The notes under the pieces are model-generated. The model had not been told where the DNA came from. It saw nothing but the letters and a program-made list of their open reading frames with translations, and did no database searches. A stretch of 64,000 bases of DNA from a virus (lineage: Duplodnaviria > Heunggongvirae > Uroviricota > Caudoviricetes): IMG/VR virus record IMGVR_UViG_3300008110_000029; one strand, written 5' to 3'. The number at the start of each line of letters is the position of its first letter. Positions within the stretch are counted from its first letter, which is position 1. Shown here piece by piece: positions 1-64,000 of the stretch. Position numbers and translations under genes: made by a program.

Positions 1-598
1 TTGGTATGGTAAGGGTGTGTTTCCTTGGGAGCGCAGAGCTCATGGTGCAAACGAGCTAGCAGATTTTACTCCAGAGTTAGATTGGGAACCTTTACGTAAG
101 GAGATGAAAGAACATGGTGTACGAAATGCTACTCTTATGGCTATTGCTCCAGTTGAGTCTAGTAGTGTTGTTATTAATAGTACTAATGGAATAGAATTAC
201 CTATGAGCCTTATTTCTACTAAAGAGTCAAAGGCAGGATCATTTACACAGGTAGTTCCCGAGTATCATAGATTAAAAAACAAATATCAATTAATGTGGGA
301 ACAGCGTGACTGTTCTGGATATCTAAAAACAGCAGCAGTGTTAGCTGCCTATGTAGATCAAAGTATTAGTACCAATACATTCTACAATCCAGCACATTTT
401 ATAGATCGTAAAGTTCCAACTACATTAATTGCTAAAAACTTAATGCAAGCTCACATGTGGGGTTTAAAAACTTTCTATTATAGTTTGATTAACAAACAAG
501 GTAGTAAAGCACAAGAAGAAAAAGTTCAGGAAGTCGTTAATTATAATGGCTACCATAATGAAGAATTAGAAGATGATTGCGAGGCATGTAAACTATGA
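1..598 (+). CDS. nrdA: Ribonucleotide reductase class Ia alpha subunit, C-terminal fragment (gene begins upstream of the window)
   Basis: The ORF runs from the window edge. The C-terminal tail '...EELEDDCEACKL' matches the NrdA redox-active Cys-x2-Cys tail (E. coli '...DCESGACKI'). It lies directly upstream of nrdB, overlapping it by 4 nt. Confidence 0.8.
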   Translation, partial: WYGKGVFPWERRAHGANELADFTPELDWEPLRKEMKEHGVRNATLMAIAPVESSSVVINSTNGIELPMSLISTKESKAGSFTQVVPEYHRLKNKYQLMWEQRDCSGYLKTAAVLAAYVDQSISTNTFYNPAHFIDRKVPTTLIAKNLMQAHMWGLKTFYYSLINKQGSKAQEEKVQEVVNYNGYHNEELEDDCEACKL

Positions 599-1695
599 GT
601 ACGGCACAGTATAATTTAAACACAAAAACAGACTACCTTAATCGCAAAATGTTCCTTGATCCAGCCGGACCAGTTACTATTCAAAGGTTTGAGGAAGTCA
701 AATATAATAAAATTTCAGACTTTGAAAAAACAGCTAGGGGTTTCTTTTGGGTTCCTGAAGAAATTAGTCTAGCTAAAGATGCAAATGATTTTAAGGAAGC
801 CAGCGATGCAGTTAAACATATCTTCACTAGCAACCTGCTTAGGCAAACTGCTCTTGACAGTCTGCAAGGCCGCGGCCCAAGTCAAATCTTTACTCCGGTC
901 GTAAGTCTACCAGAACTAGAAGCACTGGTCTATAACTGGACATTCTTTGAAACAAACATCCACAGTCGCAGTTACAGTCACATTATTCGTAACATTTACA
1001 ATGTGCCCAAGGATGTATTCAACACAATCCATGACACCAAAGAAATTGTCGACATGGCTAGTTCAGTAGGTAATTATTATGAATCTTTACATCGTATCAA
1101 TATGCAAGTTGAACTAGGTATGGATGTCAAAAAAGAAGATCATATTAAAGCAATCTATCTAGCACTACATGCCAGTTATGCTCTCGAAGCATTCCGCTTT
1201 ATGGTATCGTTCGCTACATCACTAGCAATGGTTGAGAATAAGATCTTTATCGGCAACGGCAACATCATCAGTTTGATTCTACAAGACGAATTGCTACACA
1301 AAGGATGGACTGCTTGGTTAATCAATCAAGTGGTCAAAGAAGATCAAAGATTTGCCCAGGCAGCTCGAGAATGTCAAGAAGAAGTAATTCAAATTTACAA
1401 AGATGTTATTGCAGAAGAAAAAGGGTGGGCTGACTATCTGTTTAAGAAAGGTCCGGTGATTGGATTGAATGCTAACATTCTAAAAGACTTTGTAGACTAT
1501 ACTGCTGTTGGAGCATTAAAAGATATTGGTATTAAATATTGGGATGTTGCTCCTAAAACTACACCAATTCCTTGGTTCAATAAACATTCAGACACCAGTA
1601 AAAAACAAACGGCTCTGCAAGAAAATGAATCAACTAATTATGTCATTGGTGTAATGAGTGATGCTCTAAATTATGCAGAGCTTCCAGCAATTTAA
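595..1695 (+). CDS. nrdB: Ribonucleotide reductase beta subunit (di-iron/tyrosyl radical, ferritin-like)
   Basis: 366 aa, a typical NrdB length. Ferritin-like helices carry conserved Glu/His ligand contexts (e.g. 'ELLHKGW') and an acidic C-terminal tail. It is translationally coupled to nrdA (ATGA overlap). Confidence 0.88.
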   Translation: MSTAQYNLNTKTDYLNRKMFLDPAGPVTIQRFEEVKYNKISDFEKTARGFFWVPEEISLAKDANDFKEASDAVKHIFTSNLLRQTALDSLQGRGPSQIFTPVVSLPELEALVYNWTFFETNIHSRSYSHIIRNIYNVPKDVFNTIHDTKEIVDMASSVGNYYESLHRINMQVELGMDVKKEDHIKAIYLALHASYALEAFRFMVSFATSLAMVENKIFIGNGNIISLILQDELLHKGWTAWLINQVVKEDQRFAQAARECQEEVIQIYKDVIAEEKGWADYLFKKGPVIGLNANILKDFVDYTAVGALKDIGIKYWDVAPKTTPIPWFNKHSDTSKKQTALQENESTNYVIGVMSDALNYAELPAI

Positions 1696-1707
1696 TTAAG
1701 TAAAGAT

Positions 1708-1875
1708 ATGTATAAAGCACAGTTTAAAAGTAAGAGTCCATACGAATCGTGGACTACTCTTGGAACATTTGGAACAGAAGCCCAAGCTATCTCTGCTGCT
1801 CTACAAAAAAAACAAAAAGGTGCTGTTATGGTTAGAGTTGTTGATAAAAACAACAGCATTGTTTATTCAAGTTAA
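1708..1875 (+). CDS. Small hypothetical ORF (55 aa) in the nrdB-grx spacer
   Basis: ATG at 1708 to TAA at 1873-1875. It fills an otherwise empty 190-nt gap. No recognisable motif. Confidence 0.2.
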   Translation: MYKAQFKSKSPYESWTTLGTFGTEAQAISAALQKKQKGAVMVRVVDKNNSIVYSS

Positions 1876-1884
1876 GGAAGAAAG

Positions 1885-2124
1885 ATGAAAGCAGTAGTAT
1901 GGAGTAAGTATCATTGTCCATTCTGTGATCAAGCTAAGGCACTGCTCACAGCAAAGGGCATTCAGTTTGAAGAAAAGAAAATTGGCGATGGATTTACCAA
2001 AGAAGATTTATTAGAAGCTGTTCCTAATGCAAGAACAGTTCCACAAATTTTCTTAGATGATAAGTTAATTGGTGGTTTTACAGAATTAAAAGCATATCTA
2101 GCAAAGGAACAAAATGTTAATTGA
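1885..2124 (+). CDS. Glutaredoxin (likely reductant for the phage RNR)
   Basis: 79 aa. The N-terminal 'KYHCPFCDQAK' is a CPxC glutaredoxin active site. 'TVPQIFLDDKLIGGFTEL' is the glutathione-binding region. RBS AAGGAAG sits upstream. Confidence 0.78.
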   Translation: MKAVVWSKYHCPFCDQAKALLTAKGIQFEEKKIGDGFTKEDLLEAVPNARTVPQIFLDDKLIGGFTELKAYLAKEQNVN

Positions 2125-2404
2125 TAAAGGCGTAACAGAAGGTGAAGTAGTAACTCTAAAACTATCAACTGGTGAAGAGTTAATAGCAAAATTAATTGAG
2201 GATGGTGCCCTCTATTACAAATTAAGTAAGCCCATGGTTCTTAGTATGACACAAAAGGGTGTGGGCATGATGCCTTATCTTTTTACAGTTAATCCAGAAA
2301 AAGAAATTAAATTGTTTAAGACCAATGTAGTGGTGTTAGAAGCTACTGACAAAGATTTTGCTACTGCATATACGCAACAAACAACAGGAATAGCTCTAGC
2401 ATAA
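2114..2404 (+). CDS. Hypothetical protein (96 aa)
   Basis: ORF overlapping the grx stop. No recognisable motif. Confidence 0.4.
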   Translation: MLIDKGVTEGEVVTLKLSTGEELIAKLIEDGALYYKLSKPMVLSMTQKGVGMMPYLFTVNPEKEIKLFKTNVVVLEATDKDFATAYTQQTTGIALA

Positions 2405-2405
2405 T

Positions 2406-3434
2406 ATGGTAAAAGCAATACAGAGACTCAAGGATGAAAACACATCCGGTGGTGAGATTGTCGAAACCGATGGCAACACTACTGTTTATGCTAATGATCG
2501 TTTAGTATCTGTTAATACAAGTTTAGTTGGAGAATTCATAGAAGGCGATATACAAGCCAACGATGTAACCGCTAACGGAAGCAATGCAGTGTTTGTTCGT
2601 TTAATTGGAGTCAACTACACAACTAATAAAGACGAAAGTGGTGCTACTAGAATTGGTGGTAGTTCGGACGTTTTTGTTGGAGATGATGTTGATCAAGATA
2701 TTCCTAGTATTAGAGAAGTTGTAACTGCCGACGATCTTGACCTCGATCCTGAAGATCCAGGAGCTGGCCGAAGAAGGTACGAAGAGCTAGTAAGAAATGG
2801 TACTATTAGCAAACGAGAACAAGATGTTGCTTCCCCAAAACCCAGTGGAAAGAAAGATACTGCTCCTAGTAAATTTACCGGGACACCAACAACTGCCTGC
2901 GAAGGAATTGAATTAATAGTTGAACCCCCCGGTCTTCCTCCATTACAGGGATCGGTGTTAGATGCTGTTCAATTGTCACCAAGATTCACTGTTGGAAAAC
3001 TAACTAGAGCTCCTAATATAATTTTTGATCATCCCCTTAAACTTGGTGATTTAAGATTATCATTAGCAGAAACTGTGTGTAATTTAAAATTACTAGCAAT
3101 CAATGTTTTAGAACCTATTTTTTCTAAATACCCAAATGCTTTTATAACAAATACATTTAGACCTGCATCAACAAGTCAAAAAAGTCAACATGTTACAGGA
3201 CAAGCGGTGGATTTGCAATTTAGAAATGTCACTAAAGGTGATTATTATATAATTGCTCAAGATTTAAAAAATTTAGTCCCTTTTGATCAATTTTTATTAG
3301 AATATAAAACTACAGGTACTAGATTACCGTGGATACATATAAGTTTTAGTAAATCCAACAATAGAAAACAGGTTCTTACTTTGCTTAATGATACAACATA
3401 TGGTCAAGGACTAATTGATTTACAGGCACAATAA
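2406..3434 (+). CDS. Hypothetical protein with C-terminal peptidase-M15-like (zinc D-Ala-D-Ala/L-Ala-D-Glu peptidase) motif
   Basis: 342 aa. The C-terminal 'SQKSQHVTGQAVDLQF...WIHISF' fits the M15 'H-x2-G-x-A-x-D ... H' zinc-binding pattern. The N-terminal half is Gly/Asp-rich. Confidence 0.4.
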   Translation: MVKAIQRLKDENTSGGEIVETDGNTTVYANDRLVSVNTSLVGEFIEGDIQANDVTANGSNAVFVRLIGVNYTTNKDESGATRIGGSSDVFVGDDVDQDIPSIREVVTADDLDLDPEDPGAGRRRYEELVRNGTISKREQDVASPKPSGKKDTAPSKFTGTPTTACEGIELIVEPPGLPPLQGSVLDAVQLSPRFTVGKLTRAPNIIFDHPLKLGDLRLSLAETVCNLKLLAINVLEPIFSKYPNAFITNTFRPASTSQKSQHVTGQAVDLQFRNVTKGDYYIIAQDLKNLVPFDQFLLEYKTTGTRLPWIHISFSKSNNRKQVLTLLNDTTYGQGLIDLQAQ

Positions 3435-3844
3435 TGAAAAAATTATTTTGGAACATTTTAGGATTTTTAAGTTTGGGTATGGCCTACATAGGTTTGGTAA
3501 CCCCCGGCATTCCTTACTCACCATTCATTGTATTTTCTGCATATTGTTTTAGCAAAGGCTCAGAACGTATGCATCGTTGGATCTACAATCATAAGATTTT
3601 TGGTCCGTTCTTAACCAACTGGACAGAAAAGCGTGTGTTCCCAACTAAACTAAGATATCTCATGTTAGCCATGATGAGTCTAAGTTTAGTGCTGATGTGG
3701 ACGGGAGGGGTTAAGCCTATAGGGATAATCAGCACAGCAATATTCATGCTTTTAGTTGCAGTGTGGGCCTGGAGATATCCAGCAACACCAGAAGAACATG
3801 ATCAAAGAAAATTAGATAATAAGAGGATTGGATGGCTAAAATAA
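3434..3844 (+). CDS. DUF454 (YbaN-like) inner-membrane protein
   Basis: 136 aa. 'PGIPYSPFIVFSAYCFSKGSERMHRWIYNHKIFGPFLTNW' matches the YbaN/DUF454 signature. Two to three TM segments. Confidence 0.5.
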   Translation: MKKLFWNILGFLSLGMAYIGLVTPGIPYSPFIVFSAYCFSKGSERMHRWIYNHKIFGPFLTNWTEKRVFPTKLRYLMLAMMSLSLVLMWTGGVKPIGIISTAIFMLLVAVWAWRYPATPEEHDQRKLDNKRIGWLK

Positions 3845-4089
3845 CATTGAACGAATTAATTGACATTGCTTTTGCTGCCGAGGAAGGGGATCCAATTGAG
3901 TGGGGAATCTTTACCAACGGTAAAGAACAAGCAATGACAATGATCGGAACTAGTATCTTAGAACAGTTCGACAAAGACATTATTACAGATGAAGATAAAC
4001 TAATACTGTTAGCAACAATTACTAAATTGGTAACAGAAAATATGGTATTAAACACAAAGCTATTGACATTGTCTAAAAAAGATAGTTAA
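3832..4089 (+). CDS. Hypothetical protein (85 aa)
   Basis: ORF only. Confidence 0.35.
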   Translation: MAKITLNELIDIAFAAEEGDPIEWGIFTNGKEQAMTMIGTSILEQFDKDIITDEDKLILLATITKLVTENMVLNTKLLTLSKKDS

Positions 4090-4299
4090 ATAACATATGA
4101 ACGATGATTTAACAAGATTCTTAGTTGGTTTTCTTATAGTCGCGGCTGTGCTTTTTATTATACTACTATGATTTTTAATCTTTTAATTTTAGCATTTGCT
4201 GTATACTGTTTAGTAGTATGGATCCATGCGTTAGTAACATACGATTGGACTAAATTTGAAGAGGATTCAAAAGACGACGATTTTTTGAAACCTTATGAA

Positions 4300-4370
4300 T
4301 AAAGAATTGTTGTAATTCCTTCAAAGTGAAGGCATTCTGGACGCGGGTTCGACTCCCGCCAGGTCCACCA
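4300..4370 (+). ncRNA. ssrA: tmRNA (SsrA) acceptor piece of a permuted two-piece tmRNA: T-arm plus 3' acceptor strand plus encoded CCA
   Basis: Positions 4339-4370 'GGACGCGGGTTCGACTCCCGCCAGGTCCACCA' align with the tmRNA 3' end (E. coli '...GGACGGGGGTTCAAATCCCCCCGGCTCCACCA'). T-stem GCGGG/CCCGC, 7-nt T-loop TTCGACT, acceptor 3' strand CAGGTCC, discriminator A, CCA at 4368-4370. The 5' boundary is approximate. Confidence 0.65.
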
Positions 4371-4491
4371 ATAGAGATGATTATGAACACTACACAAACT
4401 ATAAAATTAGCAGGATTTTTTCTAGGAACGTATATTTTATACAGACTAGGATTAGAAGTTTGGTGTATAGTTTATGGACTACTTTATTGAT

Positions 4492-4738
4492 GGGCCTGAC
4501 ATGGTTTCGACAGGGTGAGATAATAGAGACGGCAACACGGTAGGCGATGACCGTAAATCAAGCAAATCTATAAATGCAAACGATAATGCATTTGACTTTA
4601 CAGCAATGAGCTTCACCGGTAACACTGTTGCCAATGACAGCAAATTTGCTCTAGCAGCCTAAGAAACTGCAAGTCCGGGGTAGCTATACCTTGTAACCCA
4701 AAATAGTGAAAAGCCCCCTTGGGGGCTTTTCTTTATTG
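4492..4738 (+). ncRNA. ssrA: tmRNA (SsrA) coding piece: 5' acceptor strand, tag reading frame (4576..4662, ...ANDSKFALAA-stop) and 3' terminator
   Basis: 4492-4515 'GGGCCTGACATGGTTTCGACAGGG' matches the conserved tmRNA 5' end 'GGGGCUGAUUCUGGAUUCGACGGG'. GGGCCTG pairs with CAGGTCC of the acceptor piece (7 bp, one G-U). The tag frame begins GCA AAC GAT (A-N-D) and ends GCT CTA GCA GCC TAA (A-L-A-A-stop). Confidence 0.65.
4712..4735. terminator. Rho-independent terminator (bidirectional hairpin)
   Basis: 'AAAAGCCCCCTTGGGGGCTTTTCTTT': GC stem flanked by an A-run and a T-run. It lies 3' of the tmRNA coding piece and 3' of the minus-strand gene ending at 4733. Confidence 0.65.
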
Positions 4739-5197
4739 CGGATAGACTAAAACGTTTTCTTCGGTTCCGATAATAGGATCAACTATAAGTTTCCCAAATC
4801 CTAGCATGGTCTGATTAGTGTTAATAGCAATGTCTTTGTTATTGTTGCTGTTGACTATGGCAAGATCAGTGCTTTTCCCAATACCATAAATTTGAGTAAG
4901 GCTGGGCACAATTACACTAGCCCACCGCAGAGCTGTGTCGCCTGTGCTAGTAGGTTGCTGTAGCTTAGGACTGTTGTTTTCCGGTGCGCCTTGCTGTAAT
5001 GCAATTACAGCGGCTACACGAGCCGTGGTGTCGCCACTATTGGCAATAGCTTCTAATGCCTTGTATCGTGCAATTTCTGCTTCTGCTCTTGCTAGGGCAA
5101 TATTTTCTTGGGTTTGGGCGTATTGTTGGTAGTTGTTAGATGCACAACCAGTTAGTGTTATGACGCAGATGGCGCCGGCGAGAATAGTTTTTCTCAT
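4733..5197 (-). CDS. Hypothetical lipoprotein
   Basis: 154 aa. The N-terminal 'MRKTILAGAICVITLTGCAS' is a lipobox signal peptide. An Ala-rich helical segment follows. Confidence 0.5.
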   Translation of the reverse strand: MRKTILAGAICVITLTGCASNNYQQYAQTQENIALARAEAEIARYKALEAIANSGDTTARVAAVIALQQGAPENNSPKLQQPTSTGDTALRWASVIVPSLTQIYGIGKSTDLAIVNSNNNKDIAINTNQTMLGFGKLIVDPIIGTEENVLVYPQ

Positions 5198-5293
5198 AAT
5201 AGTTTCCTTATAAATGATTTTATTTGGAAACTACTTAGATCAACTTACTCCCAATATAATATTGGCATATAAGGCTTAACAGCGAAAGAATTT

Positions 5294-6148
5294 ATGAAAC
5301 GTACCTCTATTAAAGAACTTTTTGGCGGTGAAGTTGCCTTCACCAAGTTCATCTCTCAAGATATTCAAACTGCCAAACGTTTGATTAATGCTATTTCTGC
5401 AGACTATGACGATGATTATACAGTCAAACCAGAGGATCATACGATTGATTCAAAACGTGTTGATCTTGTAATCCGCGATTCAGAAAACGTAGTTGCGTAT
5501 GTAATTGAAAGCCAAGATTGTACTGGCTGGCTTGATTCAATTCATGCCAGCAAGATTCTTTATTATATGTACGAAAAAGAATGTTCAGAAGGTATTTTAC
5601 TTTGCGAAGATGCAGATGAGCATATCAAAGGATTTGTTCGTTGGTGCAATGAAAATACACCTGTACAGATTTGGTTGATGAGTGCTGTATGTTTTGAAGT
5701 TAATAATTCAAAGTATGTAGACTTCATTCCTTTGATTCGGCCAGGTATGCTTAAAGATAAAAAGATTCGTCGAGTATCATCAAACGGATCTACATCAGCG
5801 TCTGTAGACTTTTCAGAAATGTTACAAGAAAAAGCAGACCAACATCCTGGTTTATTCACGAATGTAAGATCAAGATATCTCAGTACAAATGGTGTAGGAG
5901 GATCTGGGATCAACGTAGGTATTAGTCCACGTAAGAGTGGTTACTTTATGGTTACCATTTGGCATGCAGGCAAATGGAATAATGATAAATTTAGAAATAG
6001 TTTTAATGAATTTGTTAAAAACGAAACTAATCTAGAACCTAAGTGGCAAGATAGACAGAGTTATGTAAATGTAGATTCTTGGGACGAAGGTATAGAAGTT
6101 TATAAAAAATTTATAGATGGTTTAAAGTCTAAACAGATTGTCGGATAA
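5294..6148 (+). CDS. Hypothetical protein (284 aa)
   Basis: ORF with an upstream A/T-rich region. A possible PD-(D/E)xK-like core ('VDLVIRDSENVVAYVIESQD') is only a weak guess. Confidence 0.45.
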   Translation: MKRTSIKELFGGEVAFTKFISQDIQTAKRLINAISADYDDDYTVKPEDHTIDSKRVDLVIRDSENVVAYVIESQDCTGWLDSIHASKILYYMYEKECSEGILLCEDADEHIKGFVRWCNENTPVQIWLMSAVCFEVNNSKYVDFIPLIRPGMLKDKKIRRVSSNGSTSASVDFSEMLQEKADQHPGLFTNVRSRYLSTNGVGGSGINVGISPRKSGYFMVTIWHAGKWNNDKFRNSFNEFVKNETNLEPKWQDRQSYVNVDSWDEGIEVYKKFIDGLKSKQIVG

Positions 6149-6294
6149 TTTGATATTGAAAAATCCTATTATCGTCATTGAAAAATATTAGACAAAATCT
6201 ATAGATTTTGTTTGATTTATAGGATAACTAAATGTATAGTTATACATAGAACTTGTTGTTCTTTACGTTTTCAACACACACTTAAGGAGATAAA

Positions 6295-6828
6295 ATGAAA
6301 ACAGTTGGTGATAAAATTGAAGCATTTGCCGTAACCGGCGTTAATCCTGGTAAAGATGATTTCTTTACCATTACTGAAAAGTCATACGAAGGTAAGTGGA
6401 AAGTAATTGTTTACTATCCAAAAGACTTTACATTTGTATGCCCAACAGAAATCGTAGCATACGATAAATTGAATAGTGATTTTGCCGATCGTGACGCAGT
6501 ATTACTAACTGGTTCAACAGATAACGAATTCTGTAAACTGGCATGGCAAGCAGCCCATGAAGATCTTAAAAAAATCAAACATGTTCAGTTTGCTGATACA
6601 CAGCGTAACGAATTGAGCCTTATTGATCAGCTTGGCGTATTCTATGCTCCAGCAGGTGCTGCACTTCGTGCAACATTCATTGTTGATCCAGAGAATGTTA
6701 TCCAACACATTACTGTCAACAACTTGAATGTTGGTCGCTCACCAGAAGAAACACTTCGTGTATTAGACGCATTGCAAACAGGTGAACTTTGTGCTTGCAA
6801 CCGTACAGTTGGCGGAGAGACACTGTAA
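6295..6828 (+). CDS. ahpC: Peroxiredoxin, AhpC/TSA family
   Basis: 177 aa. The peroxidatic-Cys motif 'FTFVCPTEI' is present, with C-terminal Cys residues ('CACN'). RBS AAGGAGA sits upstream. The partner ahpD follows with a TAATG overlap. Confidence 0.82.
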   Translation: MKTVGDKIEAFAVTGVNPGKDDFFTITEKSYEGKWKVIVYYPKDFTFVCPTEIVAYDKLNSDFADRDAVLLTGSTDNEFCKLAWQAAHEDLKKIKHVQFADTQRNELSLIDQLGVFYAPAGAALRATFIVDPENVIQHITVNNLNVGRSPEETLRVLDALQTGELCACNRTVGGETL

Positions 6829-7343
6829 TGACTGCTTGGGTAGATCAAATTAAAGAAACTATTCCGGACTATGCTAAAGACACTCGTCTTAACATTGATG
6901 CAGTAGTTAAGCGTTCTACTCTACCCCAAGAAGAAGCAGAAGCTGTTGCTATCGCAGCGGCTTTTGCCACAGGTAATAGTAAACTGTGGACTTGGATGCA
7001 GAGTCAGGCAATAGATAAGAAAGAAGCTGAAGCAGCAGTTACCGCAGCTAGTCTAATGGCCATGAACAATGTATGGTACCCATTCGTTGAAATGGCTGAG
7101 GATCCTAATCTAACAGGATTACCGGCACAGTTGCGTATGAACGCAATTACTACACATGGCGGCACTACTAAAGCAAGATTTGAAGCATATTCTTTATCTG
7201 CTAGTATTGTTGGCAAGTGTCATTTTTGTGTGAAAGCACATTATGAAACACTCAAGCAAGAAGGATATACAGTAGAACAATTACGTGATATTGGGCGCAT
7301 AGCGGCAGTTATCACCAGTGTATCCAGAGTACTAAATAGTTAA
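6828..7343 (+). CDS. ahpD: AhpD-like alkylhydroperoxidase (carboxymuconolactone decarboxylase family)
   Basis: The 'CHFCVKAH' Cys-x-x-Cys-x-x-x-His motif is typical of AhpD. The start was taken as the ATG overlapping the ahpC stop (TAATG). Confidence 0.75.
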   Translation: MTAWVDQIKETIPDYAKDTRLNIDAVVKRSTLPQEEAEAVAIAAAFATGNSKLWTWMQSQAIDKKEAEAAVTAASLMAMNNVWYPFVEMAEDPNLTGLPAQLRMNAITTHGGTTKARFEAYSLSASIVGKCHFCVKAHYETLKQEGYTVEQLRDIGRIAAVITSVSRVLNS

Positions 7344-7383
7344 TCGCCGTAACAGAACTGTAATCTTAGGTCTCTTAAATAAG

Positions 7384-7417
7384 AAGGTACAACATAGTGT
7401 TGTACCTTTCTTTTTAT
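7384..7417 (+). terminator. Rho-independent terminator after ahpD
   Basis: 'AAGGTACAACATAGTGTTGTACCTTTCTTTTTATT': 11-bp stem followed by a T-run. Confidence 0.65.
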
Positions 7418-7439
7418 TCACTCACACAAGGAGATTACA

Positions 7440-8307
7440 GTGAAAAAAATCATACTGACACTACTGGCGGCATTGACCGTTTCAGCACATGCAGCGGATC
7501 TAACAGGAGCAGGGGCAACATTTCCTTATCCTATCTATTCAAAATGGGCCGAAGCATATAAAGCAGCAACAGGCATCGGACTCAACTATCAATCAATTGG
7601 TTCAGGCGGCGGCATCCGTCAAATCAAAGCTAAGATTGTAGATTTTGGCGCCAGTGACATGCCACTAAAACAAGACGAATTAGACAAAGACGGTCTAATG
7701 CAATTCCCTGCAATCATTGGCGGAGTTGTGCCGATTGTAAACATTGATGGTATTGGTGCAGGACAACTTAAACTTACCTCAGACATTATTGCTGACATCT
7801 ATATGGGTAAGATCGTCAAGTGGGATCATCCCAGCATCACAGCAATCAATCCAGGATTAAAATTACCTAATGCAAATATCTCTGTGGTTCACCGCAGTGA
7901 TGGTTCAGGTACAACCTTTATATGGACTAACTGGTTAAGCAAGACTAATAAAGAATGGGCAGATAAAGTCAAAGACGGCACCGCAGTCAAATGGCCAATG
8001 GGTGTAGGTGGTAAGGGCAATGAAGGTGTAAGTGCTGTGGTCCAACAACTAAAAAATAGTATTGGTTATGTAGAATATGCCTATGCTAAACGCAACAAGA
8101 TTCCACACGCACAAGTCAAAAATCGTGATGGCAACTTTGTACAGCCTAGCGATGATACATTCAAGGCAGCGGCAGCAGGTGCAGACTGGGCAAATGCTCC
8201 AGGGTTCTATCTATTGTGTACATCTTCCACAATCTGTTATTACATTAGTACAGAATCATTGGAAGACTCAGTTAAAAGATAAGGATAGCAACGCTATTTG
8301 GAAGTAA
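7440..8307 (+). CDS. pstS: Phosphate-binding periplasmic protein PstS; the 3' end appears frameshifted (main frame to 8282, conserved C-terminus continues in +1 frame to 8307)
   Basis: GTG start with RBS AAGGAGA and a signal peptide. 'LTGAGATFPYPIYSKWAEAYK', 'FGASD', 'HRSDGSGTTF' and 'GYVEYAYAK' match PstS throughout. The +1-frame ORF 8077..8307 ends 'LPQSVITLVQNHWKTQLKDKDSNAIWK', matching the PstS C-terminus '[26 protein letters not shown]'. Confidence 0.75.
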
Positions 8308-8317
8308 GCAGTACCCA

Positions 8318-8337
8318 CCGCCAGTGATCACTGGCGG
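8318..8337. promoter_or_regulatory. Perfect 20-nt palindrome CCGCCAGTGATCACTGGCGG between pstS and the porin gene (terminator or operator)
   Basis: The 10-nt arms are exact reverse complements. It is followed by a weak T-tract, 23 nt before the porin start. Confidence 0.3.
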
Positions 8338-8359
8338 ATCTATTTTATAAGGATTTAAA

Positions 8360-9772
8360 ATGAAAACATTACTTAAGGTAATGCTGGCGTCATCTGTGAC
8401 AGCATTTATACCTGCACCTGCACACGCAGACGAATACAAAGACACACTTGAAATTCTAAAAAATAAAAATATTCTTACACAGAAAGAATATGATATTAAA
8501 CTTAAAGAATATGAAGAAAAAGAAGAAAACAAAAAGTTTATTGAACAGAGAATTGACAGAGATGTCAGCGACTCAGTCAAATACAGACAGGCCAGAGTTA
8601 ATGACGGATCAGTCACAGAAAACGGAATTGGACTCAAAAGCAAAGATGGCGGCAACACCGTCCAGCTTACAGGTCGACTACATATGGACTATCGTCAGTA
8701 CTCCCCGGATTACGGTACAGGTCAAACCACAGATTCGTACCAGAATACTGCTGAAGCACGACGAGCCAGATTTGGAGTAAGAGGTCAGTTTGCCAAAGAT
8801 TTCAAATATCAATTATTAGCAAACTTTGGTGCCAGTGATGGTTTTAGTTCAACATCGAGTACAGCAGATGAAATGTGGGTCAACTATGCTGCAAATCCAG
8901 AAGCACAGTTTCAATTTGGTTTATTCAAGATGCCATTCAGTCTTGAGCAGTTAACAAGTTCAAACAATCTTGACTTTATGGAACGCAGTTTAATTGGTCA
9001 AAATGATACAGAGTTTATACCTGCTAAAGAAACTGGATTTATGTTACATGGTATTCCTAAGCCTGGCTTAACATACGCTCTAGCATTAAGCAGAGGTAAG
9101 AGCAATAAGAGTGCCGAGTTTGATGGCTTTGACTACATTAGTCGTGTAACTACAAACATCGCTGAACTAACCGGAAGCAAAGCATATACAGCACATTTAG
9201 GTGCCGCTTATAGTACAGGTGAAATCAAAAGCGGTGTAGCTCCAGCAAGTGGTAGAACAGAATCACGTATGCAATCAGGATGGTTTACAGGATCTGCTCT
9301 TAGCGGTGCAACTACAAGAACACGTCAAGGCCTCGAAGCTGCATTTGCTTATAATGCATTTAAGGTGCAAGGCGAACATTTTCAATTTAATTATGATCCT
9401 GCAACAGGTAACGATCAGAAAATAAATGGATACTATGTGCAAGCTGTGTATAATCTAACAGGTGAGTCACACTCATATAAAGATGGCGCATTTGGTTGGA
9501 TCAAACCTGCTAATCCTTTGGACAAAGGTGGTCGTGGTGCATGGCAAGTTGGTGTACGTATGAGTGAGTTTGATGCCAGTGACATTACTGTAGCTACCGG
9601 CAAATCAAATCGTGCTACTGCTATGACATATGGTGTTACCTGGTTCTGCACAGACAACCTACGTTTTATGTTAAATTATGTAGACACAAAATTTGATAGT
9701 CTAGTAGGCAGTTCAGGTAGTCGTGTAAACGGCGAACGTGCTGTTATGTTTAGAAGCCAACTAAGTTTTTAA
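8360..9772 (+). CDS. Phosphate-selective porin O/P family outer-membrane protein
   Basis: 470 aa. Signal peptide 'MKTLLKVMLASSVTAFIPAPAHA', a charged coiled N-terminal segment, then a long Gly/Tyr/Ser-rich beta-strand region ending in C-terminal '...SQLSF' (terminal Phe). Position next to pstS. The resemblance to OprP/OprO is from memory. Confidence 0.6.
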   Translation: MKTLLKVMLASSVTAFIPAPAHADEYKDTLEILKNKNILTQKEYDIKLKEYEEKEENKKFIEQRIDRDVSDSVKYRQARVNDGSVTENGIGLKSKDGGNTVQLTGRLHMDYRQYSPDYGTGQTTDSYQNTAEARRARFGVRGQFAKDFKYQLLANFGASDGFSSTSSTADEMWVNYAANPEAQFQFGLFKMPFSLEQLTSSNNLDFMERSLIGQNDTEFIPAKETGFMLHGIPKPGLTYALALSRGKSNKSAEFDGFDYISRVTTNIAELTGSKAYTAHLGAAYSTGEIKSGVAPASGRTESRMQSGWFTGSALSGATTRTRQGLEAAFAYNAFKVQGEHFQFNYDPATGNDQKINGYYVQAVYNLTGESHSYKDGAFGWIKPANPLDKGGRGAWQVGVRMSEFDASDITVATGKSNRATAMTYGVTWFCTDNLRFMLNYVDTKFDSLVGSSGSRVNGERAVMFRSQLSF

Positions 9773-9793
9773 TAAATAACTTGGCATTTATAA

Positions 9794-9820
9794 TGCCCCA
9801 TCTAATGGGGCTTTTTTTTG
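9794..9820 (+). terminator. Rho-independent terminator after the porin gene
   Basis: 'GCCCCATCTAATGGGGCTTTTTTTT'. Confidence 0.75.
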
Positions 9821-9830
9821 GACACACTAA

Positions 9831-10010
9831 ATGGAAACACACAAACGAACACTAACACGAGCAATTACATGGAGAATTACCGCAACTCTTATAACTGCGG
9901 CATGGACAGGATTGGCAGGAGCTATCGTTATTAATATTTTTATGACTGTTGCCCACTACATACATGAACGATTTTGGCTAAAAATTGAGTGGGGTAAACA
10001 GATCAATTAG
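9831..10010 (+). CDS. Small two-TM membrane protein, DUF2061-like (59 aa; not in the supplied ORF track)
   Basis: ATG at 9831 to TAG at 10008. 'TRAITWRITATLITAAWTGLAGAIVINIFMTVAHYIHERFW' resembles the DUF2061 small membrane protein family. Confidence 0.35.
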   Translation: METHKRTLTRAITWRITATLITAAWTGLAGAIVINIFMTVAHYIHERFWLKIEWGKQIN

Positions 10011-10032
10011 CCTATTTTAATGAATTTCACTA

Positions 10033-10061
10033 TGGTTTTCTGGTAGTTTTTATCATATAAT
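10033..10061 (+). promoter_or_regulatory. Candidate sigma70-type promoter for the pqqA-like ORF (-10 TATAAT at 10056-10061)
   Basis: A perfect TATAAT sits 57 nt upstream of the ATG. The -35 is weak (TGGTTT). RBS AAGGAG lies 7 nt before the ATG. Confidence 0.3.
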
Positions 10062-10118
10062 GCAGATACATACTGTTGCAATAGTATGTTTTTATTGTTG
10101 TTAAAAAGGAGAAGCATT

Positions 10119-10190
10119 ATGTGGACCAAGCCAGAAGCAACCGAGATGCGTTATGGTTTTGAGATCACTATGTACATCGCTAATCGCTAA
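10119..10190 (+). CDS. pqqA: PqqA-like 23-aa peptide (pyrroloquinoline-quinone precursor family)
   Basis: Translation [23 protein letters not shown]. This matches PqqA peptides (e.g. Klebsiella [23 protein letters not shown]) in length, the MW(T/K)KP start, R-x-GFE-(I/V)-T-x-Y and the conserved Glu/Tyr pair. It has its own RBS and terminator. Confidence 0.6.
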
Positions 10191-10209
10191 TACATAGTAT
10201 CAAAAATCA

Positions 10210-10235
10210 AAACCCGCTCCGGCGGGTTTTTTCTT
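10210..10235 (+). terminator. Rho-independent terminator after the pqqA-like ORF
   Basis: 'AACCCGCTCCGGCGGGTTTTTTC'. Confidence 0.75.
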
Positions 10236-10293
10236 GACTTTTATTGCAAATATGTTATACTATATGCTCAGTAACTAATTTTGGAGATATACT

Positions 10294-10665
10294 TTGAGTA
10301 TGCATTTGGAAGGTCCGTGGCTCAGTACCACAGGCAAGAAAAAAAGCAAACGTAAATTTCGTAATGCTGAAGAAGCACGTAAGTCTCGCGAGTTACAAGA
10401 TTCTTGGCAGTCGTTGTTAGAAAAGTATGATGTGCCAAAAACTAGTAAACAGAAAAAATTTGAACCATTAAAGGCCAAATCAGCACCTATAAGAGAGACT
10501 CCAAAGATTCCTAGTCTTCCTTTTACTGCTGGACCTTGTACTAAACCAGAGCAGAAAGTTTATACTGGTACAAAAGTTAAAGGTATTGGCACTATGCATA
10601 AAAGTAATGCTGTTCCAATTTTTTCAGACGAAGAAGCTGTAGAAATTGCCAAAATGAGGCGATAA
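10294..10665 (+). CDS. Hypothetical basic protein (123 aa, Lys/Arg-rich N-terminus)
   Basis: ORF with a preceding A/T-rich region. 'GKKKSKRKFRNAEEARKSRELQ' suggests nucleic-acid binding. No specific family. Confidence 0.4.
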   Translation: MSMHLEGPWLSTTGKKKSKRKFRNAEEARKSRELQDSWQSLLEKYDVPKTSKQKKFEPLKAKSAPIRETPKIPSLPFTAGPCTKPEQKVYTGTKVKGIGTMHKSNAVPIFSDEEAVEIAKMRR

Positions 10666-10729
10666 TACCACATTTTAGTACCAAAATGAGTGATATATGC
10701 TATATAAAAATACGTTTCGCAAAGAAACT

Positions 10730-10900
10730 AAGATAGTAGAACCAAAGTATGTCAAAAGCTGAAACGGTTCCGCGAGTCTTGGCCAATTGGAAACCCGTGA
10801 GATTCGGGCGGTCAAGGCTCCAAAGGCACACAAGTTATGAGATTGTGCGTCCAATGGAGACAACTACACGAACCCAGGGTTCTTCATTTAGAGCCTCGTG
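10730..10900 (+). other. GC-enriched, apparently structured non-coding segment upstream of the endolysin gene (candidate cis-regulatory or small RNA)
   Basis: In a roughly 35% GC genome this roughly 170-nt stretch is near 50% GC. It contains several short complementary segments (CCGCGAG/CTCGTG; CCCG-N7-CGGG; GAACC-CAG-GGTTC). No convincing ORF. The 62-aa minus-strand ORF in the track has no start context. Confidence 0.25.
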
Positions 10901-10965
10901 AAGTTTACTCCCTTAATGTAATGTAATATGAAGTTCGTATTACACCAAATGAAAGGAGATACAAA

Positions 10966-11505
10966 ATGGAAAAAGTAATAAAACCTATAATTTTGATTAT
11001 TGGGTTAGTACTAACAGTAATGTCTATTAAAGCTGTTACAGCCGTAAAACTAAATCAATTAAAACAGACAGCAGGAGTTTCTTATTCTGATGTTGTCACA
11101 ATTCGTGAACGTGAGCGTCAGTTAGATTGCTTGGCTAGAAATATCTATCACGAAGCGGCCAGCGAACCATTTGAGGGTAAAGTTGCGGTAGCACAGGTTA
11201 CAATGAACCGTGCATCCAGCGGCAAATTCCCAAATGATATTTGCGGTGTTATATACCAAAAGAATGTTTTCTATGAAAAAGTAGTTTGCCAATTTAGTTG
11301 GTACTGCGAAGGTCACGGTAAAAGCAAACCAATTCGTAGCAAAGAAATGTACGACGAATCATATCGTGTTGCTAAAAAAGTATTGTTAGAAAACTTTAGA
11401 CTTGACGTTATGAAAGAAGCCATGTATTATCATGCTGATTACGTGAACCCTCAATGGGGTAGAGAAAAGATTGGCAAAATTGGTCGTCATATATTTTACA
11501 AATAA
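10966..11505 (+). CDS. Cell-wall hydrolase, SleB/CwlJ family, with N-terminal signal-anchor (SAR-endolysin candidate)
   Basis: 179 aa. N-terminal TM 'IKPIILIIGLVLTVMSIKAV'. 'LARNIYHEAASEPFEGKVAVAQVTMNRA' matches the SleB hydrolase_2 core. RBS AAAGGAGA. A holin-like gene follows. Confidence 0.7.
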   Translation: MEKVIKPIILIIGLVLTVMSIKAVTAVKLNQLKQTAGVSYSDVVTIRERERQLDCLARNIYHEAASEPFEGKVAVAQVTMNRASSGKFPNDICGVIYQKNVFYEKVVCQFSWYCEGHGKSKPIRSKEMYDESYRVAKKVLLENFRLDVMKEAMYYHADYVNPQWGREKIGKIGRHIFYK

Positions 11506-11514
11506 GGATTAAGA

Positions 11515-11826
11515 ATGGAAAAGTTTGAGTTGTTGTTTAATAAATGCAGAGAATTTTTATCTACCAAATTAAGTCACATCAGTAGCGAAGCTTTGGGTTG
11601 GTTAGCTACTATTGTGATTCATGCATCAACCTTGCCAACGTTTCTTGCAGTTATGATGGGATTAACTGACAAGCTACCTGGCGTTGATATCATTCTAATG
11701 GTTTGGGGTGGACTAACCTTGTTGTTCTTTAGAGCCGTGTTAATCAAAGACATGCTCAATGTAGCAACAATTGGATTTGGTTTTATTCTTCAAGCTGTAT
11801 TCATGTCACTGATTTTCTTTAAGTAA
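11515..11826 (+). CDS. Small membrane protein, holin candidate
   Basis: 103 aa with two to three TM segments. It is immediately downstream of the endolysin candidate. Confidence 0.35.
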   Translation: MEKFELLFNKCREFLSTKLSHISSEALGWLATIVIHASTLPTFLAVMMGLTDKLPGVDIILMVWGGLTLLFFRAVLIKDMLNVATIGFGFILQAVFMSLIFFK

Positions 11827-11908
11827 TTTTGGTAATCACCGTAGTTGACTTTGGTCGACTGCGGTGTTATATTAGTAACTGTCTTAACACACACAGAAAG
11901 AGGCATTA

Positions 11909-12384
11909 TGAAAAAGGCAATTTTAGTAGGCTTAATGGCAGCGGCTATTACAGGCTGTTCGTCTATGAAAGATATTCCAGAACGTAAAACTTATGCTCAA
12001 CCTAGTTGGTATCAGGATTGCGCACAAGAAGGCATCAAAGGCTGGTTCTGGTGGAAAGAAGACTATGTCTATGCCTGCGGTGCAGGTGAATCAGCATACG
12101 CACAGGCTGCTGAAGAGCAAATGGATGCAATTGCAATGAATAACTTTGCAAAACGCATTAATGGTACAGTAAACTCTGAAACTGTAATTGATATCAAAGA
12201 CGATAAGAAAACTACTCGTACACTGATTTCTTACAAAGTTACTGATACTGCTATTCGTCGTCACGTCAAGACCGAAAAAGGCCACTTTACGATGAATGGA
12301 CGCCACTACACTTATGTACGGCTTGAAATGAAAAAGTCTACATTTGAACAATTGATGAACGAAGCTAAACAGAAAGCACAATAA
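11909..12384 (+). CDS. Lipoprotein (possible spanin component)
   Basis: 'MKKAILVGLMAAAITGCSS' lipobox. The start was taken at the ATG preceded by GAAAGAGG. It is the third gene in the lysis cluster. Confidence 0.5.
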
Positions 12385-12698
12385 TGAAATTATTGATTAT
12401 TGCTGCTACCGCTGTAATTTTAGCGGGCTGTAGTTCTGCCCCTAAAATTGCAGCCGAAAAGCCGCAGTATTGTCACACTTATCAAACAATAAAATCTAAG
12501 AACGGTGATACTGTTAATAGTGAGACTACTGTCAAATGTACTGATGATCAGGTTGAACGTGTAACTTCAAAACGTCTAGGTATGGCGGACAATTGTGGTT
12601 ATTTTACTAGTTATATGAAAGTTGGAGGCAAAGATGTTCCGTATCGTGCGATTAGTTGTTTTGACGGTCGTAATTGGGAAATCATTAATGTTCAGTAA
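12384..12698 (+). CDS. Lipoprotein (possible outer-membrane spanin)
   Basis: 'MKLLIIAATAVILAGCSS' lipobox. ATGA overlap with the upstream gene. Confidence 0.5.
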   Translation: MKLLIIAATAVILAGCSSAPKIAAEKPQYCHTYQTIKSKNGDTVNSETTVKCTDDQVERVTSKRLGMADNCGYFTSYMKVGGKDVPYRAISCFDGRNWEIINVQ

Positions 12699-13053
12699 TG
12701 CATTAGCATCTGATTTTAATAATCCTAAATTTTTTGAATATTCAGGTGGTGATTTTATAAATCGTCTTTCTGATCTTAGTTTTGGATGGTTTAAAACACT
12801 ATCAACTGAAGAAAGTGTAGCTTATCACCAAAGCATAACCCATGCGATAATGTACGCAGATAATGGGCAAAGTGTACGTTGGTTTAGAGGAAATGCCAGC
12901 GGCGAATCTACCCCAATTATGACATATCCCTCAGGCAATGGTTATTGCAGAAGGATATATATTAGAGTAATTGCCCATGAAACTGAAAAACGCCTAAAAA
13001 ATACGGCCTGTTATAATAAGACAAACGACAGGTGGATGTGGGTCAATGAATAA
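12622..13053 (+). CDS. Secreted hypothetical protein
   Basis: Signal peptide 'MFRIVRLVVLTVVIGKSLMFSNALA'. The true start is probably the internal ATG at 12634. Confidence 0.4.
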   Translation: MEAKMFRIVRLVVLTVVIGKSLMFSNALASDFNNPKFFEYSGGDFINRLSDLSFGWFKTLSTEESVAYHQSITHAIMYADNGQSVRWFRGNASGESTPIMTYPSGNGYCRRIYIRVIAHETEKRLKNTACYNKTNDRWMWVNE

Positions 13054-13077
13054 ATATAACATTAAGGAGATATTTTT

Positions 13078-13773
13078 ATGGCCTCAGGATTCCAACAAGA
13101 CACAAACCAACTAAGTCCTAATTTTTATAGAGTAACTATTGATCTTAGTGGTTATGATTCCACAGCCGCTAATACGACTTCGGGTAGTGTTGAACCTGAT
13201 AGCGGCGATTCTTTCGCAACAATGAACACAACTTTAGCAAATTCAAGACGTCGTGCTAGAGGTAACTTACGTTGGGAAGCAATTATCAGCAACCTGTCAA
13301 AGCACAGTGATTGCCAAATTTTAGATGTTACTGCTACAGAAGCAGGCCCATCAACTCTAGATGTAGCAGATGATGTTACTACTGCACTTTCTTTCACAGT
13401 TAGATATGATCGTGATGCATTTGTATTGCCTGGTGTTCAAGCTCAGTTAATTGCCGAGGGAAGAATTTCCGGTGGAGCAGCCAAAATGACTGATCATGAA
13501 ACTCTTGGCAGTGCAACTAGTTGTACCACAACTGCATTAGCTGTTAAAGAAATGATAGTTCGTGGTATTACTAAAGGATATGCCGATTATCTAACTAACG
13601 TTTCTACTGCTGTTAATTCATCAACAGACGTATTTCAAAAGTCTGCTAGAGTTTATGACGGCATCGGTGGTGGTCAAGAAACGGTTACAGTTGCATCCCC
13701 AGTAACTCCAAAGGTTGCTCATACTGATGTGACAGTGACACTGGTTGACACAGTTACCTTGGTGAATGCATAA
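13078..13773 (+). CDS. Hypothetical protein (231 aa, Thr/Ser/Val-rich; possible virion protein)
   Basis: RBS AAGGAGA. No motif. Confidence 0.4.
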   Translation: MASGFQQDTNQLSPNFYRVTIDLSGYDSTAANTTSGSVEPDSGDSFATMNTTLANSRRRARGNLRWEAIISNLSKHSDCQILDVTATEAGPSTLDVADDVTTALSFTVRYDRDAFVLPGVQAQLIAEGRISGGAAKMTDHETLGSATSCTTTALAVKEMIVRGITKGYADYLTNVSTAVNSSTDVFQKSARVYDGIGGGQETVTVASPVTPKVAHTDVTVTLVDTVTLVNA

Positions 13774-15085
13774 TAGCTTAATGCTACTAGCCTATCTACT
13801 ACTACTAACTGGTTTAACAATTTCAGCGGTCGCAATCTACTACTCAGTAGTTGGTTTGGCCGCTATTTTCTCTGCGGCTGTTATTCCTATCTATATTATG
13901 GGAACAACGTTAGAGGTTGCCAAACTAGTTTGCGCCAGCTGGTTAAAAGCCAACTGGGAACGTGCTCCACGTTTTATGAAATACTACATGAGTATTTCTG
14001 TAGTAGTATTGATGATTATTACTTCTATGGGTATCTTTGGATTTCTGTCAAAGGCACATACCGATCAAAATTTAGTCAGCGGCGATGTACAAAGTAAGAT
14101 TGCTGTGTATGACGAAAAAATTAAAACAGAACGAGATAACATAGACGCAGCCAAGAAAGCTTTGAGCCAAATGGATGCACAAGTTGATCAAATGTTGGGT
14201 CGTACAGACACTGATCGAGGAGCAGAACGTGCTGTACAAATTCGTCGTAATCAAGCAAAAGAACGTGCAGCATTGCAAGCAGATATTGCCAAAGCTCAAA
14301 AAAATATTTCTCAGTTACAAGCAGAACGTTCTCCAATTGCAGCAGAAGTTCGTAAAGTAGAAGCAGAAGTTGGCCCTCTAAAATATATTGCTAAGTTTAT
14401 CTACGGTGATAAAGGTGCCGATGTAAACATGCTAGAGAAAGCTGTTACCTGGGTAATTATCCTTATTGTTATTGTGTTTGATCCATTGGCAGTTATCATG
14501 TTGTTGGCAGCACAAATGACATTCCAGTGGAATCGCGAACAGAAAAAAGTCAACGATGAAATGCACGATGAGTATGACTTTTCTAATGGAGTAAAAGGTC
14601 CGGTACTTCCACCTGAAGTACCTCCAGCACCTTGGCCATTTCCTGCTAAGATAGATACTCTTGTTGAAGCCGAAGATCGTCATAATGAATCTATTGATCT
14701 AGAAAAAGTTGCGACAGAAAAACCTAACAATGTAGATCCATTTCCGGATGCAACAGTTAATCCTTTAGATACTCCAGATTTTTTGAAAAAAGCTGAAAAT
14801 CGTGTTAAAGAAAAAGTAGAAGAATTGGAAGAAACTCCAATGCCTATTGATCAATGGAATAAAATGATTGAGGAGGCAGAGAAAGCTGCAGAGGAAGAAG
14901 CCAACAGGCTTAAAGAAGAACTAATTGCAACTGAAGAAGCTAAGAAATGGGCTGAGGAAAATCCTCAAACTGAAGAAGCCGAAAAAGCTAAAGAGTGGGC
15001 GGACGAAGAAGAGACCAAAAAAAAAGAGTTGACTTGGTTCGAGAAGGAAGGCAAGGAACAGGTCAAAAAGAGCCGCTTAGAATAG
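13766..15085 (+). CDS. Membrane protein with long coiled-coil and Glu/Lys-rich C-terminus
   Basis: 439 aa with multiple TM segments at the N-terminus and mid-protein. Heptad-like 'AKKALSQMDAQVDQMLGR...' and a C-terminal 'EEAEKAKEWADEEETKKKE' region. Confidence 0.45.
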   Translation: MHNSLMLLAYLLLLTGLTISAVAIYYSVVGLAAIFSAAVIPIYIMGTTLEVAKLVCASWLKANWERAPRFMKYYMSISVVVLMIITSMGIFGFLSKAHTDQNLVSGDVQSKIAVYDEKIKTERDNIDAAKKALSQMDAQVDQMLGRTDTDRGAERAVQIRRNQAKERAALQADIAKAQKNISQLQAERSPIAAEVRKVEAEVGPLKYIAKFIYGDKGADVNMLEKAVTWVIILIVIVFDPLAVIMLLAAQMTFQWNREQKKVNDEMHDEYDFSNGVKGPVLPPEVPPAPWPFPAKIDTLVEAEDRHNESIDLEKVATEKPNNVDPFPDATVNPLDTPDFLKKAENRVKEKVEELEETPMPIDQWNKMIEEAEKAAEEEANRLKEELIATEEAKKWAEENPQTEEAEKAKEWADEEETKKKELTWFEKEGKEQVKKSRLE

Positions 15086-15366
15086 AAGGCTATCAACAGA
15101 ACAGCGAACAAAGCAATTCTACAGTTTGGAAAAAAATTAAAGAAAGACAACCAGTAGAAGATAACTTTACCCCACGCGATAGAATATATAGAAATCTAAA
15201 CAAAGACAATTTAAGTTCTTTGGATCTAGAAATTTATAATGAAGAAGATCCCGAGCTAATTAGAATTATGACGTTTATTAAAAAATTGCGGTCTCGTGAA
15301 ATAAAACCGGAAGACTTGTCAGTCGAAGATGCTGAAATCGTTGCAGAAGTATTATCTAAAATCTAA
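14995..15366 (+). CDS. Hypothetical protein (123 aa)
   Basis: ORF only. Its start overlaps the previous gene, so its reality is uncertain. Confidence 0.3.
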   Translation: MGGRRRDQKKRVDLVREGRQGTGQKEPLRIEGYQQNSEQSNSTVWKKIKERQPVEDNFTPRDRIYRNLNKDNLSSLDLEIYNEEDPELIRIMTFIKKLRSREIKPEDLSVEDAEIVAEVLSKI

Positions 15367-15758
15367 TGAATAAAATTACTTTGGTTACTGAGCCAGATGA
15401 TATACTGGTAGATGCTTTTAGAATATTGTGCGTAAATCTAACCGTAGATCAAACACAGTTTCTTTCTGACATCGTAAATGATATGGAATATATAGTTGAC
15501 ACTGTTGTATATGTTTGGAACGATGGAGATGACGAAAAATGGTTATTTGATAAAAAGACAAAAAGTAATCTAATTGTCTTTAATGCAAGTACAGAATGTG
15601 GAGAGATAAATGGATATCTAGCTGCACAACCAAATTCGTTTTATTTTGGTCCTCTCAGAAATTTATCTCTCGTAAATATTAGAGATATATATGATGCAAC
15701 AGATTTTAAAGATACTTTATTAGAATATATCAGGAAATATGAACAAATTTACGAATAA
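15366..15758 (+). CDS. Hypothetical acidic protein (130 aa)
   Basis: ORF only. Confidence 0.4.
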   Translation: MNKITLVTEPDDILVDAFRILCVNLTVDQTQFLSDIVNDMEYIVDTVVYVWNDGDDEKWLFDKKTKSNLIVFNASTECGEINGYLAAQPNSFYFGPLRNLSLVNIRDIYDATDFKDTLLEYIRKYEQIYE

Positions 15759-15978
15759 ACCTTCTGGTAGTGTAGTTACAGTTAAAGATGGCGAAGATAT
15801 TAATCGTGCTCTTAGACGTTTTAAGAAAAAAATAGAAGAATCCGGCACACTTGACACCCTCCGTAAAAAAGAATTTTACGAAAAACCTACTACAGAACGT
15901 AAGCGTAAAAAATCAGCGGCTAAGGCACGTTGGCGCAAACAATTACGTTCACAAGAATTACCACCTAAACTCTATTGA
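15739..15978 (+). CDS. rpsU: Ribosomal protein bS21
   Basis: 79 aa. '[58 protein letters not shown]' follows the bS21 pattern (E. coli '[60 protein letters not shown]'). Confidence 0.88.
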   Translation: [79 protein letters not shown]

Positions 15979-16009
15979 CATCTGAAAGAAAGTAGTTTAT
16001 AATAGTACT

Positions 16010-16591
16010 ATGAACTCAGATATAATGATAGACCTCGAAACCCTTGCCACCACTCCTGATGCTGCAATTTTAAGTATTGGCGCAGTGAAATTTGATCCGT
16101 TTGGGCAAGAATTAAAAGAACCAGCAATGGAAAGTTTTTATCTACGTGTAGATATTGACAGTTGTGATCGGTTAGGATTAGCTACATCACAAGATACTCT
16201 TGAATGGTGGGCAAAACAAAGTCAAGCAGCTCAAGACGAAGCATTTGGAACCGAAGGTAGAGTTGATATTGTTAGTGCTATGAATCAACTTTATAAATTC
16301 TGTTGGGGTGCTAAACGTGTATGGAGTCACGGTGCTGGCTTTGACGTTGTTATTTTAGAAACAGTATTTCGCAAAATGGGAAAAGGTTACCCTTGGAGTT
16401 TCTGGCAAGTAAGAGATACTAGAACAATTTTTGATCTTGGTATCAATCCAGACCGCCCTGAAGTATTAGCTCACCATGCGTTACACGATTCTTATAATCA
16501 AGCAATTGGTGTGCAAAATGTTTTCCGTAGATTGCGAACATCGTCGACATTAGACGGCCAATTGCTTTCTCCATTAAAGGATTCAAGATGA
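16010..16591 (+). CDS. DEDDh 3'-5' exonuclease (DnaQ-like/RNase T-like)
   Basis: '[23 protein letters not shown]' is Exo I motif D-x-E. '[11 protein letters not shown]' is the Exo III H-x4-D motif. Confidence 0.62.
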
Positions 16592-17667
16592 GAATCGAAG
16601 ATGAAATCAAATTAGATTTCAAAGATGTTCTTATTCGTCCTAAGCGCAGTACTTTATCAAGTCGCAAAGAAGTTGACTTAACAAGGACTTACAAATTTAA
16701 ACACAGTCGCGCCGAGTGGACAGGAGTTCCGATTATGGCCAGTAACATGGACGGTGTTGGTACACTAGAAATGGCTCATGCTCTATATCAACACAAAATG
16801 TTCACTTGCCTAGTTAAGAATATCAGTACGGTATACTTTGAAACAACCGTACAAGATATAGGAGGCAATCATTTCGCAGTAAGCACAGGGACTTCCGAAA
16901 AGGACTTTGAAAGATTAAGTAACATACTTAATTCTTATTCCGAAATAAAATTTATCTGTATAGATGTAGCAAATGGATATAGCGAACACTTCGGGGACTA
17001 TGTAGAAGAAGTGCGTGAGGCATTTCCTAATCACACAATTATCGCAGGTAACGTTGTTACCGCAGACATGACACAGGAGTTAATTTTACGTGGAGCAGAT
17101 ATTATCAAAGTGGGCATTGGTCCAGGCAGTGTTTGTACAACTAGGATACAAACTGGCGTCGGTTATCCTCAGCTCAGTGCTATTATTGAGTGTGCTGACG
17201 CTGCTCATGGTCTCGGCGGCCATATTATTGCTGATGGTGGTTGTGTGTGTCCCGGTGACATTGCTAAGGCGTTTGGCGCCGGAGCAGACTTTGTAATGTT
17301 AGGAGGCATGTTAGCCGGTCATGATGAGGGCGGCGGTGAAGTTATTGAAGAAATGCACGAACTTTCAAAACTTCAAAAAGATATGTTTTCAAATGATTAT
17401 GAAATTAAAAAATATGTAGAATTCTATGGAATGAGTTCAAATACTGCTATGAACAAGCATCATGGTGGCATAGCTGAATATCGTTCATCAGAAGGACGTA
17501 CGGTAAGAGTACCGTATAAGGGCCCGGTCCAAAGTACAATTTTGGATATGTTGGGCGGACTGCGTAGTTCTTGCACATATGTAGGTGCTGCAAGTCTTAA
17601 ACAATTATCTAAATGTACTACATTTATTAGGGTCAATATGCAATTTAATGATGTCTTTACGAGATAA
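16588..17667 (+). CDS. guaC: GMP reductase
   Basis: 359 aa, near-colinear with E. coli GuaC: '[26 protein letters not shown]', '[36 protein letters not shown]', '[14 protein letters not shown]', '[12 protein letters not shown]'. Confidence 0.92.
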
Positions 17668-17748
17668 ATAAAAACGCAATTAGCACCCAATGGGCTAATT
17701 GTAACGAGCTCAGTGCTCATTAAATTCTTACTTTTTAAGGAGAAAAAT

Positions 17749-19662
17749 ATGTCAAAAATCATCGGTATCGATTTGGGTACCACAAACTCATGTGTAGCTG
17801 TTATTGAAAACGGCAAATCCAAAGTAATTGAAAACTCAGAAGGCGCAAGAACAACTCCGAGTATTGTTGCTTATACAGACAGCGATATTTTAGTAGGTGC
17901 TTCAGCAAAGCGTCAGGCGGTAACTAATCCCAAAAACACAATTTATGCATCTAAGCGGTTAATTGGACGTAAGTTCAATGAACAGGCTGTTCAGAAGGAC
18001 ATTGACCTAATGCCTTATGAAATTGTCAAGGCAACAAATGGTGATGCTTGGATTCGCGCACAAGGAAAAGAAATGGCACCTCCACAGGTGTCTGCAGAAG
18101 TTCTTCGCAAGATGAAAAAGACTGCAGAGGACTATTTAGGGCATGAAGTTACACAGGCTGTTATTACAGTGCCTGCTTACTTCAATGATAGTCAAAGACA
18201 GGCAACTAAAGATGCCGGTCAAATCGCTGGCTTAGAAGTTCTACGTATTATTAACGAACCTACTGCGGCTGCATTAAGCTACGGTGTTGACAAGACAGAC
18301 AAAGCTGATCGTAAGATTGCGGTGTATGACTTAGGTGGTGGCACATTTGATATCAGTATCATTGAGATTGCCAACGTCGAAGGCGACAAACAAATTGAAG
18401 TATTGTCAACAAACGGCGATACATTCTTAGGCGGTGAAGACTTTGACCAGCGCATTATGGATTATCTGGTTGAGGAATTTAAGAAAGAGCAAGGCATTGA
18501 TCTAACTAAAGATATGTTGGCACTACAACGTCTTAAGGACTCTGCTGAAAAAGCTAAGATTGAATTATCTAATTCTACACAAACTGAAGTTAATCTTCCA
18601 TACATTACTGCCGATGCTAGTGGTCCTAAACATCTAGTGGTAAAAATTACCAAGGCAAAATTGGAACAGTTAGTTGACGATTTAATTCAACGTTCATTAG
18701 AACCTTGTCGTATTGCTATGAAAGATGCCGGAGTTACCGCAGATCAGATCGACGAAGTTATTCTAGTTGGCGGCCAAACTCGCATGCCAAAGGTACAAGA
18801 AGAAGTAGAACGTTTATTTGGAAAAGCGCCACGTAAAGATGTTAACCCAGACGAAGCAGTAGCAGTTGGTGCTGCTATCCAAGGTGCTGTGTTGGGTGGT
18901 GATCGTAAAGATGTCCTATTGTTAGATGTTACTCCATTAACTTTGGGTATTGAAACAGTAGGCGGTGTAATGGCCAAACTGGTTGCTAAGAATACTACTA
19001 TTCCAACTAAGGCAAATCAAATTTTCAGTACAGCTGATGACAATCAACCTGCTGTTACTATTCGTGTGTTCCAAGGAGAACGCGAATTGGCACATCATAA
19101 CAAATTGTTAGGCGAATTTAATCTTGAAGGTATTGATCCAGCACCACGTGGTATGCCTCAAATTGAAGTTACATTTGATATTGATGCTAATGGTATTTTA
19201 AGCGTAAGTGCCAAAGACAAAAATACTGGTAAAGAAAATAAAATTACCATTAAAGCTAATAGCGGCATTACTGAAGATGAAATCAAACGTATGATCGCTG
19301 AAGCAGAACAATATGCAGAAGAAGATAAAAAAGCACGTGAAGTTATTGAAACACGTAATGGTGCATTATCTGAACTGTATACAATTCGCAGAGAATTAGA
19401 AGCAGAAAAAGATCTTGCTACAGAAGAAGAATGGAAAATAATTGAAGATGCACTAGAGGCTGCTGAAAAATTAGTCAATGATAATAGTGACATTGAAGAA
19501 ATTAAGAAAGGTCCTTTCAATGTAGCCGATGCTGCAAAACCTTTGTTTGAAAAAATTAAAGCCAAACGCGAAGCTGCCAAAGCAGAACAATCTGCACCGC
19601 AGCCAACTGATGGTGAAGTGATCGATGCTTCCTTTACAGCAACTGAAGGCAAGGCATCTTAA
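17749..19662 (+). CDS. dnaK: Molecular chaperone DnaK (Hsp70)
   Basis: 638 aa. '[15 protein letters not shown]', '[11 protein letters not shown]', '[11 protein letters not shown]' and the substrate-binding domain are all present. RBS AAGGAG at -8. The start was taken at the internal ATG (17749), not the track's 17713. Confidence 0.95.
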
Positions 19663-19753
19663 GAATACACATATGTGTGTATAATGTTGCGGTACCTAAT
19701 GGGCCGCAACATTGAGCATAAAGCTCATATTCTTACTTTAAAAGGAGATTAAT

Positions 19754-20191
19754 ATGAATAATAATCAGTTAGCACAAATTACAGCTCTTAACAGAGCTCT
19801 TATTGGATTTGACACACTGTTTGATCAAATGGAAAGACGTTTTTCTAATAGTGTATCTAATAACTATCCACCTCACAACATTCTTAAAACTGGTGAAAAT
19901 CAGTATGAGATTCAATTAGCAGTTACTGGATTTGATAAAACAGAAATTTCTGTTACTGTAGAGGACGGAATTCTTATTGTTAAAGGTGAAAGCATGGCTA
20001 CAGATCATGCGCCAGAACAATACATTCATCGCGGTCTTGCTACTCGCGATTTTGTTAAAGAATTTCCTCTAGCAGAACATATTGAAGTTACTGGAGCGGA
20101 AACCAAAAATGGTATGTTAACCATTAAGTTGGTCCGTAATGTTCCAGAGTCTGCGAAACCGAAAGTCATTGACATTGTAGACATTAAGTAA
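19754..20191 (+). CDS. Small heat-shock protein (Hsp20/alpha-crystallin, IbpA-like)
   Basis: 145 aa. 'PPHNILKTGENQYEIQLAVTGFDKTEISVTVEDGILIVKGE' is the alpha-crystallin domain pattern. RBS AAAGGAG. Confidence 0.8.
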   Translation: MNNNQLAQITALNRALIGFDTLFDQMERRFSNSVSNNYPPHNILKTGENQYEIQLAVTGFDKTEISVTVEDGILIVKGESMATDHAPEQYIHRGLATRDFVKEFPLAEHIEVTGAETKNGMLTIKLVRNVPESAKPKVIDIVDIK

Positions 20192-20195
20192 TATA

Positions 20196-20226
20196 ATTAA
20201 GGGGAAGGAAACTTCCCCTTAATTAA
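20196..20226 (+). terminator. Perfect hairpin TTAAGGGGAAG-GAAA-CTTCCCCTTAA after the hsp20 gene (terminator-like, no T-run)
   Basis: 11-bp perfect stem with a GAAA tetraloop. Confidence 0.4.
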
Positions 20227-20240
20227 CCTACAGAGGAAAT

Positions 20241-20549
20241 ATGGCAGACGTAGAAACTAAAATCAAAGAAGTAACAAAGACAGTTGAAACTCAACCACCC
20301 AATCATTGGAAGGTAGTATTCTTAAACGATGATTATACTCCCATGGAATTTGTTGTTGCTCTTTTGGTTACTATTTTTAGGCACAGTGAACAATCTGCCG
20401 AGCAGATCACAATAGAAATACACAACACGGGCAGTGCTGTTGTTGGTTTATACACACACGAAATTGCAGAACAAAAGTCTATTGATGCAACAACCGTTTG
20501 CAGACAACACGGTCATCCTTTACAAATTACAATCGAAGAAGACAAATAA
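20241..20549 (+). CDS. clpS: ATP-dependent Clp protease adaptor ClpS
   Basis: 102 aa. 'WKVVFLNDDYTPMEFVVALLVTIFRHSEQSAEQITIEIHNTGSAVVG' matches the ClpS core. Confidence 0.82.
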   Translation: MADVETKIKEVTKTVETQPPNHWKVVFLNDDYTPMEFVVALLVTIFRHSEQSAEQITIEIHNTGSAVVGLYTHEIAEQKSIDATTVCRQHGHPLQITIEEDK

Positions 20550-20807
20550 ATGACAGCCGACGAGTTTAAGTTCATACGATATATGAACGCTGAAACTAGT
20601 CGGTTTTCTTTTTGGATAATTTTTCACGACCTTAGAAGATATAATTTGGGTAAAAAAGGAAGAAAGAATTTTATAAGCTTCTTTACAGAAATTCTAGGGC
20701 CAGTAGGTGAGCGTTGGCAATATGAAAAAACAATTCATACATTTTGTATAAAATTAGATAAAGAAATAGATGCCACAATGATGATACTGAGATACGGGCC
20801 TAAGTAA
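20550..20807 (+). CDS. Small protein, distal member of the 'LKW' paralog family (see array at 33.1-35.8 kb)
   Basis: C-terminal '...KEIDATMMILRYGPK' parallels '...ENDRDATMFMLRWGY' of ORF 33089..33391. Confidence 0.4.
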   Translation: MTADEFKFIRYMNAETSRFSFWIIFHDLRRYNLGKKGRKNFISFFTEILGPVGERWQYEKTIHTFCIKLDKEIDATMMILRYGPK

Positions 20808-20817
20808 ATAAAAAACT

Positions 20818-21384
20818 ATGAGTTTAAAAGAAATTACCAAAGATCTTCATCACGAAGCAGAAACAACCCAATTTGCTAAGATGTTACTTAGCGGAAAAAT
20901 TACTAAAGAAGATTATGCCAACTACCTTTATCAGTTAGTATTAATTTATAATGCTATAGAGTTAGGTAATCGAGTAGAAGGCAATTTTAAAAATCTTCCT
21001 GGTTTAGAAAGAACACACGCAATCTATCAAGACTTTATTGAGATCGCAGGTGTTGATCACAATTACAAATGGTTACCTGGAACTATAGACTATTACAACT
21101 ATCTCTTAAATTTAGTTCGTGATCCTGCGCATCGTCCTAAAATCAAAGCTCATCTATATTGTCGACATATGGGAGATCTGTATGGTGGTCAAATAATTAA
21201 AAAACAAGTAGCACATATTAGCAAAGGTCGTTTTTATGATTTTAAAGATGCAGATGCATTAAAAATGTCCATACGTGCAGAACTAACTGATGACCTAGGA
21301 GACGAAGCAAGAGTTGCGTTTGAATGGGCCATTAAAATGATGAGAGAATTGTATAATGAGTCAGGTCTGGAACAGTCTAATTGA
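20818..21384 (+). CDS. Heme oxygenase
   Basis: 188 aa. 'LKEITKDLHHEAETTQFAKMLLSGKITKEDYANYLYQLVLIYNAIE' matches the HO N-terminal proximal-His helix region. Confidence 0.72.
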   Translation: MSLKEITKDLHHEAETTQFAKMLLSGKITKEDYANYLYQLVLIYNAIELGNRVEGNFKNLPGLERTHAIYQDFIEIAGVDHNYKWLPGTIDYYNYLLNLVRDPAHRPKIKAHLYCRHMGDLYGGQIIKKQVAHISKGRFYDFKDADALKMSIRAELTDDLGDEARVAFEWAIKMMRELYNESGLEQSN

Positions 21385-22036
21385 AATACAAAAACTGTTA
21401 GAAAAAAGATTTTCAGAGACAGGCATTGAAACTTTTGAGCCCGGAATGGAAAGATTTAATCAACCGGGTTGGGTAAATAGAGTTTGGTGCAGCGATCATT
21501 ATCGCAGAGCTCATGTCGACGTAGTTGACGCCCGATCCTCAAAGGGCCTTTGGATGATGCATTGCTGCATCTTTCCTCACATACACAATCCTGCTCCTAT
21601 TTTTGGATTTGATGTAATTGCAGGAAAAAATAAAATCACAGGTTGTTTTATAGACTACAGCCCAACAGCTGATAAACAGCATCCTATGATCGAATATTTT
21701 GCTGAAGAAGTCAGTAGATACGAATGGATCCGCAAACGTGAACTACCTGAATGGGCGCAACGTATATTCAGTTCACACATGGTGGCCGCTGGCAATGTGC
21801 AAGAAGAATCAGAATTATCTCAAATTAGCGGTCTAGCGAACATTCTAGTAAATCATTATTTAGAAACAGTAGGCGAAACAAATCACAAAGTTGCAGATAC
21901 AACGTTTGAGCAAAATTATTACGCACAGAATCAAAAACAAAATCCGCACACCCCTAGAGTTATGGTTAGTTTGGGGCTTAGTGAAGAAGATGTTAAGCAT
22001 TTTATTCAAGATTGTTTATTTCCAGAAATAAACTAA
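21356..22036 (+). CDS. Ferredoxin-dependent bilin reductase (PcyA/PebS/PcyX family)
   Basis: 226 aa. 'RRAHVDVVDARSS...LWMMHCCIFPHIHNPAPIFGFDVIAGKNKITGCFIDYSPT' matches the FDBR core 'RRAHLDIVDA...HCVIFP...P.FG.D...G..D.SP'. It overlaps the 3' end of the heme oxygenase gene. Confidence 0.75.
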   Translation: MSQVWNSLIEIQKLLEKRFSETGIETFEPGMERFNQPGWVNRVWCSDHYRRAHVDVVDARSSKGLWMMHCCIFPHIHNPAPIFGFDVIAGKNKITGCFIDYSPTADKQHPMIEYFAEEVSRYEWIRKRELPEWAQRIFSSHMVAAGNVQEESELSQISGLANILVNHYLETVGETNHKVADTTFEQNYYAQNQKQNPHTPRVMVSLGLSEEDVKHFIQDCLFPEIN

Positions 22037-22043
22037 ATATTCA

Positions 22044-22262
22044 ATGCGTTTTACAGAAATAGAATCAAAACCACAGCTTATCAAACTTCACTACTTTCAA
22101 GTAGATGACACGCAGGCCGCTCGGGATATTGGTATGCGTCAAGATCGTAATGGCCAATGGTTTCTTCCACAATACAATAAAAGTGGTGGCGGATTTGATC
22201 GTAAAGTGTCATCGGCTATGAGGTTATTTGGTACACCTCGTACAATTACATTAAAAAATTAA
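22044..22262 (+). CDS. Hypothetical protein (72 aa)
   Basis: ORF only. Confidence 0.3.
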   Translation: MRFTEIESKPQLIKLHYFQVDDTQAARDIGMRQDRNGQWFLPQYNKSGGGFDRKVSSAMRLFGTPRTITLKN

Positions 22263-22351
22263 ATTTAATTAAGACACCATAATCTAGTGTTTTAATATCT
22301 CTCCTCTTCTCCTTAAATAATAATAACCCAATATCCCGGGAGCGAGAAAAA

Positions 22352-23182
22352 ATGAAAAAAATAATAATAACGGGCGTATTGCTGGGATCTTTAACCACCC
22401 CTGCATTTTCGCAAACAACGTATGATAGTAAAAGTTTAGTAGATACCAATAATAACTCAACAAGTACTAGCACGGTTAACAGCACCAGTACCAACACTAA
22501 TAATAATATAAACACCAGTACAGTTAACAGTAATAGTGTCAATACCAATGTAAACCAAAATACCAGTACTAGTACGAGTGTTAATACCAACAACAATATT
22601 AATACCGGTCATACAACCAGTGCTAACACTAATACAAATAATAATACTAATGTAAACACTAGTACCAGTACAGCAACCAGTACCAATCAAAACAATAATG
22701 TAAATCAAAATATCAACAGTGGTGATATGACCAATCGTAATATTAATGACAGTAATATTACACAAAAAGTAATTCAACCTCCACCAACTGCCATTGCACC
22801 TGCAATGATGAGCGGTGGCAATAATGATTTATGTACTACAGGAACCAGTGGTGCTGTTCAAACACAAATATTAGGTGTCAGTAGTGGTGGTACAGTAAGA
22901 GATATGAATTGCGAAAGATTAAAAAACGCCAAGACACTTTATGATATGGGAATGAAAGTTGCTGCGGTAGCTACAATGTGTCAGGATCGTAGAGTTTTTG
23001 ATGCTATGTGGAATGCTGGCACACCTTGTCCTTATGAAGGTGTGATTGGTGAACAGGCTCGTGTAGCATGGAATGAAAATCCTAACAAGTGGCCAAAAAC
23101 TGAGGAACCAAAGAGTGATGATTTCTATAAGAAAACTGGCTTCGGCGCTTTGCTTGGCGCTCTGCTTTTCGCACTATTCTAA
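22352..23182 (+). CDS. Secreted Asn/Thr/Ser-rich low-complexity protein with Cys-containing C-terminal domain and hydrophobic C-terminal tail
   Basis: Signal peptide 'MKKIIITGVLLGSLTTPAFS'. Roughly 110 aa of N/T/S repeats, then 'CTTGTSG...CERLKNAKTLYDMGMKVAAVATMCQDRRVFDAMWNAGTPCPYEG', ending 'GFGALLGALLFALF'. Confidence 0.5.
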   Translation: MKKIIITGVLLGSLTTPAFSQTTYDSKSLVDTNNNSTSTSTVNSTSTNTNNNINTSTVNSNSVNTNVNQNTSTSTSVNTNNNINTGHTTSANTNTNNNTNVNTSTSTATSTNQNNNVNQNINSGDMTNRNINDSNITQKVIQPPPTAIAPAMMSGGNNDLCTTGTSGAVQTQILGVSSGGTVRDMNCERLKNAKTLYDMGMKVAAVATMCQDRRVFDAMWNAGTPCPYEGVIGEQARVAWNENPNKWPKTEEPKSDDFYKKTGFGALLGALLFALF

Positions 23183-24953
23183 CGCTCAAGAACCTGGCGT
23201 TGAGTATACCACCGGCAACATAGTTCTTCCTACTGTTGCTGGTTCCGGAACGACTCCTTGGGTTGGGGGAGTGTATCAAGACAATCTCACCTGCTGGAGT
23301 TGGGGCAATCCAGGATATTGTGGACCAAACGCAATTGTTCGTCCGGGTGGAAGTATAAACTTCTCATTTGGTACGACAGACTTATATCAGAGCCAGGCCA
23401 TAGCAAATGTGTTACCTAATTCCGGTACTGGATTACAAGTTAACGGATATACTTTTAGTTTTATGGCTAAGAATGGTAATGGGTGGGACGATGGTCGCGT
23501 AGATTATCTAAACGCTTATGTGCATTTTAAAAACTCTAATGGTAGCGTAGTAGAGTATGATTCATATGATCTAAACTACAAATTTAATTGGACTAACTTT
23601 AATTTTTCAAGAAATTTTACAACACCATACTCTGCTAGTACATTAGGAAATGTTACTTATGGATTTGTTGGTCGTGATAATAATGGGTGGGCAGGACCTT
23701 ACGGTCCAGAAATTAATAATGTTAATTTTAGTCTAAGATATTCAGTTGATCAATGCGTGATAAATCCTCTTAGTAGTGTATCCTGTACTGGATATGCAGA
23801 AGCATTTAAAAATTATCAATGTTCAATAAATCCCTTATATGATAGTACATGTCCGGGTTACGCACAGGCTTATTATACACAACAATGTTCAATCAATGCT
23901 TTGTATGATCCCACTTGCCCTGGTTATGCGCAGGCTTATTATTCACAGCAGTGTTCAATAAATGCATTATACGATCCAGGATGTCCAGGTTACGCACAGG
24001 CTTTCTTTAATAATCAATGTTCGTTGAATGCACTTTATAATACACAATGCCCTGGTTATGCACAGGCAAAAGTTCTTAAAGATCTGCAGGATAAACAAAC
24101 CGAATCAACGGAAACTGCAACAACGACCAGTTCGCCAATCCCTACATCTTCAACCTCAACTGCACAAGCATCGTCACCAACAGTATCATTGGCCGATCCT
24201 ACTAGAACTGAAACACTTGTGACTACAGATGTGGGCGGAGTTGAATTAACTACCAGCGGTCAAATTAGCATACCCACTGGTCAAACTGCTTCTACTAAAG
24301 AAGCAATAAAAGAATCGACAAGAGAAGAAAATAAAACAGAATCCGCCAATAGAGAAACCGCCAATAGAGAATCTGACAGAAAACGTGTAGATCCTAGAGC
24401 TCTTGCTGTAGCCATGGCAGCAGTGGCAGCTACAGAACGTACAGCATTGGCTACATCAGAACAAGCAATAGTAATGAGTCAAGCTAGTATAGGTCCTAAT
24501 GACGGAACTAGTATAGCATTAGGTTCTGGATTAACTTTACAAAATAATAGATCTCAATCATTTAATGATGACAAGTTTGAAGATAAAAAGGATGAAGGCA
24601 AAAATAATACTGCACAAAAATCTTCCGGACCAACTGATAATATTAATTTACTGATAACACCAATTCAAACAGTTCCAGATACTAATCAAAAGGCAGGACC
24701 TAGTGTAAGAAGAGGTGGAGCAGTAGAAGGTATGGAGGGAGGACCAGATCCTACCACATTAGCAAAAGCACCGATGGATTTTAATCAATATCTTAATTCA
24801 CAATTAAAAGATGCACAGTTTTATCAAAGTAAAGAAATTTATCGAGGACAGCGAACTGTTGATAATCAAAGGTTGTTAAGAGGTTTGTCTGGAGGTAGTG
24901 ATGCACTACACCAAAGAATGATAGAACAACAATATAATATTTCAGGACAATAA
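23118..24953 (+). CDS. Secreted repeat protein with five tandem 22-aa Cys-Pro-Gly-Tyr-Ala-Gln-Ala repeats and Thr/Ser-rich linker
   Basis: The start was taken at the ATG giving signal peptide 'MISIRKLASALCLALCFSHYSNAQE'. Repeats 'CSINALYDPTCPGYAQAYYSQQ' x5, then 'TESTETATTTSSPIPTSSTSTAQASSPT'. Confidence 0.5.
   Translation: MISIRKLASALCLALCFSHYSNAQEPGVEYTTGNIVLPTVAGSGTTPWVGGVYQDNLTCWSWGNPGYCGPNAIVRPGGSINFSFGTTDLYQSQAIANVLPNSGTGLQVNGYTFSFMAKNGNGWDDGRVDYLNAYVHFKNSNGSVVEYDSYDLNYKFNWTNFNFSRNFTTPYSASTLGNVTYGFVGRDNNGWAGPYGPEINNVNFSLRYSVDQCVINPLSSVSCTGYAEAFKNYQCSINPLYDSTCPGYAQAYYTQQCSINALYDPTCPGYAQAYYSQQCSINALYDPGCPGYAQAFFNNQCSLNALYNTQCPGYAQAKVLKDLQDKQTESTETATTTSSPIPTSSTSTAQASSPTVSLADPTRTETLVTTDVGGVELTTSGQISIPTGQTASTKEAIKESTREENKTESANRETANRESDRKRVDPRALAVAMAAVAATERTALATSEQAIVMSQASIGPNDGTSIALGSGLTLQNNRSQSFNDDKFEDKKDEGKNNTAQKSSGPTDNINLLITPIQTVPDTNQKAGPSVRRGGAVEGMEGGPDPTTLAKAPMDFNQYLNSQLKDAQFYQSKEIYRGQRTVDNQRLLRGLSGGSDALHQRMIEQQYNISGQ
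23751..24080 (+). repeat. Five tandem 66-nt coding repeats (protein-level conservation, synonymous divergence)
   Basis: Unit boundaries at 23751, 23817, 23883, 23949 and 24015. Units begin CAATG(T/C)(G/T)... and encode C-x-(I/L)-N-x-L-Y-x-x-x-C-P/T-G-Y-A-Q/E-A. Confidence 0.8.
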
Positions 24954-25093
24954 AATGTTTGAAGCATTTATGATTTTTTATCTATTAGAAGTGTTAGTGC
25001 TAGTGTCAGTGGCCGTTTGGTATTATAAAGAACCTAAAAAGGTAGAAAAAAAATTACATGACCCTTGGGGTTTTTTTAGAGGAACAAAATAAA

Positions 25094-25711
25094 ATGAGCG
25101 AAGAAAAAGTAGACGTAAACAAAAAAATTGACGAAGCAGATGCAGCAATGAAAAAATATGCCAGCAAAGACACTGTTATCAGTATCGGCGGCTATGAATT
25201 TACTCCTGCTAAACTTATGGTAGCAGCTACGCTGATTTCATCAACACTGGGTGGGTTATATGGATGTTTTGAAGTGTACAAGGATTACATGGGCATGAAG
25301 AAAAAGATTGCCGAGTATGTCACACCCGACTTAACTGAAATCTATAAGAAGATGGAAGTGTTAGATGCCAACACCAGCAAGATGGTCGAATACACTGACA
25401 ACATCAAGATTGATTTAAAGAATGATGTCCGTAGACTAGAAAATGTAGTTGAAAATGTTGAACGTAGTTCTAAACAAACTGCAAGAGATACTGACCAAAC
25501 GGTCAAGGAGATAAAGAGAGATGTTGACGGTACTCTTAAAGAAGTTAGAAGATATAGCGATCAGACTGTTAAAGAAATTAATCAAGAAATAGCTCGTAAT
25601 AATCAAGAGATGGCTAGAAATCAAAAAGAAACGCAAGCTGAAATACGTGCGTTAAGAAAAGAAGTAGATGACAAAATTAAGAAAGCATTGGACAATCCAT
25701 TGTCTCAATAA
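25094..25711 (+). CDS. Single-pass membrane coiled-coil protein, paralog A
   Basis: 'DTVISIGGYEFTPAKLMVAATLISSTLGGLYGCFEVYKDYMGMKKKIAEYVTPDL' is followed by coiled-coil 'RRLENVVENVERSSKQ'. Start at the internal ATG with RBS. Confidence 0.5.
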   Translation: MSEEKVDVNKKIDEADAAMKKYASKDTVISIGGYEFTPAKLMVAATLISSTLGGLYGCFEVYKDYMGMKKKIAEYVTPDLTEIYKKMEVLDANTSKMVEYTDNIKIDLKNDVRRLENVVENVERSSKQTARDTDQTVKEIKRDVDGTLKEVRRYSDQTVKEINQEIARNNQEMARNQKETQAEIRALRKEVDDKIKKALDNPLSQ

Positions 25712-25723
25712 GGAGAGGAGCAA

Positions 25724-26188
25724 GTGGCAGAAGATAAAGATCTAAACAAAGCAGTAGATAAATTACAGGAGATTACCAGCAAGGACACAGTAATAAGCAT
25801 AGGTGGGTATAGTTTTACTCCGGCCAAACTTATGATTGCCGCGGGTATTATATCATCTGTAATTGGAGGACTCTATGGAGCATTTGAAGTATATAAGGGC
25901 TATATAGATATGAAGGAAAAAATAGCCAAATATGTAGCACCAGATTTAAGCGAGTTTGACAAGCGTCTGTCAGTAATTGAAGAAAACAGTCAAAAAACCA
26001 CAGACTACACACGTGATATTAAAAATGATTTAAAGCAGGATTTGCGTAAACTTGAACAAGTCGTAGAGACAGTAGAACGTAGTTCTAAACAACAACAGAG
26101 AGAAGTTGATCAGGATATTAGGCAGTTGCGCAAAGAAGTAGACACTAAGATACAGAAAGCCATGGATAACCCGTTAGCCAATAAATAA
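25724..26188 (+). CDS. Single-pass membrane coiled-coil protein, paralog B (tandem duplicate of 25094..25711)
   Basis: 'DTVISIGGYSFTPAKLMIAAGIISSVIGGLYGAFEVYKGYIDMKEKIAKYVAPDL...RKLEQVVETVERSSKQ' is about 60% identical to paralog A. RBS AAGGAGAGGAG. Confidence 0.5.
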   Translation: MAEDKDLNKAVDKLQEITSKDTVISIGGYSFTPAKLMIAAGIISSVIGGLYGAFEVYKGYIDMKEKIAKYVAPDLSEFDKRLSVIEENSQKTTDYTRDIKNDLKQDLRKLEQVVETVERSSKQQQREVDQDIRQLRKEVDTKIQKAMDNPLANK

Positions 26189-26210
26189 CTATATATTCAG
26201 GAGCTAAATT

Positions 26211-26543
26211 ATGAAGCCGTTACTAGATATACTAAGATTGTCGCTAGTAGCGGCTTTCTTTTCACCGTTATTTGCTCAAGCAGAAGTAGTCTATCCAACA
26301 AAACTAGTATGTGTTACTGAACAGGAATTAACCCCTGTTTTAACAAAATATCAAGAACAACCCGTACTAAAGTTTTCCTCTATGCGAGTTATAGGAAATA
26401 GTCAGGGTTATTTGCAATCAGTCCTGTATATGAATCCTACTACTAAAACATGGACATTGGTTGAACAATGGGATGAAAATTTATACTGTATTGTTTCCAT
26501 AGGAGTCGATGCCGAGCCAGCGATATCGGGCGATAAAATATGA
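26211..26543 (+). CDS. Small secreted protein (110 aa)
   Basis: Signal peptide 'MKPLLDILRLSLVAAFFSPLFAQA'. Confidence 0.4.
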   Translation: MKPLLDILRLSLVAAFFSPLFAQAEVVYPTKLVCVTEQELTPVLTKYQEQPVLKFSSMRVIGNSQGYLQSVLYMNPTTKTWTLVEQWDENLYCIVSIGVDAEPAISGDKI

Positions 26544-26565
26544 ATCAATTCCTTATAGGTGTTCA

Positions 26566-27210
26566 ATGAATGGTAAAATAGGTTTATTTTTACACCAGCC
26601 AAAATGTTCCGTTCAGAGCGGGAACGGAATCATGCAAGCACTGTATCCGCACTATTCTTTTAAAATTTTCACTAAGCATGAGATAGAAGACGATTTTTTC
26701 AACAATCTTGATATGGTCTGCTTTCCCGGTGGGTTTGGGGACAGTGATGCTTTTGACTATCTTTTACCAAACCATATTAAAAGTATAAAAAAATTTATAA
26801 ATCGTGGCGGAAAGTATCTTGGTATCTGCATGGGAGCATATTGGGCAGATAAAGATTACTTTGATATATTAGAAGATATTAGAGTAGAACAATATATCAA
26901 ACGTCCTAACACAGATACAAAAAGACCACATGCTAAAGCCATAGATGTTAAATGGTTTAATAGATCAGAAAAAATGTATTTTTATGATGGTTGTACTTTT
27001 GTTGGGGATCGTTCAAAGTTTGAAACAGTGTCAACGTATGCTAATGGTGATCCAATGGCTATTATTAAAAATAACATTGCACTAATTGGTTGCCATTTGG
27101 AAAGCGAACGGCATTGGTACAACAGTTATAGTTGGATGCCACGTCACTGGCATAAAGGTTCTCATCACAAATTACTTTTAGAGTTTGTCGACAGATTTTT
27201 GACCAAATAA
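26566..27210 (+). CDS. Class-I glutamine-amidotransferase-like fold protein
   Basis: 'LDMVCFPGGFGDSDAFDYL...GGKYLGICMGAYWA' resembles a GATase1-like nucleophile elbow (G-x-C-x-G). The start was taken at the internal ATG (the track's 26509 start overlaps the previous gene). Confidence 0.35.
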   Translation: MNGKIGLFLHQPKCSVQSGNGIMQALYPHYSFKIFTKHEIEDDFFNNLDMVCFPGGFGDSDAFDYLLPNHIKSIKKFINRGGKYLGICMGAYWADKDYFDILEDIRVEQYIKRPNTDTKRPHAKAIDVKWFNRSEKMYFYDGCTFVGDRSKFETVSTYANGDPMAIIKNNIALIGCHLESERHWYNSYSWMPRHWHKGSHHKLLLEFVDRFLTK

Positions 27211-27387
27211 TTCTCCGTCTTTTAAAAATTTAATCAAATCGTCTTGTTTGACCAAATACTGCCGTCCATTTACATTGACTAATTTAAAATAGTCTCCGCC
27301 CTTCCAGCCTAATCCATCTGAATCAAATTCTGGATCTAACAGAATTCCTTTTTTATTAACCACCCACTCGTATTCAAAATTTTTCAT
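27178..27387 (-). CDS. Hypothetical protein (69 aa)
   Basis: Only minus-strand ORF in this block. It is divergent from the promoter at 27401-27429. Confidence 0.35.
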   Translation of the reverse strand: MKNFEYEWVVNKKGILLDPEFDSDGLGWKGGDYFKLVNVNGRQYLVKQDDLIKFLKDGELFGQKSVDKL

Positions 27388-27400
27388 CCTTTATTTATTA

Positions 27401-27429
27401 TTGACTTTGTCCAAACTATCTGCTATAAT
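27401..27429 (+). promoter_or_regulatory. Near-consensus sigma70 promoter TTGACT-N17-TATAAT
   Basis: -35 TTGACT at 27401-27406, 17-nt spacer, -10 TATAAT at 27424-27429, 30 nt upstream of the ATG at 27459. Confidence 0.55.
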
Positions 27430-27458
27430 CTACATATTATTCAGTTGGTAAATAGACG

Positions 27459-28268
27459 ATGAAAATTAGATTAGTATCAGATCTCCATTTAGAATTTTCA
27501 GATTGCTTCGATATTAAGAATGATGATAATATCGATGTCTTAATTCTTGGCGGTGACATTATGATCGCCAGTAAAGTTCTAAAACCTCAAAGTGAATACG
27601 GTATTCGTTTTCGTGACTTTCTAAAACGAATGAGCTTTCAGTTTCCTCATGTTATCTACATAATGGGCAATCATGAATTTTATAGTGATGGTCATTGGGT
27701 AGGTAGTGTTGAACAAATGCGCATGGCTTGCGGTGTACATGATAATATCTACATGTTGGAGAGAGATACTAAAATTATCGACGATGTAGTTTTTGTTGGT
27801 GGAACATTATGGACAGACATGAATAAGTACGATCCATTAACTATGCATGCCGTCCGAGACATGATGAACGATTATCGTGCTATTCGTAATGATCAGGCTG
27901 GATATCGAAATCTTAAACCTGCCGACACTGCCGAACGTCATCGTCAAACAGTAGATTATATTAAACATGTTGTTAAAGAACACAAAGATAAACAGTGCGT
28001 AGTAGTTGGACATCATTCTCCAAGTTGGTTAAGTGTGCATGAACAATATAAGAATGATTACATAATGAACGGTGCATATCACAGTGATCTCTCTAATATC
28101 ATGTTAGATAATCCTAATATTAAATTGTGGACGCATGGCCATACACATCATTGCTTTGACTATATGATTGGAGAAACTAGGATAGTTTGTAATCCTAGAG
28201 GTTATCATCAGGCAAGTGGGTGGAGTGAAGACACTAACTGGAACCCTTCATTATGTATAGAAATTTAA
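27459..28268 (+). CDS. Calcineurin-like metallophosphoesterase
   Basis: 'SDLHLEF', 'GGDIMIA', 'GNHEFY' and 'GHTHH' are the canonical metallophosphatase motifs. Confidence 0.72.
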   Translation: MKIRLVSDLHLEFSDCFDIKNDDNIDVLILGGDIMIASKVLKPQSEYGIRFRDFLKRMSFQFPHVIYIMGNHEFYSDGHWVGSVEQMRMACGVHDNIYMLERDTKIIDDVVFVGGTLWTDMNKYDPLTMHAVRDMMNDYRAIRNDQAGYRNLKPADTAERHRQTVDYIKHVVKEHKDKQCVVVGHHSPSWLSVHEQYKNDYIMNGAYHSDLSNIMLDNPNIKLWTHGHTHHCFDYMIGETRIVCNPRGYHQASGWSEDTNWNPSLCIEI

Positions 28269-29062
28269 TCTTATTAATCCTGTTGTTCCCTATTAAGAGT
28301 TGGGCCGAATCCAACTCTTATCTTTATAATATCACCAATGATAAAATTGTCATGGGCGATAGATTAGATGAAGTACGACCAATTGCCAGCATAACAAAAA
28401 TTATGACTGCTATGATTGTATTAGACTACTATAAATCGTTATCTGATAAAATTAAAACTGGCACCGGAATGCTACCTCGTAAAGAGTATACTCTCGAACA
28501 AATACTAACTGCTATGTTGGTACGAAGTGATAATGGCGCTGCAGAAACATTGGCTAGAAATTTTCCCGGAGGTAGGAAGGAGTTTCTAATCCAGATGAAT
28601 CGCAAAGCCAATCAACTTAAAATGTATAATACCAACTTTGATGATCCAACAGGATTGAGTAGAAAAAACGTATCTTCTATTCACGATCTTAGTTTAATGA
28701 TGACAACGGCTCAAAAATATTCTAAAATTAGAGAAATTAGCATTAAGAAACAGGCATTATTTGAAACCAAATATAAAAAGAAAATTAGAACTATTCATTT
28801 GCATAATACTAATACACCAATACTTTTTGAATTTGATACTGTAGTGGTGTCTAAAACAGGGTATACCAACCCAGCTGGATGGTGTGTGGCAATGGTAGTT
28901 GAAAAGTTCAATAACACTTATGTTGTAATTGTCTTGGGTGCTAAAAACAAAGCGCATCGTATTGACAAAGTTAAGGAAATCATGTATAATCATATTGTTG
29001 ATGAAAGAGTTTTTGATAAAGACATAGACTATGATTTCCAAATCCCCCATCCTATTTTATAG
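28253..29062 (+). CDS. Serine-type D-Ala-D-Ala carboxypeptidase (PBP5/6, peptidase S11 family) with signal peptide
   Basis: Signal peptide 'MYRNLILLILLFPIKSWA'. S-x-x-K 'ASITKIMT', S-x-N 'RSDNGAAETLA' and K-T-G 'SKTGYT' are all present. Confidence 0.75.
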   Translation: MYRNLILLILLFPIKSWAESNSYLYNITNDKIVMGDRLDEVRPIASITKIMTAMIVLDYYKSLSDKIKTGTGMLPRKEYTLEQILTAMLVRSDNGAAETLARNFPGGRKEFLIQMNRKANQLKMYNTNFDDPTGLSRKNVSSIHDLSLMMTTAQKYSKIREISIKKQALFETKYKKKIRTIHLHNTNTPILFEFDTVVVSKTGYTNPAGWCVAMVVEKFNNTYVVIVLGAKNKAHRIDKVKEIMYNHIVDERVFDKDIDYDFQIPHPIL

Positions 29063-29504
29063 AAAAGAAGGTCGCCGTTATATTCCGGTAGCAGAATATG
29101 ACAACGAACTATTAGATAGTTTCCCCAAAGGGGATCATCTTGTGTCTGTATACCCCGGCGGCACTAGTCGTCGCTTTAAGATTGATCCAGCTTATGCTCC
29201 TATGATTGCTGCGGGTCGTGTTGCCGAAGACAAAATCTGTAGGGCTATCGCCAAAGCCGCTGAACTACGTCCTCCTCGTTCTCCAATTACTCCTCAGCAG
29301 AAGAAAGCCTGGGAAGCATTGGCCAAAGCATTTGGCGATGAACTTTGTACCTTACAAGGATTGAGCATTCATGATTGTGCAGAAGCAGGTATTAAAGCTA
29401 TGCAGGAAGAAGCAGATAAACTTTTAAAACATGAAAGTGTTCGAAAGGCGTATGATCATTTTATGTTAATGTGCGAACTTACAAAAGAAAATACAGGAGA
29501 TTAA
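29031..29504 (+). CDS. Hypothetical protein (157 aa)
   Basis: ORF only. Confidence 0.4.
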   Translation: MISKSPILFYRKEGRRYIPVAEYDNELLDSFPKGDHLVSVYPGGTSRRFKIDPAYAPMIAAGRVAEDKICRAIAKAAELRPPRSPITPQQKKAWEALAKAFGDELCTLQGLSIHDCAEAGIKAMQEEADKLLKHESVRKAYDHFMLMCELTKENTGD

Positions 29505-29505
29505 A

Positions 29506-29685
29506 ATGGCACTACCATTATTAATAATTGGATTTGCTTCTTTGTTTGGCAGTGGTTGTACCTTTATGGACTGGCGCAGTCATCGAGAAGAAACATCTAA
29601 AATTGTTTGGACTGTTGGTCTGGCTATTATTGGTATGTATATGGTAGTTGCTGTTATTGGACAGTTAGTAAGGCATTGCTCATGA
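29506..29685 (+). CDS. Small two-TM membrane protein (59 aa; not in the supplied ORF track)
   Basis: ATG at 29506 preceded by CAGGAGA. 'MALPLLIIGFASLFGSGC...VWTVGLAIIGMYMVVAVIG'. Its stop overlaps the next start (ATGA). Confidence 0.3.
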   Translation: MALPLLIIGFASLFGSGCTFMDWRSHREETSKIVWTVGLAIIGMYMVVAVIGQLVRHCS

Positions 29686-30317
29686 GTTTTAATTTAGGTG
29701 ATATTTGGTCATATGAAGATAAAACTAGGAATCTTCCTAGTATTCAAGTAGTACGATATCCAACTATCCATTATCAAGATTGGTTTCCAGTATCTGTAAT
29801 CAATCCTAATTTTGAAAAAGGTCCTTGGATTGCTGGCGGTGCTGGTTTACGTTGGTATCAAGGAATTCCTGTAGGGGAAAGCGACATAGATGTATATTGT
29901 TCTTCTCCCATGCAGGCAGAGCAGTTACAACAGAAAATTTTTGCTTCAATGGCCTGTACAGAAAAATACAAATCAGATAACGCTGTTACATTAGAAGTTT
30001 CAAAAGATGATCAGACATGGACTGTACAAATAATTAAGAAAAACTATTTTACTGATATGCAAAAAGTCATTGATAGTTTTGATCTATCAGTTTGTCAAGT
30101 TGCTACTGATGGAAATACCTACTTGTTAGGCAATCATACAGCCAAGGATATTCGTGAACGCAACTTAAGAATGCGTATGCCTTTACAAGCAGATGCACTC
30201 AAGCGCCTTATCAAATATTGGACCTACGGGTATCGTCCAGTAGACGGATTATTAGAAGCAATTCAACACAATCCAGTAGGTCGTTGGGAATTTAACCCTG
30301 CAGAGGATTATCTATGA
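29682..30317 (+). CDS. Hypothetical protein
   Basis: The start was taken at the ATG overlapping the upstream stop (the track lists 29607). Confidence 0.4.
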   Translation: MSFNLGDIWSYEDKTRNLPSIQVVRYPTIHYQDWFPVSVINPNFEKGPWIAGGAGLRWYQGIPVGESDIDVYCSSPMQAEQLQQKIFASMACTEKYKSDNAVTLEVSKDDQTWTVQIIKKNYFTDMQKVIDSFDLSVCQVATDGNTYLLGNHTAKDIRERNLRMRMPLQADALKRLIKYWTYGYRPVDGLLEAIQHNPVGRWEFNPAEDYL

Positions 30318-30706
30318 GAGCAGAACACAGTTGGAGTTTATTAGATCCAAGACCAGTTTTAATGTATCTAGAACATCACGATGATTATATCGTCTATTGG
30401 AATGGTGTTGTTATGCCACACAGCTATGCACTTGCTATGGCAGTAGAACAGTTTGGAATTTATGCTACTCCAGAAATGAAAAATGCAAGGTTGACAAATT
30501 ATAAGAAATTATATTATACTAACGCATTTGAAACTCGAGCTTGGGACAGTAAGATAATGGATCATGATGTTTATTCATATCTAAAAAATATAATGTCATA
30601 TCATATTACTAAAACATGTGAAGGTAAAGAACCACAAGAAATATTATCCTGGTTTGATTATAAACGAGCCAGAACAGAAAATTATCAACCAAAGGAAGAG
30701 AAGTAA
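30314..30706 (+). CDS. Hypothetical protein (130 aa)
   Basis: ORF, ATGA coupling. Confidence 0.4.
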   Translation: MRAEHSWSLLDPRPVLMYLEHHDDYIVYWNGVVMPHSYALAMAVEQFGIYATPEMKNARLTNYKKLYYTNAFETRAWDSKIMDHDVYSYLKNIMSYHITKTCEGKEPQEILSWFDYKRARTENYQPKEEK

Positions 30707-30918
30707 TGGATATGAATCAAGCAGCAGTATTTTTAGCAGGTAGTGTTTTAACTATGATTGGTTTTATAGTTATAGTTGTGGGATTAGTTATTATTAACAA
30801 TATTCTTCATAGGTATTGGAAACCTGTTAAGATGTGGAAATTTGATGTATATCCTCCGCAGTTCATGCATCAAGAACCTTTAATGGATCAACCTAAAGAA
30901 AAGGAACTTAAGAAATGA
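30706..30918 (+). CDS. Small membrane protein (70 aa)
   Basis: One TM 'AAVFLAGSVLTMIGFIVIVVGLVIINNIL'. Confidence 0.35.
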   Translation: MDMNQAAVFLAGSVLTMIGFIVIVVGLVIINNILHRYWKPVKMWKFDVYPPQFMHQEPLMDQPKEKELKK

Positions 30919-31424
30919 TTACCTTAAAACAGTTCATGGAAACCGTTGACTACCGTATCACTGAAGGTAGTGAGTATATGTGGCAATGCTACGGTCCTAA
31001 TGCTTATAGATTAGATTCATGGTCTGGCGATCAAGACGGGCATTCTGTTAGTATTGTATTCGATACTAAAACTCAAGAAGTCTACGAAGCCAGCGCATAT
31101 GATTATAAAAATCAACGTGCCTATAGATTGATTAATACTGATTATAAGACGGATCACGATGACGAATCTGAGGATCGTGGTGTGTTAGGTAATCAAGCAT
31201 GGGATGATGTTAATTATGTTGATCTAGATGTCGATGAAGACTTTTTAGAAAAAGCACAGGCAATTGTAAATGAGGAAGATTACGACACTCGGGTTCAAGT
31301 TCAAGTAGAATTTACGGATGACGAACTATTTCGTTACATGAAATTTGCACATGATAAAGATATAACATTTAATCAATTAGTTGAGGAAGCTGTAAAATCA
31401 GCAATCAAGGAACACCAAGCATGA
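30915..31424 (+). CDS. Hypothetical acidic protein (169 aa)
   Basis: ORF, ATGA coupling. Confidence 0.4.
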   Translation: MITLKQFMETVDYRITEGSEYMWQCYGPNAYRLDSWSGDQDGHSVSIVFDTKTQEVYEASAYDYKNQRAYRLINTDYKTDHDDESEDRGVLGNQAWDDVNYVDLDVDEDFLEKAQAIVNEEDYDTRVQVQVEFTDDELFRYMKFAHDKDITFNQLVEEAVKSAIKEHQA

Positions 31425-31609
31425 TTAAAGTTGTACTGTCGTTCTTAGTTGTTGCTGTTGTATTTCATTTTGTAATCGAATCTTGGAGATATACTTCAGG
31501 AAAAGAACGTTGGAATAGTATAAAAACCTTGACATACAGTCTAGGTCTTGCTACACTAACTTTCATAGCATTATCGCTATTTGTTTTTTTATTTTAAGGA
31601 TTTACACAC

Positions 31610-32407
31610 ATGAAACGTATCGCAACTCTTGGCCTTATCGCTGCCGCTGTGTTGGCAACTGGCTGTACTCGTATTGAAACCGGTGAGGTTGGTGTACGAG
31701 TTGGTTTTGACAAACAGGTTCAACCTGGTGAACTATTGCCTGGTTCGTTTAATCAGGTATTGATTGGCGACGTGCTTACATTCCCTATCAAGGATGTCAA
31801 CGTCACACTAGAGAACATGACTCCTGTGGCCAAAGATAATAGCACAATGAAAGACTTTGATGCTGTGGTTGTTTACAACATCAACCCACAACAAGTATCA
31901 GAACTGTATGCTACCAAGAACAAGGCTTTCCACGCTGACTTCAAAGGCGACACTTATGTGATGTATAACTACATTGTTCAGAATGCTCGTAATGCTATCT
32001 ACAAAGCCGCACGTAAGTACGAAGCCTTGGACATGGCAGACAATCGTGGCGAAATGGAGAAGTTCATCCAAGACGAGATCGTTCGCAACTTGTCAGAAGA
32101 AAAGTTGGACGGTACTATTATGATTAGTCAAGTGCTGATTCGTAATGTTGTGCCAGCAGACAGTGTGGTTGAATCAGCTAACGCATTAGTTCGTTCAAAG
32201 AACGAGTTGAAGCAGAAGGAAGTTGAAGTTAAGACTGCTGAAGCCGAAAGCCGTCGTATGGCAGCATTGGCTAACAACTCAGGTGCATCAATTGCATTCA
32301 TGCAGGCCCAAGCCATGTTAAATATCTCCGAAGGTATTAAGAACGGTCAAGTGCAGACTATTGTAGTGCCTTCAAACTTTAACGCTTTGATGTTACCCAA
32401 ACAATAA
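31610..32407 (+). CDS. SPFH/band-7 (prohibitin-like) lipoprotein
   Basis: Lipobox 'MKRIATLGLIAAAVLATGCT', then 'IETGEVGVRVGF' beta start and a long coiled-coil region 'ELKQKEVEVKTAEAESRRMAA', typical of SPFH domain proteins. Confidence 0.55.
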   Translation: MKRIATLGLIAAAVLATGCTRIETGEVGVRVGFDKQVQPGELLPGSFNQVLIGDVLTFPIKDVNVTLENMTPVAKDNSTMKDFDAVVVYNINPQQVSELYATKNKAFHADFKGDTYVMYNYIVQNARNAIYKAARKYEALDMADNRGEMEKFIQDEIVRNLSEEKLDGTIMISQVLIRNVVPADSVVESANALVRSKNELKQKEVEVKTAEAESRRMAALANNSGASIAFMQAQAMLNISEGIKNGQVQTIVVPSNFNALMLPKQ

Positions 32408-32575
32408 TGTAGGATTATTTCTTAGAGGTTAATTAGTGATATTAGAAATTATGATGTGGGGTTTTTTCTCCGCCTGGGGGTGGTTTGGAGCCAGTTATAT
32501 TAAAGATCAAATCTGGAAACCAGAAACTGTTGAGCAGGATAAGCAACAGAAACAAGAAAAGAAAGATTAATAATT

Positions 32576-32836
32576 ATGAATTATAATTTCAATATCACTA
32601 TGACAACTGATATATCTTCAACTATTGTAGAGGAAATAATAAAAAAAATAGTAGAAGAACAAACAGGTAAAAAAATTTCCTCTATAGAAGTTAAACTACG
32701 CCGAGTACAAAAAGGCATAGGTCCCAATGAATCAATTGACACTGTGTTTGACGGATATAACATTGTGTTTGTTGAAGAATCCACAAAAGGAAACAAACAA
32801 CCTAATACTGGATTTAAACCTGCTGTTTATCAATGA
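32576..32836 (+). CDS. Hypothetical protein (86 aa)
   Basis: ORF only. Confidence 0.3.
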   Translation: MNYNFNITMTTDISSTIVEEIIKKIVEEQTGKKISSIEVKLRRVQKGIGPNESIDTVFDGYNIVFVEESTKGNKQPNTGFKPAVYQ

Positions 32837-33159
32837 CTTTAACTAATCAAAGACTTATTGAAGAAATAAAAGGAATCCGCCGAGTGGTGATTAACATTTG
32901 CCACGGCGGATTTAGCCTTAGTGATCAAGCAATTGAAAAATATCGAGAGCTCACCGGTATAACTGATGAAAAATTTTGGGATCGAGATATATCAAGAGAC
33001 GATCCCTATCTAATTCAAATAATCAATGAAATGGGCGAAAAAGCCAACGGTTCTTACGCCGAATTAAAAATCGTAGAGATTCCTGCAGATGTTGATTGGA
33101 TTGTTGAGGAATACGATGGAAGAGAATGGATTGCCGAACGACATAGAACTTGGGACTAA
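32833..33159 (+). CDS. Hypothetical protein (108 aa)
   Basis: ORF, ATGA coupling. Confidence 0.35.
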   Translation: MTLTNQRLIEEIKGIRRVVINICHGGFSLSDQAIEKYRELTGITDEKFWDRDISRDDPYLIQIINEMGEKANGSYAELKIVEIPADVDWIVEEYDGREWIAERHRTWD

Positions 33160-33391
33160 ACTTAAACAAGTTTTAGCTACAAGATCTCGAGCTGTCTTTA
33201 GTTATCGTATCAACTTTGACACAATAGGATATGAATCTTTAGATCTCATGAGAAAGTGGTGTGAAGATAATTGCTCTGGACTTTGGCGATTAGAGCATGT
33301 CCACGCACTATATTTTCAATTTGAAAACGACAGAGATGCTACAATGTTTATGCTACGTTGGGGCTACTGTAGAAAAATTTTCCTTACCTAA
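33089..33391 (+). CDS. 'LKW'-family small protein, array member 1
   Basis: 'WCEDNCSGLWRLEHVHALYFQFENDRDATMFMLRWGY...'. Its start is uncertain (it overlaps the upstream ORF). Confidence 0.4.
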   Translation: MLIGLLRNTMEENGLPNDIELGTKLKQVLATRSRAVFSYRINFDTIGYESLDLMRKWCEDNCSGLWRLEHVHALYFQFENDRDATMFMLRWGYCRKIFLT

Positions 33392-33569
33392 TAATTTACA
33401 TGAATGGTTAATTCATGATTATGAAACGAATTTTTTAGGTCCAGGTAAACGATATCCAAAAAATTATTCAGATCAATATAAAAAAAGATATAATTGTCAT
33501 TATGATTGTCATTATTATACATTTGACTCAGAAAAAGATTATATGTTATTTTTGTTAAAATGGTCATGA
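33297..33569 (+). CDS. 'LKW'-family small protein, array member 2
   Basis: C-terminal 'CHYDCHYYTFDSEKDYMLFLLKWS'. The 5' part overlaps member 1 out of frame, so the start is uncertain. Confidence 0.4.
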   Translation: MSTHYIFNLKTTEMLQCLCYVGATVEKFSLPNNLHEWLIHDYETNFLGPGKRYPKNYSDQYKKRYNCHYDCHYYTFDSEKDYMLFLLKWS

Positions 33570-33958
33570 TTTATTCTTGGCAAAAAGAGATATTAGAAAA
33601 AATGACGCAGTACAAAGGTAAAGGTATGACAACAATTACTGGACGCAAGTTAGGCAAGAGTGCCTTTTCTGCTCAGGCTTTTCAACGACTGTGGGAAGAT
33701 CTTCATGCTCGCCCGGTGGAAGATCTTAAGCTCACAGAAGGCACAGTCTACGGTGCTAGATATTATTGTGTAGAACCAGTTGGTGGAGTATGGCGAGAAA
33801 TGGAAGCGTGGTGTGTCGAAACATTTGGTTCAGTTGGGGAACACATGTGGGGTAACGAGAAAGCACCAGACCCTGCACAGCGTTGGTACATGAACAATCG
33901 CAAGTTCTGGTTCCACAATGAAGTAGATAGAATGGTGTTTGTATTAAAATGGCGATAA
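33560..33958 (+). CDS. 'LKW'-family small protein, array member 3
   Basis: '...AWCVETFGSVGEHMWGNEKAPDPAQRWYMNNRKFWFHNEVDRMVFVLKWR'. Its start ATG lies inside the upstream K-W codons (TTAAAATGGTCATGA). Confidence 0.45.
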   Translation: MVMIYSWQKEILEKMTQYKGKGMTTITGRKLGKSAFSAQAFQRLWEDLHARPVEDLKLTEGTVYGARYYCVEPVGGVWREMEAWCVETFGSVGEHMWGNEKAPDPAQRWYMNNRKFWFHNEVDRMVFVLKWR

Positions 33959-34021
33959 AACTTTTAAGACGAAAAGTTATTATAAGACTGGGCCTTTAGC
34001 AGCTATTGATACTGATCTTAA

Positions 34022-34198
34022 AATGCCTGCAGTTCTAGTGGCACAGTTACAAGACTTTCTCTACGACAAAAAATATCATCAATGGACTGTATCCATTGAT
34101 GAAGAAGGTTACCTCTGTGTACAGTCTAGAAAGAATACACCTAGAACTAGATTAGGGTGGGGTATCTTTGAAAAAGATATAGAAAGACATTATGAATA
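34022..34198 (+). CDS. Small ORF (58 aa) within the array spacer, degenerate junction (CTTAAAATGCC)
   Basis: ATG at 34022. The stop overlaps the member-4 start (TATGAATAA). Confidence 0.25.
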
Positions 34199-34455
34199 AT
34201 TTAGAAGAAGAAATAACTCAAGAACTAGCTACACAGATGCAAAGTGAAATGGACTTTCATATTCTTTCTGATATGTTGGTCAAATCCTGCGGATGGAAGA
34301 AAGTCACATTAACCAGATTCTTTAGTCGTAAACATTCTGTGAATATTTTAATGTGGTGCGAAGAAAATATTAAAAATCCTTTTGAACATAGAGGAAGCAC
34401 TTTTGTATTTGAGAATGAAGGTGATGCTGTTAACTTTACACTAAAATGGTTATGA
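34192..34455 (+). CDS. 'LKW'-family small protein, array member 4
   Basis: '...WCEENIKNPFEHRGSTFVFENEGDAVNFTLKWL'. Confidence 0.45.
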   Translation: MNNLEEEITQELATQMQSEMDFHILSDMLVKSCGWKKVTLTRFFSRKHSVNILMWCEENIKNPFEHRGSTFVFENEGDAVNFTLKWL

Positions 34456-34676
34456 AAACTGCTAGAGATTTTCCTTACCAAACAGTTACTGATAGAACCA
34501 ATCATGGAAAAGCTGCAGAATGGTGCAAGGAAAAGTTTGGTCCTAGATGGGAAGCTATAGGATATAGAGAAGGTACATGGTGTACATTTTGGCAAGGTCG
34601 AGGCGTACCGGGAAGCTATGAATGGTTCTTTCTCAACGAACAAGATTATTTGATGTTTACTTTAAAATGGTTATAA
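34446..34676 (+). CDS. 'LKW'-family small protein, array member 5
   Basis: '...WCKEKFGPRWEAIGYREGTWCTFWQGRGVPGSYEWFFLNEQDYLMFTLKWL'. Start ATG inside the upstream 'AAATGGTTATGA'. Confidence 0.45.
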   Translation: MVMKTARDFPYQTVTDRTNHGKAAEWCKEKFGPRWEAIGYREGTWCTFWQGRGVPGSYEWFFLNEQDYLMFTLKWL

Positions 34677-34933
34677 AAACTTCTGTACACCATTGGCGTT
34701 TTGAGGACGGCAAGACAGTGCCTAACCCCAGTAGCCATTTCCCTTTAGGACCTCCTCCTCGTGGTTGGTACTGTTGGGTATATCCCGAAGACGATCATGA
34801 GTTTGAAGAATGGATGGCTAAGATGTGTCCTACGACAGATTGCACACACCGATTTAACGGTGGCGATCCCATGTACACCGTTTTTATTAAAGAAGATAAA
34901 GAAGCGACACTGTTTCAATTAAAATGGATGTAA
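34667..34933 (+). CDS. 'LKW'-family small protein, array member 6
   Basis: 'MVIKTSVHHW...WMAKMCPTTDCTHRFNGGDPMYTVFIKEDKEATLFQLKWM'. Start ATG inside the upstream 'AAATGGTTATAA' (the track lists the 34622 extension). Confidence 0.45.
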   Translation: MVIKTSVHHWRFEDGKTVPNPSSHFPLGPPPRGWYCWVYPEDDHEFEEWMAKMCPTTDCTHRFNGGDPMYTVFIKEDKEATLFQLKWM

Positions 34934-34936
34934 TAC

Positions 34937-35332
34937 ATGGCAAGATGGTATAAGGATATCGACAGAACTTTTCAAATTAATGAATATCTTTCTGATCGAT
35001 ATTCTTCAAATCATAAAGACAAGATTCGTTGGCCGGTAACAAATAAGTATGTTATAATAAACACCCCCGAAGGAGATCGCGTGGAAGAAGTTAAAGAGAT
35101 AATAGTTCATCAATTCTCGATGGGGGATGTTGAAGATCCAGATCTTTACGCTGCTACTCCTCTATGGGAGTGGGAGAAAAGTGAACAAGGACAGTGGGTA
35201 ATGAAAAATGCCGTGGATACCCCAACGTGGTATCGAATGGCTGATACCAGTATATTTGGTTACAAATATCAAATTAGAGCCAAGCTAATGGGTCCGGCAT
35301 TAACAGAATGGTTGTTGAGGTTTGGTGAGTGA
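34937..35332 (+). CDS. Hypothetical protein (131 aa) interrupting the array
   Basis: ORF. It ends '...EWLLRFGE', not a clear family member. Confidence 0.35.
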   Translation: MARWYKDIDRTFQINEYLSDRYSSNHKDKIRWPVTNKYVIINTPEGDRVEEVKEIIVHQFSMGDVEDPDLYAATPLWEWEKSEQGQWVMKNAVDTPTWYRMADTSIFGYKYQIRAKLMGPALTEWLLRFGE

Positions 35333-35589
35333 AAGATAATCCAAAACAATTTATTACTATGGCTCACAAAAAAGTGGGTTCGGTATTATTAGAAGATGAT
35401 AAACTGATGTCTATCTTAAATGGTTATCATATTGTACGATTAGAAGGTGACGACGACTTTAATGAAAAACTCACGTGGTGTATGGAACACTGTCAAAGTA
35501 AATTTCGAGATATAAGAGAATCTAACTGCCGTGCTTGGTATTTTCAAAATGAACAGGACGCCAGTATGTTTGCCATGAAATGGTCTTAA
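35329..35589 (+). CDS. 'LKW'-family small protein, array member 7
   Basis: GTG start. '...WCMEHCQSKFRDIRESNCRAWYFQNEQDASMFAMKWS'. Confidence 0.45.
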   Translation: MKDNPKQFITMAHKKVGSVLLEDDKLMSILNGYHIVRLEGDDDFNEKLTWCMEHCQSKFRDIRESNCRAWYFQNEQDASMFAMKWS

Positions 35590-35811
35590 ATGTTAGTAGT
35601 ATATCTCGATGATTCAAAAATAGTCTACGATAGATCCTTAGAATATTTTCAAACAGCGGCAGATTGGGCCAAAGCTCAATGTCAAAGTTTTGTTGACTAT
35701 CATGTTCAAGATGTTTCAGATGTATCAATGATGTTCGATCACGTGGCAGAATATCGATTTAAAGATTCTAAAGATGTTTTAATGTTTCAATTAAAATGGA
35801 AAACCAATTGA
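35590..35811 (+). CDS. 'LKW'-family small protein, array member 8
   Basis: '...WAKAQCQSFVDYHVQDVSDVSMMFDHVAEYRFKDSKDVLMFQLKWKTN'. Start immediately after the upstream stop (AAATGGTCTTAAATG). Confidence 0.45.
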   Translation: MLVVYLDDSKIVYDRSLEYFQTAADWAKAQCQSFVDYHVQDVSDVSMMFDHVAEYRFKDSKDVLMFQLKWKTN

Positions 35812-35867
35812 CTTTTGAAGTTAATGAGTATATAATTAACTTGTTTAATAATATATAGGTAACTTAA

Positions 35868-36278
35868 ATGAAAATTGGTTTTAGTTTTGGACGCTGTATT
35901 CGTGACATCGTTAACGGTGATGTTGAACTCGAAGATGTTGCATTTATTATTGCAGCAACTTGTATGCATGACGAGAAGCATGTACGTAATGTTATTCTTA
36001 ACTATCTAACAGAACCTAGTTATCTCCTTGGCTACAATGAAAAAGATTGCATGGAAGTAGGTCTTGCACTTTGGAATCAAAACAAAGTTCTACAACCTCG
36101 CAAACAGGGAATACCAAGACATGCCCAACCAGAAAATGCAGTTTGGGTTGATATCTTTCCTACATCTCATTCCGACAGCGAAGCAGTAAAAACTGCTTGG
36201 GATCAATATCGCTTTATGTTACATATGGTTGAAAATGTAGACACTGAAGCTATCGATGTTTTTAAAGAACCTTATTAA
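35868..36278 (+). CDS. Hypothetical protein (136 aa)
   Basis: ORF preceded by an A/T-rich region. Confidence 0.4.
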   Translation: MKIGFSFGRCIRDIVNGDVELEDVAFIIAATCMHDEKHVRNVILNYLTEPSYLLGYNEKDCMEVGLALWNQNKVLQPRKQGIPRHAQPENAVWVDIFPTSHSDSEAVKTAWDQYRFMLHMVENVDTEAIDVFKEPY

Positions 36279-36280
36279 CA

Positions 36281-36553
36281 ATGTTTAGATTATTTTTTAA
36301 TATCAGCAATCCCTGGAGCGATCGTTGGGAGAACATCAAACAGTGGTCTGGAACTACTCCTTTTAAACACAAGTTTTGGGAAGCGCAGATTGATAAAACT
36401 CATGATGTTATAGGTGTTGATATACAATACAGTGTTCGACAAGATCATGCAGGAATATTCCTGTGCCTGGCATTTTTGGGCTATGAAGTAATTTTTAATT
36501 TTTACGATAGCAGGCACTGGGATCATGAAACCAATAATTGGGCAAAAGATTAA
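36281..36553 (+). CDS. Hypothetical protein (90 aa)
   Basis: ORF only. Confidence 0.35.
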   Translation: MFRLFFNISNPWSDRWENIKQWSGTTPFKHKFWEAQIDKTHDVIGVDIQYSVRQDHAGIFLCLAFLGYEVIFNFYDSRHWDHETNNWAKD

Positions 36554-36624
36554 GTGCGCAGTTAATTAAATATGTATGAAATCTAAACTCTAGATAAGTA
36601 CATAGTTAATCAAATGGAGCATTT

Positions 36625-37182
36625 GTGAAAAAAATCGAGGACTTCAATGCCGAAGATCGTATTGATATCGAACTACTCGGAAACAGTATACATTTCTTAG
36701 TGGGAGAAATAAATGAGGACACGATCAAAAGTGCTATAAAATGGATTGTTTACGAAAACCTAGAGTCAAAGGAAAAAACATTAACTTTATACGTTAATTC
36801 AACAGGCGGTGATCTTTATCAAGCATTTGCCTTAATTGATGTAATGCGTAGCAGTAATCACACAATTAGAACTGTTGGTATCGGTGCTGTAATGAGTGCA
36901 GCATTTTTAATTTTTGCCAGCGGTGATCAAGGTGAAAGATACGCAGCTCGTAATACTAGTTTTATGTGTCATCAGTTTTCAGAAAGTATGGATAACAAAT
37001 ATCATGACCTTAAAGCTACTATGCGAGAAAATGATTTATGTAATGAAAAAATGGTACAAATATTAAAAGACGCTACAGGACTTGCTCCTAGCGTAGTCAA
37101 AAAGAAATTACTGCCCGCCAGTGATGTTTATCTATCATCCCAGGAAGTCATAGATCTCAACGTTGCAGATCATCTGTTATAA
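36625..37182 (+). CDS. ClpP-family serine protease (S14)
   Basis: '[21 protein letters not shown]...[18 protein letters not shown]...FMCHQFS' parallels ClpP 'IYINSPGG...TICMGQAASMGAFLL...IHQPLGG' (Ser and His positions conserved). GTG start. Confidence 0.6.
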
Positions 37183-37184
37183 AT

Positions 37185-37403
37185 ATGTCTAAAGAAGATA
37201 TTATTAAGTTCGACGGAACTATTGTAGAAGTTCTGCCCAACACAACTTATCGTGTAAAATTAGCAGATACCCAAACAGTAGTATATGCTTATTCTAGCGG
37301 TAAAATTAGGAAGAACAACATTAAAATTCTGTTAGGTGATACAGTAACTTTGGAGTTTAGCCCCTATGACCTTTCCAAAGGAAGGATTGTTTACCGAAAA
37401 TAA
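37185..37403 (+). CDS. infA: Translation initiation factor IF-1
   Basis: 72 aa. '[63 protein letters not shown]' is near-colinear with E. coli IF-1 ('[62 protein letters not shown]'). Confidence 0.88.
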
Positions 37404-38034
37404 AATAATTGATCCGAATAGGGTAATAGTATATCTCACGGATAGACTGTTAACTACTGAAAAAATAAGTTCTGAGGAACTGATCAAAATCCTCAAAAAA
37501 ATGTTACCTTCTAAAACTAAAATTAAGGTAACTTATCAAAGATCAAAAATTACCAAAGACTGTTTTGGAATAAATGGTTTTTTTGATTCTGATTATGTTA
37601 GAGATATAGAGTTACAGATCTGCTGCTCTAGCTTTAAAAAGAAATTCCCCATTACAGAAGATCTAAAGCAACAGTTAATTTACGATGTTGCTGATACGCT
37701 CTGTCACGAAACTATACACAGACGTCAATTTTATCTTCGAGGAGATTGTGCAAGCATTGACGAAACTGGGGATCGTCAAAGAGATTATTATCTAGATCCA
37801 GATGAAATGTTTGCTTATTCAGTAAACATAGCACATAATCTTCACCGTAAATATGGAGTTGATGCACTAAAACATCTTTGCGATATAAACAGCGCAGTTA
37901 AAGATGACTGTTATCTAGCGGATTATTATTACTGGTTTTATAACGATTATCCGTTTAAACGCTTATTAAAAATGATAGCACAAAATTTAGAAGCTATAAA
38001 TCAGGGTGAAGTTTGCCATCGCTCTTTAATTTGA
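37366..38034 (+). CDS. Hypothetical protein with HExxH zinc-metallopeptidase-like motif
   Basis: '[13 protein letters not shown]' contains H-E-x-x-H. The start is uncertain (the track start overlaps infA). Confidence 0.35.
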
Positions 38035-38071
38035 ATTGCGATAAATATTACATCAAAACGGATTTTTAAAT

Positions 38072-39001
38072 ATGCAACCAGTACAAATAGCTATGTCGGG
38101 AGTTACTCCCGGAACTTATGGAAACAACACCCAGATTCCTTCTTTCACAGTTGATGCTAGAGGTAGACTAGTATGGGCTGCAAATGTTGATATTCAATCA
38201 ACATTTAAATTTAAGGTTAATGATGACGATAGAATTGAAACCGTTAATTTAAGTAATGATTCATTCAATTTTAGAAGTGGACATGGAATCAATATAACAC
38301 CGGCACCAGACGGAATTAATATTGATTTTGATAGATCAATAATTCCCGATACTAGTGACTTTGTTAGAAAATCAGAAACATCTCATCAATTTTTAGGATC
38401 TATAAGATCTCCGTTAATTTATTCTCAAGAAGGAATATTTGATTCAGTTACTACAAAAGAAATATTAATAGATGGTGTATATACTAGATTTCAAACAAAA
38501 GGGTTCCATGTAGATTTTACAGACTTTGATGTTCTTGATTCTAAAGTTTTTCAAATCGATGGAATTTCAAAAAATACTAATACTGAAACAGCAAATTTTA
38601 ATGTTGATATTACATCTTCTTGGTTAAAATTCACCAGTCAAATTGAACTTCCTAATTCTGCTTTAAGTTTTCCAGATGGCCATGCTTTGGGAATTATTTC
38701 TTTTCAAGATGGCGGAATTGAAATGGGATATGGTGCAGGATTAATTGCTATCAAAAATTTTAATAATGATGGATCTTCACCGACAGGAATTTGCGTTATT
38801 ACTTCAAATGGGAAAGATGATATTTTTGAAAATCCAACAAAGTTTAACTTTGGTGGCGACGGAGTATTTGAAGCACCAATTTTAAAAACAAAAAGCTATA
38901 CAAGTTTGCCAGATAATCCCAAAGAAGGTTGGATAGTATTTGATGGCAACAACAAACAATTTAAAGGGTGGAACGGAACTAGTTGGATAACTTTAGGATA
39001 A
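38072..39001 (+). CDS. Tail-fibre-like structural protein
   Basis: The N-terminal 'MQPVQIAMSGVTPGTYGNNTQIPSFTVDARGRLVWAANV' resembles the phage tail-fibre 'G-x-Y-x-x-V-T-V-D-x-x-G-R-V' repeat. The rest is Gly/Asn/Asp-rich beta-type sequence. Confidence 0.45.
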   Translation: MQPVQIAMSGVTPGTYGNNTQIPSFTVDARGRLVWAANVDIQSTFKFKVNDDDRIETVNLSNDSFNFRSGHGINITPAPDGINIDFDRSIIPDTSDFVRKSETSHQFLGSIRSPLIYSQEGIFDSVTTKEILIDGVYTRFQTKGFHVDFTDFDVLDSKVFQIDGISKNTNTETANFNVDITSSWLKFTSQIELPNSALSFPDGHALGIISFQDGGIEMGYGAGLIAIKNFNNDGSSPTGICVITSNGKDDIFENPTKFNFGGDGVFEAPILKTKSYTSLPDNPKEGWIVFDGNNKQFKGWNGTSWITLG

Positions 39002-40535
39002 GAGGTTTAAAATAATCTCTTATTATTGTTTCTTTAAACATTTCTGTAAAATTAATAGACTTAATTAAATTTTGATATTCTTTATCTGTTAAATCTAAAT
39101 TTTTTTCTCTATTGCTTAGTCTACTATCATTAAAACTACTAATATAAAAATCTCCTCGATACGGCTTATTCTTCAATGTAGAATTTAATTCTTGCGAAAG
39201 TAATTCGGCCTGTTCGTAGCTGTTTATATCAGTATCATCATCTTTTCTCCAACTAAAGAAATTTATATCGGGATTAGGAAAATAATAACCATACTTTGAA
39301 TAATTGCGATCAATTTCACTCATATACATGTATTTCATAATATTGTGATTACCAATAATACTTAAAGGAAATGTGTTAGCTAAATCTATTGGGCAATCTT
39401 TTCTTTTAAAAAATTCAACAGCCTTATAAATTGTATCTGTACTTTCGTAAGGTAAACCTATAATAATCCCCGAAGCAATGTAACTTCGATCTCCCCAAAT
39501 TTCTTTACACTGATAGATAGTATCTATTAATCTTTCACTAGCCATCCCCTTACCAATAAACTTTGCAGTTTTTGGATTAAATGTTTCTAGACCAAAGTAA
39601 GTTTCTGCTATACCGGCATCTTTTAGTAATTGTATTTGCTCTGGGTGTGCCGCTAATAAATCTGCTCTTAGATAACACCAAAATTTTAATTCAAAAGGCA
39701 AACTCTGACTAACATCTGCAAACATCTGCATCTTTTCTGTACTATCATTAAACGTATCATCAACAATAAAATATTTTGTTGTTCCCCATTGTTCATAATT
39801 TTCTAAGAGTTCTCTACGTATAACATCAGCTTGTTTAAGATAGTTGACTGTTTTCTGTCCTATCAAAGGATACGAGCAATAGGCACATTTAAATTTACAA
39901 CCTCTGCTGACTTCTAAATTTAAAGTTTCTTGAGGTTGTATTAAATCCCAGGACGTATATGAAGTAGTACTTAATTTAAAATCCCATGTTGGATTGTGCG
40001 CCTTACGATCATGATCTATAATTCTATTAAATATCCTTTTTGTTTTTCCCGACAGAGAATCTAACAAATCAATAGTTTCAGTTTCTCCTAATCCGACTAT
40101 AACATAATCTGTAGGAGCATTAAGATAAAAATCAATCCTTGCACCACCCAACATTGTTTTTGTTTTTAAATTACATTGTTTGACATAATCGATCCAGGGT
40201 TTATAATTATCTCGAGCAAACTCAGTAACTAAACTTGGAATCTCAAATCGTTCTTTATCTGTTCCTGTTCCTTCTCCCGGATTACTGGTTCTAACACCAA
40301 TATCAGGAAACTTAAAAGGCATCCATGTTGTACTATAGCCAACTAGTAATGTGTTTGGTCCAATTGCTTTATCTAATATTTCAGTGTATATTTCCCAAGT
40401 AACAAGAGAGCTAAAATTAATTACTAAACAGCTATAACCATAATTGCGTATATGACTGGCTAATCTGTGTACACCATAACCTCTAGATTTAATATTAAAT
40501 TCTACAGTGTCAGTAAAAAGAATAACATCAAACAT
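38979..40535 (-). CDS. B12-binding radical-SAM enzyme (class B radical-SAM methyltransferase-like), copy 1
   Basis: 518 aa. N-terminal Rossmann-like B12-binding region. 'NLEVSRGCKFKCAYCSYP' is a Cys-x3-Cys-x2-Cys radical-SAM cluster motif. Confidence 0.75.
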   Translation of the reverse strand: MFDVILFTDTVEFNIKSRGYGVHRLASHIRNYGYSCLVINFSSLVTWEIYTEILDKAIGPNTLLVGYSTTWMPFKFPDIGVRTSNPGEGTGTDKERFEIPSLVTEFARDNYKPWIDYVKQCNLKTKTMLGGARIDFYLNAPTDYVIVGLGETETIDLLDSLSGKTKRIFNRIIDHDRKAHNPTWDFKLSTTSYTSWDLIQPQETLNLEVSRGCKFKCAYCSYPLIGQKTVNYLKQADVIRRELLENYEQWGTTKYFIVDDTFNDSTEKMQMFADVSQSLPFELKFWCYLRADLLAAHPEQIQLLKDAGIAETYFGLETFNPKTAKFIGKGMASERLIDTIYQCKEIWGDRSYIASGIIIGLPYESTDTIYKAVEFFKRKDCPIDLANTFPLSIIGNHNIMKYMYMSEIDRNYSKYGYYFPNPDINFFSWRKDDDTDINSYEQAELLSQELNSTLKNKPYRGDFYISSFNDSRLSNREKNLDLTDKEYQNLIKSINFTEMFKETIIRDYFKPLILKLSN

Positions 40536-42138
40536 TTTTATTTTTAAGATAGTTTAACAACGGTTGAAAATATTCTTTATTGGTATGATCATAAAACAGT
40601 TGATTAAAGTCTATAGAATTTATTAAATTATTATATTCTATCTTTGGCATATCGATAGTAAACTCTCTATTTCCAAGTATTGGATGATTGAAAGAACTAA
40701 CATAAAAATCTCCCTGACGTATTCTTTGATATGATGCTAATTCTTTAGTGGTAATGTCGGCTATTTCTTGTGCTTGATAAAAATTTTTAATATCGGTATC
40801 ATCTTTCTCCCAATATAACATTCCGTCTACTCCGTCCTTAGGAAATTGATATCCAAACTTTTCGTAGTTTTCGTCAAACCAACTAGTAGGGAACCATTTA
40901 TTTCTATCGGTTTTTTTAATTATATTGAGAGGATATACTGTCGAAATATCTAGCGGACAATCTCTACGCTTTAACCAATCAACGGTTTCTCTCCAACTAG
41001 CCTGGGTTTCGTGAGGAAGGCCAATCATAAAACCCCCTTCTAACCATACTCGATCACCCCACACTTCTTTTGCTCTATATAAAGTATCCTTACGGCGACT
41101 TGATGGCATTCCCTTACCAATAGTTTTTGAGCTCTTGTCATTAAAAGTTTCAAGACCAAAAAATGTTTCTGCTATGCCTATTTCTTTTAACAGTTCCATC
41201 TGTTCGGGATGTGCGGCTAATAGATCAACTCGGGTATAACACCAAAATTTAATTTTAAAAGGCAAGTCGCTCATTACCTTGGCCAACATTTCTAATTTTT
41301 CAGTGCTGTCATTAAATGTATCATCCACAATAAAATACTTAGTAGTACCCCAAAGTTCGTAATTTTTTAACAACTCGTCACGAATAATAGTTGGATATTT
41401 TAAATAATCATTGACATTTTTTTGACCAATAAGAGGAAAGTTGCAGAACGAACATTTAAATCTACATCCGCGACCTACTTCTAAGTTAAGAGTTTCTTGA
41501 GGTTGTATAAAATCATATTCTGTGTATTGTGTGCTACTTTCTCTAAAATCCCATGTAGGAGCATGAGCTTTTCTATCGTGATCGATATATTTTCCAAATA
41601 TGCGTTTTGTTTTTCCCGATAGTCGATCTAATAAATCAATAGTTTCAGTTTCGGCAATTCCAAAAATAACATGATCTATATTTTTTAGATCCATATAAAA
41701 ATCTGCTTTTGCACCACCTAATACAATTTTTAATTTTGAATTAATTGTTTTAGGATATAACAACCATTCTTCAACTTCATTCTTTCCAAATTTAACCACT
41801 AAATTATCTTTTCTCCAATCGTGCATCTCTGACTTTAAATGACTTAATTCATGTTGTTCCCCAATATGGTGTCCGGGAATCTGATTGGTAAATTCTCCTG
41901 GTTTTTCCGGCCATCTATAAGGTAACCAAGTTGTACTAAAACCAACCATAAGAGTTTCTGGTCCCACTGAATTATCAATAATTTCTTTATATCTATCAAA
42001 TGTTAGTGCCGAACTAAAATCAATGACAAGACAAGAGTAACCATTTGTTCTAATTTGACTAGCAATTCTATGCACACCATAACCTCTAATTTTATGATGA
42101 GGATAGGGAGCATCGGTAAATAGTATGACATTAAACAT
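40528..42138 (-). CDS. B12-binding radical-SAM enzyme, copy 2 (tandem paralog of 38979..40535)
   Basis: 536 aa. 'NLEVGRGCRFKCSFCNFP'. Long stretches are near-identical to copy 1 ('ETETIDLLD.LSGKTKRIF...IDHDRKAHAPTWDF', 'WGTTKYFIVDDTFNDSTEK'). Confidence 0.75.
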   Translation of the reverse strand: MFNVILFTDAPYPHHKIRGYGVHRIASQIRTNGYSCLVIDFSSALTFDRYKEIIDNSVGPETLMVGFSTTWLPYRWPEKPGEFTNQIPGHHIGEQHELSHLKSEMHDWRKDNLVVKFGKNEVEEWLLYPKTINSKLKIVLGGAKADFYMDLKNIDHVIFGIAETETIDLLDRLSGKTKRIFGKYIDHDRKAHAPTWDFRESSTQYTEYDFIQPQETLNLEVGRGCRFKCSFCNFPLIGQKNVNDYLKYPTIIRDELLKNYELWGTTKYFIVDDTFNDSTEKLEMLAKVMSDLPFKIKFWCYTRVDLLAAHPEQMELLKEIGIAETFFGLETFNDKSSKTIGKGMPSSRRKDTLYRAKEVWGDRVWLEGGFMIGLPHETQASWRETVDWLKRRDCPLDISTVYPLNIIKKTDRNKWFPTSWFDENYEKFGYQFPKDGVDGMLYWEKDDTDIKNFYQAQEIADITTKELASYQRIRQGDFYVSSFNHPILGNREFTIDMPKIEYNNLINSIDFNQLFYDHTNKEYFQPLLNYLKNKNV

Positions 42139-42161
42139 CTAGTTATTTAAGTGAGATATCT

Positions 42162-42848
42162 ATGGTAAAAAAATTTAATTCAGTTCTAGCATTTGGAGAT
42201 AGTCATGTTGCTGGATGTGAATTATCAAATCAATATACTTTTGAAGATTATACCAGAGGTAAAATAACAATAGAACAAGCAGATGATTCTGGAAAAAAAT
42301 TAGCCTTTCCTCAAGTGGTTGCTGATAAATTAAATATTCCTTGTTATAATTATGCAATGACTGGCGGAAGTAATGCTCGTAGTCTAAGATTATTAGTCAA
42401 CGCATTACAAGAACATCCAAATAGTTTAGTATTGTTTGGGTATACATGTACAGATAGAACAGAATTTTACTATCCAGACGTTGGCAATTTCTTAGGTAGA
42501 GATAAAGATAAATTCATACAAGTTGGTATGCAATGGAAAGGTAAGGTTGATGGAACCATGATTCATCCAATTAACGATCTGTTTGTTAATGAAATGCTTC
42601 GTCCTTATAATAATTTAAATGAATTAATGTTTATAGTAGATAATTTATGTACAGGATGGGCTACTGATTTTTTACATTTACCGTTGTTTCCAGAAATTAT
42701 ACCAAAGGTAGATAATGTTTTTAATTTTGAAAGTTGTGAGAATTATGTAAATTGGTGTGAATTCAAAATGTATAAAAAATTACCATTTTATCATTACGAT
42801 CAAGAAGCACATAATAATTTGGCTAGATTAATTCTTGAGGAGTTATAA
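42162..42848 (+). CDS. SGNH/GDSL-family hydrolase
   Basis: 'VLAFGDSHVAGCE' is the block-I GDS(H) motif. Confidence 0.5.
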   Translation: MVKKFNSVLAFGDSHVAGCELSNQYTFEDYTRGKITIEQADDSGKKLAFPQVVADKLNIPCYNYAMTGGSNARSLRLLVNALQEHPNSLVLFGYTCTDRTEFYYPDVGNFLGRDKDKFIQVGMQWKGKVDGTMIHPINDLFVNEMLRPYNNLNELMFIVDNLCTGWATDFLHLPLFPEIIPKVDNVFNFESCENYVNWCEFKMYKKLPFYHYDQEAHNNLARLILEEL

Positions 42849-43201
42849 TGTCTTGGGGTTATCATATTATGTTAGATTGTGCCGGTTGTGATTTAAAAAA
42901 AATTAAAGATAAAGATCACATATGGGCATTTGTATATACATTAATAAAACGTGTTGAAATGGAAGCGCACGGAAAAATGATCATTGAAAATTTATTACCA
43001 GGAACAGACAATGAAGGATATAGTGTATTACAAATGATTACTACAAGTAATATAAATTGTCATTTTGTAAACAAGACTGCTGATGCTTATATTGATTTGT
43101 TTAGCTGTAAAGAATTTAAAGCAGAAATAGTTATTGCTACTGTTAAAGAATTTTTTAATCCAACCAGCATCAAATTAAACTTTGTAGAAAGACAGGCTTA
43201 G
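42848..43201 (+). CDS. speD: S-adenosylmethionine decarboxylase-like protein (small pyruvoyl SpeD/SpeH class)
   Basis: 117 aa. 'GYHIMLDCAGCD' aligns with SpeH 'GRHLIAELYGCD'. 'GYSVLQMITTSNINCHF' aligns with '[20 protein letters not shown]'. 'AYIDLFSC' aligns with 'AAVDVFTCG'. Confidence 0.6.
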   Translation: MSWGYHIMLDCAGCDLKKIKDKDHIWAFVYTLIKRVEMEAHGKMIIENLLPGTDNEGYSVLQMITTSNINCHFVNKTADAYIDLFSCKEFKAEIVIATVKEFFNPTSIKLNFVERQA

Positions 43202-44277
43202 GGATCTATCCTCATATCCTCTCTGCTACGAAATCTATAACGTTCCGGAACGGTGTCATATAATATCATATTCTTGTTTACAGCCGCGTCACGTAGCATG
43301 ATTTGATGTAGAAAATTACTAATAGGTTTATTAGGTACAAAGTCACACCACGGACCACATCGTAGCTCTTCCATATCAATGGTTTTAGGATCGCTCCATT
43401 GTATTAATCTATGTGTGATACCGTTAATCTTAACCATATAATGATACAGATTATCATCTGCAGGTATCTTTTCCCATGTCCATCCTTTGCTGTCTACATA
43501 GTCCTTAATTGCTTTTACATGGTCACTAAGATAATAACGAGGTTCATCCGGGTTGCGACCAATGTCGCTGCCAGCACGTACACGATACTGTAAGGCATTA
43601 TTTCCTAGTTTTTGTATTTCTTCTAGTACTTCTGGAATGTGATTTAAGTTTTCTAATGTATAACCTACGTAGTAAACAACAATGCCAGCAGCCTTACAAT
43701 TCTCAATACCTTGTAACTGTTTTTGATGTACAGTATCACCTTGGTACGAATGATGGTTAAGTCCTACCATCACAGCACGACATCCAGCCTTGGCTATTTC
43801 TTCAGTCCACTGCTTATCAGCGAGCTTAACACCATTAGTTAAAATTGTAATATCCTGGTGTGTTCTGCCTAGGCGAGTTTGTACATGTCTGATGTTTCTA
43901 ATTAGTTCAGGTAAGTCTTTACGTAGTGTAGGTTCAGCACCTGCAAGGATAACGCTACCAGCATCTTCAGGCCAACTTTCAATTTGTTGAAGTATTAATC
44001 CTAAGGGTTTGTCTGTTGTTGCATTTTCTGGTTCATGATAACAGTGCGGGCATTTTAAATTACAGCGATCTGTAACTTCAATCATAATACCACTGGGCAC
44101 ATCGTATCCGTACGGATCAAATTCTAAACTCTTATAAAAGTCTGAATCGCGTTCTATCATATATTCACTATAACCGTGCTCCGGACACTCTTTACTCATC
44201 CACACGCTACCATCTCGTATAAACTTTTTAGCAGAAACGTGTCTATAACAATGTTCGCATAAACTTATTGTGTCCAT
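43198..44277 (-). CDS. Radical-SAM enzyme with C-terminal Cys-rich (SPASM/twitch-like) region
   Basis: 'EVTDRCNLKCPHCYHE' is a Cys-x3-Cys-x2-Cys motif. The N-terminal 'CEHC...C' and C-terminal 'RCGPWCDF' are extra Cys clusters. Confidence 0.7.
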   Translation of the reverse strand: MDTISLCEHCYRHVSAKKFIRDGSVWMSKECPEHGYSEYMIERDSDFYKSLEFDPYGYDVPSGIMIEVTDRCNLKCPHCYHEPENATTDKPLGLILQQIESWPEDAGSVILAGAEPTLRKDLPELIRNIRHVQTRLGRTHQDITILTNGVKLADKQWTEEIAKAGCRAVMVGLNHHSYQGDTVHQKQLQGIENCKAAGIVVYYVGYTLENLNHIPEVLEEIQKLGNNALQYRVRAGSDIGRNPDEPRYYLSDHVKAIKDYVDSKGWTWEKIPADDNLYHYMVKINGITHRLIQWSDPKTIDMEELRCGPWCDFVPNKPISNFLHQIMLRDAAVNKNMILYDTVPERYRFRSREDMRIDP

Positions 44278-44810
44278 CTATCTACCTTTGATAATTGATC
44301 TAAAAATATATTTTTATTAAGTTTCCAGAACGTTTGTTTATGACCTCTATAATTATGATCAAACGCTCTGGTCAGCACCCCTGTAGATTCTAATGTGGGC
44401 CCCCATATTGTATGAACTAATCTTTGTGTGCCAACTTCGCTTTCGTGACTAGTAATATACATATCATGATTGCCTACCCATTCAATACAAGTGGGCATAA
44501 AAAACTGTGCAGTAATATGTTGATGATTTTTAATTTGATTAATTGTTCTTAAAGTTATTTTAGGTAAGTGATTGGTTAATACACATGTTCTAGCACAAAT
44601 CCTATATCCAAGATCGTCTAAAGTATGTGCCGCCACAGATCCAACAGGGTGGTCATTATAATATAATATCCAGATGTTCCAACGTACTTCATTTTTAAAA
44701 CAATCGATCATTGCTGCTTGACTTGAGTTATTTACGAAACCTCTAGATTTTGCCTCGGCATAAAATTCAGTAAGATCTAAATCTTCCGACCATGGAACTA
44801 TTTTATACAT
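44265..44810 (-). CDS. Hypothetical protein (181 aa; possible acyltransferase fold)
   Basis: ORF, overlapping coupling. No firm motif. Confidence 0.3.
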   Translation of the reverse strand: MYKIVPWSEDLDLTEFYAEAKSRGFVNNSSQAAMIDCFKNEVRWNIWILYYNDHPVGSVAAHTLDDLGYRICARTCVLTNHLPKITLRTINQIKNHQHITAQFFMPTCIEWVGNHDMYITSHESEVGTQRLVHTIWGPTLESTGVLTRAFDHNYRGHKQTFWKLNKNIFLDQLSKVDRWTQ

Positions 44811-45502
44811 TCTTTTACACTTTCTATAAAATCTTGAGGATAGTTTGTTCTAAAACTCTCCCAACATAATTGGTCCATTATTTTCCAAGGTTGCGGTGTA
44901 TGCCATTCGATGTTCAGTGTTTTTAAATGCTTACGCATTTCTGCTTGTCTATTAGAGTGGATGTGACTTTCAACATCTTTAATGCTAATATTAGGTTCTT
45001 CTTCATGATATGTAAAAAAATAATTAATGCTTTTAAGCTGACCGTTAACAACAAAATAACTGCTGGGATGCATACTATATTTGTGTAATCCTAAACTTTT
45101 GTGGGCTGTGATAATTTTACACATCTGATCTTTCCAATCTGGTAATACTTTATCATAATTTTCAGTAACACATCCTGCACGATTCCAAAAGTCTAAACCA
45201 TCTATAGACAAATAAATTTTTTGTTCTTTATGATTTATTTCTAATATTTTTGGAACTTTATCTTCATACTTCCGGGCCATTTCTATAAGATATTTTACTT
45301 CACGATTCCACTTAGCATTCATCAGATTCGAATCAACAACTTCATTATTCCCTTTATGATATTCACTATCATTATGATACCATTGGACAAAAGTTTTTTT
45401 ATCACGACTGATCAAGCTGGTGTAAATAAGGTTGTTCCTTGTTAAACCAACTCCAGGAACATTGTTGTAATAATATTCATAATCCATACATTTAATTATC
45501 AA
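44798..45502 (-). CDS. Hypothetical protein (234 aa; possible small-molecule kinase-like fold)
   Basis: 'LGLHKYSMHPSSYFVVNGQLKSINYFFTY' is paralogous to 46301..46876 ('NGQLHAYAFYSSSDY'). Confidence 0.3.
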   Translation of the reverse strand: MIIKCMDYEYYYNNVPGVGLTRNNLIYTSLISRDKKTFVQWYHNDSEYHKGNNEVVDSNLMNAKWNREVKYLIEMARKYEDKVPKILEINHKEQKIYLSIDGLDFWNRAGCVTENYDKVLPDWKDQMCKIITAHKSLGLHKYSMHPSSYFVVNGQLKSINYFFTYHEEEPNISIKDVESHIHSNRQAEMRKHLKTLNIEWHTPQPWKIMDQLCWESFRTNYPQDFIESVKECIK

Positions 45503-45510
45503 GAAAAATA

Positions 45511-46314
45511 ATGATCAAAGGTATAAACGAACAACCCTACTTTAACATGGAACCATATTTGGATATGGCCAAGTTTGAGCAACTACAACCTGAAATTTTA
45601 ACTGGTTTTGCTCTAGCACGAGAAAATGCTAAAGAAGGCACTTGGATGAAGCCCGGTTTTAATTTTGATAATATGAGTTATAAACTAAGCTGGAAACCAA
45701 TATATCAAGCCATGGATGAATTTATGGAGTTGCCTAAAGATGATCCTATATATCAAACCGGCATAAAACTAATGCCTACAGATTTTAAAAACTTCCAACA
45801 GCGTAATAAGTTTACTCGTTATTTGAAAATGGCAATGGGTGCCTACGATCCTTACATTTACTATTACTTGTGGGAAGAAGGCTCATGGGATGATCGAACA
45901 GCACCACGCAAACTAACTCCAGAAGCAGAACATTTTCCTAACGTAGTTAAGTGGGTTGAAAGCCTAGTAGGCACAGTGTTCAAAGACATTGGCCGTGTTA
46001 TATTCTTCCATTGTGAAGCCGATGGCATTCCGTTTGAACACAGAGACTTAGATGCTAAGAATGGTATCGATGTTGTTAAGCCACATTGCAACGAGTTTAT
46101 ACATGTTCGACCAAATACAAAAAAAGCCATGTACTTATGGGATCCAGAAACAAAAAATAAAACATATCTTAATACTAGAGCCGCCTGGTGGAATGACGTA
46201 GATTGGCATGGCGGAGAACGTATTATGGAACAGAGCTATAGCCTACGCATTGACGGCAAATTTACAGAAGCATTTCGTAAACAACTAGGAGTAGATCACC
46301 TTGACAGCTATTGA
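45511..46314 (+). CDS. Cupin-like protein, aspartyl/asparaginyl-beta-hydroxylase-like paralog family ('HxD...WHGG')
   Basis: 'IPFEHRDLDAKN' (H-x-D) and 'WWNDVDWHGGERI' (second His). Shared with the 60.1-63.6 kb array. Confidence 0.4.
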   Translation: MIKGINEQPYFNMEPYLDMAKFEQLQPEILTGFALARENAKEGTWMKPGFNFDNMSYKLSWKPIYQAMDEFMELPKDDPIYQTGIKLMPTDFKNFQQRNKFTRYLKMAMGAYDPYIYYYLWEEGSWDDRTAPRKLTPEAEHFPNVVKWVESLVGTVFKDIGRVIFFHCEADGIPFEHRDLDAKNGIDVVKPHCNEFIHVRPNTKKAMYLWDPETKNKTYLNTRAAWWNDVDWHGGERIMEQSYSLRIDGKFTEAFRKQLGVDHLDSY

Positions 46315-46876
46315 TCACGGCATATTTTCACTAGACATTGTAGATAATCTTGCAGTAATGGAATTTAATCCGGAGGGTGATAGATATCCCGATGACCTAG
46401 TTAATGAAGTATATACTAGAGAATGTAGATATCTTGAAAGATTGTCAAGGTATTCTTGGGCACCGCAGAACATACATCTATTAAAACCATTCAGACAAAT
46501 ATGTTTTGAATGGTATGGTAATACCTGTGAGGATTGGTTACCGAAGGATTATAAAGAACAGTTAGAGCAAATAGTATCTGATTTGCATAAAGAACAAATA
46601 TATAAACCTAGCTTTTATCCCAAGTACTTCTACTCAGATAAGAATGGACAACTACATGCATATGCATTTTATAGTTCTAGCGATTATAGCGAACAGCCCA
46701 TACATATGGACTTCTATAAACCTATATTGAATCCTAGACGTGAAGAGCTTGTTAATTTCTTGCTAGGAGATAGCAAGACACTAGATATGGGTTTACTTGT
46801 TGAAAGAGCGTTTACGGACTATATTAAATGGCCAGAAGATGCATTAAAAGAAATTTATAATAAAGTTTATAGATAG
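46301..46876 (+). CDS. Hypothetical protein, paralog of 44798..45502
   Basis: Shared 'NGQL...Y.F' segment. Confidence 0.3.
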   Translation: MTAIDHGIFSLDIVDNLAVMEFNPEGDRYPDDLVNEVYTRECRYLERLSRYSWAPQNIHLLKPFRQICFEWYGNTCEDWLPKDYKEQLEQIVSDLHKEQIYKPSFYPKYFYSDKNGQLHAYAFYSSSDYSEQPIHMDFYKPILNPRREELVNFLLGDSKTLDMGLLVERAFTDYIKWPEDALKEIYNKVYR

Positions 46877-47124
46877 TCTTTTTCTTTTTCTATCATCATT
46901 AACACAAAGGTATTAATATTTTTCCAAGATTTAATAAATTCTTCGTTATTATCTAACCATTGTTTAAATTCATCACTTTCTAAATAATCTTTATAATCTA
47001 CATGGTCAATGTTTTTTATAAATTTGCTAATGCTATACATAATATCAGCCGGAGTATCCATTTCGTTTGTCATTGCAATTATGTTATAAATTTCTTCTTG
47101 AAGATTATTCATAAGAATTAACAA
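46867..47124 (-). CDS. Hypothetical acidic protein (85 aa)
   Basis: ORF coupled to the downstream rSAM gene. Confidence 0.3.
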   Translation of the reverse strand: MLILMNNLQEEIYNIIAMTNEMDTPADIMYSISKFIKNIDHVDYKDYLESDEFKQWLDNNEEFIKSWKNINTFVLMMIEKEKDYL

Positions 47125-48898
47125 TTAATAAATTTTTTAAAGAACCTCTACGTCTCATAGAAACTAAACTTAAACCTTTAATATCTTTAATTTTTGGAAC
47201 AACCTCGTAAAATACATTTTCTTTTTTCTTATTAACTATATCGCAACTGCCTTGTATTCTAATAGGATATGTATGCTCAATATCGAATATAAAAGTTGAT
47301 TGAAGATCAATCACCCATTGTGGTATATTATTAAACTTTTTTGAAAAATCAATAACTTTTCTTATCAATTCGTGACGATGATCGTATAACCATTCATTAC
47401 TTCGTTTGTGTAATATGTGTCCCGGTCCGTCATCTATTTTTCCAAAAGTTAAAAACTGTCGAACAAGATTTTTCATTTTATCATATTCTTGTTTTGTTAA
47501 CGGATCAGTTTTTAAAAATTCATAAAAATCATCATAAAACTGTTGATATGAAATATCATTATTAACTCTTAAATATCTTGAAATAATTTGAGAGTATCCA
47601 GTAAAGTGAAATTTTGTTATCATCCATCCGTACATATATCCATCGACCATTTCTTCTCTGGACATCGTTTTAGTTTCGCAAATTATTTCTATAGTTTCTG
47701 AAATGCCGTCGTTCGTTTCGCTATGCATGTCGATATAATCATGACACTTAACTGCTTTTATTCCATGCATCAGTCTGCTGGTAGCAGAAGCAAGTTCGCT
47801 ATTTGTCAACAGTTGAGTCCAATACATTTCAACTACATTGTGTTGTCCTAATTCAATTACTCGAGTAAATCCCTCTTTCCAGCTCTTTAAAGTTTCATTA
47901 GGCATTCCCAGAATTAATTCTGTATAAGTGGGAACATTATATTTTGTACTCATTTCTAACAATTCTTCTAAATTGTTTGTAGGTAAATTTTTACGTTTTA
48001 TGGCATCTAAAGTATCTTCATTGAAACTTTGCAATGCAATAGAAACTCCTAAATATTTTGGTCCCAAAACCTGCCCAATCATAAAAATATTTTCCGTACT
48101 ATTTTTTGCAGTAATAATACTCATTACTTCTACTTTTGGGTTACTATCTGTTACTTCTCTTAATTTTTTAGCAATCTCTAAATCTCTTTCTTTGAATATT
48201 CCAAAGTTTGCATCTGCGAGATATACATAAGAAATTGGTCGATCTCGTATCCACTCTATTTCGCTATAAATTTTTTCAAGTTCAAATTTAGCAACTTTAC
48301 TGTAAGTAAGACTGCCCCAATCGCAAAATGTGCAGGAATATGGACAACCCCGATTGGTTTCTAATGTCATAGCCCAAACTGCATTCGGATTTTCTTCTAT
48401 GATTTTATCAAATATTCCTGTTGTGTATGGACTTGGAATAACTGATAAATCCTTCATGCGTTTTTTTGGCATGAATTTTTCGATAGGTTGTTGATTTTTT
48501 ATTCTTCTTAATATTTCAACAAATGTTTCTTCGCCTTCGGCCTGGACTATTGAATCAATAAAATCGTATTCTAAAAACCCAGAATTAACTTCCGGCCCCC
48601 CAAAAACAATAACACACGAAGGCCATTTTTCTTTAATTTGTTTTGCAAATTCTAAACAATAAAGGCGATTCCACATATAACAACTAAACCCACATAATGA
48701 CGGATTTTCAATTTTAGATATGGCATCTTCTATTTTTTCTCTTTTAAAAATCAAACCAGCCAGCGTAAAATTTTCTGCAATTTCTGGATATTGAATAGCA
48801 TAACACCAAATGGTTCCAACACTATAAGGTATCCAATGATTGGCTTGTCCGTTGATTACTGCTGTATATTGTGGTTGTAAAAGATAAACGTTAAACAT
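47105..48898 (-). CDS. B12-binding radical-SAM enzyme, copy 3
   Basis: 597 aa. N-terminal B12-binding-like region. 'ETNRGCPYSCTFCDWGSL' is a Cys-x3-Cys-x2-Cys motif. Confidence 0.75.
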   Translation of the reverse strand: MFNVYLLQPQYTAVINGQANHWIPYSVGTIWCYAIQYPEIAENFTLAGLIFKREKIEDAISKIENPSLCGFSCYMWNRLYCLEFAKQIKEKWPSCVIVFGGPEVNSGFLEYDFIDSIVQAEGEETFVEILRRIKNQQPIEKFMPKKRMKDLSVIPSPYTTGIFDKIIEENPNAVWAMTLETNRGCPYSCTFCDWGSLTYSKVAKFELEKIYSEIEWIRDRPISYVYLADANFGIFKERDLEIAKKLREVTDSNPKVEVMSIITAKNSTENIFMIGQVLGPKYLGVSIALQSFNEDTLDAIKRKNLPTNNLEELLEMSTKYNVPTYTELILGMPNETLKSWKEGFTRVIELGQHNVVEMYWTQLLTNSELASATSRLMHGIKAVKCHDYIDMHSETNDGISETIEIICETKTMSREEMVDGYMYGWMITKFHFTGYSQIISRYLRVNNDISYQQFYDDFYEFLKTDPLTKQEYDKMKNLVRQFLTFGKIDDGPGHILHKRSNEWLYDHRHELIRKVIDFSKKFNNIPQWVIDLQSTFIFDIEHTYPIRIQGSCDIVNKKKENVFYEVVPKIKDIKGLSLVSMRRRGSLKNLLIVNSYE

Positions 48899-50774
48899 AT
48901 TTTTTCACTAACTTTTTAATATTTAATAATATGTTATCTGAAGAATTTAGCAGAATCATATCAAGGTTATGATTATAGTTATCATTAACATAATCTAATT
49001 CCTGATATAGTGATTTTTGATCATTTTTAAAAAAAATTAATTTTTTAATAACTGCATTTGCTCTTTCAACTGGATCTTTAATTTTATCAATTTCTAATGT
49101 TGATTTTGAAAATTTAAAATTAAATTTTTCTTCCAAAGCATGGCATAGATTATATGTAGCTAAAGGTAAGATAATTTGCCCTAGTAAAATAGGTCTTAAA
49201 ATTTTTTCACTGTGTGTTATGATATTTTGAACAAAAAAGGTCTCAGTGACAACATTAATCGGCGCCATAAACATTTGATCATTGTAAAAATTTGAAACAA
49301 AATATTCGTGCGTACCGTGGGTTAATTTAAAATTTGGTATTTCTAAATTGTCTATCTTAATAGGAAGAAGTTTATTAATTTGATTTAATTCTTCCTCAGA
49401 GACATTTAAATTAAATTTTTCACATATTTTTAAAAATCTTAAATTATAATTTTTTTGATGCATGGATAAAATTCCATCGTCTAATAGATTATTTTTCCAC
49501 AGTAGGTAAAATATTAATTCTCTATTCCAGCGACGCTGTCTATTAAAAGAGTTGAATAAATGTGTGTGGCGGTATTGTTTCCTAATTTCTTGGAATGTTG
49601 TTCTAAAAAACATTTCTGGATCAGAAGAAGATTTAAAAAATAACATTGTAAAATTTAATAGAACTTTTCCGTACAATAGGTTGTCAACACAAGATACTGC
49701 AAATTTAGGTTTAGTCTTTAAAGCTCTAGCCCATTTTCTAAAACTTGATTTAATTGAAAAATCATTGTCAATATACTCTAATGTATTTGGAGTAACAAGA
49801 TTATGATAAACAGTTAAAAATTCATATACTGGCTGATATTCTGGAGATTCAATAATTCTATCTTCAATAAGTTTAACCGCGGGTTCCATTCCATGAAAAA
49901 ATATATGATGTTTAAATGATTTAATAAATTCTAAATCTCTAAGGATAGTCGATGGGATGTCAATAGAAAATCCGCTAAACATATTAAAAACAATAACAGA
50001 TACGTTAGTGGATAATTGTTTTATTTTTTCACTTATTATGTTATCTGTAAAAATATCATTTCCGTCAATGTCTTTTGCCGAAACAATTAATTTTCCGTTG
50101 ATCCAATTAAAAACTAAGGTATTTTTTATTTCCCCATCGAGGTGATTAGCTCTTTGATCTGTTTGTAAAATTTTTATATCATGATCAGTTAAACTTAAAC
50201 TTAATAATGGGGGACGAATCTCAACTCCGTGCTTCCATGTATGATGATACGTAACATTATTTGGTTTTGTACTGTCAGTAGACCAATCACTTGTTTTACC
50301 GGCAGTCCATAGATGAATAATTTTTGTAGGTAATTTTGATAAAATTTCGTCGTCGAAATATCTTAATGCAGAAATATATTCAAGTTCCTCTTTTTCCCAA
50401 TTAAACAATTCATTATAATATAATTGAGCAGCTTTCCATACTTTCCAATATAATGGATTAAATGTATGAAATTTTGGATTAATTGCATCTGCACTATTTA
50501 GTCTTCTTACTTTTTTATGATATAATCGACCCGGTAAACTCCATACAAATACAGATATATCGGGAACTTTATTTTGGTCTATTAATGGTTTTAGCTGTGT
50601 TAGATAACAATCCCATATGCCCGACCCTCCATATCCAAGATTTACTATATCACAAGAATAATGTTTTTTTAATTTTTTTATATAGGTGTCATACCTAAAC
50701 CATAAGCTATGATGATTTTCTATCTCTGCGCAAAAGCTATCTCCAAAGAATCCTATAGTATTATATTTTTGCAT
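48891..50774 (-). CDS. Large hypothetical protein (627 aa) with N-terminal SGNH-hydrolase-like motif
   Basis: 'TIGFFGDSFCAEIE' is GDS-type block I. The rest is unassigned. Confidence 0.4.
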   Translation of the reverse strand: MQKYNTIGFFGDSFCAEIENHHSLWFRYDTYIKKLKKHYSCDIVNLGYGGSGIWDCYLTQLKPLIDQNKVPDISVFVWSLPGRLYHKKVRRLNSADAINPKFHTFNPLYWKVWKAAQLYYNELFNWEKEELEYISALRYFDDEILSKLPTKIIHLWTAGKTSDWSTDSTKPNNVTYHHTWKHGVEIRPPLLSLSLTDHDIKILQTDQRANHLDGEIKNTLVFNWINGKLIVSAKDIDGNDIFTDNIISEKIKQLSTNVSVIVFNMFSGFSIDIPSTILRDLEFIKSFKHHIFFHGMEPAVKLIEDRIIESPEYQPVYEFLTVYHNLVTPNTLEYIDNDFSIKSSFRKWARALKTKPKFAVSCVDNLLYGKVLLNFTMLFFKSSSDPEMFFRTTFQEIRKQYRHTHLFNSFNRQRRWNRELIFYLLWKNNLLDDGILSMHQKNYNLRFLKICEKFNLNVSEEELNQINKLLPIKIDNLEIPNFKLTHGTHEYFVSNFYNDQMFMAPINVVTETFFVQNIITHSEKILRPILLGQIILPLATYNLCHALEEKFNFKFSKSTLEIDKIKDPVERANAVIKKLIFFKNDQKSLYQELDYVNDNYNHNLDMILLNSSDNILLNIKKLVKKYV

Positions 50775-51822
50775 CTTTTGTGTTTACATATAAGGTAAAT
50801 TTTGCATCCAAGTCAACTGAACATGCTCCGGAGCAAACAAGCAATCTTCCTTCTGAAAATTTCTTAGTCCAACTCCTTTCTAGTTCTAGATAAAATTCAC
50901 TGTTTAAAATATCATTCCAGTTGTGCGAAGATAATTTTAACTTATCTCCTCCGTAGGTTGTCCATAATTTATAGTACCCGTCCGGATCTGTCGGGTTCAA
51001 TGTAAATTTTGCGCCTGCTATAAAACAACACGGTAATAGATGTGTGTCGGCATCAATGTATAATTCGTCCTTTTCTAATGACTGACATTTTATACAAGAC
51101 TTCTCGGAATTCTCTCCCCACTCTTCAGTTGATTTTTTATCAAGTTTTAGCAGTATTGATTTTTCTTCTTCTATGGTTGGAGGTTCTAATCTTTTTCCGT
51201 CGGCACCAAACGTTTCTCTTCCAAAAAGTTCTTCAACAAAGAATCTATTATTATAGATAGTAAAGAAATTCTTAAATCCCATTTGTTGAGAAAAATTTCT
51301 AGCTTCTTCAATTTGTTTTTCGTTATGTTTAAAAACAATAAATTGCCACCAGGCATGTCCGCCTGCATCAATAAATGCTTTCACATTCTCCATTAATTTA
51401 TTCCACTTCACATTTACTCGATAAATCCAATTTGTATTTTCTAGCCCGTCAATGCCAAAAATAACTATATCAGTCTGATCTAATACAGATGCTAATTCTT
51501 TCCACCATTCGACGGATCTCAATCCTCCGTTTGTTGCTATAGTTAATTTTATATTCGGATTTTTCTTTTTTATTATTCTGCAAACATCTATAAAATTAGG
51601 TGCCGCACACGGATCTCCCATTGTTCCACAAAAATTTATTCTTTCTAAATCATTATAAATTTGATCTGGTATTCTTTCTTCATAGAATTCTGTTGGGATA
51701 TAAGTTTGTTTAAAAAAGCTATGATCTCCTTCGTACCATTCTCTGAGACATTGTGGACAGGCAGCATTACAAATCGTGCTAGTTTCAATTTGTATATTTT
51801 TAATTTTATTGTATTTGGCCAT
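50761..51822 (-). CDS. Radical-SAM enzyme with C-terminal SPASM/twitch-like Cys cluster
   Basis: 'IETSTICNAACPQCLREW' at the N-terminus. The C-terminal 'CIKCQS...LLPCCF...LLVCSGACS' provides auxiliary-cluster cysteines. Confidence 0.7.
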   Translation of the reverse strand: MAKYNKIKNIQIETSTICNAACPQCLREWYEGDHSFFKQTYIPTEFYEERIPDQIYNDLERINFCGTMGDPCAAPNFIDVCRIIKKKNPNIKLTIATNGGLRSVEWWKELASVLDQTDIVIFGIDGLENTNWIYRVNVKWNKLMENVKAFIDAGGHAWWQFIVFKHNEKQIEEARNFSQQMGFKNFFTIYNNRFFVEELFGRETFGADGKRLEPPTIEEEKSILLKLDKKSTEEWGENSEKSCIKCQSLEKDELYIDADTHLLPCCFIAGAKFTLNPTDPDGYYKLWTTYGGDKLKLSSHNWNDILNSEFYLELERSWTKKFSEGRLLVCSGACSVDLDAKFTLYVNTKDAKI

Positions 51823-52444
51823 ATATAATTGCTACTTGTAGAAAATCAGTATTTCCCTCGATAATTAGATTTAATTTTGTATCTAAAATCTGCTGTCTTA
51901 ATTCGTCGGCATTGAATGCTGCTAAGAGCGAATTGTAATAATCGTTTTTAAATAATTCGCTATCTTTTTCAGCCAATTGACCAACAATTTTTTTTGCAAT
52001 ATCTTTGTTTTTAGGACGAACCAAATCCATAATGAATACATTGTTTGAAATATTCTTTACACAGTTCCAAAAAATATTAGAATCATGTATGTGATGAAGT
52101 GTATTAGTTGATATTACGCAATCAGCAGAATCTTTAACATTTTTAAAATATTCGCATCTTAATCGTACTCCACTACTGATATTTTCTACAATAGTTTGTC
52201 CAAGTTCTATCATATACTCACTCGCGTCATAGCCGGTTATTAATAGGTCTGGATATTGCGTCTCTAATGCAAATAGATACGATCCAGTACCACATCCCAA
52301 ATCGACTACTTTACCTTTTTTGAGATTGACATATTTTTTATAAAAGTCAAGAAATCCCTTGATTCCATAATCTCTACTACCGTGATGAAACGCCAATACT
52401 TGATTTTTTTCATTCATTATTTCTGGTTCTAAATGACGTTGCAT
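51806..52444 (-). CDS. Class-I SAM-dependent methyltransferase
   Basis: 'KVVDLGCGTGSYLF' motif I. An acidic residue follows beta-2 ('ITGYDASEYM'). Confidence 0.7.
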   Translation of the reverse strand: MQRHLEPEIMNEKNQVLAFHHGSRDYGIKGFLDFYKKYVNLKKGKVVDLGCGTGSYLFALETQYPDLLITGYDASEYMIELGQTIVENISSGVRLRCEYFKNVKDSADCVISTNTLHHIHDSNIFWNCVKNISNNVFIMDLVRPKNKDIAKKIVGQLAEKDSELFKNDYYNSLLAAFNADELRQQILDTKLNLIIEGNTDFLQVAIIYGQIQ

Positions 52445-53031
52445 ATATTGGATCCTATAATAATTCTATCTTCATTCGAAAGATTGGGTTGAGTTTTATG
52501 ATTTATATACCCGGGAAATATTATTAACATTCCTGTTTTCACGGTAATTTCTTGCTCAAATGATTTGTAACGCATTTGATCAAAATCATATGGCTGGTGT
52601 TTTAGCAAGATAGCATTGGGATGTTCGAATATAATATTTCCACCATTTGTAGGATGCTGAAGATAAAAACTAGCAGTCATGTGTATAGGACTATGATTAT
52701 GCATATCAATAAATGATTCTTGTTCGTATCGATTCACCCACATTTCATAAACACCTGGTTTACCTGATTTACTATATCCTAATCTGTTCCAATATGTTCC
52801 TGCTTCTTTGTTTATAAATTCAGTTAATTCAATAAAGGATGGATCTAAATTTAAATCTCGTTTTATGTTATATGAACATATACCTTTTCCGCGTATGCTC
52901 GATTGATTATTCTTTTTGGTTTCTTCAAACCACGGTTGTATCTTAGGGAATAACATATTCTGAAGTTGTTTAATATCTCCAGAATACTCTGCTGTATGAA
53001 TCAGTATGGGAAAAATTTCTTTAGTTGGCAT
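52429..53031 (-). CDS. Cupin-like protein (putative Fe(II) oxygenase/hydroxylase)
   Basis: His-rich 'MHNHSPIHMTASF' and 'IIFPGYINHKTQPN' suggest a double-stranded beta-helix metal site. Confidence 0.3.
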   Translation of the reverse strand: MPTKEIFPILIHTAEYSGDIKQLQNMLFPKIQPWFEETKKNNQSSIRGKGICSYNIKRDLNLDPSFIELTEFINKEAGTYWNRLGYSKSGKPGVYEMWVNRYEQESFIDMHNHSPIHMTASFYLQHPTNGGNIIFEHPNAILLKHQPYDFDQMRYKSFEQEITVKTGMLIIFPGYINHKTQPNLSNEDRIIIGSNICNVI

Positions 53032-53048
53032 AAGTCTATAAATACCGC

Positions 53049-53681
53049 ATGTATCTTACTTATGTTGACTTACCGCCCGTACCAAAATATATTAGAGATC
53101 AAATAATTCACATAGTAGAACACCCTATTCATAATTTTCAAAACTCGGCATCATTCGTCGAATATGCTAGAAAAAATCTAAACATAGAAGCAAGCCAAGA
53201 AATTATTGATGCTATTGTTGGTATAGAATATAATTCGCAGGATTCTTTGGGTTATCATTTATCTGATGCTTTCAAATATTTTGATGATCTAGCAAATTTT
53301 GATTTTTTAGAAGTTAACGATGAAATTAAAAAATGGGTTAGAGAGAATATCGATCTTGATGTAATACACATTAGCATACAATCAATGCATAGTGGAAAAA
53401 CAATCACCCCACACATTGATGAAATGAGAAATTACGCTTACAATTATATCATAGAAACAGGAGGAGATAAAACCTCCACATGTTTTTGGACTCCAAAGGT
53501 AGAATACAGTCATTTAAAAACATATGCTCAAACAGTATTTCCATATGACAGATTAGATTTAGTAGAAAAAATTAAAATAAAAGAATGCGCCTGGCACAAA
53601 CTAGATACTAAAACTATTCATAGTGTAGAAAATTTAGATCCACATAAAAAAAGAATTTCGTTGTCACTGAGTTTTTTATGA
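53049..53681 (+). CDS. Cupin-like protein, 'HxD...H' paralog family
   Basis: 'ITPHIDEMRNY' (H-x-D) and 'KTIHSVENL'. Confidence 0.35.
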   Translation: MYLTYVDLPPVPKYIRDQIIHIVEHPIHNFQNSASFVEYARKNLNIEASQEIIDAIVGIEYNSQDSLGYHLSDAFKYFDDLANFDFLEVNDEIKKWVRENIDLDVIHISIQSMHSGKTITPHIDEMRNYAYNYIIETGGDKTSTCFWTPKVEYSHLKTYAQTVFPYDRLDLVEKIKIKECAWHKLDTKTIHSVENLDPHKKRISLSLSFL

Positions 53682-54862
53682 CCAATATTATATTTCCCTA
53701 TTCAAAAAATAATCAACAACCGATTCGTAAAATAGAAGAATATACTGACTATGGGTTTATCGAAAATGGTAATCAGTATTTAGATCTAAGTTTGGGTGCC
53801 TGCGGTTGTTTTCCCCTAGGATTTAAAAGAAAAGACATTATTGATTTCGTATCTCTTAGAATGATCAATAATCCATTTTGCGGCGGAGAATTCTACACAA
53901 CAAATGATGCTGTGTTAGAATTAACCGATCGAATTAGTAAAATGAGCGGAGGATACAAAAGTGCATTTGCATTGAGTGGAAGCGATGCGATCGAAGGAGC
54001 ACTAAGGTTAGCTCAAATGTATAACAAAAAAAATAAATTTTTGGGATTTCGAAAATCTTATCATGGAAGTACATTTTTAAGTAGCAGTGTCAGTGATGCT
54101 ACTTATATGACAGATGTATTCGGAAAAGATTCAAGATGTGTCATCAGCGATTACAACTTAGAGATGATTACTGAAGATTTATGTGCCGTAGTTGTAGAAA
54201 CTGCCAGTTGGCAAAACGGATTATACGATCCTGGTGAAAACTTTTGGAACGGGCTTAGAGAAGAATGCACTCGCAAAAATATAGTTCTTATTGTTGATGA
54301 CATCGCCGTGTGCGGAGGAAAGACTGGTTCTTTTTTTGGTTGGACTGGAAGAATAATTCCAGATATTTTTACAATGGGTAAAGCATTAACCGGAGGTTAT
54401 TTTCCTCTCAGTGCCGTTTGTGCTAATCAAAAAATATTTGATAAAATTAAATATGATGTTTTTGTGCATGGCTTTAGTTACAGTTTCAATCTAAGTGGGA
54501 TTTATTCTGCATTAGAATATATGAATATATTAGATCGAGAACAGTTATTAATTAATCAACCTAAATTAGAAAGATGGGGGAAATTAATGTGTCAGCGATT
54601 TAAAGACAAAGAATTAATTAAGGATTATAATAATTATGGACTTTTATTTAATCTAGTATTACTAAACGAAAAGCCCATGGACAGTACATTTGAAAGATTT
54701 TTATATCAATATGGGATTAATGCCGGAATGTGGAACGAAGGTGGAACTGGAGTTTTGTTTGTTATTCCTCTCGATGCACCTTCCGATTGGTTTGAAGACA
54801 TTGAATATCGATTTTTACAAGCCTTAACTGATTACAGATCGATTTCTACCCTCACGAGATAG
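53678..54862 (+). CDS. PLP-dependent aminotransferase, class III
   Basis: 'VLIVDDIAVCGGKTGSFFGW' parallels 'DEVQTGFGRTG'. 'FTMGKALTGGYFPLSA' contains the PLP-Lys. Confidence 0.78.
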   Translation: MTNIIFPYSKNNQQPIRKIEEYTDYGFIENGNQYLDLSLGACGCFPLGFKRKDIIDFVSLRMINNPFCGGEFYTTNDAVLELTDRISKMSGGYKSAFALSGSDAIEGALRLAQMYNKKNKFLGFRKSYHGSTFLSSSVSDATYMTDVFGKDSRCVISDYNLEMITEDLCAVVVETASWQNGLYDPGENFWNGLREECTRKNIVLIVDDIAVCGGKTGSFFGWTGRIIPDIFTMGKALTGGYFPLSAVCANQKIFDKIKYDVFVHGFSYSFNLSGIYSALEYMNILDREQLLINQPKLERWGKLMCQRFKDKELIKDYNNYGLLFNLVLLNEKPMDSTFERFLYQYGINAGMWNEGGTGVLFVIPLDAPSDWFEDIEYRFLQALTDYRSISTLTR

Positions 54863-55864
54863 ATCCAAAGTTAAACAGTGGATTCCTGCTTCCCAGAATA
54901 ATCCGTGGCGTTGTGGTACTACATGACAGTTAATGCTGTAACGTTCCATGACTTTAAAAATACCGGGCTGATGATTGCTGAATAAAATATTGTTGCTGTC
55001 AATAACTAAAACATTACTATCAAAAAACACTTCTTGTGCATACCCTTTCCATTCGGTTAGCCACTTATCGATCCAAGCATCACTAAATTTGCCTGTTGTG
55101 TTTCGATAGTCATTGATAAATTTTGTATCGTCGAATTTCTCAAAATGATCTTGTAGCTCTACTATCTGCTTATTATGCAACGGTTCTGGTACCCAAGTTT
55201 TGTTTACGCAAAAAATTAGATCATCGTTAGTCATAAACCATCCGTGATCTATGTGTCCAAAACCTTTCTGATGTGTATTGCCTGCATCAATAATAGTATT
55301 TTCTGGAAGATTACGTTTCATCCATTCGAGTCCAAGAGTATTTCCCGGTCCTTTGATATTAGTAATTAATTTGTCTCCGCACTTAAACATTGTAGCTGTA
55401 TGCCATAGAACTTGATTCTTTAATTGCTCGTGATAGACATATTCACCGTTTGCCCACCATCTATCTACTAGTGTATCTAATTTTGGTGGAGGCATGCTTA
55501 TCCAATTATAACCTCTATCAAAAAATTCCTTAAAAATATGTGTGTAATTTATGCTGTCTAAATATCTATCAGGCATACTAGTATATGTTTGATAGATGGT
55601 ATTTCCATAAACTAGATATTGATCTCGGGGAACAATAGGAGCAGTTGCATATTTAATTTTAAAATTGCTTAGATCAATATCTTCTTTAAAATAGGTTACA
55701 TCGGGACGATATACTTTAATTCCCATTTTAATCAAATAGTCTGCTAGATTATCTAAATCTTCTTTAGTTTCGATAAAAATTTGAGATAATTTATTTCGAC
55801 TATGATCAACAAAACAGTTACCTACTATAATTTCTTTAAGCGGATCCCAATTAGTATAAATCAT
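54824..55864 (-). CDS. Amidinotransferase-superfamily enzyme (guanidino-group modifying)
   Basis: 'TNWDPLKEIIVG' at the N-terminus and a C-terminal catalytic-Cys context 'EAGIHCLTLD', as in glycine/inosamine amidinotransferases. Confidence 0.55.
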   Translation of the reverse strand: MIYTNWDPLKEIIVGNCFVDHSRNKLSQIFIETKEDLDNLADYLIKMGIKVYRPDVTYFKEDIDLSNFKIKYATAPIVPRDQYLVYGNTIYQTYTSMPDRYLDSINYTHIFKEFFDRGYNWISMPPPKLDTLVDRWWANGEYVYHEQLKNQVLWHTATMFKCGDKLITNIKGPGNTLGLEWMKRNLPENTIIDAGNTHQKGFGHIDHGWFMTNDDLIFCVNKTWVPEPLHNKQIVELQDHFEKFDDTKFINDYRNTTGKFSDAWIDKWLTEWKGYAQEVFFDSNVLVIDSNNILFSNHQPGIFKVMERYSINCHVVPQRHGLFWEAGIHCLTLDLSREGRNRSVIS

Positions 55865-57348
55865 TTGTTTAACTTTTTTTCTACATATTCTCGCTCTCTC
55901 GGACCTGTTCGATTTTTAGGAGCATCAAAATATTTTACTTTATCTAATACTTCTTGAAGAGGAATATCGGGATAGGTATAATCAGCAAAAGTCCAGATGC
56001 TAGATTTCATTATAATCTCATCTCTTACAATTTTAACATAAAAGTCATCGACTATTTTACACGCATCTGCATAAGTCATGTTATCATTTTCCCATATAAC
56101 TTTATCGTTAGCTTGCTTCACTCGTGTTTCGGCCGATCCAAAAAATTTGACTTCCTCTGGAGGTTCTGGCTCGGGTATATCTGAATGTCGATACCCATAT
56201 TTTCCCATATCTTTTGATATAGTAGATTGCACATCATTAGTTTCTGATCCGTGTATTTCTAAAGGAAATGCATGGACACATTCACCTTGCCAATTTTTTT
56301 CAATCCAATTAAAAGTTTTTATCTGACTTTCTAATGTTTCGTGCGGAAGTCCTACTACTATTCCGAGTGCCCCTCTGTAAGGACCATTGCTTAAAAAATA
56401 ATTTTTTACTTCGATTAATCCATCTCCGAGTTTTTCCGGTCTCATTCCCTTTCCAATAAATTTTGCTGTTTCATAATTCATAGTTTCTATACCATAAAAA
56501 TGTCCAACAAATCCCATCTTTAATAAAGGTTCCCAATCTCTTCTTCTAGAAACTAAAAGGTCTGCACGAATAAATCCTGCAAAAATAGTATCAAGATTTA
56601 ATTGTTGTATAGCATCTGAATATTTTTCTATTTTTTCACTATGATCATTAAAAGTTTCATCGGCCATGTAGTAATTTTTGATTCCCCACCTTTCCCAATT
56701 TTCTTTCATATCTTCCTTAAAATCTTCTGCCGATCGAGTATAATCTCCCTTAACACCAAGAACCGGATGATTACAATATGGACATTGAAATTTACAACCT
56801 CTAGAGCACTCTATCGTCAACCATTCCCAGGGTTGTAGATCATCTCGATCTTGATATTTTATTGTGAGGCGATTCATAGGAAAAGCAGGATAATGTTTAT
56901 TTGCGCTAATAACTTTTTTCTTTCCAAGATATAACGGATCAAGGGTTATTTTATTATTCGAATTTCCTACAAAAGATCTGGCAAGTTCTAATACTGCTAA
57001 TTCTCCGTAGCCGTGAATATAGTAATCGACTTTTTTAGTATTAATTAGAGGTTTACTTTGTCCTCCTACAATTATTCTAATGTAAGGATAAGAAGATTTA
57101 ATCCAGTCAATAAAAATATCAACGTCGTCGCTCCATGCATTAAAAAAAGAACTGAAACCAATAAAAATAGTTTTAGAACTTATACGCATTTTAGCTACTT
57201 CTTTTAATTCTTCTAGCGTGAATGATTTAACGTAATCTATTACCTCTACATCCCATTCGTGTTCGCGAAGAAATGTGGCTATCCTATATGGGCCTGCCAA
57301 TCTCCTTAATGCCAAGTCGTGAACACAAAAAATTAATGCGTGATTCAT
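55861..57348 (-). CDS. B12-binding radical-SAM enzyme, copy 4
   Basis: 495 aa. 'TIECSRGCKFQCPYCNHP'. N-terminal B12-binding-like region. Confidence 0.75.
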   Translation of the reverse strand: MNHALIFCVHDLALRRLAGPYRIATFLREHEWDVEVIDYVKSFTLEELKEVAKMRISSKTIFIGFSSFFNAWSDDVDIFIDWIKSSYPYIRIIVGGQSKPLINTKKVDYYIHGYGELAVLELARSFVGNSNNKITLDPLYLGKKKVISANKHYPAFPMNRLTIKYQDRDDLQPWEWLTIECSRGCKFQCPYCNHPVLGVKGDYTRSAEDFKEDMKENWERWGIKNYYMADETFNDHSEKIEKYSDAIQQLNLDTIFAGFIRADLLVSRRRDWEPLLKMGFVGHFYGIETMNYETAKFIGKGMRPEKLGDGLIEVKNYFLSNGPYRGALGIVVGLPHETLESQIKTFNWIEKNWQGECVHAFPLEIHGSETNDVQSTISKDMGKYGYRHSDIPEPEPPEEVKFFGSAETRVKQANDKVIWENDNMTYADACKIVDDFYVKIVRDEIIMKSSIWTFADYTYPDIPLQEVLDKVKYFDAPKNRTGPREREYVEKKLNK

Positions 57349-57764
57349 GTTTCTAAAATCTCTTTTAAATATTCTTCACTCCAGTGCGTATAATAACTAG
57401 ATTTAGATAATTTATCTCTCGCTTTATTCAGTTCGTCTCTCCACTGGCACAGAATTAAATTGTGTTCTCCATTATTAGTTTGTATACCATTAATGTAGGT
57501 TATTCTATTTTTAGGATCTGGTAAGAAAACCATCTCTGGATAAATGCTGTTATATTCTTTCGCAATTTTAAATATTTCTTCTTCGGAATAGTCATTCGGT
57601 AATTTATAAATGATGAGCTCAAAATTCCAAGGAGGTGGATCGATATCTGATCCATCAGTTTCAATAATTTCATACTTAGAACCTTTAGCATACGGACAAA
57701 TGCTAAATCCACCAAGTTCATCTCTAGGTTGGGTAATACGATCAATCCAATTGTCAATATCCAT
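57345..57764 (-). CDS. Hypothetical protein (139 aa)
   Basis: ORF, ATGA coupling. Confidence 0.35.
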   Translation of the reverse strand: MDIDNWIDRITQPRDELGGFSICPYAKGSKYEIIETDGSDIDPPPWNFELIIYKLPNDYSEEEIFKIAKEYNSIYPEMVFLPDPKNRITYINGIQTNNGEHNLILCQWRDELNKARDKLSKSSYYTHWSEEYLKEILET

Positions 57765-58371
57765 TTTGTACCGTTATACTTGAAATAAAGTTTCTACCAT
57801 TGATACTCTGTAAAATTAAATCAACAGTCTTTGTAAGATCTTCAATTGTAATTATGCTATTGGTATCCATTACCTTATTATATAATTCTATACCATTCTG
57901 ATTTTCTGTGTCATAGGGATTATAAAAATTAGTTTGACAAACACCTGGCATAATAACTATGCTTTTACATTTACTACCGCTATGATTTATATCCCAGCTG
58001 ACTTTATTAATAGCATATTTTTCTTCTCCGTAGTTTTTAAGCCATGGAAAATTTTTAGGTATATCTGCTAATGGTTCTGCAGCTATAGAACTTGTACTTA
58101 TAATAAAATGAGGATCATTCCAATGTTGTTGGTGCCATAATTTCATTAGTTCTACTTGAGAATAATAATGATAGGCATTATTGATAAACAAATCACAATC
58201 TTTTGTATAAGAAATAATAATATCTTGATTAGATCTATCACCGATATCGAAACCGTTGTCTTTGCTAAATCCTTTAACTCTACAATTTAAATTAAGAAAA
58301 TAATCATATAATCCTTTGCCAATCCCGCTGGTATGACCAGTAATTGCTATATTATTAAATTTCATAAACAT
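57754..58371 (-). CDS. Short-chain dehydrogenase/reductase (SDR)
   Basis: 'IAITGHTSGIGKGLY' is the T-G-x3-G-x-G cofactor motif. Confidence 0.5.
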   Translation of the reverse strand: MFMKFNNIAITGHTSGIGKGLYDYFLNLNCRVKGFSKDNGFDIGDRSNQDIIISYTKDCDLFINNAYHYYSQVELMKLWHQQHWNDPHFIISTSSIAAEPLADIPKNFPWLKNYGEEKYAINKVSWDINHSGSKCKSIVIMPGVCQTNFYNPYDTENQNGIELYNKVMDTNSIITIEDLTKTVDLILQSINGRNFISSITVQNGY

Positions 58372-58900
58372 CTTCCTTAAGAAGTTCTAATAACACAACA
58401 ACTCTAGGAGATGATGTGTGATTCCAAACCGAATGAGGAGTTTCTACATCTAATAAAAAACATTCCCCCTCGAACCATCTTCCTCGATAATCTCCTTCTG
58501 AGAATCCGACATCTCCGAGAGGAATAATTAGAGGAACGTGACAAATAACATAATTTTCGTGACCTTCTTCTGTATCAGTGTGCATCGGAACAACTCCGCC
58601 TGCGTCTAAAACACTGTAACCTGCACTACGACAAGTATCACCAAAACTTTTAACTAGTTCAGTTAATATTGGGTATCGAGATAAATTTTTATCTTCCCAT
58701 TTGCCCATAATTTTAATTACAAGCATTTTCCATTTATTTTGAGGATCTAAACTGTTTCCAATATATTCGCTGTAGAGGGGAATGTTACCAGTATCGTAAC
58801 CGTGAACAGTCACAAATTCATTTTTTAATTTTGGTATAAATTTATTAATTTTATCTTTAAAAATAAATTTGTTTATGTCATAGATCATTCCACTCTCCAT
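58355..58900 (-). CDS. Cupin-fold protein
   Basis: 'GVVPMHTDTEEGHENYVICHVPLIIPLGDVGFSEGDYRGRWFEG' is a cupin-type His/Glu metal site. Confidence 0.4.
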   Translation of the reverse strand: MESGMIYDINKFIFKDKINKFIPKLKNEFVTVHGYDTGNIPLYSEYIGNSLDPQNKWKMLVIKIMGKWEDKNLSRYPILTELVKSFGDTCRSAGYSVLDAGGVVPMHTDTEEGHENYVICHVPLIIPLGDVGFSEGDYRGRWFEGECFLLDVETPHSVWNHTSSPRVVVLLELLKEDVYEI

Positions 58901-60134
58901 CCATGTGCCACGAAGGAAGTGAATCTTTATAAATCTCCGATGCCTTATTTACAGTAACAATAATGGCATTGGGATTATATTCTTTAATTTTTTTGAACAA
59001 TAGATTCTCATTATATATTCTGTGTCTTAATGGAACAAAAGGTGCTACGGGATCGTAATTAAAAATATGACTAAGATGCACAATAGTAGAAGGCACTGCA
59101 TCTAGCCAATCGCTTACTTCGAGATTTTTGTTAAGAACTAAATCTTGATGAGAAAATTCGAATTTAACGACTTTACTAATGTCACTCCAAATTACAGGAT
59201 CAATCCGTTGTTCAACACCAGTTAACGTTATCCACTCTTGTTTTTTATTTTTTAAAAAACTTGATCTTTTATTAACATACGTTTTTACAAATTCTAAATA
59301 ATTCAACCCGTCCCAATTCTTTATAATATATTCCATACACTCTAAAGCAAACAAATTATAATCTACAAAACGAACAACGGTATTTTTATCATATCCATAT
59401 TCTAAAAGATATTCTATAAACTGCAATCCACTTGCTTGAATTACTAATTGTTGTATTGGTGTACTACAATTAATTTTTATAACTTCTTCTGTATTGTAAG
59501 GATAGAATAATGTTTGTGAGGCAACCTCGTTTTTGCCGTATAGATAATCGCACGATTTTATAAACGCAGGTTCATAATTAGGATAATAGTATCTTTTGTT
59601 TTTTCTGAAACGATCTGCAAATGGTTTCACAAATTTATTATTAGCAAACGCAACACTAAGAATGTTCCAGCCGTGCCATTTGTGTTTATATTGACGTTCG
59701 GTATCGCCACCGGTTACCCAGATAGGAGTATAATCGTCGTGAATATTTTCTTCACTGCGTCTGGGTGCTATCTGTGTATGAGCTGAATAATATTCAAATT
59801 TTCCTATAACAGGACAACCTAATTCTTTGTAAGTTTTTAGATTGATTATGTAGCATTGTTCGTGTAATTCATAATAACCATCATCCCTATCTGGTATATG
59901 ACCCCAGATAAAAAATTCTTTGCCGCTGTAGACTTCCTTTTCGACTTCATGGAAAAATTCATCACCGTTGATGAACTCTGTGCCTGTACTTAATACAACT
60001 GCATGTGTATATTCTTTGGCGGCTTCTTGTAACATAGCATCTTCATCTAATCCTTGAATAATATTAAATCCGTGACCAAGAATCTTACTATAGACTATAT
60101 CTGAAGATCCTTCGGGTGTATTAAATTTTACCAT
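58878..60134 (-). CDS. Hypothetical protein (418 aa)
   Basis: ORF in operon context. No motif. Confidence 0.4.
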   Translation of the reverse strand: MVKFNTPEGSSDIVYSKILGHGFNIIQGLDEDAMLQEAAKEYTHAVVLSTGTEFINGDEFFHEVEKEVYSGKEFFIWGHIPDRDDGYYELHEQCYIINLKTYKELGCPVIGKFEYYSAHTQIAPRRSEENIHDDYTPIWVTGGDTERQYKHKWHGWNILSVAFANNKFVKPFADRFRKNKRYYYPNYEPAFIKSCDYLYGKNEVASQTLFYPYNTEEVIKINCSTPIQQLVIQASGLQFIEYLLEYGYDKNTVVRFVDYNLFALECMEYIIKNWDGLNYLEFVKTYVNKRSSFLKNKKQEWITLTGVEQRIDPVIWSDISKVVKFEFSHQDLVLNKNLEVSDWLDAVPSTIVHLSHIFNYDPVAPFVPLRHRIYNENLLFKKIKEYNPNAIIVTVNKASEIYKDSLPSWHMDGEWNDL

Positions 60135-60768
60135 ATTGATTATTATAACATCTTACTAACATTTCACAAAACTCGGCAGTTCTATGTCCCAATATAATGT
60201 TAGCAATCATATGCACTCTTGGTTTACTGCTACGATTAAAAACGGCATGTTTTTTGCTTATATTGATCATAATTATCTTTCCTTCTTTCCAAGGAACTTT
60301 CTTATCTTCTATAAACATCTCGCAATTATTTGGATGAGCTATAGCAATATTAATTGGTAGAATAGATAATAATGGATCCATATCCAGTGGAATCTCGCCG
60401 TCGGTGTGCCAGTTTATATTACTCCACGGTGCCAATTTCATAAAACGTATTCTTGTATATCTTTCTGCAGGAAATTGATTCTTCCAAAAATCTGTAATTA
60501 CAGGACACTTGTATGCTAGATCAGTATATTGATAAGGAGCATGATATTCATTATAACCATACCTGTCGGCAGTGTATGTTTTATCAATACCCAATCCGTG
60601 TAAACAACAACCGCTCCATCCTTCGCTATATCCTTCTCTATATTCTTGATAATGAGGCTCTGCTTCTAATGCCTGTTGTTTCCAGATATCTGCATTAAAA
60701 GAAATATCTAATTCTAACCAAGGTATATCTGATCTTAATATTTTACGTGCTTGTTCTATGCTATCCAT
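60121..60768 (-). CDS. Cupin-like 'HxD...H' family paralog
   Basis: 'NINWHTDGEIPLD' and 'ISKKHAVFNRS'. Confidence 0.4.
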   Translation of the reverse strand: MDSIEQARKILRSDIPWLELDISFNADIWKQQALEAEPHYQEYREGYSEGWSGCCLHGLGIDKTYTADRYGYNEYHAPYQYTDLAYKCPVITDFWKNQFPAERYTRIRFMKLAPWSNINWHTDGEIPLDMDPLLSILPINIAIAHPNNCEMFIEDKKVPWKEGKIIMINISKKHAVFNRSSKPRVHMIANIILGHRTAEFCEMLVRCYNNQYGKI

Positions 60769-61334
60769 GATTTAAAAATTTCTAAAGATTCTGCTATTGT
60801 TAGTCCCGCTTCTGGATTCTCTTTCCTACTAATGTCACAACTAATTAACCAACGCGGTTCCCAAACATTATTGTGAATGTTATGTGGAATGCCAGTTTGC
60901 ACGATTGTAGGCCATTTAACCACGTGAGAATATAAATGATTAACTTGGTTAGGGTGGTATTGTATGTAAGGTGTACCTGCTTGGGTATCCGTAGTTTCAA
61001 ATGGTTGCTCGCCCTCTTTAAGTTTGTACCAATGCATCATACTACCAGCACCCTGTACACACCAATTCATAACAGCACGGTCTGCGTCAGGAGAATGTCC
61101 GTCAATGTGTATACCGCATTGCTTGCCTTTAGGTGTGTAAAAAATAAGAGGAGGATAAGTTATTACTAATCCTAAACTATCAAGCCAGGATCGAAACTCA
61201 TCAGATACGTCACTATGATTAGCAAACCATATTTCTGTTTGGTCGCCTGTTTGATTTAATATAGCAGGGTTTACTAACGGATGAGATATCGGTATAGATA
61301 AATCGATAGCATAATTAGTGTTCACTTTTGCCAT
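60756..61334 (-). CDS. Cupin-like 'HxD...H' family paralog
   Basis: 'CGIHIDGHSPDAD' and 'MMHWYKL'. Confidence 0.4.
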   Translation of the reverse strand: MAKVNTNYAIDLSIPISHPLVNPAILNQTGDQTEIWFANHSDVSDEFRSWLDSLGLVITYPPLIFYTPKGKQCGIHIDGHSPDADRAVMNWCVQGAGSMMHWYKLKEGEQPFETTDTQAGTPYIQYHPNQVNHLYSHVVKWPTIVQTGIPHNIHNNVWEPRWLISCDISRKENPEAGLTIAESLEIFKSWIA

Positions 61335-61885
61335 CCAAAGAAATTAAACATATATTTTGTTTCAAGTCCCATATTCAGTCCGCCATGCCAATTTTGCCAA
61401 TCATCCCAACGATAAACATCTCCTTGTTTAGGATCGTATATAGCATGATTTTCAATTATTGATACCTGACCAAAGCTAGGCTCGCATATATAGCAAGTAT
61501 AATGAACAATTGGTCCTTTTGATAACCATTCTTTTTCCTGGTTGGGCATCTTATAATCGGGATGCCAAGGAACTATATACCCTGGAGGAACGGCACTAAC
61601 CCAACAGCCTGCAGGTTCACAATTTATCCATTTAGAAAAATTTTCAACCCATACATTAGAAAAATGCTCATAAGGCAAATAATCAATCCATTTTGCTGCG
61701 GCATTATTTTTATCATAACCTGCATTTTCCCAAATCTTAATTAGTTTTTCTACTTTGGGATTTCCTAAATGTATATCATCTTCCTGATCGTTTCCTCTTA
61801 ATCTAGGAGGTATTAATTTAAGATGATTTATTAAATCTTCCCATTTCATTGTTTTATTTGAATTTCCAATGTATGTGGCCATCAC
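61322..61885 (-). CDS. Aspartyl/asparaginyl-beta-hydroxylase-like cupin paralog
   Basis: 'IVPWHPDYKM' and 'WQNWHGGLNMGLETKYMFNFFGW'. Confidence 0.45.
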   Translation of the reverse strand: MMATYIGNSNKTMKWEDLINHLKLIPPRLRGNDQEDDIHLGNPKVEKLIKIWENAGYDKNNAAAKWIDYLPYEHFSNVWVENFSKWINCEPAGCWVSAVPPGYIVPWHPDYKMPNQEKEWLSKGPIVHYTCYICEPSFGQVSIIENHAIYDPKQGDVYRWDDWQNWHGGLNMGLETKYMFNFFGWQK

Positions 61886-62427
61886 TTTATTCCTAAAAAA
61901 TGAAACATAAATTGATCATGGAGCCCGCAGTTACCACCTGCATGATAATCTAAGTAATGGTCCCACTGATATGTATTACCAGAAAGTTCGCAATGAAAAC
62001 ATTGATTTTTACAAACAAAAACTCCTCCCGGATAAGGGTGACTGATAAAAGTACTGAACCGAATTACTTCTCCCTGAGATAGATATTCTTCAATGTTATC
62101 ATCGATGTCTTGATGTATTGGAGCATATTTTCCTGGACGTATTTTACTAATCCATGCTCTAGCACATTTCATTCCAACAAATTTTTCAAATTCTATAACA
62201 CACGAATTATCAAAATGTTTTATAGGATAATAATTAAACCACTCAACAGTGTCAACTTTATTATAGCCCGCATCAATCAACATTTGGATGTTATTGTCAA
62301 ATCGACCATCAAAGTTCTTATAAAAGTCTACACCAAACGCTCTCCGATCGCCTTCTTCAATACATAAAGAGTCAATTATACTATCCCATTTTCCTGCAAA
62401 AAAATTACCTATAAACTTAATTGACAT
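61882..62427 (-). CDS. Aspartyl/asparaginyl-beta-hydroxylase-like cupin paralog
   Basis: 'YAPIHQDIDDN' and 'HYLDYHAGGNCGLHDQFMFHFLG' are co-linear with 61322..61885. Confidence 0.45.
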   Translation of the reverse strand: MSIKFIGNFFAGKWDSIIDSLCIEEGDRRAFGVDFYKNFDGRFDNNIQMLIDAGYNKVDTVEWFNYYPIKHFDNSCVIEFEKFVGMKCARAWISKIRPGKYAPIHQDIDDNIEEYLSQGEVIRFSTFISHPYPGGVFVCKNQCFHCELSGNTYQWDHYLDYHAGGNCGLHDQFMFHFLGIK

Positions 62428-62461
62428 TTAATCCTCATATCTTATTACATATTCTTTAAAT

Positions 62462-62878
62462 TTATTCTTGATCGTAATGAGGAGTTAATAAAACATTATA
62501 TCTTTCCGGACTTTTAGGATATGTGAAGTCAATAGTTATATCATGATGAGCATCGACCGGACCTGTTTGAAGATATAGGCCTCCCCCGATAATTTGTTTA
62601 AATGGCAAAGATTCTAAAATTTCTATTAATTCTGGCATTAATTCTTTGATTCCGGGTCGATAGTAAGTTGGATCGTTATCGGTGAGATCTTGAAGTTTAT
62701 CTTCTGTAAAAATTTGAGAAGCATCTCTCCAATCGGTCACTGCCTTTCTAACAACTAATGGACATAATAAAGCATTAGGTATAATATTTTTATCCAAATA
62801 ATTCTTCTTAACATATTCTATGAGTAAATCTTGATCAGGAATTTTACATTTAATATCAATGGGAGTGTATATTATCAT
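62462..62878 (-). CDS. Hypothetical protein (138 aa; possible cupin paralog)
   Basis: 'GPVDAHHDITIDF'. Confidence 0.3.
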   Translation of the reverse strand: MIIYTPIDIKCKIPDQDLLIEYVKKNYLDKNIIPNALLCPLVVRKAVTDWRDASQIFTEDKLQDLTDNDPTYYRPGIKELMPELIEILESLPFKQIIGGGLYLQTGPVDAHHDITIDFTYPKSPERYNVLLTPHYDQE

Positions 62879-63612
62879 AATAATTCAAAGTTTTCTGGAA
62901 GCATTTTATTAAGTGTGTCTTTAGATTCTTTTTCGATATTAAATTTAACAAATGTTTTCCCATACTCAAACTTATTTATAAGCCCACTCTTATCAAAATG
63001 ATTTAATAACGGACTTAATTTCTCATCAAAAATAAACCTCGCATGTTCGTCAGTAATATCATTAAACTTAATGCATACCGGAACGCTGTTTTTAAGAATA
63101 TTGTTTTTTAATAACTGTCTAACAACTAATTGTATTCTTGTGACTCGTCCAACATTCATCGCTGTATGCCTAATCCCGGCATTCATGTTGTACCAAAATC
63201 CGTCTGTTGTTAACTTATACAACACGTTGTTTTCTAAATCTATCAAAAACGATTCATCAGAACATAAATTTAGATGATACCGATCATCTATATCAGCGTG
63301 TCCCTGGTAACATTTACCAGGTTCTAAAATTATTATCCTAGCTTCACCGATCGGTTCATTGATTGTTTTTAAAATAGATTCCCAAATAGTATTTTTAAAT
63401 TCCTCTTTAATTTTCCAAGGATCATAAAAGAAAGAATCTGTTGGTTGATTGATTGTATATCTAAAGTTATCACTGGGAATTTCTTTCAATGCAATTTCGA
63501 TTAAATCTAAAGAAACTTGATAGTTAGTTTTTGTTAACATGAAATATTTATATGCTACTATAACCCAGTTAAATAGTTCATGAACTATAATCATAATACA
63601 TTTTGTATGCAT
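62875..63612 (-). CDS. Cupin-like 'HxD...H' family paralog
   Basis: 'KCYQGHADIDDRYHL' and 'NAGIRHTAMNVG'. Confidence 0.4.
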   Translation of the reverse strand: MHTKCIMIIVHELFNWVIVAYKYFMLTKTNYQVSLDLIEIALKEIPSDNFRYTINQPTDSFFYDPWKIKEEFKNTIWESILKTINEPIGEARIIILEPGKCYQGHADIDDRYHLNLCSDESFLIDLENNVLYKLTTDGFWYNMNAGIRHTAMNVGRVTRIQLVVRQLLKNNILKNSVPVCIKFNDITDEHARFIFDEKLSPLLNHFDKSGLINKFEYGKTFVKFNIEKESKDTLNKMLPENFELL

Positions 63613-64000
63613 CCTTTTACAGGATTAGCAACACGTGAAGACGGCGCAATTAAAGTCATTCGTAAACAAGTTTTAAACGGAGAACGTCCTCCGGAGTGTG
63701 AACCTTGTTTTAGTTTAGAAGATCAAGGGGTTGAAAGTTTAAGACAGCGACACATTAAAGGAGAAATTCCAGAAGCACGTATTAATCTTTATCCTAATTC
63801 ATTAAAGAAAATGGATCAAGATTTTACAATGCCTTTCGAAATTCCAACAATAGAGATTAAATTGAATAATCTTTGCAATTTAAAATGTCGAATGTGCAAC
63901 CCTACAGATAGCACTAGTTGGAATGATTGGAAACAGGTTGAGGAATTTTACGACAAAGAAGGAAATTTTATTTCTAAAAATGTAAGAAAACTTAATCTTA
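63607..64000 (+). CDS. Radical-SAM enzyme, N-terminal part (continues beyond the window)
   Basis: 'MHPFTGLATREDGAIKVIRKQVLNGERPPECEPCFS...IKLNNLCNLKCRMCNPTDS' carries a Cys-x3-Cys-x2-Cys motif. It is divergent from the minus-strand block. Confidence 0.65.
   Translation, partial: MHPFTGLATREDGAIKVIRKQVLNGERPPECEPCFSLEDQGVESLRQRHIKGEIPEARINLYPNSLKKMDQDFTMPFEIPTIEIKLNNLCNLKCRMCNPTDSTSWNDWKQVEEFYDKEGNFISKNVRKLNL

What the first reader, a model, noticed from the sequence alone, without database searches (positions are those of the whole stretch)
33089..35811. Tandem array of at least eight divergent small paralogs sharing a C-terminal 'WC.E..C ... F.F.NE.DA..F.LKW' module, linked by a recurring TTAAAATGG stop/start junction
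The eight ORFs (73-132 aa) have unrelated N-termini. They share a Trp/Cys-rich segment and a C-terminal consensus '(Y/F)xFxNExDAxxFxLKW' followed by 0-6 residues. Six junctions read TTAAAATGG(T/C)(T/C)AT(G/A)A. The K-W codons (AAA TGG) of the conserved C-terminus supply or abut the ATG of the next gene, so every cassette boundary is a short repeat that could mediate recombinational shuffling. A distal member lies at 20550..20807. Members 1-2 overlap out of frame.
Basis: seen in the sequence. Interest (0 to 1): 0.75.

Follow-up and report, generated by a model that had tools for sequence, protein, structure and literature searches.

The report
Expanded small-protein family in jumbo phage
The window carries a real tandem array of eight divergent copies of a small, uncatalogued protein domain that is massively multiplied in a lineage of giant bacteriophages; what it does is unknown, but a cultured relative makes it testable.

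Summary
The array is real. Eight co-oriented genes (33116-35811) share one small domain. Seven pass a leave-one-out HMM test (E 2e-4 to 5e-12). The eighth (m6) and the distal gene at 20550-20807 are supported only by profile-profile comparison (P 5e-6 and 1.5e-5; ten neighbour genes give P 0.19-0.83).

AlphaFold2 models of two members give the same beta-alpha-beta-beta-alpha fold (pLDDT 80 and 93). It covers nearly the whole protein, so the N-termini are not unrelated, and there is no zinc site.

The family matches nothing in Pfam, NCBIfam, PHROGs, PADLOC or PDB sequences. It still has about 540 clusters at 50% identity, all small proteins. It occurs in uncultured aquatic jumbo-phage contigs (up to 374 kb; 23-25 copies in 12 kb of one) and in cultured Sinorhizobium phage Phosso, where members are annotated hypothetical.

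Orthologues are under purifying selection (dN/dS 0.12-0.21). Copy content and order differ widely between relatives.

The TTAAAATGG junction follows from the conserved L-K/R-W-x-stop end plus 4-nt or 10-nt start overlaps. It is not a demonstrated recombination site.

The m1/m2 out-of-frame overlap comes from a 44-nt deletion specific to this window.

Function is unknown. My best guess is a set of diversified host-interaction binders.

The parts
32833..33159 (+). n108: conserved 108-aa non-member gene that anchors the upstream end of the variable region. It also ends W-D-stop.
   Evidence: Present upstream of the array in most related loci. hhalign against the family gives P 0.35. Relatives end RTWS-stop with a GTGA or ATGA overlap to the next gene.
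33116..33391 (+). m1: family member. The ORF opens at 33089; the likely start is ATG 33116, as called in relative L002. The C-terminal tail is altered by the 44-nt deletion at 33364|33365.
   Evidence: Leave-one-out E 2.7e-8. hhalign P 9e-17. Orthologues end MLRWG(G/T)AEGNxLK, whereas the window reads GYCRKIFLT.
33336..33569 (+). m2: family member that lost its own start codon and Shine-Dalgarno sequence through the 44-nt deletion. The remaining ORF starts at an upstream ATG (33336 or 33297), out of frame inside m1. It is possibly not expressed.
   Evidence: Leave-one-out E 1.5e-6. L085, L086 and L087 are 100% identical apart from 44 extra nt that carry GAGGTGGGC-ATG-ACA-TAT. m2 is absent from L002 and from all 80 IMG/VR loci.
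33560..33958 (+). m3: family member, 132 aa. It starts at the ATG embedded in the K-W codons of m2 (33560) or at the ATGA overlap (33566).
   Evidence: Leave-one-out E 2.2e-5. hhalign P 1.9e-10. Orthologues in 32 or more loci.
33949..34199 (+). Remnant of a 125-aa non-member gene. A 16-codon N-terminal stub (33949-33999) starts at the K-W ATG of m3. The 58-aa ORF 34023-34199 is its C-terminal part. A 127-nt deletion separates the two.
   Evidence: The gene is intact in L002 (9377-9754) and L085 (4599-4976). The deletion has 5-nt microhomology (TAAGA) at 33983-33987. hhalign against the family gives P 0.55.
34192..34455 (+). m4: family member, 87 aa.
   Evidence: Leave-one-out E 1.1e-4. hhalign P 5.8e-13.
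34446..34676 (+). m5: family member, 76 aa from ATG 34446 (inside K-W of m4) or 74 aa from the ATGA overlap at 34452. The whole protein is one domain.
   Evidence: Leave-one-out E 4.6e-12. AF2 pLDDT 92.8, beta1-alpha1-beta2-beta3-alpha2.
34667..34933 (+). m6: divergent family member, 88 aa. It starts at the ATG embedded in the K-W codons of m5. The usual ATGA start has mutated to ATA here.
   Evidence: Leave-one-out E 0.053. hhalign P 5e-6 with 30 orthologues. N-terminal conservation (x-K-T-x-V-H-H-W-R-F-E-D-G) begins right at this start.
34937..35332 (+). n131: 131-aa non-member gene that directly precedes m7 in every related locus that has both. GTGA overlap with m7.
   Evidence: Order map. 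hhalign P 0.28. dN/dS 0.11.
35329..35589 (+). m7: family member and the most widely conserved one. It starts at GTG 35329 (GTGA overlap) or ATG 35359.
   Evidence: Leave-one-out E 9e-9. AF2 pLDDT 79.9 overall, about 90 in the core 33-86. Orthologues in about 70 loci.
35590..35811 (+). m8: family member, 73 aa and last of the array. Its tail is KTN.
   Evidence: Leave-one-out E 2.4e-4. hhalign P 6.9e-13.
35808..35836 (+). Best sigma-70-like site of the region (TTGACT-17-TATAAT, 11 of 12), immediately after the m8 stop. It may be the start of the next transcription unit and so mark the array's downstream boundary.
   Evidence: This is a consensus match only.
20550..20807 (+). d9: probable remote relative, 85 aa. 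It lies directly after ClpS in a conserved block DnaK-Hsp20-ClpS-d9-heme oxygenase-bilin reductase.
   Evidence: HMM tests are negative. hhalign of 14 orthologues against the family gives P 1.5e-5, probability 80%, 42 columns. Synteny is conserved in L090 and L092.

Best explanation
SHOWN
- The region is a co-oriented, tightly packed array of eight paralogous genes. Each encodes a small soluble protein of about 75-130 aa built around one domain of roughly 55-60 residues, beta1-alpha1-beta2-beta3-alpha2.
- The conserved W (helix 1), F-x-F (strand 3), D-A (start of helix 2) and F-x-L-K/R-W (helix 2) are the family's signature. The loop between helix 1 and strand 2 and the N-terminal extension vary in length and sequence.
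- The family is uncatalogued but large, and it is multiplied in a lineage of jumbo phages.
- Individual subfamilies are kept under purifying selection. The set and order of copies differ between relatives inside a fixed frame (n108 ... n131-m7 ... n136-n90-ClpP). Single copies are lost by small deletions in otherwise identical genomes.

JUNCTIONS
- The protein ends L-K/R-W-x-stop. With A/T-rich codons this reads TTAAAATGGnnnTGA/TAA.
- The next gene usually starts at the ATGA/GTGA 4-nt overlap. The NTG formed by the last base of the K/R codon plus the TG of the W codon, 10 nt from the stop end, lies in the same frame. It acts as an alternative or back-up start.
- I infer that the array is translated by termination-reinitiation coupling.

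INFERRED FUNCTION
- The family is a diversified set of binding modules: a constant scaffold with variable loops and N-termini.
- The phage would use them on host proteins for takeover or counter-defence, each paralogue having a different target.
- This would make it an accessory gene repertoire shaped by gain, loss and exchange between co-circulating phages.
For: FAMILY AND SIGNIFICANCE
- establish the module and its significance.
- Family size: 535 homologues among 5.8 billion proteins. 540 clusters at 50% identity with E <= 1e-3, all 50-141 aa with the module at the C-terminus; two of the sequences read carry two modules.

FOLD
- AF2 m7: core pLDDT about 90.
- AF2 m5: pLDDT 92.8, pTM 0.80, same topology.

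PHAGE CONTEXT
- Contigs of 84-374 kb.
- 455 members in 85 loci, 453 of them on the query strand. Counts run from 1 to 11 per 12-kb locus, and 23-25 in L077.
- 19-23 members in 90 kb of cultured Sinorhizobium phage Phosso, depending on the profile used, all annotated hypothetical.

SELECTION AND PLASTICITY
- dN/dS is 0.12-0.21 for six subfamilies.
- Order map. The m6 cassette is found behind at least six different upstream neighbours, always starting at M-x-K-T.
- Mosaic patch against L002. 44-nt and 127-nt deletions against 100% identical L085 and L086.

JUNCTIONS
- The tail after W is exactly 1 residue in 317 of 453 members.
- The downstream +2 frame is open in 67% of family ends against 35% of controls.
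- A start codon lies at -4 in 46% against 21%, and at -10 in 51% against 4.8%.
- A -10 start with no other overlapping start occurs in 14% against 1%.
- None of the 86 junctions assigned to the -10 start has a Shine-Dalgarno-like motif, against 25-47% elsewhere.

PHYSICAL PROPERTIES
- The proteins are hydrophilic and mostly mildly acidic, with no consistent basic charge.
Against: - There is no direct functional evidence of any kind.
- PADLOC holds defence systems, not anti-defence proteins, so its silence says nothing either way.
- Expression timing is unknown.
- The 'binder' idea rests on analogy with other expanded viral families and on the pattern of constant core plus variable loops.
- The -10 start is inferred from sequence only. 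Where an ATGA is also present, the start actually used cannot be told.
- The apparent deletions could partly reflect metagenome-assembly heterogeneity.
Confidence: 0.55

Rival explanations
1. Clp-linked adaptors. The conserved module docks onto the phage-encoded Clp machinery (ClpS, ClpP, and in relatives ClpA and ClpX). The variable part recruits host proteins for degradation, or blocks their degradation.
For: - The array ends about 800 nt upstream of ClpP in roughly 70 syntenic loci. Arrays also sit next to ClpP in the distant loci L072 and L073.
- Phosso has members abutting its ClpP gene.
- d9 lies directly after ClpS in a conserved chaperone block.
- Relatives such as Atu_ph07 encode ClpX, ClpA, ClpB, ClpP and ClpS (PMC6102473).
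Against: - The roughly 70 loci are orthologous, so they count as one observation.
- In Phosso the family occurs about once per 4 kb, so adjacency to any gene is expected by chance.
- L077, L078, L081 and L082 have large arrays with no ClpP within 6 kb.
- No sequence or fold similarity to known adaptors (ClpS, SspB, MecA) was found.
Confidence: 0.1
2. Nucleic-acid-binding regulators. The domain is a KH-like or RRM-like fold that binds RNA or ssDNA, and the paralogues regulate different transcripts.
Against: - The family has no G-x-x-G loop. Helix 1 is a single long helix.
- The conserved surface residues are acidic (E, N-E, D). Median pI is 5.9 and only 16% of members have pI above 8.
Confidence: 0.1
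3. The repeated stop/start junction is a dedicated short repeat that mediates recombinational shuffling of whole cassettes.
For: - Cassette order and content are shuffled between relatives.
- Cassettes such as m6 are found behind six different neighbours with the boundary at the same M-x-K-T start.
- The junction motif is enriched.
Against: - Exact identity between junctions is at most 13 nt. The motif is fully accounted for by the conserved protein end plus start overlap.
- The only recent exchange seen has breakpoints inside genes.
- The recent deletions do not use the junction.
- Cassettes also sit behind spacers with ordinary Shine-Dalgarno sequences.
- Selection on whole genes would give gene-boundary junctions whatever the mechanism.
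Confidence: 0.12
4. Decaying duplicates with no current function.
For: - In this window m2 has lost its start.
- A neighbouring gene is truncated.
- Member content differs widely between relatives.
Against: - dN/dS is 0.12-0.21 with near-saturated synonymous change in six subfamilies.
- Lengths and reading frames are intact across 30-70 orthologues each.
- The family persists from aquatic phages to Phosso.
Confidence: 0.04

Closest known systems
Hypothetical proteins of Sinorhizobium jumbo phage Phosso (PV764938), and probably Agrobacterium phage Atu_ph07
   Same: - They are true homologues. The family profile finds 19-23 members in 90 kb of Phosso, depending on the profile used, with the signature D-A-M-L-F-K-L-T/R-W-x-stop. 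They lie in co-oriented tandem runs.
- The ClpP ... IF-1 neighbourhood is shared with the window.
- Foldseek against BFVD places several Atu_ph07 and 'uncultured Caudovirales' proteins among the best matches, at probability 0.82-1.0.
   Different: - Sequences are too diverged for BLAST. tblastn of m7 finds nothing in 50,697 phage records, and a Phosso member finds only itself.
- The host (Rhizobiales, soil) and the GC content differ.
- The two genome papers I could read on this phage group (PMC6102473, PMC11242549) do not mention a paralogous family.
Multigene families of large eukaryotic DNA viruses: ASFV MGF110/360/505, and poxvirus or giant-virus ankyrin/F-box expansions (from general knowledge, not tested here)
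   Same: - Tandem arrays of divergent paralogues in a variable genome region.
- Copy gain and loss between isolates.
- A constant scaffold with variable surfaces.
- Individual members are dispensable but the family is maintained.
   Different: - Different viruses, hosts and folds.
- Those families have experimentally shown roles in host range and immune evasion; this one has none.
- The proteins here are far smaller, consisting of one 55-60-residue domain.
Hyperplastic (plasticity) regions of T4-like phages and anti-defence gene clusters of phages (from general knowledge)
   Same: - Runs of small co-oriented genes with overlapping stops and starts.
- A fixed conserved frame with variable content.
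- Mosaic exchange between relatives.
   Different: - Those regions mostly hold unrelated ORFans. Here a single domain family has been multiplied up to 25 times in 12 kb.
- No member matches any catalogued protein family.
Type I KH and ACT domains (fold level only)
   Different: - There is no G-x-x-G loop (KH).
- There is no fourth strand or ligand site (ACT).
- Sequence identity is 3-13%.
- Sequence profiles find no PDB relative.

Membership tests
The uncatalogued family itself (beta-alpha-beta-beta-alpha domain ending F-x-L-K/R-W-x) | Significant match of the C-terminal module to a profile built without the sequence under test | tested here: met
   m1-m5, m7 and m8 give leave-one-out E 2.4e-4 to 4.6e-12. 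m6 gives E 0.053 there but hhalign P 5e-6. d9 passes only hhalign, P 1.5e-5. Controls give P 0.19-0.83.
The uncatalogued family itself | Shared fold beta1-alpha1-beta2-beta3-alpha2 covering the N-terminal strand as well | tested here: met
   AF2 models of m7 and m5 have the same element order at high confidence. The other members were not modelled. A hydrophobic strand 8-12 residues before the W is visible in all of them by eye.
The uncatalogued family itself | C-terminus K/R-W followed by one residue and a stop that overlaps the next gene's start | tested here: met
   Six of the 8 window members have a 1-residue tail. So do 317 of 453 members in related loci.
Any curated protein family (Pfam-A, NCBIfam, PHROGs, PADLOC) or solved structure by sequence | Profile match at or near the curated threshold | tested here: not met
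   - Pfam: no matches for the window proteins, and no shared family among 150 diverse members.
- PHROGs.
- NCBIfam.
- PADLOC.
- PDB sequences: best E 0.64.
Type I KH domain | beta-alpha-alpha-beta-beta-alpha topology with a G-x-x-G loop between the first two helices | tested here: not met
ACT domain | beta-alpha-beta-beta-alpha-beta fold with a ligand-binding loop, usually dimerising through the sheet | tested here: inconclusive
   The first Cys is present in 6 of 8 members and the second in 4 of 8. Both lie on one helix (i, i+4). There is no conserved third or fourth ligand. The models are ordinary alpha/beta sandwiches.
Clp adaptor proteins (ClpS, SspB, MecA and similar) | Sequence or fold similarity to a known adaptor; binding to a Clp ATPase N-domain | not testable with these tools
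   No similarity was found by sequence or fold. The only lead is genomic proximity.

The most novel reading that the evidence does not exclude
The family could be a phage-encoded repertoire of substrate adaptors or anti-adaptors for the phage's own Clp proteolysis and chaperone system (ClpS, ClpP, DnaK and Hsp20 are all in this window). A constant docking module would be fused to variable target-binding loops, each copy directing a different host protein, for example a defence protein, to degradation. This would be a bacterial-virus counterpart of the ankyrin/F-box adaptor expansions of poxviruses and giant viruses. My evidence does not exclude it. Only gene neighbourhood supports it.
Probability: 0.08. 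Interest if true: 0.85.

Novelty: new member of a known kind. Interest (0 to 1): 0.45.

Why it matters
Jumbo phages carry hundreds of unannotated small genes. Here one uncatalogued domain accounts for a sizeable share of them:
- about 540 clusters at 50% identity;
- up to 25 copies in 12 kb;
- about one copy per 4 kb in the sampled part of a cultured 469-kb phage.

A family that is multiplied, kept under purifying selection and reshuffled between close relatives is a typical signature of genes acting at the virus-host interface. Defining it gives annotation pipelines a new profile.

It also gives experimenters a tractable system. Phosso and Atu_ph07 grow on Sinorhizobium and Agrobacterium, so the question of what such expansions do in giant phages can be tested directly.

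The stop/start architecture, in which a conserved C-terminal Trp codon doubles as part of the next gene's start, is a neat case for studying translational coupling.

Tried and rejected
- DNA searches of the array and of 22 kb of flanking sequence against 50,697 phage records found nothing, in both megablast and blastn modes.
- tblastn of m7 found nothing. tblastn of a Phosso member found only itself. BLAST-level methods are therefore blind to this family.
- Pfam, PHROGs, NCBIfam, PADLOC and PDB sequence profiles found no family.
- The one JGI name on a homologue, 'YfcZ/DUF406' on P0006, is not backed by any Pfam hit and I disregard it.
- Foldseek against afdb50 was not available.
Presence in cellular genomes or prophages is therefore untested.
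- I considered whether the window belongs to the 'moraphages', freshwater jumbo phages with DnaK, DnaJ and Hsp20 (PMC12619734). Their DnaK groups with Flavobacteriaceae. This window's DnaK is 67-69% identical to copies in records of Pseudomonas and Acinetobacter phages and of a Salmonella strain. Identity with that lineage is not shown.
- Precomputed annotation gives PF26128 (Gad2, an anti-defence protein) to orthologues of 29607-30317. My own hmmscan of the window protein did not reproduce it, so I do not use it as evidence.
- An iterated profile found no further members elsewhere in the window.
- Rejected ideas: zinc or Trp-cage fold, KH membership, and a junction recombination site. Reasons are given above.

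Full report
1. WHAT IS IN THE SEQUENCE

Between 33089 and 35811 the + strand carries ten closely packed ORFs. Eight of them share a module: W-C-x-E-x-x-(C/G), then a variable loop, then (Y/F)-x-F-x-(N/D)-E-x-D-A-x-x-F-x-L-(K/R)-W near the C-terminus. I call these m1 to m8.

I tested the similarity in three ways.

- Leave-one-out HMMs searched against all 866 six-frame segments of the window.
  - m1-m5, m7 and m8 were recovered at E 2.4e-4 to 4.6e-12.
  - m6 scored E 0.053 but still ranked above every non-member.
  - The best non-member scored E >= 0.065.
- A profile built mostly from database representatives. It recovered m1-m5, m7 and m8 at E 2e-7 to 1e-19 among 17,425 segments.
- Profile-profile comparison against that family alignment.

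| Query | hhalign P |
|---|---|
| m1-m4, m7, m8 | 7.5e-18 to 3e-6 |
| m6 (30 orthologues) | 5e-6 |
| d9, distal ORF 20550-20807 (14 orthologues) | 1.5e-5 |
| Ten neighbouring genes | 0.19 to 0.83 |

So m6 is a divergent member and d9 is a probable remote relative. The two interspersed ORFs, 34023-34199 and 34937-35332, are not members. An iterated profile found no other member in the 64 kb.

2. FOLD

AlphaFold2 was run with family alignments.

| Model | Confidence | Elements |
|---|---|---|
| m7 | pLDDT 79.9 overall, about 90 over residues 33-86 | E34-39, H44-54, E59-63, E67-72, H75-85 |
| m5 | pLDDT 92.8, pTM 0.80 | E11-16, H17-31, E45-49, E57-62, H65-75 |

- Both models are beta1-alpha1-beta2-beta3-alpha2.
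- The W-C motif opens helix 1. F-x-F is strand 3. D-A caps helix 2, which ends at the conserved W one residue before the C-terminus.
The proteins are therefore homologous over essentially the whole domain.
- What varies is the helix 1 to strand 2 loop, which looks about 3 to 30 residues long in the alignment, and the extension before beta1.
- The two cysteines lie on one helix and are not universally conserved, so a zinc site is not supported.
- The family lacks the G-x-x-G loop of KH domains.

3. HOW BIG THE FAMILY IS AND WHERE IT LIVES

- No Pfam, PHROG, NCBIfam, PADLOC or PDB-sequence match exists, for the window proteins or for 150 diverse members.
- A profile search nevertheless finds 535 homologues in 5.8 billion proteins. 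It finds 540 clusters at 50% identity in the representative library. All are 50-141 aa with the module at the C-terminus; two of the sequences read carry two modules.
- Encoding contigs are phage-like and large: 84, 178, 360 and up to 374 kb.
- Scanning 85 loci found 455 members, 453 of them on the query strand. Typical counts are 3-8 per 12 kb. L082 has 10 within 2.7 kb. L077, from a 374-kb contig, has 23-25 in 12 kb.

The window itself looks like part of such a jumbo phage. It encodes:
- RNR small subunit, a phosphate porin and IMPDH/GMP reductase;
- DnaK, Hsp20 and ClpS;
- heme oxygenase and a bilin reductase;
- an SPFH protein, ClpP and IF-1;
- several radical SAM enzymes.

The ClpP is most similar to cultured phages as follows.

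| Phage | Identity |
|---|---|
| Synechococcus phage BUCT-ZZ01 | 38% |
| Sinorhizobium jumbo phage Phosso | 37% |
| Ralstonia phage RsoM2USA | 30% |

- Phosso shares the ClpP ... IF-1 neighbourhood.
- In the 90 kb of Phosso I examined, the family profile finds 23 members at E < 0.01, and the iterated profile 19 at E < 1e-3. Their signature is D-A-M-L-F-K-L-T/R-W, they lie in tandem runs, and all are annotated hypothetical.
- Foldseek against viral models also ranks Atu_ph07 and 'uncultured Caudovirales' proteins at the top.
- The family therefore exists in cultured phages but is invisible to BLAST. The two genome papers I could read do not mention it.

4. ARE THEY REAL, MAINTAINED GENES?

Yes. 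Orthologues of m1, m3, m4, m6, m7 and m8 occur in 15-67 related loci at 50-97% amino-acid identity. Frames are intact and dN/dS is 0.12-0.21, with synonymous sites near saturation.

The repertoire is nonetheless plastic. A conserved frame (n108 ... n131-m7 ... n136-n90-ClpP) encloses very different member sets and orders. Examples:
- 'n108 m1 m4 n131 m7'
- 'n108 m6 m1 F m3 n58 m4 n131 m7 F m8'
- 'n108 m1 m6 n131 m7 m3 m4 F'
- 'm4 m3 F m1 n131 m7'

The m6 cassette sits behind at least six different upstream neighbours, and its protein always begins M-x-K-T. The non-member n131 always directly precedes m7.

5. RECENT EVENTS IN THIS WINDOW

- Contig L002 is 97-98% identical to the window on both sides. 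It becomes about 70% identical or unalignable from mid-m1 (33220) to mid-m3 (33734), and it lacks m2. This is a recombinational mosaic with breakpoints inside genes.
- Contigs L085, L086 and L087 are 100% identical to the window over up to 8.2 kb, apart from two indels.
  - The window lacks 44 nt between 33364 and 33365. These encode the normal end of m1 (G-A-E-G-N-R-L-K-stop) and the Shine-Dalgarno sequence and start of m2 (GAGGTGGGC ATG ACA TAT). This explains both the odd m1 tail (GYCRKIFLT) and the out-of-frame m1/m2 overlap. m2 has lost its own start here.
  - The window lacks 127 nt (5-nt microhomology, TAAGA) of a 125-aa non-member gene that follows m3. That gene starts at the ATG inside m3's K-W codons. 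What remains is a 16-codon stub and the 58-aa ORF 34023-34199. L086 has a larger deletion at the same place.
- Single copies are therefore lost in otherwise identical genomes. Metagenome-assembly heterogeneity cannot be fully excluded.

6. THE JUNCTION

- TTAAAATGG is enriched: 7 in the window against 1.8 expected, and 5 of them lie at array gene ends.
- Across 453 members the tail after W is exactly one residue in 317.
- With that geometry the ATGA/GTGA 4-nt overlap and the NTG formed by the last base of the K/R codon plus the TG of the W codon (10-nt overlap) lie in the same frame.

Family gene ends compared with 1,362 control ORF ends in the same loci:

| Feature | Family (451 ends) | Control |
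|---|---|---|
| Downstream frame open for at least 45 codons | 67% | 35% |
| Start codon at -4 | 46% | 21% |
| Start codon at -10 | 51% | 4.8% |
| -10 start with no other overlapping start | 14% | 1% |

- None of the 86 junctions assigned to the -10 start has a Shine-Dalgarno-like motif upstream, against 25-47% in the other classes. This fits termination-reinitiation.
- For m6 in this window the usual ATG of the ATGA overlap has mutated to ATA, which also turns the stop TGA into TAA. The K-W ATG is then the only start before the conserved N-terminus.
- The junction is therefore real and family-wide. It is explained by a conserved protein end, A/T-rich codons and coupled translation.
- DNA identity between junctions is at most 13 nt exact and 60-79% over 50 nt. 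None of the recent rearrangements uses the junction.

7. FUNCTION

Nothing here shows function.

- The proteins are soluble and mostly mildly acidic. Median pI is 5.9 and 16% have pI above 8.
- Several features together resemble viral multigene families that act on host proteins. This comparison rests on general knowledge. The features are:
  - a constant core with variable loops;
  - massive lineage-specific multiplication;
  - purifying selection on each subfamily;
  - rapid turnover of the repertoire;
  - placement in a variable region.
- I therefore favour a repertoire of diversified binders for host takeover or counter-defence, with moderate to low confidence.
- A more specific idea is that they work with the phage's own Clp and chaperone system. 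It is suggested only by neighbourhood: the array lies upstream of ClpP, d9 follows ClpS, and Phosso members lie next to ClpP. Given the family's density, that is weak evidence.

8. VERDICT

The paralogy interpretation is right. The recombination-junction and zinc-fold ideas are not supported.
- This is a new, uncatalogued member of a known kind of thing: an expanded accessory gene family in a large virus.
- It is worth a family definition and experiments in Phosso or Atu_ph07, but it is not a new kind of system on present evidence.

Noticed in passing
window 17713-22036: A conserved block of DnaK, Hsp20, ClpS, d9, heme oxygenase and ferredoxin-dependent bilin reductase. The same order occurs in L090 and L092. 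Bilin-biosynthesis genes sit next to chaperone genes in a jumbo phage that does not look like a cyanophage; its DnaK is 67-69% identical to copies in records of Pseudomonas and Acinetobacter phages and of a Salmonella strain.
   Followed up: partly
window 36625-37403; L088 19797-21142: ClpP is followed by a translation initiation factor IF-1 homologue (PF01176, E 4e-21). The same ClpP ... IF-1 neighbourhood is present in Sinorhizobium jumbo phage Phosso. This hints at a distant relationship between the window's lineage and Atu_ph07-like phages.
   Followed up: partly
window 38979-50774 and 55861-57348, - strand: A cluster of at least four radical SAM genes, two of them with B12-binding domains, on the opposite strand, with a class-III aminotransferase on the + strand at 53678-54862. 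GC drops from about 0.37 to 0.29-0.34 beyond 38 kb. Collinearity with the close relative L002 ends at about 38.2 kb. This may be a variable biosynthetic island.
   Followed up: no
window 8360-9772: A phage-encoded phosphate-selective porin O/P homologue (PF07396, E 1e-51), an unusual auxiliary gene. The RNR small subunit (595-1695) and IMPDH/GMP reductase (16588-17667) lie in the same part of the window.
   Followed up: no
window 29607-30317: Orthologues of this gene in L001, L002 and L085 carry a precomputed Pfam hit to PF26128 (Gad2, an anti-Gabija protein). My own hmmscan of the window protein found no family at E <= 1e-3. The discrepancy is unresolved.
   Followed up: partly
window 33949-34199; L085 4599-4976; L086 around 933: The 125-aa gene after m3 shows three alleles in otherwise 100% identical DNA. 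It is intact in L085 and L002. The window has a 127-nt deletion with 5-nt microhomology. L086 has a larger deletion that also removes window 33986-34019. This is either a deletion hotspot or assembly heterogeneity.
   Followed up: partly
window 34937-35589 and about 70 related loci: The non-member gene n131 always directly precedes m7 with a GTGA overlap, whatever else is rearranged. This suggests that the two proteins work together.
   Followed up: no
window 32833-33159: The non-member gene n108 also ends W-x-stop (RTWD here, RTWS in relatives), with the next gene's start overlapping. The Trp-x-stop overlap architecture is therefore not confined to the family.
   Followed up: partly
window 29501-29509: TTAAAATGG also occurs at the end of the unrelated ORF 29031-29504, where TAA (29502-29504) is its stop codon. 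I did not examine whether this gene boundary resembles the family junctions.
   Followed up: no

What the first reader, a model, noticed from the sequence alone, without database searches (positions are those of the whole stretch)
38979..64000. Roughly 25 kb radical-SAM-dense tailoring island: candidate novel phage hypermodification pathway
About 35 tightly packed, mostly minus-strand genes, nearly all with overlapping stop/start codons, are interrupted by three short plus-strand islets. They encode four B12-binding radical-SAM enzymes, three radical-SAM enzymes with SPASM/twitch-like Cys clusters (one truncated by the window end), a class-I SAM methyltransferase, a class-III PLP aminotransferase, an amidinotransferase-family enzyme, an SDR, a SpeD-like decarboxylase, two SGNH hydrolases, two paralogous kinase-like proteins and about ten paralogous cupin-like proteins of the aspartyl/asparaginyl-beta-hydroxylase type. 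This enzyme repertoire (C-methylation by B12-rSAM, hydroxylation, epimerisation or cross-linking by rSAM, amination and amidination) resembles heavily tailored RiPP pathways (proteusin type), aminoglycoside-like pathways and nucleobase hypermodification pathways. It sits directly after a tail-fibre-like gene. No precursor peptide fits inside the operons. The substrate may therefore be a virion protein, a glycan, DNA, or a peptide encoded elsewhere such as the PqqA-like ORF.
Basis: partly seen in the sequence, partly recalled or inferred. Interest (0 to 1): 0.9.

Follow-up and report, generated by a model that had tools for sequence, protein, structure and literature searches.

The report
Radical-SAM-rich tailoring island in jumbo phage
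A freshwater giant phage carries a real, tightly packed block of about 40 soluble chemistry enzymes (11 radical-SAM enzymes, about ten oxygenases, a sugar-transferase-like protein and amine-modifying enzymes) that is conserved across hundreds of related uncultured phages, but its target molecule is not encoded in the block and remains unknown.

Summary
The island is real and larger than reported. It starts at window 38979 and runs about 6.5 kb past the window end, for about 31.5 kb in total. It holds 11 radical-SAM (rSAM) genes, all with an intact CX3CX2C motif. Profile and structure searches confirm four cobalamin-type rSAMs, an amidinotransferase, a class-III aminotransferase, a methyltransferase, an AdoMet_dc-family decarboxylase and three 2OG/cupin oxygenases. 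One more oxygenase is supported by predicted fold. The SGNH, SDR and kinase-like calls, and six of the roughly ten cupin calls, are weak or unsupported. The tail-fibre call on the flanking gene could not be verified.

The same island occurs in hundreds of metagenomic variants, on contigs up to 373-379 kb. Its core is syntenic and its cassettes are swappable; sister islands carry Trp-halogenase, carbamoyltransferase and TauD genes. Most core proteins belong to orphan families absent from isolated phages.

The island encodes no precursor peptide, peptide-recognition (RRE) domain, scaffold synthase, transporter or membrane protein. The PqqA ORF 29 kb away is an ordinary pqqA.

My best guess (about 0.3) is cytoplasmic hydroxylation, glycosylation and amino-sugar-type tailoring of a pre-existing acceptor, most likely a virion protein. 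A free small molecule (0.25) and DNA hypermodification (0.15) remain live alternatives. A RiPP pathway is not supported.

rSAM- and dioxygenase-rich variable islands in aquatic myophages have been described before, but their function has not been solved.

The parts
38072..39001 (+). g1: flanking variable gene convergent with g2, forming the island boundary. The tail-fibre-like call is unverified.
   Evidence: No Pfam hit. Only two short matches to PHROGs of unknown function. No tblastn hit in phages and no PDB hit. Conserved in only 2 of 11 related loci.
38979..40535 (-). g2: class-B-type (cobalamin-domain) radical-SAM enzyme, paralog of g3 and g20.
   Evidence: Pfam Radical_SAM 1.2e-16. NCBIfam best hits are B12-rSAM families (ladderane-lipid, PhpK, HpnJ), all below their cut-offs. 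CKFKCAYC motif. Paralogy shown.
40528..42138 (-). g3: class-B-type radical-SAM enzyme, paralog of g2 and g20.
   Evidence: Pfam Radical_SAM 5.2e-16. NCBIfam PhpK family 6.8e-23, below cut-off. Aligns with g20 over residues 18-391, including the N-terminal domain. 74-88% identical orthologs in 11 IMG/VR loci.
42162..42848 (+). g4: SGNH/GDSL-like hydrolase (weak call).
   Evidence: Pfam Lipase_GDSL E 0.033, below threshold. N-terminal AFGDSH motif. Conserved in 10 of 11 related loci.
42848..43201 (+). g5: AdoMet_dc-family (SpeD-like, pyruvoyl-type) decarboxylase. The substrate is not established.
   Evidence: Pfam AdoMet_dc 1.2e-17, 64.7 bits against a threshold of 25. NCBIfam SAM_DCase_Bsu scores only 38.9 bits against a cut-off of 75.65.
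43198..44277 (-). g6: radical-SAM enzyme with an N-terminal HMPTM-type zinc ribbon (MJ0619/Tes/TrsS-like architecture).
   Evidence: Pfam Radical_SAM 3.3e-19 plus Zn_ribbon_HMPTM 6.6e-15, both above threshold. NCBIfam TrsS 1e-28 and Tes 9e-24, below cut-offs. 63-87% identical orthologs.
44265..44810 (-). g7: conserved core protein of unknown function.
   Evidence: No Pfam, NCBIfam or PHROG hit. Present in all related loci, next to g8.
44798..45502 (-). g8: kinase-fold-like orphan protein, paralog of g10.
   Evidence: Iterative local HMM merges the g8 and g10 families. The family profile hits Bud32 at 6.6e-4 and Ser/Thr kinases at about 1e-2. Catalytic Asp positions are not conserved. Only 59 hits among 1.84 billion representatives.
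45511..46314 (+). g9: 2OG/Fe(II)-oxygenase-like (DSBH fold) protein, the most conserved protein of the island.
46301..46876 (+). g10: kinase-fold-like orphan protein, paralog of g8.
46867..47124 (-). g11: small acidic ORF (85 aa), the only small stand-alone gene in the island. It is not conserved in relatives.
   Evidence: Pfam gives only DUF7181 at E 0.005.
47105..48898 (-). g12: cobalamin-dependent radical-SAM C-methyltransferase-like enzyme (TokK/CysS/KedN5-like). It is a cassette specific to this phage.
   Evidence: Pfam B12-binding and Radical_SAM, both above threshold. PDB TokK 8.3e-72 and CysS 6.3e-47. NCBIfam KedN5 family 5.6e-52, below cut-off. Absent from the 11 related loci.
48891..50774 (-). 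g13: in this window a fusion ORF (627 aa) of an SGNH-like N-terminal part with a protein of unknown function. Sibling contigs carry two genes here (250 + 414 aa).
   Evidence: About 105-110 nt are missing relative to L001. No Pfam, PDB or PHROG hit.
50761..51822 (-). g14: radical-SAM enzyme with a C-terminal Cys cluster (SPASM/twitch-like), paralog of x4 beyond the window.
   Evidence: Pfam Radical_SAM 1.8e-12. NCBIfam W_rSAM_matur 3.4e-16, below cut-off. Paralogy at 6.7e-59.
51806..52444 (-). g15: class-I SAM-dependent methyltransferase.
   Evidence: Pfam Methyltransf_25, _31, _12, _11 and _23, all above threshold.
52429..53031 (-). g16: 2OG-Fe(II) oxygenase (2OG-FeII_Oxy_5 / TIGR02466-like).
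   Evidence: Pfam 4.4e-16, above threshold. NCBIfam TIGR02466 scores 59.6 bits against a cut-off of 62.5.
53049..53681 (+). g17: conserved protein of unknown function. The cupin call is unsupported.
   Evidence: Only spurious weak Pfam hits. hhalign to the cupin families gives E of at least 0.018. Orthologs in 10 related loci.
53678..54862 (+). g18: class-III PLP-dependent aminotransferase.
   Evidence: Pfam Aminotran_3 2.4e-40. NCBIfam hits to BioA, ArgD and others, all below equivalog cut-offs.
54824..55864 (-). g19: amidinotransferase (pentein superfamily).
   Evidence: PDB HsvA 3.4e-21, StrB1 2.1e-19, SxtG and AGAT about 1e-13. C-terminal GIHCLT motif. 28% identical to the Campylobacter phage CP220 'glycine amidinotransferase'.
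55861..57348 (-). g20: class-B-type radical-SAM enzyme, paralog of g2 and g3.
   Evidence: Pfam Radical_SAM 7.6e-12. B12-binding E 4.9e-4, below threshold. NCBIfam hits. Paralogy.
57345..57764 (-). g21: small conserved protein, homologous to a T4-like cyanophage protein (T4-like GC 824).
   Evidence: PHROG 10325 at 9e-28, function unknown. 37-45% identical homologs found only in cyanomyophages, just upstream of baseplate genes gp25/gp6.
57754..58371 (-). g22: short SDR-like oxidoreductase (weak call).
   Evidence: Pfam Epimerase E 0.005, below threshold. TGxxxGIG and YxxxK motifs in the sequence.
58355..58900 (-). g23: Asp/Asn-beta-hydroxylase-family cupin.
   Evidence: Pfam Asp_Arg_Hydrox 1.3e-21.
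58878..60134 (-). g24: two-domain protein with an N-terminal GT-A glycosyltransferase-like fold and a C-terminal methyltransferase-like Rossmann fold. It is 418 aa here and 442-445 aa in relatives.
60121..60768 (-). g25: Asp/Asn-beta-hydroxylase-family cupin.
   Evidence: Pfam Asp_Arg_Hydrox 4.8e-14.
60756..61334 (-). g26: possible cupin (weak call).
   Evidence: No Pfam hit. hhalign to the g23 family gives E 1.3e-3.
61322..61885 (-). g27: possible cupin (weak call), paralog of g28.
   Evidence: phmmer g27-g28 4e-28. hhalign to the g23 and g30 families gives E about 5e-4.
61882..62427 (-). g28: paralog of g27.
62462..62878 (-). g29: unknown protein, truncated in this window (138 aa here, 175-214 aa in sibling contigs).
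   Evidence: 93 nt are missing relative to L008. No support for a cupin fold.
62875..63612 (-). g30: possible Asp/Asn-hydroxylase-type cupin (weak call). The true start is probably at 63594, as in the 239-aa call on the sibling contig.
   Evidence: Pfam Asp_Arg_Hydrox E 0.0046, below threshold. hhalign. Gene call.
63580..64000 (+). N-terminal part of a twitch-domain radical-SAM enzyme (ortholog of x9), cut by the window end. The island continues about 6.5 kb further with four more rSAMs, a PIG-L deacetylase and an unknown protein.
   Evidence: Translation and CNLKCRMC motif. The full-length sibling scores 342 bits on NF033640 against a cut-off of 170. The continuation is seen in L008, L009 and L024.

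Best explanation
The island is one lineage-conserved, cassette-variable set of soluble tailoring enzymes. It belongs to an uncultured freshwater jumbo phage (relatives up to about 375 kb). The host is probably a betaproteobacterium.

I propose that the enzymes work in the infected cytoplasm on an acceptor that is not made by the island, most likely a virion protein. The proposed order of steps is:
1. Asp/Asn-hydroxylase-type cupins and other 2OG oxygenases hydroxylate the acceptor.
2. The GT-A-like protein g24 transfers a host nucleotide-sugar, of HexNAc type.
3. The PIG-L enzyme just beyond the window removes the N-acetyl group.
4. The SDR, the class-III aminotransferase and the amidinotransferase introduce amino and guanidino groups.
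5. The methyltransferase and the 11 radical-SAM enzymes, four of them cobalamin-type, add C- and O-methyl groups and perform other radical chemistry.
6. Swappable cassettes diversify the final structure between phage variants.

What is shown: the enzyme families, the paralog sets, the synteny, the cassette variation, and the absence of a precursor, scaffold enzyme or membrane protein.

What is inferred: the order of steps, the sugar, and the identity of the acceptor.
For: **Enzyme families.** Confirmed by Pfam, NCBIfam and PDB searches.

**Hydroxylase-glycosyltransferase unit.**
- It sits between two Asp_Arg_Hydrox genes, g23 and g25.
- A single ORF in a Bdellovibrionales MAG contig fuses an Asp_Arg_Hydrox domain to a g24-like region. 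This argues that hydroxylase and transferase act together.

**Continuation of the island.** A PIG-L/LmbE deacetylase lies there.

**Cytoplasmic target.** All 41 proteins are soluble. There is no transporter, flippase or polymerase.

**No internal substrate.** No scaffold synthase or precursor is encoded.

**One functional unit.**
- Core synteny g2-g10 and g17-g22 is kept in 11 IMG/VR loci and in a 373-kb contig, with cassette exchange in between.
- Hundreds of variants are conserved at 55-88% amino-acid identity.

**Links to virion modules.**
- The g21 homolog in T4-like cyanophages lies directly upstream of baseplate genes, beside 2OG oxygenase and glycosyltransferase genes.
- A pectate-lyase/tailspike-like gene lies on the same contig.

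**Precedents.**
- Pelagimyophage host-recognition clusters with rSAM cassettes and glycosyltransferases (PMC7029224).
- A proposal that beta-hydroxylase-family dioxygenases hydroxylate co-encoded tail-collar or collagen-like proteins (PMC2938197).
Against: - No acceptor protein has been identified. The neighbouring g1 could not be shown to be a tail fibre.
- No nucleotide-sugar synthesis genes are present.
- The closest characterised relatives of g12 (TokK, CysS), g19 (HsvA, StrB1, SxtG) and g18 act on small molecules.
- Sister islands carry Trp-halogenase, carbamoyltransferase, TauD and N-demethylase-like cassettes, which are typical of small-molecule pathways.
- Every equivalog-level NCBIfam score except NF033640 is far below its cut-off, so no reaction is established.
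- The PIG-L gene, a second unknown protein and five rSAMs lie partly or wholly outside the window. They were read from sibling contigs.
Confidence: 0.3

Rival explanations
1. The island makes or tailors a free small molecule from a host metabolite. Candidates are an amino-sugar/aminocyclitol-like, polyamine-like or guanidino compound, C-methylated and hydroxylated, and in sister phages also halogenated or carbamoylated. The molecule would act inside the infected cell or be released at lysis, for example as an inhibitor of competitors or host defences, or as a DNA counter-ion.
For: - g12 is closest to TokK, CysS and KedN5, which are iterative C-methylases of secondary metabolism.
- g19 is closest to the polyamine amidinotransferase HsvA and to StrB1 and SxtG.
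- g5 is an AdoMet_dc-family decarboxylase, placed next to the core genes in 9 of 11 relatives.
- A class-III aminotransferase and a PIG-L deacetylase are present. So are twitch rSAMs, the domain type whose prototype BtrN acts in butirosin biosynthesis (own knowledge).
- Sister islands carry one to three Trp_halogenase genes (E 1e-82 to 1e-97), a carbamoyltransferase, a TauD dioxygenase and an N-demethylase-like gene.
- Iyer et al. proposed secondary-metabolite synthesis for cyanophage arrays of dioxygenases and halogenases (PMC2938197).
Against: - No scaffold-forming enzyme (NRPS, PKS, 2-deoxy-scyllo-inosose synthase, cyclase), no aminopropyltransferase, no exporter and no self-resistance gene was found.
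- Ten or more paralogous small cupins and duplicated rSAM pairs are unusual for a single small molecule.
- All matches to characterised enzymes are at family level only.
Confidence: 0.25
2. The island hypermodifies the phage's own DNA. A base would be oxidised or hydroxymethylated, then glycosylated or aminated, then further tailored, to evade restriction or aid packaging of a genome of about 370 kb.
For: - A 2OG oxygenase plus GT-A pairing recalls the JBP/J-GT and TET-associated glycosyltransferase systems (own knowledge of Iyer et al. 2013).
- Known thymidine hypermodification clusters combine kinases, PLP enzymes and rSAM enzymes (own knowledge of Lee et al. 2018).
- All island enzymes are cytoplasmic.
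- Campylobacter phage CP220 carries a homologous amidinotransferase.
Against: - No hit to a TET/JBP-family dioxygenase, ThyA-like hydroxymethylase, P-loop 5-hmdU DNA kinase, aGPT-pyrophosphorylase, DpdA/TGT or QueC/D/E equivalog was returned for the island proteins scanned, and none for the flanking-gene subset scanned or with precomputed Pfam.
- The cupins are of the Asp/Asn-hydroxylase type.
- The kinase-like g8 and g10 lack catalytic Asp residues and have no PHROG relatives.
- About 40 genes is several times larger than any known DNA-modification cluster.
Confidence: 0.15
3. The island matures a ribosomal peptide (a proteusin-like RiPP) whose precursor gene lies elsewhere in the genome.
For: - The enzyme classes match those of the polytheonamide pathway: B12 rSAM C-methylases, other rSAMs, a 2OG hydroxylase and a methyltransferase.
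- Weak NCBIfam hits to RiPP rSAM families (rSAM_ocin_1, ApyD, sactipeptide maturases) were found.
- Halogenases in sister islands can act on peptides.
Against: - There is no precursor-sized free ORF in the island except g11, which is not conserved.
- No RRE/PqqD domain, leader protease or exporter was found.
- The rSAMs begin directly with the cluster motif, or with a twitch domain, rather than with an RRE.
- RiPP family scores are 20-50 bits against cut-offs of 280-750.
- The PqqA ORF at 10119-10190 is a canonical pqqA among metabolic genes and is not linked to the island.
Confidence: 0.1
4. The island remodels a host envelope lipid or glycolipid (lipid A/LPS core, hopanoid side chain, aminolipid) to block superinfection or adsorption of competing phages.
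For: - The enzyme classes parallel the hopanoid tailoring genes HpnI (glycosyltransferase), HpnK (PIG-L), HpnJ/P/R (B12 rSAM) and HpnO (class-III aminotransferase) (own knowledge).
- The best NCBIfam hits of g2, g3 and g20 include the ladderane-lipid rSAM, HpnJ and HpnR, and g6 hits tetraether synthase Tes.
- LpxO and OlsC belong to the Asp_Arg_Hydrox family (own knowledge).
- A fatty-acid desaturase lies next to the homologous cluster in L037.
- The kinase-like fold resembles Bud32/RIO, a kinase type to which I recall the LPS core kinases being related (own knowledge, not tested).
- Co-infection avoidance through surface change has been proposed for pelagimyophage islands (PMC7029224).
Against: - No protein has a transmembrane segment or lipid anchor, and there is no flippase or transporter.
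- All hpn and Tes scores are 5- to 10-fold below their cut-offs.
- No squalene-hopene cyclase or Lpx genes were seen.
Confidence: 0.1
5. The island is not one pathway. It is a hyperplastic accumulation zone of independent auxiliary genes that act separately on host metabolism.
For: - T4-like cyanophage and pelagiphage genomes have such hypervariable regions full of unrelated AMGs (PMC7029224 and PMC3037559, listed).
- The rest of the window is a mosaic of AMGs: pqqA, PstS, a porin, DnaK, AhpC.
- Cassette content varies between relatives.
- Island GC (0.29-0.355) is lower than the GC of the region upstream.
Against: - Gene order of the core is conserved over hundreds of variants at 55-88% identity.
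- Genes overlap end to end.
- There are seven paralog pairs or triplets.
- The cupin + g24 fusion in L037 links neighbouring genes functionally.
- The enzyme classes are complementary, not redundant.
Confidence: 0.1

Closest known systems
Hypervariable 'host recognition cluster' or hyperplastic islands of T4-like cyano- and pelagimyophages (PMC7029224; Syn9 array of 10 dioxygenases, PMC2938197; a T4-like environmental genome with 12 radical-SAM genes, PMC5332604)
   Same: - Aquatic large myophage-type genomes.
- Tens of kilobases rich in 2OG/Fe(II) and Asp/Asn-hydroxylase-type oxygenases, radical-SAM cassettes and glycosyltransferases.
- Content varies between close relatives.
- Halogenases co-occur.
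- Function is unknown.
- g21 has homologs only in cyanomyophages.
   Different: - There is no detectable sequence similarity for the rSAMs, g23, g9 or g24 in GenBank phages.
- The carrier is a jumbo-phage lineage of about 370 kb, whose T4-likeness was not tested.
- The core is strongly syntenic rather than freely shuffled.
- It has four cobalamin-type rSAMs plus an amidinotransferase, aminotransferase and PIG-L set.
Proteusin (polytheonamide-type) RiPP pathways
   Same: Several B12-dependent rSAM C-methyltransferases, further rSAMs, a 2OG hydroxylase and a SAM methyltransferase in one cluster.
   Different: No precursor with an NHLP/Nif11 leader, no RRE, no protease or exporter. RiPP rSAM family scores are far below their cut-offs.
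Aminoglycoside/aminocyclitol pathways (butirosin, gentamicin, streptomycin)
   Same: PIG-L-type deacetylase, class-III aminotransferase, amidinotransferase (StrB1-like), B12 rSAM methylases, twitch-domain rSAM, SDR and 2OG oxygenase.
   Different: No 2-deoxy-scyllo-inosose or inositol-phosphate synthase, no DegT-type aminotransferase, no GT-B glycosyltransferases, and no resistance or export genes. All matches are at superfamily level only.
Virus-encoded cytoplasmic virion glycosylation (chlorovirus PBCV-1 A64R, Mimivirus fibril glycosylation and L230 hydroxylase-glycosyltransferase)
   Same: - Soluble viral GT-A enzymes act without host membrane machinery.
- A hydroxylase is coupled to a glycosyltransferase.
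- Methyltransferase domains are present.
   Different: - Those viruses infect eukaryotes and also encode nucleotide-sugar synthesis.
- No rSAM arsenal is known there.
- Sequence identity is only 6-9%.
Phage thymidine/cytidine DNA hypermodification clusters
   Same: Phage-encoded post-replicative tailoring that uses kinases, PLP enzymes, radical-SAM enzymes and glycosyltransferases.
   Different: The hallmark enzymes (hydroxymethylase, 5-hmdU DNA kinase, aGPT-pyrophosphorylase, TET/JBP) were not found here. This island is several times larger.
Hopanoid side-chain tailoring genes (hpnI, hpnK, hpnJ, hpnO, hpnP/R)
   Same: The same combination of enzyme classes: glycosyltransferase, PIG-L deacetylase, B12 rSAMs and a class-III aminotransferase.
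   Different: Scores to the Hpn equivalogs are 22-60 bits against cut-offs of 577-650. All proteins are soluble, and no shc or hpnH was seen.

Membership tests
Radical SAM superfamily (PF04055) | Pfam score above the gathering threshold, and a CX3CX2C cluster motif. | tested here: met
   g2, g3, g6, g12, g14 and g20 score 46-70 bits against a threshold of 29.5. The motif is present in all of these, in the truncated ORF at 63580-64000, and in x3, x4, x5 and x8 beyond the window.
Class B (cobalamin-dependent) radical SAM enzymes | An N-terminal B12-binding (Rossmann-like) domain preceding the rSAM core. | tested here: inconclusive
   - g12: PF02310 scores 34.9 bits against a threshold of 32.1, so the feature is met.
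- g20: 20.4 bits, sub-threshold.
- g2 and g3: no direct Pfam hit. g3 aligns with g20 from residue 18, and both g2 and g3 hit only class-B NCBIfam families.
- Cobalamin binding itself cannot be tested with these tools.
KedN5/TokK/CysS family of methylcobalamin-dependent C-methyltransferases (NF033712) | Score above the curated cut-off of 700 bits. | tested here: not met
   g12 scores 176.8 bits. It is nevertheless the closest solved relative of TokK (8e-72) and CysS (6e-47). It works like a member, but it is not a member.
NF033640 twitch-domain-containing radical SAM protein | Score above the curated cut-off of 170 bits. | tested here: met
   Full-length siblings x5 and x9 score 420.9 and 342.2 bits. 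The window holds only the first about 140 codons of the x9 ortholog, with a 78-nt deletion.
Amidinotransferase (pentein superfamily; AGAT, StrB1, HsvA) | Significant similarity to characterised members, and a C-terminal catalytic Cys motif. | tested here: met
   g19 matches HsvA at 3.4e-21 and StrB1 at 2.1e-19. The GIHCLT motif is near the C-terminus. Pfam gave no hit. Substrate specificity was not tested.
Asp/Asn beta-hydroxylase family (PF05118) | Pfam score above the gathering threshold of 22.6 bits. | tested here: inconclusive
   - Met for g23 (77.5 bits) and g25 (52.9 bits).
- g30 scores 17.2 bits, below threshold.
- g26, g27 and g28 are linked only by hhalign E of about 1e-3.
- g17 and g29 are not supported.
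RiPP (proteusin-type) biosynthetic gene cluster | A precursor peptide gene in or next to the cluster. | tested here: not met
   No free small ORF except g11, which is not conserved. The only RiPP-type precursor in the window is a canonical PqqA, 29 kb away.
RiPP (proteusin-type) biosynthetic gene cluster | An RRE/PqqD-like recognition domain, and RiPP-type rSAM families above their cut-offs. | tested here: not met
   No PqqD/RRE Pfam hit was found. rSAM_ocin_1 scores 23-48 bits against a cut-off of 281.85, and ApyD scores 25-37 bits against 750.
Aminoglycoside/aminocyclitol biosynthetic cluster | A cyclitol-forming enzyme (2-deoxy-scyllo-inosose synthase or inositol-phosphate synthase) and GT-B glycosyltransferases. 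| tested here: not met
   Among the island proteins scanned with Pfam (g1-g30 and x6) or carrying precomputed Pfam hits (x3-x9), none hit such a family. Only the accessory classes are present (aminotransferase, amidinotransferase, PIG-L, rSAMs).
Phage DNA hypermodification system (thymidine or 7-deazaguanine type) | Hallmark enzymes: ThyA-like hydroxymethylase, 5-hmdU DNA kinase, aGPT-pyrophosphorylase, or DpdA plus QueC/D/E. | tested here: not met
   - No such hit was returned for the island proteins scanned, or for the flanking-gene subset that was scanned or carried precomputed Pfam hits.
- QueE-type scores are 23-37 bits against cut-offs of 206-260.
- The rest of the genome, about 300 kb, could not be read.
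Hypervariable tailoring/AMG island of aquatic myophages (descriptive kind; PMC7029224, PMC2938197, PMC5332604) | A variable block rich in dioxygenases and rSAM cassettes, differing between close relatives, and lying among or next to tail-fibre/structural genes of a T4-like genome. | tested here: inconclusive
   - Oxygenase and rSAM richness and cassette variation are met.
- Adjacency to a verified tail-fibre gene is not shown.
- A tailspike-like gene lies about 35 kb upstream of the island on the sibling contig, just before the window start.
- A T4-like backbone was not tested.
GT-A glycosyltransferases | A GT-A Rossmann-like fold with a DxD-type metal/nucleotide-sugar site. | tested here: inconclusive

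The most novel reading that the evidence does not exclude
A widespread clade of freshwater jumbo phages encodes a self-contained machinery of about 40 genes and 11 radical-SAM enzymes. It would install a previously unknown, heavily C-methylated, aminated and amidinated glycosyl-type hypermodification on the phage's own macromolecules (virion proteins or DNA). Swappable cassettes (halogenase, carbamoyltransferase, TokK-like methylase) would diversify the modification between strains, as a new kind of viral chemical arms-race device.
Probability: 0.2. Interest if true: 0.9.

Novelty: new variant of a known kind. Interest (0 to 1): 0.7.

Why it matters
- If the island is one pathway, it is among the densest collections of radical-SAM and oxygenase chemistry known in any virus. 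It is carried by an abundant, uncultured phage lineage: hundreds of sequence variants, in Lake Erie and other metagenomes.
- Working out its substrate would answer a question open since at least 2010: what do the dioxygenase-, halogenase- and rSAM-rich islands of aquatic phages do?
- It could also reveal new enzyme reactions. Several core families (g7, g8/g10, g9, g24) have no characterised relatives.
- It makes testable predictions: non-canonical residues or glycans on virions, modified nucleosides, or a new metabolite.
- It implies that the host must supply cobalamin, Fe-S clusters and reductant during infection.

Tried and rejected
- **DNA search against GenBank phages.** Megablast of both halves of the window found nothing.
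- **Protein search against GenBank phages.** tblastn of g2/g3, g23 and g1 found no match. g12 gave only two weak gut-phage hits.
- **Ralstonia jumbo phage RsoM2USA.**
  - It has a distant twitch-rSAM homolog next to 18 tandem paralogs of about 200 aa.
  - I suspected a cupin array, but hmmsearch and hhalign show no relation to any island family.
- **PDB sequence searches.** g1, g13, x6, and the g9 and g24 profiles gave nothing.
- **hhalign of x6 against the g24 profile.** No relation.
- **hhalign links of g9, g17 and g29 to the confirmed cupins.** Not significant.
- **Sigma-70 promoter and terminator scan.** Counts equal those of shuffled sequence, so it is uninformative.
- **AFDB Foldseek library.** Not available.
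- **Exact-protein look-ups.** The look-up of 23073-24953 failed. The look-up of g30 found only a 3.4-kb contig, probably because the start codon is called differently.
- **Genome-collection scan with the g2/g3/g20 profile.**
  - It returned mostly generic B12-rSAMs at 22-33% identity.
  - Only one contig (L028) is a misbinned member of the phage lineage.
  - Two contigs (L037, L039) share more than one island family.
- **PqqA as the island's substrate.** Considered and rejected. It is a canonical pqqA among metabolic genes, and no PqqD/PqqE equivalents are present.
- **Lipid hypothesis.** Considered and down-weighted, because every protein is soluble.

Full report
**1. What is in the sequence**

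Window 38979-64000 contains 29 complete ORFs (g2-g30 in my numbering) plus one ORF cut by the window end.
- Almost all genes overlap their neighbour by 1-39 nt.
- Three short plus-strand islets interrupt the minus-strand run: 42162-43201, 45511-46876 and 53049-54862.
- GC falls from 0.35-0.40 upstream to 0.29-0.355 in the island.
- Every ORF of 20 aa or more other than the main genes lies inside a larger gene. The only small stand-alone gene is g11 (85 aa).

I count 30.

**2. Enzyme assignments**

Confirmed:

| Gene(s) | Assignment | Evidence |
|---|---|---|
| g2, g3, g6, g12, g14, g20 | Radical SAM (rSAM) | Pfam above gathering threshold |
| g12 | B12-binding domain | Pfam above threshold |
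| g5 | AdoMet_dc | Pfam |
| g6 | Zn_ribbon_HMPTM | Pfam |
| g15 | Class-I methyltransferase | Pfam |
| g16 | 2OG-FeII_Oxy_5 | Pfam |
| g18 | Aminotran_3 | Pfam |
| g23, g25 | Asp_Arg_Hydrox | Pfam |
| g19 | Amidinotransferase | No Pfam hit; PDB HsvA 3.4e-21, StrB1 2.1e-19, SxtG and AGAT about 1e-13 |
| g12 | Cobalamin-dependent C-methylase type | PDB TokK 8.3e-72, CysS 6.3e-47 |

- g2, g3 and g20 are paralogs (6e-188 and about 1e-50).
  - g3 aligns with g20 from residue 18 onward, so the N-terminal B12-type domain is included.
  - Their NCBIfam hits are all class-B families (ladderane-lipid rSAM, PhpK, HpnJ, HpnR), but 5- to 10-fold below the curated cut-offs.
- All rSAM proteins carry CX3CX2C.

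Weak calls:
- g30: Asp_Arg_Hydrox E 0.005.
- g26, g27 and g28: hhalign E about 1e-3 to g23 or g30.
- g22: SDR motifs only.
- g4: GDSL E 0.03.
- g13 N-terminus: only a GDS motif.

g9:
- It has no sequence-family hit.

g8 and g10:
- They are true paralogs.
- Their joint profile weakly hits Bud32 (6.6e-4) and Ser/Thr kinases.
- The catalytic Asp positions are not conserved.
- The family has only 59 relatives among 1.84 billion representative proteins.

No support was found for cupin folds in g17 and g29, or for g1 being a tail fibre.

**3. The island is larger than the window shows**

Exact-protein look-ups place the window on JGI contig Ga0114344_1000088 (137,979 bp, sample 3300008111) and on many sibling contigs. 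Beyond window position 64000 the island continues for about 6.5 kb.

| Gene | Size | Assignment |
|---|---|---|
| x9 | 420 aa | Rest of the truncated rSAM; NF033640 twitch rSAM, 342 bits against a cut-off of 170 |
| x8 | 305 aa | rSAM |
| x7 | 228 aa | PIG-L/LmbE deacetylase |
| x6 | 287 aa | Unknown |
| x5 | 432 aa | NF033640 twitch rSAM, 421 bits |
| x4 | 351 aa | rSAM, paralog of g14 |
| x3 | 328 aa | rSAM, paralog of x8 |

- Past x3 the organisation changes to small, spaced genes.
- The totals are about 31.5 kb, about 40 genes and 11 rSAMs.
- None of the 41 proteins examined has a convincing transmembrane segment.

**4. Who carries it**

- No GenBank phage matches at DNA level.
- g2/g3 and g23 have no tblastn match in GenBank phages, and g12 gives only two weak gut-phage hits.
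- g7-g10, g13, g17, g24, g26 and g27 have no significant PHROG relative. g10 gave one marginal hit to a terminase PHROG at E 0.0046, which I discount.
- In metagenomes the lineage is large.
  - g9 has 954 homologs, of which the best 120 are 79-88% identical.
  - g24 has 306 homologs.
  - All are unannotated, on contigs up to 372,995 and 378,878 bp.
- IMG/VR holds 11 related loci, one on a 269,730-bp contig.
- Gene-by-gene comparison shows a syntenic core, g2-g10 and g17-g22, at 50-90% identity, with a variable middle.
  - g12 (TokK-like) is unique to this phage.
  - Most relatives instead carry one to three Trp_halogenase genes (E 1e-82 to 1e-97).
  - Some relatives carry a TauD dioxygenase, a haem-dependent N-demethylase-like gene or a carbamoyltransferase.
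- A more compact version of the island keeps g7-g10, g22, g27 and x3 together.
- g21 is the only island protein with homologs in isolated phages.
  - It is 37-45% identical to a protein found only in T4-like cyanophages.
  - That gene lies directly upstream of baseplate genes gp25/gp6, next to 2OG-oxygenase and glycosyltransferase genes.

**5. g24 and the hydroxylase-transferase unit**

- The full-length sibling of g24 (P0121, 444 aa) folds with pLDDT 82.
- Foldseek against viral models finds full-length uncharacterised proteins of uncultured Caudovirales (E 1e-28), followed by viral glycosyltransferases.
- g24 lies between the two firm Asp_Arg_Hydrox genes, g23 and g25.
- In a Bdellovibrionales MAG contig (L037) a single 682-aa ORF combines an Asp_Arg_Hydrox region with a g24-like region.
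  - That ORF lies beside a B12-rSAM homolog, further 2OG oxygenases and a fatty-acid desaturase.
  - The fusion argues that the hydroxylase and the transferase act on the same substrate.

**6. What the island lacks**

- No precursor peptide, no RRE/PqqD domain and no protease.
- No NRPS or PKS, no cyclitol synthase and no nucleotide-sugar synthesis genes.
- No transporter, flippase or polymerase.
- No ThyA-like, TET/JBP, 5-hmdU-kinase, aGPT-pyrophosphorylase or DpdA hit among the proteins scanned.
  - It lies among phosphate-uptake and stress genes, 29 kb from the island, with no PqqD/E partner.
  - I regard it as an ordinary auxiliary gene.

**7. Interpretation**

Three observations together point to tailoring of a substrate supplied from outside the island, inside the cytoplasm:
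- all the enzymes are soluble;
- the island makes no scaffold of its own;
- the core is strongly conserved while the cassettes are exchangeable.

My preferred scheme (confidence about 0.3) has these steps:
1. hydroxylation;
2. glycosyl transfer by g24;
3. de-N-acetylation by the PIG-L enzyme;
4. oxidation, transamination and amidination by g22, g18 and g19;
5. methylation and radical chemistry by g15 and the rSAMs.

The most likely acceptor is a virion protein, by analogy with the cytoplasmic virion glycosylation of chloroviruses and mimiviruses. The proposal of Iyer et al. that beta-hydroxylase-type dioxygenases modify co-encoded tail-collar or collagen-like proteins points the same way (PMC2938197).

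The strongest rival (0.25) is a free small molecule.
- The nearest characterised relatives of g12, g19 and g18 act on small molecules.
- The halogenase, carbamoyltransferase and TauD cassettes of sister islands are classic secondary-metabolite tailoring enzymes.

The other alternatives are:
- DNA hypermodification (0.15), which is mechanistically attractive but lacks every hallmark enzyme;
- a RiPP (0.1), which is not supported;
- envelope-lipid remodelling (0.1), which fits the enzyme classes (an hpn-like set) but not the absence of any membrane association;
- a pile of unrelated auxiliary genes (0.1), which is contradicted by the synteny, the paralog structure and the gene fusion.

**8. Relation to what is known**

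- Zaragoza-Solas et al. describe hypervariable host-recognition clusters in pelagimyophages. [quoted passage not shown]
- Iyer et al. describe ten tandem dioxygenases in phage Syn9, and phage arrays of dioxygenases and halogenases (PMC2938197).
- Nishimura et al. report a T4-like environmental genome with 12 radical-SAM genes plus Fe-S assembly genes, ClpP and glutaredoxin (PMC5332604).

The kind of island is therefore known descriptively, but its function is not. This one differs in three ways:
- its carrier, a lineage of about 370 kb;
- its conserved core of orphan families;
- its set of cobalamin-type rSAMs, amidinotransferase, aminotransferase and PIG-L deacetylase.

I rate it a new variant of a known, unsolved kind.

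**9. Caveats**

- Five rSAMs, the PIG-L deacetylase and x6 lie partly or wholly outside the window. They were read from sibling contigs that are 99.8-100% identical to the window.
- The window itself differs from those contigs by six short deletions. Some truncate or fuse genes (g13, g24, g29, the x9 ortholog, and pstS upstream).
- The g9 model is of low confidence.
- Except for NF033640, no NCBIfam equivalog or subfamily cut-off is reached, so no specific reaction is established.

Noticed in passing
window 4272-4732 (+): A permuted (two-piece) tmRNA gene with tag peptide ANDNAFDFTAMSFTGNTVANDSKFALAA. The best Rfam family is beta_tmRNA (135.9 bits against a gathering score of 84), and tmRNA_permuted also matches (152.6 bits). 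This suggests a betaproteobacterial host.
   Followed up: partly
window 10119-10190 (+) (ORF 10086-10190): A bona fide pqqA ([23 protein letters not shown]; Pfam PqqA 33.5 bits against a cut-off of 21.1). A phage-borne PQQ precursor gene, together with the beta-type tmRNA and GC of about 36%, hints at a methylotrophic host such as Methylophilaceae. That is inference only.
   Followed up: partly
window 7440-8282 and 8360-9772 (+): Phosphate-acquisition auxiliary genes: a PstS-like binding protein (PHROG 5385; PBP_like_2 on the sibling contig) and a phosphate-selective porin O/P (Pfam 1e-51). The pstS copy in the window is shortened by a 158-nt deletion relative to the sibling contig.
   Followed up: partly
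window 17713-19662 (+); 36625-37182 (+); 37185-37403 (+): A full-length DnaK/Hsp70 (about 69% identical to bacterial DnaK), a ClpP-like protease and a translation initiation factor IF-1 are encoded just upstream of the island.
   Followed up: partly
window 1885-2124, 6295-6828 and 6828-7343 (+): Glutaredoxin, an AhpC/TSA peroxiredoxin and a CMD/AhpD-like protein, from precomputed Pfam on the sibling contig. These redox-protection genes could support the many oxygen-sensitive Fe-S enzymes of the island.
   Followed up: no
window 5292; 8216/8217; about 50098-50102; g24 (58878-60134); 62466; 63656/63657: The window is 99.8-100% identical to several independently assembled contigs but lacks six short segments of 51-158 nt. 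Some of these truncate or fuse genes: pstS, the g13 fusion, g24 at 418 instead of 444 aa, g29 at 138 instead of 175-214 aa, and the N-terminus of the twitch rSAM. They may be population variants or assembly artefacts.
   Followed up: partly
L013-L023 and L027 (for example L013 1966-3561; L014 1454-4349; L022 15644-17137; L017 8224-8949): Sister islands carry one to three flavin-dependent Trp_halogenase genes, a carbamoyltransferase, a TauD dioxygenase and a haem-dependent N-demethylase-like gene, at the position where this phage has g11-g16.
   Followed up: partly
L037 9360-11408 (Bdellovibrionales MAG contig JANOYW010000077.1): A 682-aa ORF fuses an Asp_Arg_Hydrox-like domain to a g24-like region. 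It sits in a cluster with a B12-rSAM homolog (30% identity), three further oxygenases and a fatty-acid desaturase. It is unclear whether the contig is bacterial or viral.
   Followed up: partly
L109 (Ralstonia phage RsoM2USA MG752970.1, record 197502-210056): An array of 18 tandem paralogs of about 200 aa lies about 7 kb from a distant twitch-rSAM homolog in this 344-kb jumbo phage. They are unrelated to the island's cupins and have no annotation.
   Followed up: partly
L108 5680-7215 (contig Ga0114344_1000088, about 2.2-3.7 kb upstream of the window start): A 511-aa protein with a pectate-lyase/tailspike-type domain (Pect-lyase_RHGA_epim; faint Mtd_N) next to the ribonucleotide reductase genes. 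It is the only clearly tail-like gene seen near the window.
   Followed up: no
window 38979-64000 versus 1-38000: The island has lower GC (0.29-0.355) than the upstream region (0.35-0.40). Divergent gene pairs inside it are separated by only 8-23 nt, which leaves almost no room for conventional promoters.
   Followed up: partly
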